DNA of 64,000 nt from Scyliorhinus canicula (lineage: Eukaryota), in the NCBI RefSeq assembly GCF_902713615.1, contig NC_052154.1, positions 159,256,754 to 159,320,753 of the forward strand, written 5' to 3'. How positions within the stretch are numbered: position 1 is the stretch's first letter; every line of letters begins with the position of its first letter. Of this stretch, positions 1 through 64,000 are shown in pieces. The notes beneath the pieces are model-generated. The model was not told the DNA's origin and searched no databases. It worked only from the letters and a program-made list of their open reading frames with translations. Both the position numbers and the translations under genes were made by a program.

Positions 1-236
1 TAAACTTAAAAGTGTCTCAATGAGTTTCCAAGGTAAACAGTCAGCGCTGCTCTCCTACAGATGCAAAAAGTTAACTCTGTTTCTCTCTCCACAGATGCTG
101 TCAGACCTACTGCATTTACCCAGCATTTTCTGTGTTTACTTCTGCTCTGCACCTCTATTAGTTGGGATCTATCATGTTCAACAATGGCTGGTATTAAAAG
201 CAAATTATTAAGGTGCACTGAAATTACAGAACGTAC

Positions 237-544
237 CTAAACATTCAGAACGAACACCTTCTCTATAATATCACTGGTTTTTGGGTGCTGAACTTCGCAG
301 GTGTACTCTGATGAACCTTCAATTGCGACAATAGGCAACTTTGTTACTGTGGAGTAAAGTCCATTGCTATCAATTTTGGGTGTTTCGATGCTTTGTTTAT
401 CCTTGTATTCCGTCCATCCCTTGCTCCAAATGATATGTATATCCGCTGGACAAAAATGATCAATCCTGCAAGTCAGAGTTGCGTTTTCACCCTTTTTGGG
501 ATGATCAGGAGAACACTTGATTTCTGATACTTTAGGAGTCACAG
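237..544 (-). CDS. Exon 10, post-TM C1-set-like domain 6, ending in TAG
   Basis: Acceptor gcatttttcacag|CT. TPKVSEIKC..ATLTCRIDHFCPADIHIIW..SNGLYS..YTCEVQH..VLNV then TAG (239-237) directly followed by gtacgt. Confidence 0.85.
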
Positions 545-3500
545 CTGTGAAAAATGCAGAAACAAAATCTGATTCTCAAAAATATCAACTGCAATCAGAC
601 TCCTAAAAATAAATTAATTTTTATGTTTTTTGAAGGGTTGAAAAGCTTTCTCAGTAACTATTCAAGTTGAATATTTATTTAAAGTTCCAAAGATAGGTAT
701 AACAGGATTAAAATTAATCTAGACAAACAAATTCTGTTGTTATCAGTGATATCCTGCCCCTCCCTTTGGCTGCACTGGTAGTCCTTGCCAATGGAATCGG
801 CACAGAAATCACCATCATGGTGCAAGCTTGAGCTAAATGCCCACTATTCTCACTTTAAAAATGAATCAAAAGTTGGCTTGCTCGGTCAAGGGTAACCAAA
901 TTTTTAACAGCCTGAAAATTAACTTTGACAAATGTGGAGTCTCATTCCTTCAGAAACAACATGAACATTTTAAAAATAGTTTTATATAAGTTTTTCTGTT
1001 TTGCACAATTTATGCATTTCCACTGATCCCATGTCTTTAAAAGCAGACAGATAGCAAAATAATGTGAATATTTTTACTTCCAACTTTGCTATCTGCATGC
1101 ATCAGTGATGATTCTTCAATCTTGTCTCCATACTACTTGACCTGCTCACAGATTCCCTGCTGAGCCCATTTCAGATGACGCTGGAAAAAAGGAAATCTCT
1201 ACTGACAAACCCAGTAAAGGTTTGTGAGCAGCCATACACGAGGTGAACAATGAAAATGGTTCCTTCATCATTTGGCAAAATAGAGCGACCATCTTTAATG
1301 CTGTCTTTATTTTAAAACGAATTACCAACAAAACCTGCTTTTCAAAACCTACAGAAAAGTTCAGTGTATGAGATGCACTCACCTTTAAGAGGCAGTTGAA
1401 TACGTCTTTTGAATACTGGTACATCAGTGTTAGAATTGTCTTTGTACTGAAAGTGTAAATCTCTTTCAAAGTCTTCTGCAGTCACTGTAAACTTCAGGTA
1501 ACTGTTTATTTTGTAAGTGTTTTCACTGTGAAGCACAGGCTTTGAATTTGTGACTCCTTCAATGCGCTCTGATGCTTTATACCATTCAACCGTAATATTG
1601 TCATGGGGAATTTCACATACTGAAGTCGACACAGATAAAGGTTGGCCATACAAAGGGCTCTCTGGCTTCAATGTGAACTCTGAAAATTTTGGTGAGCCTA
1701 TAAAGAGAAAATAATATATTTAATTAACACTAAAGGCCAAACAAAGCCGCATTTCATCTGCCAAGAAGTCTTCGGAATTATTTTTTTGGATAAATTTTGC
1801 TGGCAAGGTTGTCATTTGTTACTCACTGTTATTCACCCTCAAGGTGGCAGTAGACTGCAGCATGCAGGTTCCCACAGTATTATTAGGTAGAAAATTTCAC
1901 CCAGGTGTACTGAAGGAATGGCATTATATAGATATAGAACAGTACAGCACAGAACAGGCCCTTCGGCCCTCGATGTTGTGCCGAGCAATGATCACCCACG
2001 TATCCCAACAACCCCCCCCCCCCAACCTTATATGTACAAGTCATGTTGAGAACTTACTTGGAGAGAAACCAGAGTGGTGTTCAATGCGCCAGCTTTGCTA
2101 GACCTTGCTGCTGGCAAAGATCATGGGTTTGAGAGGTCCAGCTGGAGCAGCTTTGGCAACTTGTCACAGTGTTCCTTGTACATAGTACACATTGCAGCCA
2201 CAGTACACCAGAGGTGGAATAAGTGGGCATTTATACTAAACAAGGCGTCAACCAATTAGTCTGTCTAATTTTAGTTAACAGTGAGATTCTTCAGTGTTGC
2301 TGCAGTTCACCAAAAGAGTTACATGGATAGTATGCTATCACAGATTTTTGCCTTGTAGGTACGGAGTCGGGTGAGCCACTCGCCACAGAATACTGAGCCT
2401 CTGACCTGCTCTAGTGGCTGAGAAATATACGTGCCAGATCCAGCAGAGTTTCTGGTCATTGGTGACTCCAGGATATTGATGGCAGGGATTCAATGATAAT
2501 GCCATGGAATATCAAGAGGATGTGGTTAGATTTTCCTTCCCATTGTTATGAAGATGCGTTATATACGATATTAATCTATAATGTGATTAGCTGGGCTTTT
2601 TTCTAAGCAAAGGGTACTGGCTATAGGAGCTACTAGGCTGCATTAGTGAAGGATAGCTGCTGCTTTTGCAGAGACCCAGAATCTATGTGGCTCTCAGAGA
2701 AGGGTCCAGCTTGTGTGTGAAAAAATATGCTGGGTGTAGGATAATAAGATAGTTACCCCGTCTCTCTTCTGAAACCTCTCTCATCAAAGCTGAGCTGTTT
2801 GTAATGTGGAAAACCCACTCGAAGACTTCTCTGCAACAAACCAAGAGATCTCAAAAGGAGAATTGCAAATCAAGCAGCCATGACTGCAGTGACTGCTCCA
2901 ATGCGAAAAGGGACATTTTCAGCTATTAAAAAAAAGTCCTCTGGGACCATTTGTGAATATTTATTTCTGATTTGCAACTTGGGCCAATTTTTAAAGATAT
3001 GACACTAGAGTTTTATTTCAATTTGTGCATGCTGGAGGGGTGTCATTATGTGTGCTGTTTTTGCTTTAGTAGTCTGTTAAACACATTTTAAACCTTTTGT
3101 TGATATCTTTTGCACCCTTACCCGATTAAGGTTTAGCAACTAAAAGCTGTTAACTTAAGTAACCTGGCTGGCTTGTTTCGTGCACTGAGCTAATACACAT
3201 TAAATATATTGAATCGGCCACATTAGCCAGCTTTAAAATTCAAACTCTGTCACAACTAACTCAGGAGTGGGATAAAGAAAGGAATCCATTCACCCCTGCT
3301 AATCATACAAATTATGCAGTAAACAGACCTTTCATTGCTGTACACGTTTCCCTTAGCCTCCATAGGCCAAGATGAAGCAGAAAATGGTACTAACATTGGC
3401 AAATATAGTACAATTAGAGTGGGCCTGAGAGGCCGAGTGGCCTACTACTGCTCTCAATTCGTATGTATATTTTTCAGTAATGTTAATTAAGCAATGAACA

Positions 3501-6500
3501 CCCGTGGTAAATCGAGCCACTCTTATTCATATCAAAGAAAATGGAAATAAAGCTATAATTGCACAATTAAGATGTTTTAGCATTTCACAATACATTTCTA
3601 TTAACATCTTTGAAAAGCTGGAACTTCACCCTCATCAAATAGAAAATTTTAACTCACCTTTAAGAAATAGCTGGTAAAATTGCTTAAAAGGTTTGGTTGA
3701 AGATTTTGAATGACAAACTTCAATCCTATACTCGGCTTGATGATCATCAGCACTTGGAGTCAAGGTTACTGTGGAGATTTTGCTGTACAGACCATTTTCA
3801 CATAGCGAAGTTTCCATAATTCTTCCATATTTTACATCATCACATCTCACTTCATTTCTGAACCATTCAACTTGAATATCCTCTGGATAAAAGTCAATTA
3901 TCTTACAGGTTAAAGTCAATTCTCTCTCTAGTTCAGGAGTGGCGGGATCGCAGGTAATTTCAGAGACTTTAGGGAAAGACACTGAAATAAAAAGATTAAG
4001 AAAAGCTGAATTGCATCTTTCCGATCTTTGTTACAGACATACGTCCATCATTCCAAAATGCCACAGAAAAAGTGTTACTCAGTCCTTCTTTCCAACGAAC
4101 AACTGGAACATTATACAGGTCAGGAAAACTGTAGCTTCAATTGAGAGAATAGATTGATCTGTCATACGGTTGCCACTAAGATTTTGGGACATTACCTGAG
4201 CTTGCAACAGAGTAATTTATTTTATAGAATTTCAAACATTGGGAATATAGACAATGCAGTAATTGCACTGCTGATGTGTCATTCCACAGCAGAAAATAAT
4301 TTACTTTTATATGTAAAATTTACTAAATGAAGAACTTACTGTCTGATCAAACATTATTTCCTGAATACTGTTCACACTTTTGAGAGATAAGACATTGTAA
4401 TGTCCAATGCCATTTCATCAATGCCAGATCTACTTTTCGTATGCCTAAGAACAATGCAAACCAATTTCTTGTACCCAGTTTTGTCCCTTTTCCCCTTCCC
4501 TTCACTCGGATTAATTTAAGTATGGCATTCCAATGTTTAAAATTTAAAAACATAGAGCCTGGGGAACAAAAATATCCCAACAATGCACCGATAACTTTAA
4601 AACAGAATTTCATTTTGATGGCAGAGAACTGATTTTACCAGAGCCAAAGTAACATGGCTACCAGCATAACCTTTATCTCAACTGAAATTCCCTCTGAATA
4701 ACTTCTTGTAGCAGTGAAGTTCTCTTAAAAACCTATTTGGGGTACTATGACATTCACCTAACCATTCTGTACCATCAGAACTCTTTCAAATTCCAGTAAC
4801 ACCACCAGAAACAGCTGGCAATTGCATTCAAGCATAAAAGGCGGAGAGCACCACCATTAATTTCACCAAATTCATTTCATGAAATTAGAATTAGTATCAT
4901 AAATCAAACAGCCCCATTTTTAAATTGCAGAAATGTTTTCAAACTAAGAATAGACATACCTAAACTTTCAGGAATATATTCTGCAAACCTTGGATACATA
5001 AGAGTCTCATGTAGAACCTGGCATTTATATTTACTGTGTAGGTCTGATAACATTGCAGTAATTGTGCACAAACTGGTAAATTCATACAACTCATTTTCAG
5101 AATGAACTATTTCAGGGTTTTCTGTATTCATAATGATGTCTTCATTTTTCAACCATCGAACAGAAATATTTTTAGGGTAAAATGAATGCACTTTGCAAGT
5201 TAGAGTCAATTGTTCTCCAATCACAGGGTTCCCTGGTTCACTAATGATGGCATTAAGAGAAGGATAAGCTGCAACAGAAAAAAACGAGTAGATCATTAGA
5301 ACATGCATACATAAATTTACATATTTATCTCTCTCACATTGATGATGAGCTTTCTCATCTTCAATAATGGCCAGAACACTACCTTTACAATAATAGGTTC
5401 TTTAACATCCACCTTCAGAGGAATAAGACTCAGTTTAACATCTCCTTCAAAGGATGATACTGCAGCAGTGCAGCACTCATTCATAACGGTACTGAAGAGT
5501 CAGCCTTGAATATGGTTAGAACCCACAACATTCAAATGCCAACTGAGCAAAGACATTGGAACAGGAGAGAAGAAATTTGTGTAAAGTATGGAAGTATCCA
5601 CAGGCTCGTGTAGAAAAAGGATTTAAAATTGATGACTGATTAAAAGTATCTTGAGCCCACATGTTTTGGGCATGCCCGGAGCTCAGTGTGTTCTGGCAAG
5701 GGTTCCCGAGGGCAATGTCCAAGGTGCTTACCACACGGGTGGTGCCGAGTCCAGAGATAGCGATCTTTGGAGTGACAGAAGACCCGGGAGTTCAGGGGGC
5801 GAAAAAGGCTGACGTCTTGGCCTTTGCCTCCCTAGTAGCCCGGAGGGGGGGGGGGGGGGGGGGGCTCATTGGGATGGTGTGGGAAGACTGGGTCACGTGG
5901 GGTAATGTCTCTTTAATTGTTATTGTATATTCTCTTTTTGCATTATGTTAATGTTCACTCTAGTTTGTTTTGTTATTATGGTTACTACTGTTTTATTATG
6001 AAAAATTCTGCAAAACCTTAATAAAAATACTTTTTTTTAAAAAGTATCTTGAGGCAATTCACAATCTGGGATCCACCTATTGGGAAGGGGACAATGCAGG
6101 GGAGGAGATTGATTATAAATCAGAATGGGAAAGGAAATATTTTTAAAAGCTCCAAAACGCTTTCCAACCGATGACTGTAATTAGGAAATATGGCAACCAA
6201 TTTGTGCACAGCACGTTCTCAGAAATGTCAATGCAATAAAGGCCTGATGGAATGTTAACGGAATAAATTATGACAAAATGAAAAAGAGATGGCATATTGG
6301 AATTCAAAGTAGAAAACACTAGAAATAAACAGCAGGTCCACTAGCTTCTGTAAAAAGAGAACATGTTAATGTTTTAGATATGGACTCTTAACGATGAAGG
6401 GAACAGATTCTGCAATAATACTATTTTCCACTGTGCCCCACAAACATTAAGCAGTCTAAGTTAAGGTATAGAATCAACTCTATGCGGGATACCTTGGCAA

Positions 6501-9500
6501 GGATGTCTGTTCCAGCTCAATGAACTTTCTTATTGCAACAGCTTTCTATTTTTGCACAATTACTACTCTTGTATGACAAGGATAGCTTATAATTGGGATG
6601 TTTAGTTTTACTATCGATTCTATTGCTTCTGAGTGGACAAATGAAGTGCCTCCTGCAACAGATATTAGTGGGAAGGCTGTTATGACGTGGTCAGGGATTG
6701 ATGGTCACAATCACACCTTGGGTTGCTCCTCATCAACCACACAGTGCAGATTGGGTTGAATGTCACCCACTGTTGTTGGTGGAGGTTGAAGTCGGTGACC
6801 TCAGTGATGGATCAGTTGGTTCTTTATGTTCCATGTGTCCACAATCTGTCCATCTGGGTAACTCAACAACAGCTGCATGGATATTAGATGCAGCATCCCA
6901 GAAAGGTCAGCATGCTTTTAACAAAATTCCTTGTGGTTTTTCAACTCCTTAAGTATGACAGGCTGAGAAATGTGAGGCAACACCAGGTGTCAGTTAGAGT
7001 GAACCCAAGTGCCCTTGGCATTGTAGGAGTGTTTTCAGGGACTGAGTTTTGAGCTGGCTTTTACGTGGGGATCCTCCCCCTTAGTTACGGTTCAGGTAAA
7101 CACAAAGACCCGCAAAGACAGCAGCTCTGGTTAAGATGGCTTTATTTTCCAAGCTTGGTCAACATTCGAGGGAGAGTGATTTGTATAAACGCCAAAACCA
7201 CTCTGCTTTACATTGCCTTAGGTCGAACAGTTATACAATTTCCAAAAATCAGTAGCCCACCCCAGTTTGACTCGATCCAATCCTTGTAGCTGTCCATTTT
7301 ACCTTGACCAATGAATTGTACTTTAGGCAGCATGGTGACTGCGTTATTAGCTCATGATTTAACCCCATCCTGTTCCCTGACCATCTGCTGTCTTTCAGGA
7401 TCCTTGCATCTGTTGCTCTCTTGCCCTCTCCTACTCCCATTTCTCTTATCTTGGTTGGTTCGTGCTTGTACCATTACCTATAGATCCTCAGACAGACAAT
7501 GTAAAGGGCTGGAATAGGCTCCTGAAGCTACTGATCAGAACTGCTTATTAAGCTGGCTGTGTTATTGCTGACCACATTATTTCTGTTTGTCTTAGGAATG
7601 TGGTCAAGTTAGCTAGCTGAAATCCCATCCTACATTGCAGTCACAACTACTAGCAAGAGTTTAAATACTTGTTACTGCTTTGTTCTAAGAATACATGGTT
7701 AATGGTTAATAATGATTGGTAGGTATACTTCATACGATTAGTTTCAATCCTCAATAAACAAACTTATGTAGAGCTATTCTAGTGTTATCCTAGCTATCTA
7801 GTTTTGAGGGGTCTCATCTCAGAAACACCTCCCCCCCCTTCAGGCATGTCAAAGATCAACACGTGCAACTGCAGGCCTGTGTGGCAGAGCAGTATTCTGC
7901 AGCACTATCTTTTTCACATTCATACAGCAAAAGGCCTGCACCAAATTCTGCGATGTTCATCTATGTCCATGACTTTTCACTGACACAGACATCAGTACTG
8001 AAGGAAGCAAATAGGATGCACACCAAGACCTAGACATGTTGGAATGTCACTTTTGACCTTCACCCAAAATACTTGGGTGTCACCCTGGACAGAACTCTCA
8101 CTTATTGGCTTCATTTTGTCAACATTATCCATCAAATAAAAACCTGGCTGCACCTGTTGTAATATCTCATGGGGAAACACTTCACACCACAAGAGTAACA
8201 TTAGTCCGTTTCTTCAGATAATGTGCAAAAGTACTCTGGATGTTATATAGACAAGGGTAGTTCTTTATGGAATTTAGTTCATCATGTTTAATAAACTTTC
8301 TAGAAATTTATGGAAGATATAGGCAATCTGAAGGGTTGGAATAGGGTGGTACCATGACGTAGCATAAATATATTCAAATATAAATAAGATGACCATCACT
8401 CCCTTTTAATGGCCTATAAGAAGTTTAAAGGTGAAGTCAGCTCCAGCTTAATGGTCTCAGGTCATAGAATGAGTGCAGGAGGAGGCCATTTGGCCCATCG
8501 AGCCTGCACCGGAAAGAGCACTTAAGCCCACACCTCCAACCTATCCCAGTAACCCCATGTAACCTTTTTTGGACACTAAGGGCAATTTAGAATGGCCAAT
8601 CCACCTAACCTGCAGATCTTTGGGCTGTGGGAGGAAGCTGGAGCACCCGGAGGAAACCCATGCAGACACAGAGAGAACGTGCAGACTCCACACAGACAGT
8701 GACCCAAGCCGGGAATCGAACCTGGGACCCTGGAGCTGTGAAGCAACAGTGCTAACCACTGTGCTACCCAGCCGCCCACCATGGAATAGTCTCACCCAGA
8801 CAGGCCACAGAAAGAAATACCTTTACAAATGTTCAGATTTGCAATAGTTGGTCACATCCATACAATTAAACATTTGGAAATGCTTAATCTGACAACAGAT
8901 GCCCGGAGTGGATGTCTGTTCTATTCCCTCATATTGAAATTCTTAACAGCAATGTCAGAGAAAAGAAGGCACCAACGCATTTTAAAAGAGATTGATCAAA
9001 AACTGTGTTCGTGTTACCTTTTACGTTCAGTTGAACATGCTTCACTGCTGGATTTCTCAAACTAACATGTCCAACTTCACACGAATATTGACTGTTTTCA
9101 TCTTCTTGGATGGTTGCACGGAAGAGCAGCATGCTGCAGACACTGAGAGTGTGGTCGGAATAACTAAATGAAACCAGATAATGGGAATATTTGTCGGGAT
9201 AGAAATTCTCTTCAGCTCCATTGTTGTGCTCCACCAAATCGAATTTCTCTCCATCTATTATTTTATACCATGTGATCTTCAGAGGATGTGGCTTAAAGAA
9301 ATTTATCGGACAAGTCAGCGTAACAGAATTGTTATGATGCACAACTGGAGGTTGAATTATATTAGCCAATTTAGGAGGAACTGAAGAGGAGAAAAAAACA
9401 AAGCATTAGTTTTAATGACACACAACTTCAAGATAAATATTCTTGGTTTATCTTTTTTATAATAGAATAGAATCCCTACAATTCAGAAGGAGGCCATTCG

Positions 9501-12500
9501 GCCCATCGAGTCTACACCAGCTCTCTGAAAGAGCACCCTACCTAGATCCAATTCCCCACCCTAGCCACATAACCCTGCCTAGGGGCAATTTAGCATGGCC
9601 AATCCATGCACATCTTTGGACTGTGGGAGGAAACTAGAGCACCCAGAGGAAACCCACGCAGAGATGGGGAGAAAGTGCAAACTTAACAGTCACCAGAGAT
9701 TGATAACCATTGTGCCGCACCTTTTTTTTTCCCTCAGATGATAACCTCACACTTACCCACGTTAAACTCCATCTGCAAACTTTGGCCCAATCTCCTAGCC
9801 GATCTACGTTTCATAAATCCTACAATGCAGAGGGAGGCCATTCGGCTCAGCAATGTCTGCACCGGCCCTCTGAAAGAGACATTATCAATATATAGAACAT
9901 AGAACAGTACAGCACAGAACAGGCCCTTCGGCCCTCGATGTTGTGCCGAGCAATGATCATCCTACTGAAACCCACGTATCCACCCTATACCCGTAACCCA
10001 ACAACCCCCCCCCCCCCCCCCCCCCCCCCCCAACCCTACTTTTTAGGACACTACGGGCAATTTAGCATGGCCAATCCACCTAACCCGCACATCTTTGGAC
10101 TGTGGGAGGAAACCGGAGCACCCGGAGGAAACCCACGCACACACGGGGAGGACGTGCAGACTCCGCACAGACAGTGACTTTGTATTAAGTGAACAATGCT
10201 GTGTCCATTATCTTGGCCCTTTTCAGTTTTCTGTAAATCATGCAAGTGGTCTGCTCCCTGTTGAATTCGCTGCATCCTATCCCACGCTGCAGGTCTTGTC
10301 TTTCTTTCACTTGTAACAATTTCCCAACACAATATCGACAACAATACCATTCCAAATTCAGGACAAGTATAACAAAAAGATAACGTCACTCAGGGTGGAG
10401 TTGGGAACATGAGAACGGCAGTAAAAGCCCGTTCCACAATTCCATTAAGATATTGGCTTATCTCTATCTTAACTCCACATGAAATAGGAGAAGTAGACCA
10501 TTCGGCCCCTCAGCCATCTATGCCGAATAACCTTCATTCGATTCCCTTGCCAGAATCTATCAGCCTCCACCTTAAAAATATTCAGTGACTCCACCCCCAC
10601 TGTCGTCTGAGACAGAGAGTTCCAAAGTCGCACAACTCTTCGAGAAACAACATTTTTTAAATGTCTGTCCTAAAAAGGGGCTCATTTTAAAACAGTGCCC
10701 CTTAGTTCTGTACTCGCCCACAAGAGCAAACATCCTTTACACGTCCATCTTGTCAATACCGTTCAGGATCTTATGAACTTCAATCAGGTCACTGCTCAAT
10801 CTTCTAAACACCAGTGGGAACAAGCTCAGTTGTCAAATCTTTCCTCATAAGACAACTCACTAATTTCAACAAATCGCGTAAACCTCTTTTGAACCGGATC
10901 CAATGTATTTGCATCCATGGATAAATATTTGAGATTTGGTATGCCCTCTCATAATAAAGGATATAATTCCGCCAACCTTTTTAATTTCTTGCTATACCTG
11001 CATATTAACTTTTTGTGACTCATGTGGCAGAACAGCTAGATCCCGTTGTACCTTGGGGCTCTACAGCCATTTAAAATAATACTCTGCCAAAGTGAACTTC
11101 ACCTTTTCACACATTATAGTCCATCGACTTGTCTTGACTCCACAACTACAACAGGGACCATATATTTCAATTGTACTTTATTGGTTGTAAAGAGCCACTG
11201 CATGTCCTGAGATTGTAAAAGGCACTATTTAAAAATGCTTTCTTCGATACCCCTGCCCAGCAAGTATCTATCAATGTCAACTTTGAAGGGGGGGGAGAAA
11301 AAGAGAAGAAGAATTCTACAGAGTTACTTCCCAACCCGATTGCTCCAAAATTCCAGTCTCTCTCCTTCGTAAATCAAGGGGAAAAGATTGCTGCTTTTCA
11401 GTCAGAATCCCACCCCTGGCTCTATGGACGTGACAGAAAGAGACAATTGCAAGTGTGGAGAGGCAGACAAAAAAGGGGTCACTTACAATAACTCAGTTGC
11501 ATTATATACAGCAGATTACAACACCCCCAGGAATCACCGTGAGCAGATTAAAACACTACAACAATCCATTTATTTCCTAGTCTACCAATGAAAAAAGCTT
11601 TTTATTTATGGTTAAAACTAAAGCCGATAATGGACAGGGAATCCAATTTGAGAAGCAGAGCCACAGAAGGAGGGCAACCTGAAGCCAAGTCTTCCAATCG
11701 CAAGTGACACCAACATCCTCGTGAAGGAGGTGAATAGGTCAGCGAGAAGAATATAATAAGTATGTTGGGGAAGAGAGAAGGAAATTAGGCTTGAGATTAG
11801 ACAGGGGCAGCAGAATTAATGGGAAAATGTTAGACAAGAAGGGGGCTTTGGGATAATGAGAAGCAAAAAGATGTGTAAACGAATAAAGATACTAGGAAAA
11901 ACAAAAATGGTCAATAAACCAAAAAGAAAATTGGACTCAAGATAGAACAGTATGTAGGTGAATGGACAAACCATTCAAACCAAATTTGATGCACTAGCAG
12001 CTACTGAAGATGTGATGTAGCAACTATGATCCAGAAACAATTTAAGATTCGGACAAACTGAGAAATCAACATTCCTGGTTTAACTTCTTCAGTAGAGATG
12101 CAGAAGGAACAAAGTGAGATAGAGGATGCATTAAGTATTCCATCCCAGTGTTAAAATGTAAGGATGCTTTAATGTCTCAGGTTAGAACAGAGTTCAGAAA
12201 GACAAATGGTATATTGTATTAATGTAGGACACCAAATAGTAAACATAAGAAAACAGGTGAAGTATGTCAATATCTCAGAGAGATACAAGAATAACTAGGC
12301 AATACTATGGTGTGATTTTAAGTCAATAAACTGGGCCATGGATCAGCTGAAGATTTTTTCAATGCGAGATGTATAAAATATATTTTTATTTGGCTCAAAA
12401 CAATGCACCAATGGAGCAGAGGTGAAAGTGGAGATACTATCACCATTCCTGGGTATGTCCTGTCTCACTGGCAGCACAGACCCAGCAGAGGTGGCGGCAC

Positions 12501-15500
12501 AATGGTATACAGTTGGGAGGGAGTTGCCCTGGGAGCCCTCAACATCGACTCTGGACCCCATGAATTCCCATGGCTTCAGGTTAAACATGGGCAAAGAGAC
12601 CTGCTGTCTACCACGTACCGGTCACCATCTGCTGATGAATCAGCACTCCTACATGTTGAATACTACTTGAAGGAAGTATTGAGGGTGGAAAGGGTGCAGA
12701 ATATTCTCTGGGTGGGGGATTTCAATACCACCACAGACCAAGCTGGCCAGGTCCTAAAGGACGTAGTTGCTAGACTGGGACTGCAGCAGGTGGTGAGGGA
12801 ACCAACAAGAGGGAAAAACATACTTGACCTCATCCATCTGCCTGCTGCAGATACATCTGTCCATGACAGCATTGGTAGAAGTGACCATGCCACAGTCCTT
12901 GTGGAGACAAAGTCTCGTCTTCACATTGAGGACACTCTCCATCGTGTTGTGTGGCATGACCACCGTGCTAAATGGGATAGACTTCGAACAGACCTGTCAA
13001 CTAAAGACTGGGTAACCATGAGGTACCCTGGGCCATCAGCAGCAGCAGAATTGTACTCATTGACAATCTGCAACCTCATGGCCAGGGATATACCCCACTC
13101 TACCATAGCCACCAAATCAACTCTGCTTCAATGAATAGTGCAGGAGAGCATGCCAGAAGCAACACCAGGCATACCTAAAAATAAGATGTCAACCTGCTGA
13201 AGCTACAACACAGGACTACTTGTGTGCCAAACAGCATAAGAAGCAAGTAATAGACAGAGCTATGTGATTCCACAGCAAACGCATCAGATCTTAGCTCCGC
13301 AGTCCTGCCCACATCCAGCCCTGAATGATGGTGCACAACTAAACAACTCACTGGAGGAGGAGGCTCCACAAATATCCCCATCCTCAAATGGTGGGAAGCC
13401 CAGCACATATGTGCTGAAGACAAAGCAGAGGCATTCGCAACAATCATCAACCAGAAGTACCGAGTGGATGATCCATCTCGGTCTTCTCCTCCAGTGGTCC
13501 CCAGCATCACAGATGTCAGTCTTCAGGCAATACGATTCACTCCACGTGATATCAAGAAACATCTGAAGGCACTGGATACTGCAAAGGCTATGGGCCCTGA
13601 CAATATCCCAGCAATGGTACTGAAGACTTGTGCTCCAGAACTGGTCGTACCCCTAGCCAAGTTGTTCCAGTACAGCTACAACCCTGGCATCTACCCAGTA
13701 ATGTGGAAAATTGAGCAGGTGCGTCTTGTACACACGAATCAGGACAAATCCAACCTAGCCAATTACCACCCTATCAGTCGATTCTCCATCATAGCAAAGT
13801 AATGGAAGGGGTGATCAACAGTGCTATAAAGCAACACTTACTCAGCAATAACCTGCTCAAGTATGCTTGGTTAGGATTCCACCAGGGTCATTCAGCTCCT
13901 GACCTCATTACAGTCTTGATTGAAACATGGACAGAGATGAATGCCAGAGGTGAAGTGAGAGTAACTGCCCTTGACATCAAAGCAGCATTTGACCGAGTAC
14001 GACATTAAGGAGCCCCAGCAAAACTCGAGTCAATGGGAATCAAGGGGAAAGTCTCACTGCTGGCTGGAGGCATACCTGGCAAAAGGAAGATGGTTGTGTT
14101 GGTTGGAGGTCAATCACCACAGCTCCAGACGTCACTGCAGGAGTTCCTCAGGGTAGCGTCCTCAGCTACAGAACTGTGTTTCGGCAGGCCAAAAGGAAAA
14201 ACACTGAACTATGAAGGAACCGTATTTTATATGTTGTATGTGGCAACTGTTGCCAAAAAGCTTTCCTTGAGGCTCCATTCCGTTCTCTGCCGGTTTGTTG
14301 CAATCTTCTCCCACTCTTCAATTTTCTTTCACAGCCTACAGTTTGGTTTCCAGATGTATTCTCATCTATTGATACTATATTAAACATTTCGGTGCCACTG
14401 TGCCATCCATTGTACCATCCATTGTACAACGATCTTCAGCTGCTTCATCAATGACCTCCCTTCCATTGTAAGGTCAGAAGTGGGGATATTTGCAGATGAC
14501 TGCAATGTTCAGCACTATTTGTGACTCCTTAGATAATGAAGCAGTCCAAATCCAAATGCAGCAAGATCTGGACAATATCCAGGCTTGGGCTGACAAGTGG
14601 CAAGTTACATTTGTGCCACAAAAGTGCGAGGAAATGACCATCTCCAACAACAGAGGATCTGACCATCGCCCCATGACATTCAATGGCATTACCATCACTG
14701 AATCCTCCACAATCAACATCCTGGGGAGTTACCTTTGATCAGAAACTGAACTGGACTAGCCATATTAATACTGTGGCTACCAGAGCAGGTCAAAGGCTGG
14801 AAATCCTACAGCAAGTAACTCATCTCCTGAACCTACCAAAGCTTGTCCACCATCTACAAGGCACAAGTCAGGAGTGTAATGGAATACTCTCCATTTGCCT
14901 GGATGAGTGCAGCTCCAACAACACTCAAGAAGCTCGACACCATCCAGGACAAAGCAGCCTGCTTGATTGCTCCCCCTTCCTCAAATATTCACTACCACCA
15001 CCACCGACGAACAGTGGCAACCATGTGCACCATCTACAAGATGCACTGCAGGAACTCGCCACAGTTCCTTAGGCAGCAACTTCCAAACCCAACGACCACT
15101 ACCATCAAGAAGGACAAGAGCTGCAGACACCCGAGAACCCCACCAACTGGAGGTTTCCATCCAATTCACTCACCACCCCAACTTGGAAATATATCGCCGT
15201 TCCTTCACTGTCGATAGGTCAAATTCCTGGAACACCCTCCCTAACAGCACTGTGGGTGTACCTACACCGTAGGAACTGCAGTGATTTAAGAAGGCATCTC
15301 ACCACCACCTACTGAAGGACAACTCGGGATGGACAGTAAATGCTGGCCTAACCAGCAAAGCCCACATCTCGGAAATGAATTTTAAAAATGTTCAACTAAA
15401 AATGTTCAACTTTTAAGTGAGTAGGTGAAAAGGGTGCAAGGGCCAGAAAAGCTGCAAAATGGTTACGATATAATATTGTCATCAATAGATTTCTTTTTAA

Positions 15501-18500
15501 TAAATATTATTACAACGGTAGAACACTTCTTTCCTCATTTCTGTCATTCACAAAGAAACAATTCATAACGAAATGAAATGAAAAATGAAATGAAAATCGC
15601 TTATTGTCACGAGTAGGCTTCAATGAAGTTACTGTGAAAAGCCCCTAGTCGCCACATTCCGGCGCCTCTCCGGGGAGGCTGGCACGGGAATCGAACCGCA
15701 ATTGATGGGAAAAGTTCTACAGAACTGTGTTTCGGCAGGCCAAAAGGAAAAACACTGAACTATGAAGGAACCGTATTTTATACGTTGTATGTGGCAACTG
15801 TTGCCAAAAAGCTTTCCTTGAGGCTCCATTCCGTTCACTGCTGGTTTGCTGCAATCTTCTCCCACTCTCACAATCTTCTTTCACAGCCTACATTTTTGGT
15901 TCCAAATGTATTCTCATCTATTGATACTATACTGAACATTTCAGTGCCACTGTGCCATCCATTGTACCTTTCAATTTCGCACAGCTTTGTTTCCCACTTC
16001 AGTAATCATACAATTTAACAGCACCCGGCAGAATTCTAGATGGGGGATTTTACTATAACACATGTACTTTTAACCTAGTCATCTATGACAGGAGGGCAAA
16101 CTTTGCCAAGGGGCCGACTCTGACGTAACTCACTGATACGTCGTGGCAATATTCAACCAGGGAAGTGGGCATCCATAACAGGTTACTGCAATTGCCATGA
16201 AGCATTCATTTGAAAATTCAAGAGTGGCAGTTCTAGGAAACATGTCTTAGGCTTGCAACATTTAATGCGATCACAGAACAGTAGGAGACGGGAACCGTGT
16301 TCAATCTGAACACAAAGGGTCTAGATGTTCGGCCGAACGGAATAGTGGCTTTTGATTAAAAGCTTACCTCCATCGATTTGTAAGCGGATCGTCCTGCAGA
16401 TGCCTTCACGTTCGGCTGGATGCATCACTTTACATGTGATTTGTGCATTACTGTCCACATCAAAGTCAGGATAGACCTCAAGAACGCTGGAAACGCTGAA
16501 CGTTCCATCATTGTTTGTCTGGAAATTGGCTGCCTTGACTTTCCATTTCATGCCAGTTTCACTCATAGTTACATTCCTTTCTGTTTTATTATACATGATG
16601 AATGGGAAATGGAATCGGTTGTCTACTTGCCAGGCAGCAATCAACTTCTCTTTAGTTTCATTGCACCTCTTCCAATACCAGCTGACAGTAATAACATCAG
16701 GTCGATAACCAGACACTTGGCATACAAACTCTGCAAGTTCCTGGTGTATAACTTTTGCAGGTCTTTGAATTTCTGACACTTTTGGTGCAACTAGGAATAA
16801 AAAAAAATCAATTTCAAGTTAGATCAATCGGCCAGGCCTGCTGAGTTTTTCCAGCTTTTTTGTGTTTATTGCAAATTTCCAGCATCCATCCACGGTATTT
16901 AATAATAATCTTAATAATTGTCACAAGTAGGCTTACATTAACACTGCAATGAAGTTACTGTGAAAATCCCCTAGTCGCCACACTCGACTGTGAAGGCTTT
17001 TCATCTTGCACTCATCAAGTCTTGCACAATCTTTATGAAGGTGAAGGATTCACCATGAATGCAGGAAATTCGCTCTAGATTGGTTGGAGCAACTCACTTA
17101 GCCATTTGGCCAATTCATGTTGTGCAAAACCAATCAAGATAAGACATAAATTGACATCATCGCCATTGTTGAATACCCTGCTAACATTCTGGTGGTTACA
17201 AATGACCGGAAACTGAACTGGACTATATAAATAAGGTGCCTACAAGGGCAGGTCAGAGGCTAGGAATCCTGCGGTGAGTAACTCACCTCCTGACTCCTCA
17301 AAGCCTGTTCATCATCTACAAGGCACTGGTTAGGAATGTGATGGATTACACTCTGGATGTCTGGATGAGTGCAGCTGAAGAGGCTTGACATCGTCCAGGG
17401 CCATGATTGGTGCCTCTTCCATAAACATTCATTCCTGCCACCACCTGCAAACAGTGGCAGCTGTATGGACCATCTACAAGATGCACTGCAGGAACTTACC
17501 CAAGGTTCCTTAGGCAGCATCTTCCAAAACCTCAACTGCTACCATCTAGAAGGACAAGCCAGATGACATTTCTTTGTTAATTTACAAGATGTGTGCGGCG
17601 CTGGTTAGGCCAGGATTTACTGCCCATCCCTTGTTGCCCTTCAGAAGGTGGTGGTGAGCTCCCTTCTTAAACCGCTGCAGTACCTGATGTGTAGACACAC
17701 CCACAATGCTGTTAGGGAGAGTGTTTCAGGATTTTGACCCATTGACAGTGAAGGAACGCCGATATATTTCCAAGTCTGGGAGGTGAATGACTTGGAGGGG
17801 AACCTCCAGGTGGTGGGGTTCCCAGGTATCTGCTGTTCTTGTCCTTCTAGATGGTAGTGGCCATAGGTTTGGAAGGTGCTGCCTAAGGAACCTTGGTGAG
17901 TTACAGCAGTGCATCGTGTAGATGGTACACCGCCTGGAAGTCCCCCTCCTAGTCACTCCCCATCCTTACTTGGAAATATTGCCATTCCTTCACTGTCATT
18001 TGGTCAAAATCCTGGAATTTCCTCCCTAACAGACCACAGGGGACTGCAGAAGTTGAAGAAGAGGTCATCATCATCTTCTAAAGAATATTTAGGGGTGGAC
18101 AATAAATGCTAGCCTAACCAGGGAAGCCCACATCCTGTAAAGGAATAAGAGAAACTTTTTGTGCCTCTCGGGCAACCCAGATATACACACACATCGATGC
18201 AGCAAACCATGGGGATGAATCGCACCAGAAACACCATCAGGCAGCTTGTTACTCTTGCGTAACTCCAACAAGCGTTTTGTAACTTGCTTTCGAGCAGACC
18301 TGCATATTGATAGCAATGCCATATCCTTGTGCTCGTTCGACATTGCTAGCCTATTTACTAAGGTGCCACTCAAGGGAGCCATAGACATAATATAATAATC
18401 TGTATTCTCACAAGTAGGCTTACATTAACAGAGCAATTAAGTTATTGTGAAAAGGCCCTTGTCGCACTTTCCAGCGTCTGTTCGGGTACACGGAGGGAGA

Positions 18501-21500
18501 ATTCAGAATGTCCAATTCATCTTTCAGGACTTGTGGGAGGAAACCGGAACACCCAGAGGAAACCCACAGACACAGGGAGACCATGCAGACTCCACACGGA
18601 CAGTGACCCAAGCCAGGAATCGAACCTGGGACCCTGGAGCTGTGGAGCAACTGTGCTGAACACTGTGCTACCACACCACCATTTGTGACATTTGTGTCAT
18701 GTCACTATATCATGGCAATCTAGACATGCTGTCATCTATATTCATTGAACTTAAGGATCTAGAACATTGCGCAGTTGAGTTCAACTTTAATAACAGCATG
18801 TATGAGTAAATAGGTGATGTTGCATGGGATCACGTCTAGGCCAAGCTCTTGCTAATATTGTCAGTTTTCAACAGAAATTAGTCTTTGACAGAATGACCCC
18901 TAACTGCACACCCATTCATATTTTTGAAATGTAGATTATGAGCGCGATCTACCAGCCCGCTGTGCCTGAAAAGCAGCTCGCCGCAGCGCAACTTTGCCAA
19001 TAACTGCCAAGGGACCCGCTTCCGGGATCTACCCATTCACAAGAATTTCACAAAATGTCCCATGAAGCCCGGACATTATGGGTGGGATCACTTTTTGGCA
19101 AATCTGTATATTAGAGCGAGACAGCTAGCTTCACTCTAATATGTGGTTCCCCGAGGTAACCAAGGCGTTGGGATTTATCACCTGCGCCATAAAGACCTCA
19201 GGTGAACGCTGTTCAGAACTGGCCTACATAAACAGTGACCAGATGGAATGATATCCGTGTGGGTCCCCCAAGGGATTGGAGGCCCCAAGGTGTATGCCCT
19301 CTGGGCGGGGTGGCACCCTGACACTGATGCCACCTGGGCAGTCTGGCACTGCCATCCCACCACCCTGGCAGTGTCACCTGGGTGCCAGGCTCGCACTGCC
19401 AAGGTGCCCAGGTGGCACTGGCAGCTGGCAGGACACTGCCAGTGTGCTAGGATGGCAGTGCCAAACTGGCATCTTTGACATGGTGGTGACTGGACGGGGA
19501 GGGGCGGTGGCTGCAGAGCGGCCCTGGGATCCCCGTATAATGAGTTGGGGCTTGGGCAGAATTCGGGAGTCGTGTTGGGAGCTCGAGAGATCAGGATGCC
19601 ATTTAAAAATGGAGCCCTGATCATTTGCTGCCCTGTGGAGTTCCGGCGAGTGGAGCTCCAATAGGGCTGAGTGCGGTTTCAAGCTACGTTCCCCACTGAG
19701 GCCCCATATCTGACTGGGTGGGTGTTATATAGCAGGGTAACACGTGGCTAACTGCGCTCGCAATGGGACTCTGTTCCCATTTGGTTAGATCGGGCCCTAT
19801 ACCCGCAGTTTCAGGTAACAATTTCCTTACCCACCTTATTGGGCTCGATCCCACACTCAAATTCACCTTTAAAATAGAACAATCTAATGAGCTCCCTTCC
19901 CTCGATTTACTAATTGAGAAATCTGCCAGGGGGTTCTCTACTACTATCCACTGCAAGCTTACCTTCACTAGTGAATATGTGCGTTGAGACTCCTATAACT
20001 GTGCACCCTATAAGGTTTGCCTTAAAGGCAACCTCATAAATAGGCCCCGAGCCATGTGCTCATGAAATCTTGGTGCCAGAATAGATCACATCAAAGCTTT
20101 CCTGCAGGAAATTGGCTGTCCCAATCAGGTCTTTATTTGCTGAACATCACACAACTCATGAATGTGCCCAAGACTAACAGTTCTGGTGCCAAAAAGTGCA
20201 GAGACTACCTCGGACTACCCTGGAAGGGCAAGATATTGCAAAAATTGGAGCAACTGGTGAAGCTAGCTGTTTCACACTGCTATCATTCAGTAGCAACACA
20301 AGTGGTATTCTCCACTAACAGGATGCTGCTGTCAAGCCAAAAAGACCTTGTGCCTACTCTATGAATGAACAACTCATGTGGTATATGAGTTTCTATGCTA
20401 GTGTGATACCAGGAATGTCGGCCTTATATTCCAATGACTGGTGGATCATATCAAACTGCACATCATTTTGGCTGTTCGCAACGGGGCAGAATGTGAACTG
20501 TACTCAACCAGCCAGTGCTTGCACAACTCAGAACACAGGATACAACATTAGCTGTGATTCCGTGATTGGTCAGCTGTTACTTAACAATCCAGAATGTGCC
20601 AAGAACTACAATAACAACCAATTCAAGGTCATAAATTGGATTGCAATGGAGTTCATTTATGCTTACTAGAAACAACACCTATTTATACACAGGGTCCTGC
20701 CCTCTGTAAACACAAATGACATGTACTGACGTTTCAACAAAAGAGAAGCTTGGGTGTGGGGATGGCAACAATTCCCTAAGGTACTCCCATGGAAACACCG
20801 CAACCAAAGTTGACTTGGCTAGTTTGAATTTAGCCAAAAGCTTGTGAACAACTGTTGCCTGGTGCATTGGCCATGGCAACAGTTGTCAACCATCAGCACT
20901 CTTTCTTCATGATAATTTGTTTACTTTGAAATGTGGTATTCTTGAGATTCTATCCTGATGAGTGCAAGACGAAAAGCTTCAACAGTTTTTTCTTCTTACA
21001 ACAATACTACAATAATTATGTATTTGCATTCCAAGCCTATGGAGTAGGCCACTGTCTAGCCCACTGAGCTAAACCAGCTCAGTTGATTGAACCATTTGCT
21101 GCAATAACAGCAACGATGAAGCAATAAAAGTTTTCAATGCGCAGCCTTCCTCCCAGTTATTAACCCAAATTTCCGTTGGTGTCATCTTACTCTCAAGATT
21201 ATTCCCTAAACTGTGACTTGACTTCCGGGCGGCGAGCGAGGAGGTCGCAGGGAGAGGGGCTCCCGCAAGCGGTGGACAGCAGGAGGAACAGCCCCCCCCC
21301 CCGACAGGCCGGACGGCGGAGGAGGAGCGCCGGCGGAGGAGCCGGAGCGGGAGCCGAGGAGCCGGAGCGGAGGAGCCGAGGAGCCGGAGCGGAGGAGCCG
21401 AGGAGCCGGAGCGGAGGAGCCGAGGAGCCGGAGCGGAGGAGCCGAGGAGCCGGGGCGGAGGAGCCGAGGAGCCGGAGCGGAGGAGCCGGAGCGGAGGAGC

Positions 21501-22330
21501 CGAGGAGCCGGAGCGGGAGCGGAGGAGCCGGAGCGGAGGAGCCGGAGCGGCGACAGGGGGGCCCAACAGCAGCAGGTCCATCCCCTCTCCCTCCCCCCCC
21601 CCCCCACGCGGGCCAGGAGCGGTGCGGCGGCGGCGGCCCCTCTTCTCTCCCCCCCCCCCCCACGCGGGCCAGGAGCGGTGCGGCGGCGGCGGCCCCTCTT
21701 CTCTCCCCCCCCCCCCCCCCCCCGCGGGCCAGGGGCGGTGCGGCGGCCCCTCTTCTCCTCCCCCCCCCCCCCCCCAGCCAGCAGCGGGGACCCCCCCCCC
21801 AGCCAGCAGCGGGGACCCCCCCCCCCCCCAGCCAGCAGCGGGGACCCCCCCCCCCCAGCCAGCAGCGGGGACCCCCCCCCCCCCAGCCAGCAGCGGGGAC
21901 ACAACCCCCCCCCCAGCCAGCAGCGGGGACACAACCCCCCCCCCCCCCCCCAGCCAGCAGCGGGGACACAACCCCCCCCCCCCCCAGCCAGCAGCGGGGA
22001 CACAACCCCCCCCCCCCCCCCAGCCAGGACACAACCCCCCCCCCAGCCAGCAGCGGGGACACACCCCCCCCCCCCAGCCAGCAGCGGGGACACAACCCCC
22101 CCCCCCCCCCCCCAGCCAGCAGCGGGGACACAACCCCCCCCCCCCAACCAGCAGCGACCACCGGCCCACTCGCCCCTCCCCCCCCCCCCCCCCCAACTGC
22201 TGTGACCACCACGTGGCAAAGACAAAGGGACTCTCTCTCCTGGTTGAGTGGGGAAAAAAGAAAAAGAGACTTGTATTTCTGTTCTTCCCAAAAGAAAACT
22301 GGTAAAGAGAAAAGGGTAGGGGAAATAAAT

Positions 22331-22379
<49 letters not shown>

Positions 22380-25300
22380 TAGATATATAATAATAAATAA
22401 AATAAAAATTGGGTGCGGAAAAGGGGGAAAAAGAAGAACAAGGAGAGAAGAAAAGATGAAGGGGAAGGGGGAGAAAAAAGTGCCAGAAAGGAGCCAAGAG
22501 AAAGGGGGCACCGGAAGTAGACTGGGCAAAGGGAAAGCCAGCTCGGGCGAACGAGTCAACACGCGAAGCGGCGGGAAGGATGCTTCGCCGCATCCAGAAG
22601 AGCTGGACGGGCGGGCAACCTCTCCCCTGGGGTTAGAGGGGGGCGTGAATTGGAAGGAAGCCTTTGCCGAGGTGGTGAGGGAGCAGCTGCAGGCATTCAA
22701 GGCAGAGTTAAAAGCAGACGCAGAGGCCGCAGCACAGGCAGCAGTGACCAGGGCCATGTCAGGGGTGCAGCAGGTTCTGACCAGATTGGAGAAGAAAGTG
22801 GATGCCCAAGGGAAGATACTGGAAGCCCAAGGGAAGATACTGGAAGCCCAGGGGGCAACCATTAAAGAGCTGGAGAAGGCAGCGACTGACGCGAGCGACC
22901 GGGTCATATCCCTGGAGAGGGGAATGGTGAAACTGAGTGCAACACAGGGGAGCCTGAAGGGCAGGGTAGACGACCAGGAGATCAGCTCGAGAAGGCAAAA
23001 TATCAAGATAGTGGGCCTGCCAGAGGGGATAGAGGGTAGAAATCCCACAACATTCGTGGCTGCGATGCTGGGCTCCTTAGTGGGGCGGGAAACTTTTCCC
23101 ACCCCACCGGAAATGGACAGAGCTCATCGGTCACTGCGCCCGAAGCCCAAGGAAGGGGAAAAACCGAGAGCAGTTATAGCCAGACTGCACCGGTACCGGG
23201 ATAGGGAGACAATCCTGCGCTGGGCCAAGGAGAATAGAGCCTGCAATTGGGACGGGCACGCCATCCGAATCTACGAGGATTTTGGAGCGGACATAGCTAA
23301 GAGACGGGCGGAGTTCAACAGAGCGAAAGCAGCTCTCTATAAGAACAAAGTACGATTTGGTATGCTGTACCCAGCAAAACTCTGGGTCACATACCAACAC
23401 AAGGAATATTTCTTTACAGCCCCTGCCGAGGCGAATAGATTCGTCGAGGAGCACGGGCTGGAAAAACGCCATGGGAAGTAGGGACGAGGGGCCCATGGCA
23501 AGGAGACACGTCATGCCGACGGGGGGGTGGGGAGGGGCAAGGCAAAGCCAGCCCCCTCCCCCCTGGCAGAAACACCCAGAACGGAAAACAACCCAATGCC
23601 CTAGGGCCCGCTCCAGGTGGGAGGACAGGCCCCGGCACGAGGGAACGGGAGTACTGGAGAGGGGAGAGGGGAAGCGGGACAGCAACCTCCGAGAGGGGAG
23701 CCACCGTGCTAGCAGGAAAGCTAGCGAAGGGGGCGCGCAACAGAGCAGGGCCGCAGCGCACCCCCAACAGGGGGGAAGGCGCCAGGCAGGGGAGGGGGGG
23801 GATCACCCATCAAAGGTGGGAGAGCAAATGGGGACAGGAATGGGGGAGAGAGGGGCAATGGAGGGGTACACAGGGGTATCCCCGAAAGGGATAGAGCGGG
23901 GGGGGGGGGCACCCGGGGGGCGAGAGACCAGGGAGGGGAAACGCAGGGACGAAGGGACAAAAGAGGCCAGTAAGGGAATAGGGCCACAAAGTGCCACAGA
24001 CAAGGGCTCGAAACAGGGAACTGCTGCAAGCACCCACCCAGTACGGTCTTGTGGGTGAAGGGGCCCCCCGGAGTGCAGGGGACTACCCGCGTGGCGGACA
24101 CAAAGTGGACGGCCATGGCGGGTGTCCCCGGGACAAGGGGGAACCCCGGAGCGCAGGGACCCGACCGCATGGGGAGAGCAGTGATAGTGGACATCCTGGA
24201 CGGCCCCCTAACATAGGGAAACCCCAGAGGGCAGGGGCGCGTCCACCGGACAAATATGGTTAACCCCACAGGAGCAAGGGGGCAGAAGCCCCCCACCAGA
24301 ATAGTCACCTGGAACGTAAGGGGACTTAACGGCCCAGTGAAGAGATCTAGAGTCCTCACCCACCTTAGAAACATGAGGGCCGACTTAGTCTTCCTCCAAG
24401 AGACGCACTTGAGGGAGCAGGACCAACTGCGGGTAAGAAAGGGCTGGGTGGGACAAACCTATCATTCCTGTTATGGGGCAAGGGCCAGGGGGGTGGCGAT
24501 CCTGATTGGCAAGAGGACAATGTTTAGGGCGACAAAGACGGTTACGGACCCAGGGGGACGGTATGTCATGGTCAGCGGGGCCCTGGATGGGGCGCCGGTA
24601 GTTCTAGTTAACGTGTACGCGCCCAACTGGGACGACACGAGCTTCATCCAAAAGACCATGGCAGAAATCCCGGACATAGCGACGCACCGACTAATCATGG
24701 GGGGGGGACTTCAACTGTGTACAGGACCCAACGACGGACAGATCAAACCCCAGAACGGGGAAAACCTCAAACATGGCAAGGGAACTCAGCCACTATATGG
24801 AGCAGATGGGAGCAGTAGACCCCTGGAGATTCGCCCACCCGGGGTAGAAAGAATTCTCTTTCTTCTCCCCAGTACACAACGTGTACACCAGAATTGACTT
24901 CTTTGTGGTGGGGAAAACGGTGCTTCCAGAGATAGACAAGGTGGAATACTCCGCAATTGTGATATCAGACCACGCTCCACACTACATGGATGTGCGGCTA
25001 GAGACGGGAAGGGCCCAGCGCCCCAAATGGAGGTTGGACGGTGCCTTACTAGCTGACAAGGCCTTCAGCGAAAGGATAGCGCAGGCCATAGCGGAGTACA
25101 CTGAGATCAACCAAAACGGGGAGGTCTCACCCTCCACGTTCTGGGAAGCGCTTAAGGCCGTACTAAGAGGGGAAATCATAGCCTACAAAGCGCAAAGAGA
25201 TAGGGAGGAAAGGGTGGCTAGGCAGAAGCTGGTCGACTCCATACTGGAGGTAGACCATAAATACTCCGAGGCCCCGACTGTAGAACTCCTGGCGGAGAGA

Positions 25301-28182
25301 AAAGAATTACAAAGGAACTTTGACCTGCTCTCCACCAGGAAAGCAGTACACCAACTCCGCCAGGCACGCGGGGCCCTATACGAACACGGAGACAAAGCCA
25401 GCCGCCTGTTGGCCCACCAGCTGAGAAAGCAGGCAGCCAGCAGAGAAATTGCGCAAATCAGAGATACCAGAGGCACGTTGGAAACAGAACCAGAGAAGAT
25501 TAACAAAACCTTCAAGGCCTTCTACCAAGAGCTGTACACCTCAGAGCCCCCAACGGGGAAGGCTGGGATGAACCGGTTTCTTGACGGACTGAACATACCA
25601 GTTGTGGGAGAGGGCAGAAAACGGGATCTGGAAGCACCACTAGCACTGGGAGAGATCATGGAGAGCATTAGCTCCATGCAGGCGGGGAAGGCGCCGGGAC
25701 CGGACGGATTCCCGGCGGACTTCTACAAAAAATTTGCGACAGCGCTGGCCCCGCACATGCGGGAGATGTTCACAGACTCGCTAGCTAGGGGCACGTTGCC
25801 ACCCACGTTAGCACAGGCCTCAATCTCGCTGATACCTAAGAAAGACAAAGACCCAACGGAATGTGGGTCATACAGACCCATATCTCTGCTGAATGCAGAC
25901 GCCAAAATACTGGCCAAAATCCTAGCCAAAAGGCTAGAAGACTGTGTACCTGAGGTGGTCACAGAGGACCAGACGGGCTTTGTCAAAGGTAGACAGCTGA
26001 CCGCGAACATCAGGCGCCTGCTGAACGTGATAATGACCCCCTCCGGGGAGAGAACACAAGAGGTGATCGTCTCCCTGGACGCAGAAAAGGCCTTCGACAG
26101 AGTCGAATGGATATACCTCATAGAGGTACTGGAGCGGTTCGGGCTTGGAACAGGGTTCACAGCTTGGGTAAAGCTCCTGTACAACGCTCCCATGGCGAGT
26201 GTACAGACCAACAATACCAACTCCCAATACTTCCAGCTGCACAGGGGCACCAGACAAGGATGCCCACTGTCCCCGCTGCTGTTCGCACTAGCAATCGAAC
26301 CGCTAGCAATCGCGCTCAGGGCAGCAAAAAATTGGAGGGGGATCCGAAGGGGAGGTAGAGAGCACAGAGTCTCACTCTATGCGGATGATCTGCTCCTCTA
26401 TATCTCGGACCCACAAAGCAGCATGGACGGAATCATCGCGCTCCTGAAAGAGTTTGGAGCCTTCTCGGGCTACAAACTCAACATGAGCAAAAGTGAGATC
26501 TTCCCATTACACCCGCAAGGGGGGGGGGGGGGGGCAGCACTAAAGGGGCTGCCGTTCAAACAAGCCCGACATAAATTCCGCTACCTGGGGATCCAAATAG
26601 CCCATGACTGGAAAGGGATCCACAAATGGAACCTCACCAGCCTGACGGAGGAAGTTAAAAAGGACCTGCAAAGATGGAACACACTCCCGCTCTCCCTCGC
26701 GGGGAGAGTTCAGACGATCAAAATGAACGTACTGCCCAGGTTCCTCTTCCTGTTTAGATCCATTCCGATCTACATCCCCAAGGCCTTTTTCAAAGCGCTG
26801 GACAAACTCATCATGGCGTTCGTATGGGGGGGTAAAAATGCTAGGATCCCAAAGAAGGTCTTACAAAAAACAAAAACCAGGGGAGGGTTAGCCCTCCCGA
26901 ATCTACAATTCTACCACTGGGCAGCAACAGCCGAGCGAGTAAGGGGATGGATCCAGGAGCCAGAAGCTGAGTGGGTGCGTGCGGAGGAGGCCTCCTGCAT
27001 GGGAACCTCCCTCCGGGCCCTCGCCACGGCAGCACTCCCATCCCCACCCAAAAAACACTCCAGCAGCCCAGTGGTGACAGCCACCCTCCAATCCTGGAAC
27101 CAACTGCGGCAGCAACTTGGCCTGACCAAAATGTCGAACAGGGCTCCCATCTGCAACAACCATAGGTTCAAACCAGCACTGACCGACGCCACCTTCAAAA
27201 GGTGGAGGCAGGACGGGGGGACACTGACAGTCAGGGACCTATACACGGACGACAGGATCGCAACACTGGACGAACTGACAGAGAAATTTCAGCTAGCTGG
27301 GGGGAACGAGCTACGGTACCTGCAGCTCAAAAACTTCCTACGAAAGGAGACAAGGACGTACCCACAACCGCCACGACAGACACTACTGGAAGACCTACTG
27401 GACGCAAGTATCCTAGAGAAAGGGAACTGTAGTGACATGTATGACCGACTGGTAGATAGGGACGACACCGTACTGGACGCAACAAGGAGGAAATGGGAGG
27501 ACGACCTGGGGATGGAGATCGGGTGGGGACTCTGGAGCGAAGCACTGCATAGGGTCAACTCCACCTCCACGTGCGCAAGGCTCAGCCTGACGCAACTAAA
27601 AGTGGTACATAGAGCCCACTTAACAAGAACCCGTATGAGTAGGTTCTTCCCGGAGGTGGAAGACAGATGTGAACGGTGCCAAAGAGGCCCGGCCAACCAC
27701 GCCCACATGTTCTGGTCCTGCCCCAGACTCGTGGAGTACTGGACAGCCTTCTTCGAGGTAATGTCCAAAGTGGTGGGAGTGAGGGTGGAGCCATGCCCGA
27801 TAGTGGCGGTCTTCGGGGTTTCAGAACAGCCAGATCTATTCCTGGGGAGGAGGGCGGATGCCCTTGCCTTTGCCTCCCTGATCGCCCGCCGTAGAATCCT
27901 GTTTGGCTGGCGGTCAGCAGCACCGCCCAGAGCTGCGGACTGGCTGTCCGACCTCTCGGAATCTCTCCAAATGGAGAAAATCAAATTTGCCATCCGAGGG
28001 TCGGACGACGGCTTCCACAGAACGTGGGAGCCATTCATGCAACTGTTCCGGGACCTATTTGTGGCCAATGTACAAGAGGAAGAATAGTCGGGGGAAGGTA
28101 GCGGGAGGGGGGGGGGGCTACAGGTTCGTTACGGGGGTTCGATGGCTAGCTAAGGCCCAAAACCAAGCTAAATAAACATGTT

Positions 28183-28213
<31 letters not shown>

Positions 28214-31200
28214 GCGCAGTTACTACTACGAAGATGCTTACCTGTAAATATGTATGTTAATTTTTGCGTGTTTGTTTTTGTTTGTTTTTTTTTCTCTCTC
28301 CTAACAATTTGTAATTTGTTCAATATAAAATACGAAAACTGAATAAAAACATTTATAAAAAAAAAAAAAATTCCCTAAACTGTCCAAAGTGACACACAAC
28401 ACCGAGAATGCAGATTTACCTTTATAACGGAACCGCATGTAGAGGAAAATTGCGAGTGCTGTTAGGGCAATAGAAATAATAATGCTTGCAATCACGCTTC
28501 CAACTATTGACGAAGTTGACAGACGAATTTCTGCTTCTGTTAAAAAAAAAGTTACATATTTCTCACACCTAACTTTTTAATTACACCTGTGTAACTGTAT
28601 AAGAGGATCAAGTAGATTAGAGAAACCTATAAAATTCTCACAGGACTAGACAGGGTAGATGCAGGAAGGATGTTCCCGATGATGGGTTCGTCCAGAACCA
28701 GGGATCACAATCTAAGGATATGGGGTAGACCATTTTAAGAAAGAGATGAGGAGTAATTTCTTCACCCAGAGAGTGGTGAGCCTGTGGAATCCGTTACCAC
28801 AGGAAGTAGTTGAGGCCATAACATTGTATGTTTTCAAGAAGCAGTTACATATAGCACTTAGGGCGAAGGGAATCAAAGGATATGGAGTGAAAGCGGGATT
28901 AAGCTATTGAGTTCGATGATCGGCCTTGATCATAATGAATGGCGGAGCAGGATCGAAGGGCCAAATGGCCTTCTCCTGTTCCTGTTTTATATGTAAAAAA
29001 TAATTTGTTCATGCAATGAACTGGAAAACTACAATCAATTAAACTTTCTCAAGAATCATGCAGTCATCAAGGCACATCGGAAGGTCAGAAATACATGTTT
29101 GAGGTTAAACATTCTCAAGAATCTTGCAATCAAGGCACATCTGAAGGTCAGAAATAGATGCTTGGTATGGAAACGGTGTTCAGCTTATTCGATGAAACAC
29201 AAATCTCATGAATGAATTCAATAAACCTCCCACAACATACTCGTAACACAAGAATTATTCACAATATACATGCCATCTAATTTGTTCACATCAATAGAAA
29301 GAAGTTGATTGGTGTTGATATGCAACTCCATTAAAAATGTTTTGTCAAAATATATCTTAATAAGACAGTTCAAAAGTCAATAGCTGTCAGTATCAAACAA
29401 ATCCATCTAAAAGTTTCTGATTTAATTGTTTCCCCAAGTTAAAACTGCAGTATATTGTAATGTGGGGAGATGGTGGCATAGTGTTATTGTCACTGAGTTA
29501 GTAATCCAGACAGCCAAGAACAAGAACAAAGAAAAGTATTGCACAGGAACAGGTCCTTCGGCCCCCCCAAGCCTGCGCCGACCATGCTGCCTGTCTAATC
29601 TAAAATCTTCTACACTTCCGGGGTCCGTATCCCTCTATTCCCATCCTATTCATGCATTTGTCAAGATGCCCCTTAAACGTCACTATCGTCCCTGCTCCCA
29701 CCACCTCCTCCGGTAGCGAGTTCCAGGCACCCACTACCCTCTGTGTAAAAAAACTTGCCTCGTACATCTTCTCTAAACCTTGCCCCTCGCACCTTAAACC
29801 TATTCCCCCTAGTAATTGACCCCTCTACCCTGGGAAAAAGTCTCTGACTATCCACTCTGTCTATGCCCCTCATAGTTTTGTAGACCTCTACCAGGTCACC
29901 CCTCAACCTCCGTCGTTCCAGTGAGAACAAACCAAGTTTATTCAACCTCTCCTCATAGCTAATGCCTTCCATACCAGGCAACATCCTGGTAAATCTCATC
30001 TGCACCCTCTCTAAAGCCTCCACATCCTTCTGGTAGTGTGGCGACCAGAATTGAAAACTATACCCCAAGTGTGGCCTAACTAAGGTTCTATACAGCTGCA
30101 ACATGACTTGCCAATTTTTATACGCGGCTAATGAAGGCAAGCATGGCGTATGCCATCTTGACTACCTTCTCCACCTGTGTTGCTCCTTTCAGTGACCTGT
30201 GGACCTGTACACCAAGATCTCTCTTACTGTCAATACTCTTGAGGGTTCTACCATTCACTGTATATTCCCTACCTGTATAGACCTTCCAGAATGCATTACC
30301 TCACATTTGTCCGGATTAAACTCCATCATATCAAGGTAATGCACTGGGGTCCCAGGCTCGAATCCCACCATGGCAGATGGAGAAATTTGAATTCAATAAA
30401 AATCTGGAATCAAAAGTCTAATGATGACCATTGTCGTAAAAACCCATCTGGTTCAGTAATGTCCTTCAGGTAAGGAAATCTGCCGTCCTTACCCGGTCAG
30501 GCCTACATGTGACTCCAGACCCACAAAGCGATGCAGTTGACTCTCAACTGCTCCCCACTGAAATGGCCTAGCAAGCCAGGCAATTAGGGATGGGGAACAA
30601 ATGCTGGTTCAGCCAGCGACGCCCACATGCCAAGAACGAATAATACATATTGGTTCACACTGAAGTGTTTTTCAATACAAAGTTAAGGAAAGATTTGCAT
30701 TGTCACCACAACTGACCTTTCAAAGTCACGGAGGCTTGAACCAAGTATGGCTCTGAAAATGTCTTGTGTGTGACACGACATTCAAAAGTGCTGCCAATGT
30801 CTTCTACATGAGGTTCCAATCTAACTTCAGTGATTACGTTGCAGGTTCCATCAGGGTTTTTGACTGTTGGGGCGATGCAAATGTCAGTTAATAATTTTCT
30901 TTCTTCTTGCGATGGAGTTGACTGAAACCATTCAGCATTGCTTTCACAAGGATAGTAGCCACTTAACTGACAACCCAAGGCCATCTCTCCACCTGTGCCA
31001 ACTTCCACAACTTTTTCTGAAACCACAGTTACGATGGGACGTGCTGCCAAGATAAACAGGTTTGTTAGCGTCACTAATAATTCTGGCTATACTTCAAAAG
31101 TAACGTGGAGCATGCCAACATAAGTTAGTGAATTAGTGAAGTTAGACATTATTAGATATATATACTAAACATATAGATATTAAAAATCATTCGTAAATGG

Positions 31201-34200
31201 AATGGTGCCAGAGGACTAGAGGGCAACTGGTGTTGATTCCTATGCTTAAAAAGAGAATTGAACACATGGCCGAATGGATGGCCAAACAGAAAGCCTAGCT
31301 AGTGTAGAGGTTAGGGGTAACTAATCAGACTGGCAAAAGGTAGGACCGCTTTGTTCACCATTTACATTAACAGTTTGGACTCTGGAATCAAAGTACAATT
31401 CCAAACCCGCATAAGACAGCAAATTGGAGGCTGGACGTGTCCATGATTCATAAGGATGATCCAGAACTGCAAGGTTATAGTTATCAAGAAAGACTTACAA
31501 GTTGGGGGTCTTTTCTCTTGGATCGAGAAGCTGAAGGGGACCTGCTGGTTTGGCTACAACGTAACAAAAAGGTTTCATGACCAGTTGGACCAAAATGCTT
31601 TTTGCTATATCGCAGACTCAATATAACTGAATGAATGTGACATATTCCGGAGGTAAAAGGAGGTGTACAAATGCAAGTTCTTCCTTTCTTAACACAGAGT
31701 AGCATATACATTTCAGAGAAGCCTGACGATGTATGTGGGAACAATTAACCGGTTTCAGTTCCACATGCAAAAAATATATAAGCAGTTCTTATAGATAAAT
31801 CATATTTAACAGCATATATTTGTGTATTATTTACTTCTCAAAATGCTGCCTTACAAGACCAACACTTTCAATTTGTACTCTTGCTATTGATTTAACTAAC
31901 TAATGATGTATAATGTATTTAAGTTAAATAGTTTGATACCAACATGTTTATCTGTATTTTTGAGAACTACGACTCAGGATAAATGTGGCCAAGCTGTGAA
32001 GTTTACATTGATCTTACTCTGGGTTAGTTATAGTTAATTGCATATACCTGGACCAGACCCCAGAATTTTGAATTGGAAAAGAGAAGCTCCAGCATTCGTA
32101 CAAATACACTGTATAAAACCATAATCAAGCAATTTATTTTTACATTTCCTTCGTTCCATTATTAGAATTTAGAAAACATCAAGCAAATAAGAGCTCTATT
32201 AATCTGGTTGATTCCCTGAGAGAGCTCTGCCTTCAGAGAAACAGAACATTGACTTGGTTTCTCTCTCCTCAAACTTGAATTTATCCAGCAGTTTTTGTTT
32301 TAATTTCAGACTTCCCGCATGCACAGTATTTTGCTTTTATTTTAATTGAGCTCTGCATGGCTAACTGGTCAGGATTTTTTATAAATTTTTATTGTTGTAT
32401 CAAGATTACAGTGTGCCGGAAGGAACAGATCTTCATGGGTGTGGAAGTGAAGGTAAAGGAAAACTGCTCAAAAAAGCCTCCTCCTACATCTGCTGGGATG
32501 AAAGCTGTCTGAATACTTCCCAAACTTTAATTTTAATGCTGCTTTCTTGATTATAGAATTAATAGTGAGTTTCACCCACTTTATTTCCCACTAACTCATG
32601 CAACTTACCCTATTTGCTACCTTTGATTAGTCCTTTCAGTGATCAACCGTGAGACTTTACTGTGCATTACATGGATAAACTGCTTCCAACATGTAAATGA
32701 AGTCCAGAACACAGCTTCTCAACACATAACAATGGCCCAATAATGCAAGTACACAAATTAGGTCAGAAAGCACAGGGAGGCACATTGGTTAGCACTGCTG
32801 CCTCACGGCACCGAGGACCCGGGGTCGGGATCAACCCCGGGTCACTATCCGTGTGGAATTGGCACATTCTCCCCGTGTCTGCGTCGATCTCACCCCCACA
32901 ACCCAAAAAGACGTGCAGCGTAGGTGGGTTGGCCACGTTAAATTGCCCCTTGATTGGAAAAAATAAATTGGGTAGTCGAAATTCATTTTAAAAAAGAGAA
33001 ATTATTAAACACCAGATGCAATCTATTTATTTTATAAATTATTCTGATGAAAGGTCATCGAGCTGAAACTTTAACTCTGCTTTCTCTCCACAGATTTGCC
33101 TAACCTGAGGATTTCCAGCATCTGCAGCAGTTTGCTTTTGTAATTAAGGGCATTCCCTCTACAAGATTAAGCTTCCGAAAGTTAGAAAGACGACTGCAAG
33201 TTATAAATGACAGTAACTGCAATAAGTCAGCTTACCTAAAACCTCGAGCTTCACTGTCTGAGAGGCCTTATTATTTGGTGGAATAACAACTTCACATTTA
33301 TACTGTCCAGTGTGTTTAAATGTGACATGTCTTAGCAACAGTGACATGTTTCCATTTAGAATGGAGCTTTCCAAAATATCGGCTTCCGGCCATGCCTCCT
33401 GTACATCTCCCGACGTGTAGGAATAGACTGTTGATGCTTCAGTGCCACGGGTGACAGTCCACAAAACGCCCAAATTCTTCGATTCCAATGTAGCCCCAAT
33501 GAGTTCAGAGATTTCGCACAGCAGCAGACTATTTTCATTATAAATTACTTCCACTGGACTTTGACTCACTTTCAACTTCAACTTGCTTTCTGCAGATTTA
33601 ATAAGAACAGATAATGTCAAAAGACCATTCCATCTTAACAGCTCTACTTCGGCCCCCTGCCACATTTCTTAATCTAACCTTCTATTCCTCCCTTCCTCGT
33701 GTATTTATCCAACCCATTCCAATGCTCTCCTGGTCAGTCTCCCATCTTCCAACCTTCCTAAACTTCAGCTCATTCTGAATTTTACTGCCCGCATCCTACA
33801 CATCAAATTGCGGGGTCAGTTAGCTCAGTTGGCTGGGCGGCGGATTCATGATGCGGTGCAACAGCGCGGGTTCAATTCCCATAAGGGAAGTGGCAACATC
33901 TACATTTACTCATCAAATCCGTTTTATCTAACCTGACCCCTGTGCTTGCTGACCTACACTGGTCCCACAAGACAAAATATTCTCCTCATTATTTTCAAAT
34001 CCTCCCGGGGCCTTCCTATCTCTGTAATCTTCCCAAACTCTGACAGCCTCCAAGTTTTTTTTAAAATAATTTTTATTGGAATTTTTTGAAAAATATATAT
34101 CAACAAAATAATAACAACAATAATAGTAATAAACACCCCCCCCCCCCCCCCCGGCACCCGTAACAACGCATATAACAAACCCCCCCACCCGCCCCAACCC

Positions 34201-37200
34201 CAATAAACAGCAAGATAAATTAACAATAAGCAAATTAACTTAAACACTATCCCCCTAAACCCCCCCTCCCTCCCTTTCCCCCCTCCCTCTCTTTCCCCCC
34301 TCCCTCTCTTTCCCCCCCCTCCCTCTCTTTCCCCCCCCCCCTCCCTCTCTTTCCCCCACCCTCCCTCTCTCTCCCCCCTCCGGACTCCCTCCCTCTCTCC
34401 CTTTCTTCCCCCCTCCCTCCCTTCCCCCCCCTCCCTTTTCCCCCTCCCTCCCTCCCTTTCCCCCCCTCCCTTCCCCCCCTCTCTCCCTTTCCCCCCTCCC
34501 TTCCCTCCTCCCCCCTCTCCTCCTCTCCCCCCCTCCTCCCCTCCCCTCCCTCTCCCCCTCCCCTCTCTTCCCCCTCTCTTCCCCCCTCCCCCTACCCCCC
34601 TCTTCCCCTCCCCCCTCCCTCCCCTCTTTNNNNNNNNNNNNNNNNNNNNNNNNNNNNNNNNNNNNNNNNNNNNNNNNNNNNNNNNNNNNNNNNNNNNNNN
34701 NNNNNNNNNNNNNNNNNNNNNNNNNNNNNNNNNNNNNNNNNNNNNNNNNNNNNNNNNNNNNNNNNNNNNNNNNNNNNNNNTTCCCCCCCCCTCCCCCTTC
34801 CCCCCTCCCCTCCCCAAATTTTGAGGGTAGCCGTTACCACCGGGCTCGTAGTGTACCTCGTTGGAGGGAGCCGCAGCAGCACCGTTACCAGTGCCTTCAG
34901 GCTCGTGCCTCCACAGGACGCCATCTCCATCCGTTTCCATGCTGCCCCCTCCCCATCCATTACCCACTTACGTACCAGCGAGACATTAGCCGCCCAATAG
35001 TACCCAGAGAGGTTGGGCAGCGCCAGCCCCCTCTATCCCTGCCCCGCTCCAAAAAGACCCTCCTTACCCTCGGAGTCCCGTGCGCCCAAACAAATCCCAG
35101 AATGCTGCTGTTCATCCTCCTAAAAAGCCCCTCGGAACAAAAATGGGGAGGCACTGAAACAAAAAAAACCTAGGGAGCACCGTCATTTTAACGGACTGTA
35201 CTCTACCCGCCAACGACAACATGTCCCACCATTTAAATTCCTCCTCCATCTGCTCCACCAACCTAATAAAATTGAGCTTGTGCAGAGTCCCCCAGCTCCT
35301 AGCCACCTGAACCCCCAGGTACCTAAAATTCCTCACTGCCCTCTTTGGCGGGAGCCTACCAATCCCCTCCTCCTGATCTCCCGGGTGTACGACAAACAGC
35401 TCACTCTTGCCCAGGTTCACTTTATATCCCGAGAAACTCCCGAACTCAGCAAGAATCTCCATCACCTCCGGCATTCCCCCCCCACGGGGTCTGCTACATA
35501 CAACAGCAAGTCGTCCGAATACAGCGACACTCGGTGTTCCTCCCCACCTCGCACCAAAACCCTCCAACTCCTCGACTCCCTGAGAGCCATAGCAAGAGGC
35601 TCAATTGCCAGCGCAAAAAGCAAGGGGGACAGGGGGCACCCCTGCCTCGTCCCACGGTGGAGCCTGTAGTACTCGGACCTCTTCCCATTTGTCGCTACAC
35701 TCGCCATCGGGGCCACGTACAGCAACCTCACCCATTTAATAAACCCCACCCCAAACCCGAACCTCTCCAATACCTCCCACAAGTACCCCCACTCAACCCT
35801 GTCAGTCAAAGGCCTTCTCCGCATCCAATGCCACCACAATCTCCGCCTCTCCTTCTGCTGCCGGCATCGTTATCACATTTAGCAGCCTTCGCACGTTAGC
35901 GTTCAGCTGCCTCCCCTTCACAAAACCCATCTGATCTTCATGTACCACCCCCGGCACCCAGTCCTCTATTCTAGTGGCCAAGATCTTCGCCAGCAACTTG
36001 GCGTCTACATTCAGCAGTGAAATCGACCTGTATGATCCGCACTGCAAGGGGTCCTTATCACACTTCAGGATCAGGGAGATTAGCGCCCGAGACATCGTCG
36101 GGGGCAGAACACCCCCCCTCCCATGTCTCGTTGAAGGTCCTAACCAAAAGGGGGCCCAGCAGGTCGGCATATTTCTTATAAATTTCAACCGGGAACCCAT
36201 CCGGTCCCGGTGCCTTCCCCGACTGCATGTGGCCAATCCCACTGACCAGCTCCTCCAACTCGATCGGCGCCCCCGGTCCCTCCACCTGCTATGCCTGCAC
36301 CCTTGGAAGTCGGAGCCTGTCCAAAAAACTCTCCATTCCCCCTCCCACCACCGGCAGCTCCGACCGGCACAGTTCCCTATAAAAGTCCCTAAAGAACTCA
36401 TTGACCTCTGCCCCCTGCCGCACCACATTTCCAACTCTATCCTTCACTCCACCAATCTCCCTAGCCGTGTCCCGCTTACGAAGCTGATGCGCCAGCATCC
36501 TGCTCGCCTTCTCTCCATACTCATAGACCGCTCCCTGCGCCTTCCTCCACTGAGTCTCCGCCTTTCTGGTGGTCAATAAATCAAACATGGCCTGCAAGCT
36601 ACGCCGCTCCCCCAGCAATCCCTCCTCCGGGGCCTCCGCGTACCTCCTATCCACACTCAACAGCTCCTCCACCAGTCTCTCCCTCCTCTCCCTATGGGCT
36701 CGGATGGAGATCAGCTCCTCCCTAATCACTGCCTTCAGAGCCTCCTACACCATCCCCACCTGGACCTCCCCAGTATCATTGACCTCAAGGTACCTCTCAA
36801 TACATCCCCGAATCCTCCTACACACCTCCTCATCAGCCAACAACCCCACGTCCAGACGCCAAAGCGGGCGCTGGTCCCGCACCTCTCCCATCTCCAGATC
36901 CACCCAATGCGGAGCGGCAACATGCCGAACTTCACCTGCTTTCCATGGTCCGAAATCGCAATAGCCGCATACTCGGCCTCCTCCAACTTCGGGACCAGTC
37001 CCCTACTCAAAACAAAGAAATCAATTCGGGAATAAACCCTGTGCACATGGGAGAAAAAGGAGTACTCCCGAGCCCTCGGCCTCCCGAACCTCCAGGGATC
37101 CACGCCTCCCATCTGGTCCATAAACCCCCTCAACACCTTGGCCGCCGCCGGCCTCCTGTCTGTCCTTGAACTAGGACGATCCAGTAGGGGATCCAGCACC

Positions 37201-38674
37201 GTATTGAAGTCCCCCCCCCCCCACCTCCAGGCCAGGAATGCGGCCCAACATACGCCTCATGAAACCAGCATCATCCCAATTTGGGGCGTACACAATAACC
37301 AATGAAAAGAGAAAAGTGTTGCCAAAGCATTTTGTCTTGCACTCATCAGAACAAACACTGCAGCAACACCAATCAGCGTTCAGTGCAATAGACAACTTCA
37401 ACTTTAACTCCCAGTGCTCAAGCTATAAGTGCCATCTCATTGGCTCTCCTCTTGACATAAATTAATGATGCTGACAGATGACCTACACTGGGACCCTCCA
37501 GCTCTGCATGGCCGACTCAGTCACTGATGAAACCACTGGAGGCAGCGATACATCATTACGGAGGTCACATTAGCTCAAAACCATTCACTGCAGACTCATT
37601 GTTTTTTGACTGAGTTACAAACAAAATTTAATGTGTAATAATTTATTTACATTCATCCATGCGCTTTTACTATTTCCACAGCTGATCTAATTAGGTTGAG
37701 GGAACTCTTGGCTGATTTCCTCCTCAAACTCCGACATAAATGTAATAGCCTAATCGCCAACTCCGCAATAAATGCTGACTTGACAATGATGCTCATATAT
37801 CATTAATTAGCTTGAAACAATGTAGCCAGCTGTCACCATAAGAACATAAGAAACAGGAAGCAGCACTCATCCACTGGTTTTTGAGACCAAGTCTGGCCCC
37901 TCGAGCCTGCTTCGCCATTCAATAAGATCATGGACTGTCTGACTGTGACTTCAATTCCAATTTTCTGCCTGCCCAACCCTCTACCAACAACGCCCTCAAT
38001 AACCTTTCCACTCCCTGGTAGATCAAAAGTCCACCTTGCATTCAATGATCCAGCCTCAGTATCATGTGGCAGTGTGCCACTTGTCCCTCTAAGACATTGG
38101 ACACAGACCGCTGGGGGGGGTCACATAACATTTAGCATATGGGAGTCTCATTCCTGGAGGAATTAAATTAACAACCCCTTTTGAGAGGGAAAAAAACCCC
38201 TCCTCATCTTGGGTCTCTGGGGAAACCTCTTACTTTGAAACCATAAAGGGCATTAAAGTTGACTTTTCCAAAGGAAGTTTCTCGAAGTGGGGGTGGGAGG
38301 AGAACTCTGTTGGGAGATGGGGGGGGTGAGTGGGTGGGTCGCCGGGGGGGGGGGGGGGGGGGGACTGGAGAGCGCTAGCAGGAGGGTGGGCCGAACGGCC
38401 GCGTCTGTTGGCAGAGGCCGGGAACAGGGGTTTGTGACCTTGCCCTTTAGCCCGCCCGGCTTCGGCACGGCCGCTGTCACCAATCTCCAGGCCCAGGGAT
38501 CATCGCCAAGCGTCCGGGTGCAAACCCCACCCTGGGCGAGCGCCACTCCCGCCTCCCCCGACCCTCAAAATCCGGCGGGACGAGCGCCGCTCCCGCCGCC
38601 CGTCCTTTACCTGAAAACCGTGCCAGAGTCACCAGCGCCACCAGAAGCGGCCACAAGTTCCCGGTCCGGCCCAT
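237..38674 (-). CDS. NCR3LG1: Multi-exon B7-H6/NCR3LG1-like IgSF gene, predicted 967 aa: SP - V - C1 - TM - six C1-set-like domains
   Basis: Ten exons: 38611-38674, 33236-33589, 30717-31043, 28420-28536, 16368-16790, 9018-9380, 4960-5268, 3658-3981, 1383-1697, 237-544. All junctions are GT-AG and phase 1. The lengths sum to 2904 nt = 967 codons + TAG with no internal stop. The family call rests on V/C1 motifs compared from memory with human B7-H6, so treat it as 'like', not proven orthology. Joining of the post-TM exons is inferred. Confidence 0.75.
1383..1697 (-). CDS. Exon 9, post-TM degenerate C1-like domain 5, lacking both canonical Cys
   Basis: Acceptor ttttctctttatag|GC, donor AAAG|gtgagt, 315 nt open. 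SPKFSEF..LSVSTSV..PHDNITVEW..NTYKINSYL..LHFQY. Confidence 0.8.
3658..3981 (-). CDS. Exon 8, post-TM C1-set-like domain 4, lacking the F-strand Cys
   Basis: Acceptor ctttttatttcag|TG, donor AAAG|gtgagt, 324 nt. LTLTCKIIDFYPEDIQVEW..NGLYS..YRIEVCH. Confidence 0.88.
4960..5268 (-). CDS. Exon 7, post-TM C1-set-like domain 3
   Basis: Acceptor ttttctgttgcag|CT, donor TTAG|gtatgt, 309 nt. LTLTCKVHSFYPKNISVRW..YKCQVLHETL. Confidence 0.88.
5656..6039 (+). mobile_element. 5'-truncated L1 3' fragment with 14-bp TSD and internal deletion
   Basis: TSD aaaagtatcttgag at 5642-5655 and 6040-6053. HMFWACP..DVLAFASLVARR matches the ORF2 C-terminus of the 21-28 kb L1, then jumps to a G20 run and the 3'UTR with AATAAA. 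Confidence 0.85.
7066..7827 (-). mobile_element. Possible retroviral/LTR-element long terminal repeat
   Basis: On the minus strand: purine tract aaggggggggagg, then TG...CA over about 760 bp with AATAAA near the 3' end (7141-7146). No TSD or second copy seen. Confidence 0.3.
8465..8778 (-). mobile_element. HE1/V-SINE-type tRNA SINE
   Basis: Box A/B head, V core ctgcatgggtttcctccgggtgctccagcttcctcccacag, CR1-derived tail. Confidence 0.85.
9018..9380 (-). CDS. Exon 6, post-TM C1-set-like domain 2
   Basis: Acceptor ttctcctcttcag|TT, donor AAAG|gtaaca, 363 nt. VTLTCPINFFKPHPLKITW..YSCEVGHVSL. Confidence 0.85.
9465..10180 (-). mobile_element. Cluster of V-SINE and CR1-tail fragments
   Basis: Two V cores plus the tail atagaacagtacagcacagaacaggcccttcggccc. 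Confidence 0.8.
12340..15390 (+). mobile_element. Degraded CR1/L2-group (jockey-type RT) LINE, EN + RT
   Basis: RGGG..VGDFN..RSDH (APE); KAMGPDNIP, NYHPIS, ALDIKAAFDRV, GVPQGS, FADDC, YKAQVRSVMEYS, with frameshifts; 3' tail aaatgctggcct. Confidence 0.88.
16368..16790 (-). CDS. Exon 5, post-TM C1-set-like domain 1 with a long internal insertion
   Basis: Acceptor tttttattcctag|TT, donor GGAG|gtaagc, 423 nt. APKVSEI..FVCQVSGYRPDVITVSW..NNDGTFSVSSVL..ITCKVMH. Confidence 0.85.
17170..18150. mobile_element. Cluster of jockey-type LINE 3' fragments in both orientations
   Basis: catctacaagatgcactgcag..aaggttccttaggcagca motif on plus, then inverted, then plus. Confidence 0.7.
18395..18675 (-). mobile_element. 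V-SINE variant with ggcgactaggggc/cacagtaacttc-type tail
   Basis: V core and tRNA head. The same tail occurs alone at about 15585-15700 and 16895-16985. Confidence 0.75.
18940..19797. mobile_element. GC-rich MITE-like element with imperfect TIRs
   Basis: Ends gagcgcgatctacc / ggttagatcgggccc, flanked by tat on both sides. Confidence 0.6.
19810..20985 (+). mobile_element. Penelope-like element remnant (RT thumb + GIY-YIG)
   Basis: LKFTFKIEQSNELPSLDLLI, then VVYEF.C.CD..VG..LVDHIK (GIY-YIG-like), and the tail atcctgatgagtgcaagacgaaaagctt. Many stops. Confidence 0.7.
21337..22155 (+). repeat. Three consecutive GC-rich tandem arrays in the L1 5'UTR
   Basis: A ~22-nt unit ggaggagccgaggagccggagc, then three ~60-nt units containing cgcgggccaggagcggtgcggcggc, then about 12 units of Cn-agccagcagcgggga(cacaa). 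Confidence 0.9.
22343..22390. repeat. (TA)n microsatellite in the L1 5'UTR
   Basis: Direct reading. Confidence 0.9.
22456..23481 (+). CDS. L1 ORF1p (coiled coil + RRM + CTD), intact, 341 aa
   Basis: Heptad-like region LEAQGKILEAQG, then RRQNIKIVGLPEG..DRAHR..PRAVIARL..IRIYEDF..FGMLYPAKLWV, typical L1 ORF1 motifs. Confidence 0.9.
   Translation: MKGKGEKKVPERSQEKGGTGSRLGKGKASSGERVNTRSGGKDASPHPEELDGRATSPLGLEGGVNWKEAFAEVVREQLQAFKAELKADAEAAAQAAVTRAMSGVQQVLTRLEKKVDAQGKILEAQGKILEAQGATIKELEKAATDASDRVISLERGMVKLSATQGSLKGRVDDQEISSRRQNIKIVGLPEGIEGRNPTTFVAAMLGSLVGRETFPTPPEMDRAHRSLRPKPKEGEKPRAVIARLHRYRDRETILRWAKENRACNWDGHAIRIYEDFGADIAKRRAEFNRAKAALYKNKVRFGMLYPAKLWVTYQHKEYFFTAPAEANRFVEEHGLEKRHGK
24256..28087 (+). 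pseudogene. L1 ORF2 (APE endonuclease, RT, Cys/His C-terminus) with two lesions
   Basis: TWNVRGL, LQETH, VYAPN, SDH, APGPDG, YRPISLL, GTRQGCPLSP, YADD, YLGI, CxxC..HMFWSC. There is an extra G in the run at 24700-24707 (GGDFN frameshift) and an in-frame TAG at 24845-24847. Confidence 0.9.
28420..28536 (-). CDS. NCR3LG1: Exon 4, transmembrane exon (E)AEIRLSTSSIVGSVIASIIISIALTALAIFLYMRFRYK
   Basis: Acceptor aactttttttttaacag|AA, donor AAAG|gtaaat, 117 nt, phase 1-1. An uncharged hydrophobic stretch of about 23 aa is followed by the basic stop-transfer RFRYK. Confidence 0.85.
28610..28995 (+). mobile_element. CR1 3' end fragment
   Basis: ETYKILTGLDRVDAGRMFP..FFTQRVVSLWN and the tail aagggccaaatggccttctcctgttcct. 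Confidence 0.8.
29466..30645 (+). mobile_element. Deu-domain-type tRNA SINE split by the CR1 insertion
   Basis: Box-A head at 29466-29515; box B and core resume at about 30331. The core ggaaatctgccgtccttacccggtc..acatgtgactccagaccc..gaaatggcctagcaagcca matches the AmnSINE1/SacSINE1 Deu core as recalled. Confidence 0.6.
29516..30330 (-). mobile_element. CR1 (HER1-like) 3' fragment nested in a SINE
   Basis: MLQLYRTLVRPHLGYSFQFWSPHYQKDVEALERVQ..RRLRGDL plus the CR1 3'UTR tail. Confidence 0.9.
30717..31043 (-). CDS. NCR3LG1: Exon 3, extracellular Ig C1-set domain, B7-H6-like
   Basis: Acceptor tcttggcag|CA, donor AAAG|gtcagt, 327 nt. LGCQLSGYYP..W..PTVKNPDGTCNV..FECRVTH resembles recalled B7-H6 PTIKNMDGTFNV..YQCVVRH. 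Confidence 0.9.
32772..32990 (+). mobile_element. V-SINE
   Basis: ggttagcactgctgcctcacggc..attctccccgtgtctgcgt..taaattgcccct. Confidence 0.8.
33236..33589 (-). CDS. NCR3LG1: Exon 2, non-rearranging Ig V-set domain, B7-H6-like
   Basis: Acceptor atctgcag|AA, donor TTAG|gtaagc, 354 nt. Motifs SLLLC..LGVLW..GNMSLLLRHVTFKHTGQYKCEVVIPPNNKASQTVKLEV resemble recalled B7-H6 [37 protein letters not shown]. Confidence 0.9.
34050..37297 (-). mobile_element. 5'-truncated, degraded L1 ORF2 (EN to RT) in intron 1, spanning the assembly gap
   Basis: VYAPNWDD, YSRIDFF, GKAPGPDGFP, RGTRQGCPLSP, YSDD, FRYLG across several frames. The A-rich tail with AATAAA lies at 34072-34077. Confidence 0.9.
34260..34815. 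repeat. Pyrimidine-only (C/T) low-complexity tract flanking a 151-N gap (34630-34780)
   Basis: Direct reading. Confidence 0.9.
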
Positions 38675-38910
38675 GGCGCCCCCCTCTCCCGGCTTTCTCT
38701 CGCTCGGGTCCAGAATCAGGAATCGCCTCCGCCTCGCTCACGTTTCACTTTCGCCGGGCGGGTTCCGGCCGCTGGGGAGCTGCGCGCGCACCCTGTGCTT
38801 GCAGGCCGCCGCCTCTCCCGCTGGAGGGCGCTGCGTATCACTTGGCAAAGGCAGGAAGAGGAGAGGATGAAAGTCCATGGAAAACAAACACAGGCACGCT
38901 GACTCATCAA
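38330..38910 (-). promoter_or_regulatory. CpG-island promoter with ISRE, GC box and AP-1 site
   Basis: CpG-rich, non-repeat stretch around exon 1. GAAAGTGAAAC (IRF/ISRE consensus) at 38742-38752, GGGCGG at 38756-38761, TGACTCA at 38900-38906. Confidence 0.7.
38611..38674 (-). CDS. NCR3LG1: Exon 1, signal peptide MGRTGNLWPLLVALVTLARFS
   Basis: ATG in strong Kozak context (ggcgccATGG), hydrophobic core LWPLLVALVTLA, donor TCAG|gtaaag in phase 1, inside a CpG island. Confidence 0.85.
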
Positions 38911-39141
38911 ATAAACATTTAATAAATTAGATATATAGCTGACATCAATGTTTGATTTATCTGATTTTATAGCTTTTCCTCTCAGATCACAAAGCTACAC
39001 GTTTAGAAGGAAACAGTTTGCTATTTATTTTGTTCATTAGTGAAGGCCCACACAAAGGAGAAAAGATCACTTAATATTGATCAGGAAATTCTGTACCTGT
39101 TGTATGTATAGATTTTTGAAAGGCATTAAAAAGGCGCCGCA

Positions 39142-39472
39142 AAGGGCAGCATGGCGGCGCAGTAGCTGGCACTGCTGCCTCAGAGCACCAGGGGCACAGG
39201 ATCAATACCAGCCTTTGGTGACAGTCCGTATGGAGTCTGCACGTTCTCCCCGTGTCTGCGTGGGTTTCCTCCGGGTCCTCTGGTTTCCTCCCACAGTCCA
39301 AAGATGTGCAGGTTAGCTCGATTGGCCAAGCTAAAATGCCCCTTAGTGTCCAAACATAAAATGTGGTTTTGTGTATAGGGTGTGGGGAGTGGACCTAGGT
39401 AAGGTGCTCTTCCAGAGGGTTGGTGCCGACATGAAGGGCTGAATGGCCTCCTTCTGCATTGTAGGGACTTTG
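39142..39472 (+). mobile_element. V-SINE
   Basis: Head, V core and CR1-like tail. Confidence 0.8.
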
Positions 39473-40103
39473 TGATTTGGTGTAGAAAGTTGTGGATTCC
39501 ATAAATCACCTAACCACCAGGAGTTCCAACCAAGGTAGTTTATTCCTGAGCTCAACAACTATGTACACTTGTGCTCTGCCTACGCTCCCAGGATTAACTG
39601 TTGCTCTCCCACCATGTGACCAATTGTAGCCACGGCATCATATCTCAGATGATCACAGACTACATCCTCCACATTTAGTTGGAAAGGCCGCTGGCATGAG
39701 ATGTAACAGTGTGTGCAATAGGAAATTATGTACAGACCATTCTGTAACATACAATTAAACAAACCAACAAAACTATTTACATGTATTATACACACAGAGG
39801 CATGGATTAAGCTATAACCACATTTAAAAAGCATTTAGATGATCACTGAAAACACCATAGAATACAAGGCTATGGACCAAGTGCTGGAAAACAAGATTAA
39901 AATAGGTAGTTGTTTCATGGCCAGCACAGACACGATGGGCTGAAGGGCCTCTTTCTGTGCTGGAAAACTCTGATTATGGCTAACTACTGTATTGCATAGC
40001 CCATCGCGTCTCCTTCTCCACATCCCCCAAAACCCGTTTTCCTGTTGGAAAGAAATACTGAAATTTAAAAGAGAGTTTGAGGCTAAGTGGCAATAAAGTC
40101 ATA

Positions 40104-40795
40104 GGGCGCGATTCTCTGCCCCCCACGCCGGGTGGGAGAATAGCGGGAGGGCCTCCCGACATTTTTCACGCCCTCCCGCTATTCCCCCACCCCCCCACGC
40201 CACGAATCGCCGCTCGACGTTTTTTACGTCGAGCGGCGATTCTCCGATTCTCCGAGGCCGATGGGCCAAGGGGCCGGGCCTTCACGCCCGTTTCAACATG
40301 GCAGCAAACATACCTGCTCGCTGCCGTCGTGAAACGGGCGCCAGATGCCCATTTGGGGCATCTGGGGGTCCGATTGGCATGGCTGTACCATGGCCGTGCC
40401 AAGGGGGGCATAGGCCCGCGATCGGTGCCCACCGATCGTGGGCCGTGCATCCGTAACGGACGCACTCTTTTCCCTCCACCGCCCCACAAGATAATGCCGC
40501 CATGCCTTGCGGGGCGGCCGAGGGAAAAGACGGCAACTGCGCATGCGTGGGTTGGCGTTGTCCAACCTGCGCATGTGCGGCCGACATCATCGGCCGCGTC
40601 AGCCGGCGTGACGCTTGACGCGCGGCCTTGACGACCATCGTCAAGGCCGCGCCGCTGTGACGCACGGGGCCGCTCTCCTAGCCCCGCCCGGGGGGGGGGA
40701 ATCGGCCCCGCAAGTGGGCGTGAAGGCTGCCGTGGGTCACGACCTGTCCCACAGCAGCCTTTACGATTCTCCGCATTTGCGGAGAATATCGCCCC
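40104..40795. mobile_element. GC-rich MITE-like element with imperfect TIRs
   Basis: Ends gggcgcgattctc / gcggagaatatcgcccc, with many internal short palindromes. Confidence 0.6.
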
Positions 40796-41019
40796 TTGTG
40801 TTTGGCCTGCTCAGGCGCCCTGAGCCTGAGATTACACTGGTTGATGTTGTCATCTTTCTGTGGCGAGTGTCCTCATTGTTAGCAACATGGGACATTTCAT
40901 CTGTGTATTCATCAGGTACAGAATTCACTGCGCTGGCCTCTGTAGAAGTCTGCATGTCTGCTGGTGCAGGGGGCTGGTACCATCGGGTAGATGACTGAAG
41001 TGGTGTGTTATCTGTTGGG

Positions 41020-42090
41020 TTGGGTTGGATTGGATTTGTTTATTGTCACCTGTAGCGAGTTACAGTGAAAAGTATTTTTCTGCGAGCAGCTCAACAGATC
41101 ATTAAGTATATCGAAAGAAAAGGGAATAAAAGAAAATACATAATAGGGCAACACAAGGTGTACAATGTAACTACAGGGCAGCACGGTAGCATAGTGGTTA
41201 GCACAATTGCTTCACAGCTCCAGGGTCCCAGGTTCGATTCCCGGATTGAGTCACTGTGCGGAGTCTGCACATTCTCCCCGTGTGTGCGTGGGTTCCCTCC
41301 GGGTGCTCCAGTTTCCTCCCACAGTCCAAAGATGTGCAGGTTAGGTGGACTGGCTATGCTAAATTGCCCTAAGTGTCCAAAATTGCTCTTAATGTTGGGT
41401 GTGGCTAATGGGGATAGGGTGGAGGTGTGGGCTTGGGTAGGATGCTCTTTCCAAGAGCCGGTGCAGACTCGATGGGCCGAATGGCCTCCTTCTGCACTGT
41501 AAATTCTATGAAAAAAAAATAAGCACCGGCATCGGATGAAGCTTACAGGAGTGTAGTGTTAATGAGGTCAGTCCATAAGAGGGTCATTTAGGAGTCTGGT
41601 AACAGTGGGGAAGAAGCTGTTTTGAGTCTGTTCATGCGTGTTCTCAGACGTCTGTATCTCCTGCCCGATGAAAGAAGTTGGAAGAGTGAGTTAGCCGGGT
41701 GGGAGGGGTCTTTGATTATGCTGCCCGCTTTCCCCAGGCAGCGGGAGGTATAGATGGAGTCAATGGATGGGAGGCAGGTTCATGTGATGGACTGGGCGGT
41801 GTTCAAGACTCTCTGAAGTTTCTTGCGGTCCTGGGCCGAGCAGTTGCCATACCAGGCTGTGATGCAGCCAGATAGGACACTTTCTATGGTGCATCGTAAA
41901 AGTTGGTAAGGGTCAATGTGGACATGCCGAATTTCCTTAGTTTCCTGAGGAAATATAGGCGCTGTTGTGCTTTCTTGGTGGTAGCACGACGTGGGAGGAC
42001 CAGGACAGATTTTTGGAGATGTGTACCCCTAGGAATTTGAAACTGCTAACCATCTCCACCTCGGCCCCGTTGATGCTGACAGGGGTGTGT
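41020..42090 (-). mobile_element. Rex1/Babar-like LINE 3' fragment interrupted by a V-SINE
   Basis: Minus strand reads INGAEVEMVSSFKFLG..QRLYFLRKLRKFGMS..CITAWYGNCS, typical of Rex/Babar RT C-termini. Confidence 0.65.
41176..41510 (+). mobile_element. V-SINE nested in the Rex/Babar fragment
   Basis: gggcagcacggtagcatagtggttagcac..gatgggccgaatggcctccttctgcactgtaaattctatg. Confidence 0.85.
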
Positions 42091-42099
42091 ACAGTACTT

Positions 42100-43730
42100 T
42101 TGGCCCAGCTGGGCTATGCCACCCAATTTCTATCACTAAGCTAGTCCCACTTGCCTGCATTTGGCCCATATCCCTTTATACCCACCCTGCCCATGTAACT
42201 GTCTGTTTTTAAAAGGAAAAAACATTTGTACCCACCTCTAGCACTACCTCTGGCAGCGCGTTCCAGATGCTCACCACCCTTTGTGCAAAATAATGTTCCC
42301 TCTGGTCTCTTTTGTAACTCTCCCCTCTCACCTATGCCCTCTAGTTCTAGACTCCTCTACCTTTGGGATAAGATGTTGATCATTGACCTTTTCTATGCTC
42401 CTCATTATTTTATAGACCTCTACAAGATCACCCCAAAGCCTTCTACGGTCCAGGGTAAAAAGTCCCAGCCTATCCAGCCTCTCTTTATAACTCAGACCAT
42501 CAAGTCCTGGTAGCATCTTCGTAAATCTCTTCTGCACTCTTTCTAGTTTAACAATATCCTTCCTATAATAGGGTGACCAGAACTGAACACAGTATTCCAT
42601 GTGTGGTCTTACCAATGTCTTGTACAACTTCAACACAATGTCCCAACTCCTGTATTCAATATTCTGACCAATAAAACCTAGCATGCTGAATGCCTTCTTC
42701 ACCACCCTGTCCACTTGCGAATCCACCTTCAAGGAGCTATGCACCTGTACCACTAAATTTCTTTGTTCTGTAACTCTCCCCAACTCCTACCGTTAACTGA
42801 GTAGGTCCTGCACTGATTTGATCTACCAAAATGCATCACCCCACATTTATCCAAATTAAACTCCATCTGCCATTCATCGGCCCACTAGCCCAATTGGTCA
42901 AGATCATGTTGCAATCTTATATAATCTTCTTCACTATCCACTATGCCATCTTGGTGTCAACTGCAAACTTACTAACCATTACTCCTACATTCATAGAACA
43001 TAGAACAGTACAGCACAGAACAGGCCCTTCGGCCCTCAATGTTGTGCCGAGCAACGATCACCCTACTCAAACCCACGTATCCACCCTATACCCGTAACCC
43101 AACAACCCCCCCCCCCCTTAACCTTACCTTTTAGGACACAACGGGCAATTTAGCATGGCTAATCCACCTAACCCGCACATCTTTGGACTGTGGGAGGAAA
43201 CCGGAGCACCCGGAGGAAACCCACGCACACACGGGGAGGACGTGCAGACTCCGCACAGACAGTGACCCAGCCAGGAACTGAACCTGGGACCCTGCAGCTG
43301 TGAAGCATTTATGCTAACCACCATGCTACCCGAAATTCATTGAAATCATTAATATATATAAAAAATAACAGAGGACCCAGCACCGATCCCTGAGGCACAC
43401 CGCTGGTCACAGGCCTCCAGTTTGAAAAACAACCCTCCACAACTACTTTGGTCGCCAAGCCAATTTTGTATCCAATTGGCTACTTCACCCTGGATTCAGT
43501 GAGATTTAACCTTTTGCAACAACCTACCATGTGGTACCTTGTCAAAGGCCTTGGTAAAGTCCATGTAGACAACATCGACCACACTGCCCTCATCTACCTT
43601 CTTGGTTACCCCTTCAAAAAACTCAATCAAATTCATAAGACATGATTTTCCCCTTACAAAGCCATGCTGACTTTCCCTAATTAGCCCTTGCCGGAATTAA
43701 ATTCCACTCTGAATTGCTCTCCAGTCTTGA
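42100..43730 (-). mobile_element. CR1 RT/3' fragment with nested SINE at about 42995-43330
   Basis: LYKTLVRPHMEYCVQFWSP..RRRLWGDL; upstream yLDFsKAFDKVPH-type sequence. Confidence 0.85.
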
Positions 43731-46700
43731 GATGTCCTTAACTCTGGCACAGGACAGGCAACATAACCTTGAGGATTCCCTCTCAGATGCAGAGAATAAT
43801 CTCTCTCCCCCTAACCATACTACATCCTTTTTTACTCCCCCCTCCCCCGCATTTGAATGACCACCTGTATCACGGTGCTATCGGAAGGTTCCCTGTAGTC
43901 CCTGTTCTCATCCACAAGGCTGCAAAAATTTCAAACCTTTTGGACAAGTGGAAGGCCCGAGGCTCCTTGGGTGCTACCTTTTGTATCCTGCCTCACTCGT
44001 AGTAATACCCTCCAGACTAAACCTGACTTACTTAACCCAAGGGGTCTAACTGCCACCTAGAACAAAGTGCCCAGGTAAATTCCGCCCTCCCTGATGCTCA
44101 GACTCCAGCTCATCAATTTTAAGCTGAATTTCCTCAAGCTGCAGACACTGCAGATGTGGTTGCTGTGGTCACATTATTGTCCACTAGTCTCCCCCCACAT
44201 CCGGCAGCTGTAACAGATCACCTGCCCGAGCACCTTTATTGTATTTTGTTTAACTATTTGGGATTACAAGTTTAGAATATTACTCAACAATAAGTTCTAA
44301 TTATATTAAGTAGTTTAACTGGTTAAGCTATGAATTTGATATGGTACCTCTATTTCTCCAGCACTGCTTTGAAACTACTACCCCAGTTTACAACAAGAAA
44401 GGAATCTTAAAAACTTACCAATCCAATCATTCACCTGCTTATGTAGATAATTTCTCCAGACTCGAGCTTTTATGTCTCAGTGTCTCTCATTCACTCTCCT
44501 GTTTGTGTGGACCAGTACTGAATGGCACCTGGGCTGAGGACTCCCTGGGGAGGTTGTTTGACTGCGGGTGAATAGGTTTAAGGCCTACTTAAGCAAGTGC
44601 AGGTTGGTTCTGCCCATTGTGGGCAGGATTCTGGTTGCATCACCTCACGGGACTTAGTAGATCCCGAAGCTTTACCCGGCATCTTCCAGCCAAGTCGGGC
44701 TCCCGGTTGGGAGCCAGTAGATCACGCGTGCTGTTATTTTTGGCATGTGAGGAACAAGATACAACCCAGTGAGGAACAGCCCAGTCATTGTGAACAATGA
44801 ATAAAGAATATTTGTGGAGACAAAACACTCAAGGAGGATTAAAATGCACTATGACATTTAGTAGACTGATGACTATACACACAATTTTACATGAAACTAT
44901 CCCTTGGTCCTGAACCCAGAGGCACCGCTTTTCCCAAACTACATTCAATATTAAGTAACTCTATGAGCCATTTCCAGCAGATATTTATCGCGACCAGGAC
45001 ATGTCTGGGAAATAGTCTCCAAGTTCAGCAAAGGAAACTCTATCTGCCACTGCTGCAGTTCTGATGTTAGCTGTCACGCTCTCTCTCTTTTCCTTAGTTA
45101 GGGTTCTGCAGTTATGCTATTTCTTTCCCTTTGATAATATTAACTGTGGAGTTGGCTTTTGGCAAATGCGTGTCAGTTTCCTTATTGCTCCACTTTGAAG
45201 TTACCACTTCCATAGCCCCGTTGTTTTCTCCAGTCACATATGTTAAATACTTGCTTTATACTGATAGGCAAATTCACATCTCATTTCGCCATATGTCTGC
45301 CTCTAATCAACTACCTGTTTTACTGTGTATTTTCAATCTTAATTTTCCCCAACCCTTCACACTTTAACCACATTTGTATTACAGCTCATTGTAATACAAT
45401 CACTGGTTTAATTACAATCATTTACATGACAAACACTACAATTTTGTATTTACACTCTTCCAGAGTAGAAAACAAAGCTCCAGCAGCAATTTACAAGTTT
45501 ATAAACATGATATGGGAAACATTGCAACAAGTACAGTAGTATACGTTTGGCAAGAATAAAGCATTCACATAATTAAAGGTGGAAATAATGGAAATGCATG
45601 ATAGACAGATTGGTGTCGGAAAGAAAAGCAAATGTGTTTCCACCATTTATCATTTTTATTTCAGATTTTCAGCATTTACATTTTTAAAAAATTCTTACAG
45701 GTAAAATAGATCATTTATTTTGAGTCACTATCCAAGAGGAGCATTTTCTGACGCATACTCACTGGAAAAACATGCGAGTCCTATTGCCAATGATACTCAA
45801 ATATCAAATTGTTACAATTATTAAAAGGAATGGTAAAAAATGGAAGAGAGGAGAAATTTTGAAAAAGAGCTATTGTGCTTTCATTAATAGTTATAATTTC
45901 AATTATTGCACAAGGTAATGATCAAGTCCCAATATCCATGGATGCAGTGGGAAATATTTGAGATTATGTCTGCAGTTAATTTTACCAGATGGGTTTTTAC
46001 AACAATCGACAATGGTTTCATTGGTCACCTTTTAGGCTATTAATTTTTTTGAATTCAAATTTCACCACCTGCCTTTGCGGAATTTGAACCCAGTTCGCCA
46101 GAGCACGGGTCTGGTTCTCTGGATTACCCGTTCAGCGACAATACCACTACCCCACTGTTTCCCCAAATGATCTGATACGTGAATTATCCTTAGTAACATC
46201 ATGGACAGGACCTGATACATTAGGAACTAGGACTTGATTCGATATGTAATGTAGAAGAAAAGTTAACACATGCGATACCATAAGTTAGATATTCTGCTTT
46301 GCGGAAGTGGGGTCTGTCTAGAGCCCGGTGAGACTTCTGTCCATCATCATGTCTCCAAGACCTTCGCTTCTCTCAATCTTTCAGATAAACTCTAATTTCA
46401 CTTGGGTGCCTACCTAGTGCAGGACAGGATTGGCTGCAGAAGACTTTGATTATTCAGCAAACTTCACTTCCAGTCAATAAAGTTTCTTTCTTTGAAATTT
46501 GTCACTTACCCGTTTATAGGCTTTTAAGACATTTCAATTTCAAATAACCTCTCGGCTGCCATTGGAACAATATAGCATTTATATCAGGCCATACATTATG
46601 CGTAGGATTTCGCTACACTCACTACATATTTTCCACCTCCTTCTGGAAGGAAATTCCAAGAATGACGAGGGAAAATCACAGAGCTGATGAAGTAATTTCC

Positions 46701-60459: not shown

Positions 60460-60660
60460 CAATATATTTTTTTCAATTAAGGGGCAATTTAGCCTGGCCA
60501 ATCCACCTACCCTGCACATCTTTGGGTTGTGGGGGCGAAACCCACACAAACACGGGGAGAATGTGCAAACTCCAAACGGCAGTGACCCAGAGCCAGGATC
60601 AAACCTGGGACCTCGGTGCCATGAGACAGCAGTGCTACCCACTGTGCCACCGTGCTGCCC
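60460..60660 (-). mobile_element. V-SINE, short variant
   Basis: Same short form as 32772-32990 and 52235-52430. Confidence 0.8.
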
Positions 60661-60664
60661 TGAT

Positions 60665-61560
60665 GAGGGCATAGCTGGCCAGACTAGCATTTATTGCCCA
60701 TCCCTAGTTGCCCTTCAAAATGTGTTGGTGAGTTGACTTCTTGAACCGCTGCAGTCCTTGAGGTGTAGGTCTACCCACTGTGCTGTTAGGGAGGGAATTC
60801 CAGGATGTTGCCCCAGTGACAGTGAAGGAATGGCAATATATTTCTAAGTCATTTGTTGAGTGACTTGGAGGGGAACCTCCAGGTGGTGAGAGTCCCAGGT
60901 ATCTGCTGCTCTTGTCCTTCTAGATGGTAATGGGTTTGGAAGGTGCTGTCCAAGGAACCTTGGTGAGTTACTGCGGTGCATCTTGTAGATGGTACACACA
61001 GCTTCCACTGTTTGTCAGTAGTGGAAGGTGTGAATGTTTGTGGAAGGAGGAGCAATCAAGTGGGCTGCTTTTTCCAGGATGGCGCCCACCTTCTTGTGTG
61101 GCTGGAGTTGCACTCACCCTGGCAACTGGAAAGTATTCCATTAAACTCCTTACTTGCGCCTTGTAGATGGTGGACAGGCTTTTTTTTTGGGGGGGGGGGG
61201 GGGGGGGGCGGTCAAGAGGGGAATTGCTCGCTGTAGGATTCCTAGCTTTTGACCTGCCCTGACAGCCACAGTATTAATGTGACGAGTCCAGTTCAGTTTC
61301 TGATCAATGGTAACCCCAGGATGTTGATTGTGGGGGATTCAATGATGATAATGCAATTGAATGTCAAAGATCCTCTCTTGTAGGAGATGGTCATTGTCTG
61401 GCACTTGTGCAGCGGGAATGAAACTTGCCACTTGTCAGCCCAAGCCTGGATATTGTCCAGGTCTTGCTGCATTTGGACATGGTGTTTCATTATCTGAGTA
61501 GTCGCGAATAGTGCTGAACATTGTGCAGTCATCCGCAAACATCCCCACTTGTGACCTTCT
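60665..61560 (-). mobile_element. CR1/L2-group (jockey-type) 3' fragment, same family as 12340-15390
   Basis: MQQDLDNIQAWADKWQV; shared 3' tail. Smaller pieces of the same family lie at about 2150-2530 and 17170-18150. Confidence 0.8.
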
Positions 61561-62274
61561 AAGAAGCACTATTTTCTCTTCCCAGGTGCTGCTTAACTTG
61601 ATCTATATTTTAGCTCAGGAGTATCAATCAAGACACAATAGGGATGTGCAAGAAAAGATTCTGAAATAATCATGCGCAACTTTAATTTTAATATAGGTTA
61701 GACAAATCAAGTTAGCAAAAATAGCCTTCAGGACTTCAGATGGTCGATTCAGGACAGTTTCTCAGAAAACTATGTTGTAAAACCAAGGAATGGGTTATTT
61801 TAGATCTAGCAATGTGTAATCAGTGTTCTGTCTGGAACGGAGATCCGGGACGTTTCTTACGGTGAACCCTAGGGGCGGTAGGGTAGGGGTGCCCTGGGGG
61901 GTTGGAAGGGGCAACCGTGGCATCGGGGGATAGGTCGACAGGTGGGGGAGGGGGGCCGTAACACCCAGTTTCCGGAGGCAAGGAGAGGCCCCAAATCTGT
62001 AGGGGCCTTCAAATGAGCCCCCCTCCCCATTTCCCGTCCAAGGTGGAGAATTGTTTCTTTTCCGATTTCCCACCCTATGATCCAGCCTATAATTGACGCT
62101 GGGCAGGGAAAGGCCCTTCAGTGGCCTCTTGGGAAAGGGCAGGTTTCCCACCCGAGTCTGCCCACCTAATTGTGAAATTGCACCTGGGTTGGGGTGGAGT
62201 TTTACATTCACCCGGCCTCAGAACCCCCCGGGGGTGGGGGTGGACGTAAAATTCTGCTTCTGGAAAAGTCTGTG

Positions 62275-64000
62275 AATTGAAAAACCCCTAATTCAAGAAA
62301 GGGAAGCAGAAAGTAGGAAACAATTGTCCAGTTAGTCTGACATCTATCATTAAGAAAAAGTTGGAATTCATTATTAAGGAAGTAGTAGCAGGACATTAAG
62401 GAAAACAGGTTGATTATAGTTTTATTAAAGGGAAATTATGTGTGATAAATGTGCTACATTCTTCGAGGGTATATGGAGCAAAGTGGACAAAGGGAGTGGA
62501 GTAGACATAATGCATTTGGATTTGCCAATAAGGTGACACACAAACGGCTACCACACAGATCAGAACTGATATATCAACATGGACAGAGATCAGCAGCAAA
62601 TAGTCGGAATATGCGAGTTATTTTCAGGTTGGCAGCAGCAGGCTGCTACACAGATCAGTGCTGCATTTACAACCTCTTAATGGCTTGGATGAAGGGACCG
62701 ATTGCGTTGCAGGCAAATTTGCTGACAATACAATGATAGGTGGAAAAGCAAGTAGGGAGAAGAATGCAGAGTCTGTGAAAAACTACACCCCAGGGTTCTA
62801 AAAGAGATAGCTGAGAGACTGTGGAAGCATTGGTGGTGATCTTTCAGGAATCACTAGAGGCAGGAAGGGTCCCAGAGGACTGGAAAATGGCTAATGTAAC
62901 ACCGTTGTTTAAGGGAGGGAGGGAGGTAGAAGACGGGAAATTATAGGCCTGTTAGCCTGACTTTGGTCATTGGTACGATTTTAGGGGCCATCATTAAAGA
63001 TGAGATTGTGGAGTACTTGGAAGTGCATGATGAAATAGGACTGAGTCAGCATGCCTTCGTCAAGGAGAAGTCATGTCTGACAAATCTGTTAAGAGTTATT
63101 TGAGGAGGTAACAAGGAAGTTAGACAAAGGGGAACCAGTGATCGTGATTAATTTAGATTTCCAGAAGGCCTTTGACAAAGTGTCGCATAGGCGACTGTTA
63201 AATAAGTTAAAAGCCCATGGTGTTAAGGGTAAGATCCTGGCATGGATAGAGGATTGGCTGACTGGCAGAGAGTGGGGATAAAAGGTTCGTTTTCAGGATG
63301 GCAGCCAGTGACTAGTGGTTTTGCCTCAGGGGTCTGTGCTGGGACCACAACTTTTCACAATGTACATTAATGATCTGGAAGAAGAAACTGAAGGCACTGG
63401 TGCTAAGTTTGCAGATGATACAAAGATCCGTAGAGGGACAAGTAGTATTGAGGAAGCAGGGGGCTGCAGAAGGACTTAGACAGGTTAGGACAGTGGGCAA
63501 AGAAGTGGCAGATGGAATACAATGTGGAAAGTGTGAGGTTTTGCACTTTGGAAGGTGGAATGTAGGCATAGACTATTTTCTAAATGAGGAAATGCTTAGG
63601 AAATCAGAAACACAAAGGGACTTGGGAGTCCTTGTTCGCGATTCTCTTAAGGTTAACGTGCATGTTCAGTTGGCAGTTAGGAAGGCAAATGCAATGTTAG
63701 CATTCATGTCAAGAGGGCTAGAATACAAGACCAGGGGTGTACTTCTGAGGCTATACAGGGCTCTGGTCAGACCCCAATTAGAGTATTGTGATCAGATTTG
63801 GGAACATTTCCAAGGAAGGATGTGCTGGCCTTGGAAAGGGTCCAGATGGGGTCCAAAAGTATGATCCTTGGAATGAAGAGCTTGTCGTATGAGGAACATT
63901 TGAGGACTCTGGGTCTGTACTCGGATTTTAGAAGGATGGGGGGGGTCTTATTGAAACTTACAGGATACTGCGAGGCCTGGATAGAGTGGACATGGAGAGG
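62275..64000 (+). mobile_element. CR1 RT fragments running off the window end
   Basis: [60 protein letters not shown]. Confidence 0.88.

What the first reader, a model, noticed from the sequence alone, without database searches (positions are those of the whole stretch)
237..38674. B7-H6-like membrane protein with a predicted cytoplasmic array of six C1-set Ig domains
Seen: SP, V and C1 exons, then a clean TM exon ending RFRYK, then six more C1-like exons on the same strand. All are phase 1 and join into one stop-free 967-aa ORF, and no second signal-peptide exon or non-repeat CpG island was seen between the TM and these exons. Established: C1-set domains (Ig/TCR constant, MHC, beta-2-microglobulin, tapasin, SIRP, B7-H6) are normally extracellular or luminal, and human B7-H6 is V-C1-TM with a non-Ig tail. 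Inference: about 680 aa of tandem C1 folds would face the cytosol, acting as an intracellular scaffold or sensor on a likely NKp30 (NCR3) ligand. I cannot tell whether this architecture has been reported in other ectotherm B7-H6 genes.
Basis: partly seen in the sequence, partly recalled or inferred. Interest (0 to 1): 0.92.

Follow-up and report, generated by a model that had tools for sequence, protein, structure and literature searches.

The report
B7-H6-like gene with cytoplasmic Ig array
This catshark gene encodes a relative of the NK-cell ligand B7-H6 in which six antibody-type (C1-set) domains follow the membrane anchor; real transcripts carry this order, it is conserved from sharks to reptiles, and it predicts antibody-type domains inside the cell, where none are known.

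Summary
Ten minus-strand exons (SP, V, C1, TM, six C1) splice into a 967-aa ORF identical to RefSeq XP_038663978.1, Scyliorhinus canicula LOC119971841, "uncharacterized". The assembly gap at 34630-34780 lies in intron 1 and touches no exon.

RNA contigs from four studies join V, C1a and the TM exon at the predicted sites. They leave the genome exactly at donor 28420 and run on for up to 3852 nt. Letters across 28420->16790 were not seen.

Three skate RNA contigs and an elephant-shark UniProt entry (provenance not checked) encode V-C1-TM-C1xN in one ORF. The order recurs in chimaeras, bichirs, coelacanth, lungfish, amphibians, turtles, lizards and crocodilians, where NCBI often names the gene NCR3LG1 (B7-H6).

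Cytosolic placement of the array is inferred:
- The hydrophobic segment is strong, with flank charges of -0.5 (N side) and +2.9 (C side).
- The canonical Ig disulfide pair is kept in 27-69% of post-TM domains, against 89% of pre-TM domains and 98% of extracellular multi-C1 controls.
- N-glycosylation sequons are enriched 1.70-fold before the TM and 1.15-fold after it.

Caveat: exact TM-exon-skipped, hence secreted, isoforms are annotated for two relatives.

No paper describing the architecture was found. Topology and function are untested.

The parts
38611..38674 (-). Exon 1: start codon at 38674 and signal peptide (21 aa plus 1 base), phase-1 donor
   Evidence: Sequence and GT donor. 100% tblastn match to P0176 residues 1-21.
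34630..34780 (.). Assembly gap (N) inside intron 1. It is not in any exon.
   Evidence: Position relative to the exons. The flanks translate to low-complexity G/E/R repeats.
33236..33589 (-). Exon 2: V-set Ig domain with a germline-joined G strand
   Evidence: Pfam V-set, 6.1e-10. RNA joint 33236->31043 in 4 runs. Acceptor 33589 is fixed by identity to P0176.
30717..31043 (-). Exon 3: membrane-proximal extracellular C1-set domain (C1a), the most conserved domain
   Evidence: Pfam C1-set. Mean ortholog identity 0.72. RNA joints on both sides.
28420..28536 (-). Exon 4: 39-codon symmetric (phase 1/1) transmembrane exon with a stop-transfer flank RFRYK
   Evidence: Sequence. KD19 = 2.61 at residues 262-280. 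AF2 helix at 264-284. Included in the contigs of 4 RNA runs, which leave the genome exactly at 28420.
16368..16790 (-). Exon 5: first post-TM C1-set domain (C1b) with a roughly 35-aa variable insertion
   Evidence: Pfam C1-set, 1e-09. Held by RNA runs X10, X11, X3 and X7. The insertion has low pLDDT at residues 346-368.
9018..9380 (-). Exon 6: post-TM C1-set domain C1c. Both canonical Cys are nearly invariant across the family.
4960..5268 (-). Exon 7: post-TM C1-set domain C1d
   Evidence: Pfam C1-set, 2.9e-15. pLDDT about 90.
3658..3981 (-). Exon 8: post-TM C1-set domain C1e, which lacks the F-strand Cys
   Evidence: Pfam C1-set, 1.4e-12. Alignment.
1383..1697 (-). Exon 9: post-TM C1-set domain C1f, which lacks both canonical Cys
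   Evidence: Pfam C1-set, 7.4e-06. Alignment.
237..544 (-). Exon 10: last C1-set domain (C1g). The stop TAG at 239-237 sits exactly where a donor (TAG|GTACGT) would be, and all orthologs end here.
22456..28087 (+). Antisense LINE with long ORF1 (341 aa) and ORF2 (1068 aa). It fills half of the 11.6-kb intron between the TM exon and C1b.
   Evidence: ORF list and 0.56-0.58 GC content. Family assignment was not tested.

Best explanation
The locus is Scyliorhinus canicula LOC119971841, a long-form member of the B7-H6 (NCR3LG1) family. Its main mRNA encodes signal peptide, V-set domain, C1-set domain, one transmembrane helix, then six tandem C1-set Ig domains, and it ends right after the last domain. 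With a cleaved signal peptide and a single strongly hydrophobic stop-transfer anchor with a positive C-side flank, V-C1 faces outside as a probable NKp30-type ligand. The roughly 680-aa six-domain rod then faces the cytosol. Shown here: exon structure, transcript inclusion of the TM exon, conservation of the order across jawed vertebrates, confident Ig folds, and sequence signatures of a reducing, non-glycosylating environment after the TM. Inferred: the topology itself. Speculative: that the rod is a docking or scaffold platform coupling the inside of the cell to display of the ligand.
For: 1. Gene model: the spliced ORF is identical to XP_038663978.1. 2. RNA: exon joints V->C1a->TM in four runs from four studies, with contigs continuing 353-3852 nt past donor 28420. 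The same runs hold C1b. 3. Full-length transcripts elsewhere: three skate Logan contigs of 3.1-3.9 kb encode V-C1-TM-6xC1. One was checked and carries a 5' UTR with an in-frame stop, the signal peptide and 804 nt of 3' UTR. The elephant-shark UniProt entry V9K7L7 has the same order; its cDNA origin is my recollection, not a tool result. 4. Conservation: orthologs of 941-974 aa in about 20 chondrichthyans all have the TM and the same C-terminus. Post-TM domains are 49-63% identical on average, against 61% for V. Most of the 150 family representatives have the order C-T-CCC..., and reptile and frog homologues retrieved with the alligator post-TM array are mostly 812-1198 aa; their TM position was not checked individually. 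5. Anchor: median KD19 2.69, flank charges -0.53 (N side) and +2.87 (C side), C greater than N in 77 of 87. 6. Disulfide: both canonical Cys are kept in 89% of pre-TM domains, 27-69% of post-TM domains and 98% of 47 control domains from multi-C1 proteins with a C-terminal TM. The Trp of strand C is kept at 96-98% in post-TM domains 2-6 (65% in the first), and the replacements are hydrophobic. 7. Sequons: observed/expected is 1.70 before the TM and 1.15 after it in 78 representatives. 8. AF2: mean pLDDT 83.2, post-TM domains 85-94, helix at 264-284.
Against: There is no experimental topology. In this gene's own orthologs, four of the six post-TM domains still carry both canonical Cys. The post-TM part has 7 sequons against 5.3 expected, and three post-TM sequons are shared by 9-13 of 17 orthologs. 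That is no more than control motifs show, so the test has little power. Exact TM-exon-skipped isoforms exist in RefSeq for two relatives, so the domains can also be made as a secreted chain. Logan contigs drop rare variants, so skipping in catshark is not excluded. Letters across the 28420->16790 junction were not seen.
Confidence: 0.65

Rival explanations
1. Dual-product gene in which the functionally relevant context of C1b-g is extracellular. Skipping the symmetric 117-nt TM cassette gives a secreted V + 7 C1 chain that resembles an antibody heavy chain. The TM-containing mRNA would then give only a membrane form whose tail is tolerated.
For: The TM exon is phase 1/1 and 39 codons long. RefSeq isoforms lacking exactly the TM exon exist for Microcaecilia LOC115468918 (X3, minus 37 aa) and a Heterodontus paralogue (X3, minus 31 aa). 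In this gene's orthologs, four of six post-TM domains keep the Cys pair. The array resembles Ig heavy-chain constant regions, SIRP and UrIg2 in sequence.
Against: The TM exon is included in the assembled contig of all four catshark RNA runs, and no 30717->elsewhere joint was listed. It is also included in three skate contigs and in about 65 of the roughly 70 stored isoforms and orthologs; only two are confirmed TM-exon skips. Family-wide loss of the disulfide pair and the lack of sequon enrichment after the TM are not expected for secreted C1 arrays, whose controls keep the pair at 98%.
Confidence: 0.22
2. Two transcription units, or a fused gene model. V-C1-TM would be one gene with an unseen short tail, and the six C1 exons would belong to another gene with its own leader.
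For: The TM exon and C1b are separated by an 11.6-kb intron half-filled by a LINE. The junction letters were not displayed.
Against: A 4679-nt RNA contig carries V, C1a and TM plus 3852 further nt and leaves the genome exactly at the GT donor. Single-ORF skate contigs span the junction. The order and the domain count are conserved in many lineages.
Confidence: 0.03
3. The post-TM domains are a decaying relic: translated but functionless. This would explain the lost cysteines.
For: C1e and C1f lack canonical Cys. Sequons are near random expectation.
Against: One-to-one domain orthology and 49-63% identity are kept across chondrichthyans, and the same six-domain plan is kept in lungfish, newt, caecilian and alligator. 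The strand-C Trp is kept at 96-98% in post-TM domains 2-6. pLDDT is 85-94. There are no stops or frameshifts.
Confidence: 0.05

Closest known systems
Human B7-H6 / NCR3LG1 (PDB 3pv6, 3pv7, 6yjp)
   Same: Signal peptide, V-set domain, C1-set domain and a single TM. It is the best solved sequence relative of the shark V-C1a (E 1.7e-23 over both domains). The modelled ectodomain superposes with a target-normalised TM-score of 0.85-0.89 and rmsd of 2.1-3.3 A.
   Different: The human tail is short and non-Ig (about 170 aa, reported as Gag-like; this is from my own knowledge, not tested here). The shark protein has about 680 aa of six C1-set domains after the TM.
RefSeq 'natural cytotoxicity triggering receptor 3 ligand 1' models of reptiles and thorny skate (e.g. 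Alligator XP_019332669, Amblyraja XP_032894882)
   Same: The alligator and skate models were checked and have V-C1-TM-C1xN at about 965 aa. Turtle, gecko and lizard models of 812-1034 aa were retrieved with the alligator post-TM array. The skate protein is the ortholog of the window's gene.
   Different: They are automatic annotations without any published description that I could find. The reptile proteins are only about 30% identical to the shark protein.
UrIg / UrIg2 (PMC12227049; PDB 9dmx)
   Same: A non-rearranging V domain followed by many C1-type domains in elasmobranchs. The C1 arrays are detectably similar (E 2.5e-15).
   Different: UrIg2 has its TM at the C-terminus, after all C domains, and a split leader of antigen-receptor type. 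All its Ig domains are extracellular and it forms disulfide-linked dimers. Here the TM sits after the first C domain.
Cytosolic Ig arrays of muscle proteins (titin I65-I70, PDB 3b43; obscurin, MyBP-C)
   Same: A linear rod of tandem Ig domains with short linkers. Titin is the top Foldseek match for the whole model. Like them, many post-TM domains lack the B-F disulfide.
   Different: Those are I-set domains of soluble sarcomeric proteins. Here the domains score as C1-set, a type otherwise found in extracellular or luminal immune molecules, and they are tethered to a membrane ligand.
Butyrophilins (B7-related V-C-TM proteins with a folded cytosolic B30.2 domain)
   Same: A B7-family ectodomain coupled through one TM to a large folded cytosolic module. 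This is a working analogy for inside-out coupling and comes from my own knowledge.
   Different: The cytosolic module there is B30.2/PRYSPRY, not Ig. No sequence relationship of the tails was tested or expected.

Membership tests
B7-H6 / NCR3LG1 family | N-terminal IgV plus IgC1 ectodomain most similar to B7-H6 | tested here: met
   Pfam V-set and C1-set. Top PDB sequence hits are B7-H6 chains at E about 1e-23 over both domains, with the next hit (CEA) at 1e-17. Foldseek target-normalised TM-score of 0.89 to 3pv7.
B7-H6 / NCR3LG1 family | Type I membrane protein with a single TM after the C domain | tested here: met
   Signal peptide exon. One hydrophobic segment at residues 262-280, KD 2.61. 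AF2 helix. Prediction only.
B7-H6 / NCR3LG1 family | Orthology to mammalian NCR3LG1 (synteny, phylogeny) | tested here: inconclusive
   NCBI names the skate ortholog and the reptile homologues NCR3LG1. No tree or synteny analysis was done. The gene lies in a tandem cluster with paralogues.
B7-H6 / NCR3LG1 family | Binds NKp30 (NCR3) | not testable with these tools
   Needs a binding assay with shark NKp30.
B7-H6 / NCR3LG1 family | Short non-Ig cytoplasmic tail, as in the human protein | tested here: not met
   Six C1-set domains follow the TM. This is the point of difference.
C1-set Ig domains (Pfam PF07654) | Profile match above the curated cut-off | tested here: met
   All seven C exons score 26.7-56.8 bits against a cut-off of 21.
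C1-set Ig domains (Pfam PF07654) | Canonical B-F disulfide pair and strand-C Trp | tested here: inconclusive
   Trp is present in all. The Cys pair is present in C1a, b, c, d and g, half lost in C1e and fully lost in C1f. Family-wide, 27-69% of post-TM domains keep both Cys, against 98% of controls.
C1-set Ig domains (Pfam PF07654) | Extracellular or luminal location | not testable with these tools
   Predicted cytosolic for six of the seven. Needs protease protection or tagging.
UrIg / UrIg2 non-rearranging antigen-receptor-like genes | VJ domain plus C1 domains with the TM and cytoplasmic part at the C-terminal end | tested here: not met
   The TM lies between C1a and C1b, and the protein ends without a second TM. 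UrIg2 description is in PMC12227049.

The most novel reading that the evidence does not exclude
C1-set immunoglobulin domains work inside the cell. On this reading, ancestral B7-H6 was a two-faced Ig protein. It had an NKp30-type ligand outside and a conserved six-domain C1 rod in the cytosol, which docks intracellular partners and couples cell state (stress, infection) to ligand display or signalling. Possible partners are cytoskeleton or B30.2/PRYSPRY proteins, by analogy with TRIM21 binding Fc in the cytosol. Mammals later swapped this rod for a short non-Ig tail. A minority TM-skipped isoform would release the same chain as a soluble eight-domain molecule.
Probability: 0.45. Interest if true: 0.9.

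Novelty: new variant of a known kind. Interest (0 to 1): 0.78.

Why it matters
C1-set domains are the hallmark of the extracellular adaptive-immune toolkit: Ig/TCR constant regions, MHC, beta-2-microglobulin, tapasin, SIRP and B7-H6. A conserved array of six such domains on the cytosolic side of a likely NK-receptor ligand would be the first intracellular use of this domain type.

It would also change how the evolution of B7-H6 is read, because the long form would be ancestral and the mammalian tail a replacement. And it would give a concrete handle on how display of a stress ligand is controlled from inside the cell.

The claim is directly testable with tagged constructs from any of the many species that carry the gene. 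If the secreted isoform turns out to be the relevant one instead, the gene would be a germline-encoded, eight-domain soluble antibody-like chain. That would also be of interest for the origin of antigen receptors.

Tried and rejected
1. Letter-level proof of the 28420->16790 junction. Read laying allows one call of at most 6 kb and the two exons are 11.6 kb apart.

2. Catshark Logan proteins spanning the junction. None are in the protein collection; the 90% cluster has only NCBI and UniRef members.

3. Sequon conservation among 17 orthologs. Occupancy of N-x-S/T columns (0.18 post-TM, 0.25 ecto) is the same as for control motifs, so the test is uninformative.

4. Fused gene models. Rejected by the RNA contigs.

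5. UrIg/UrIg2 membership. Rejected on TM position.

6. Literature. Flajnik et al. 2012 (Immunogenetics) and Ohta & Flajnik 2015, the papers most likely to mention it, are not held, so prior description is not excluded.

7. Whole-model Foldseek. Apart from B7-H6 for the ectodomain, it gives only generic multi-Ig matches.

8. N-terminally truncated RefSeq isoforms (Chiloscyllium X2, S. torazame 808 aa, Alligator X2) were checked as possible TM-skipped forms. All keep the TM.

Full report
**What is in the window**

On the minus strand there are ten exons with canonical AG/GT borders, and all internal ones are in phase 1.
- Signal-peptide exon, 38674-38611.
- V exon, 33589-33236.
- C1 exon (C1a), 31043-30717.
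- A 117-nt transmembrane exon, 28536-28420. It encodes an uncharged hydrophobic stretch followed by RFRYK.
- Six further Ig exons: 16790-16368, 9380-9018, 5268-4960, 3981-3658, 1697-1383 and 544-237.

Pfam scores the V exon as V-set and all seven C exons as C1-set above the curated cut-off. The spliced ORF is 967 aa and ends with a TAG at 239-237, exactly where the last domain's donor would be. It is identical to RefSeq XP_038663978.1, "uncharacterized protein LOC119971841" of Scyliorhinus canicula.

**The assembly gap**

The N run at 34630-34780 lies inside intron 1, between the leader exon and the V exon, in low-complexity G/A-rich sequence. No exon and no reading frame crosses it. The leader-to-V join is supported by three things: the RefSeq model, orthologs that align from residue 1, and 26 extra letters 5' of the V exon in the RNA contigs. 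I did not read its letters.

**Transcripts**

Many RNA runs of the organism hold both the C1a exon and the first post-TM exon. I laid the contigs of four runs from four studies on 28250-33700.
- The joints 33236->31043 and 30717->28536 appear in all four runs.
- In every run the contig carrying V, C1a and TM stops matching the genome exactly at donor 28420.
- Those contigs then continue for 3852, 3809, 721 and 353 nt.
- The six downstream exons add up to 2042 nt, so the longest contigs fit C1b-g plus about 1.8 kb of 3' UTR.
- No TM-skipping joint was listed.

Two limits apply. The letters beyond 28420 were not printed, and contigs drop rare variants.

Independent full-length evidence comes from other species. 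Three Logan RNA contigs of skates (3.1-3.9 kb) each encode V-C1-TM-6xC1 in one ORF. The one I fetched has a 5' UTR with an in-frame stop, the signal peptide, the whole CDS and 804 nt of 3' UTR. The elephant-shark UniProt entry V9K7L7 shows the same order in a paralogue; that it derives from cDNA is my recollection, not a tool result. The idea of two separate genes is thus practically excluded.

**Conservation**

A HMMER scan of 1.8 billion representatives with the C1b exon found a large family.
- In most of the 150 best representatives the order is C1, TM, then several C1.
- Orthologs of 941-974 aa exist in about 20 sharks, rays, skates and a chimaera. All have the TM in the same place and the same C-terminus.
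- Post-TM domains are conserved about as well as the V domain: 49-63% against 61% mean pairwise identity.
- The same plan occurs in bichir, coelacanth, lungfish, caecilian, newt and frogs including Xenopus.
- A search with the alligator post-TM array also retrieved turtle, gecko, lizard and crocodilian proteins of similar length, where NCBI often names the gene NCR3LG1. I confirmed the TM position in the alligator protein but not in each of the others.

The upstream neighbour in the window is a paralogue. One of its C1 exons lies at 55098-55436 and is 74% identical to a horn-shark family member.

**Is it B7-H6-like?**

The V-C1a part finds human B7-H6 chains as its best solved relatives, at E about 1e-23 over both domains. 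An AlphaFold2 model of the whole protein has a mean pLDDT of 83.2. Its ectodomain superposes on B7-H6 with a target-normalised TM-score of 0.85-0.89. The post-TM array resembles Ig heavy-chain constant regions, the SIRP C1 domains and UrIg2. In the model the six post-TM domains are confident beta-sandwiches with pLDDT 85-94. A helix spans residues 264-284, and only the linker before it and a 23-residue insertion in C1b are uncertain.

**Topology (inferred, not shown)**

A cleavable signal peptide plus one stop-transfer anchor gives an N-out, C-in protein, which puts the six C1 domains in the cytosol. Three sequence tests bear on this.
- **The anchor looks selected as an anchor.** In 87 family members the uncharged span has a median of 27 residues and the 19-residue hydropathy a median of 2.69. 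The N-side flank charge averages -0.53 and the C-side +2.87, with C greater than N in 77 of 87.
- **The canonical B-F cysteine pair decays only after the TM.**
  - It is kept in 89% of pre-TM domains.
  - It is kept in only 27-69% of post-TM domains, depending on position.
  - The replacements are hydrophobic (V, L, I, F, A), while the strand-C Trp stays at 96-98% in post-TM domains 2-6 and 65% in the first.
  - In 47 control domains from multi-C1 proteins with a C-terminal TM, found in the same search, the pair is kept in 98%.
  - In the catshark protein, C1e lacks one Cys and C1f lacks both.
- **Sequons are enriched only before the TM.** N-x-S/T is enriched 1.70-fold over shuffled expectation before the TM and 1.15-fold after it, in 78 representatives. 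A column-wise conservation test among orthologs had no power.

These signals fit domains that live in a reducing, non-glycosylating compartment.

**The complication**

The TM exon is a symmetric cassette. RefSeq lists isoforms that lack exactly this exon for a caecilian homologue (minus 37 aa) and a horn-shark paralogue (minus 31 aa). Such mRNAs would give a secreted V+7C chain. In this gene's orthologs, four of the six post-TM domains still have both cysteines. A dual-product gene therefore remains possible. I rate the secreted form as the main functional context at about 0.2, and the cytosolic array of the dominant mRNA at about 0.65.

**Comparison with known systems**

- Human B7-H6 shares the ectodomain and TM but has a short non-Ig tail.
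- UrIg and UrIg2 (PMC12227049) share the non-rearranging V plus many C1 domains, but carry the TM at the very end.
- Titin-type arrays share the cytosolic rod of Ig domains, but those domains are I-set and the proteins are soluble.
- Butyrophilins offer a functional analogy: a B7-like ectodomain with a folded cytosolic module.

**Literature and verdict**

Full-text searches found no paper that describes Ig domains after the TM of B7-H6 or cytosolic C1-set domains. The two most relevant papers, Flajnik et al. 2012 and Ohta & Flajnik 2015, could not be read.

The gene model itself is public. The architecture appears undescribed and its topology untested. I class it as a new variant of a known kind, with high interest that depends on a simple topology experiment.

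Noticed in passing
window 55098-55436 (-): A lone C1-set exon, 74% identical to residues 665-777 of a Heterodontus family member (P0007). It marks the 3' part of a tandem paralogue upstream of the gene. No further paralogue exons were detected between 39 and 55 kb.
   Followed up: partly
window 22456-28087 (+): A LINE antisense to the gene, with apparently intact ORF1 (341 aa) and ORF2 (1068 aa), inside the TM-C1b intron. It is flanked at 21.0-22.4 kb by a GC-rich Gly/Pro-coding simple repeat. It could be a young, possibly active element.
   Followed up: no
window 35100-37400 (-): A second, fragmented LINE-like reverse-transcriptase region in intron 1, next to the assembly gap and G/A-rich low-complexity sequence.
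   Followed up: no
P0154 (Microcaecilia X3) and P0160 (Heterodontus X3): RefSeq isoforms that lack exactly the TM exon (37 and 31 aa) and are otherwise identical to the long isoforms. They predict secreted all-Ig chains in two family members.
   Followed up: yes
window 33589-33615, 5' end of RNA contigs: Contigs from three different runs all begin exactly 26 letters upstream of the V exon. This suggests a branch point in the assembly graph inside the leader exon, from an allele or an alternative leader.
   Followed up: no
window 16368-16790 (-), residues about 346-368: C1b carries a roughly 35-residue insertion between strands C and E. It is variable in sequence, holds three sequons in catshark and is modelled with pLDDT below 50. 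An insertion at this position is seen across the family.
   Followed up: partly
window 237-239 (-): The stop codon TAG is followed by GTACGT, so it sits on what looks like a former phase-1 donor site. All orthologs end at this same position.
   Followed up: partly
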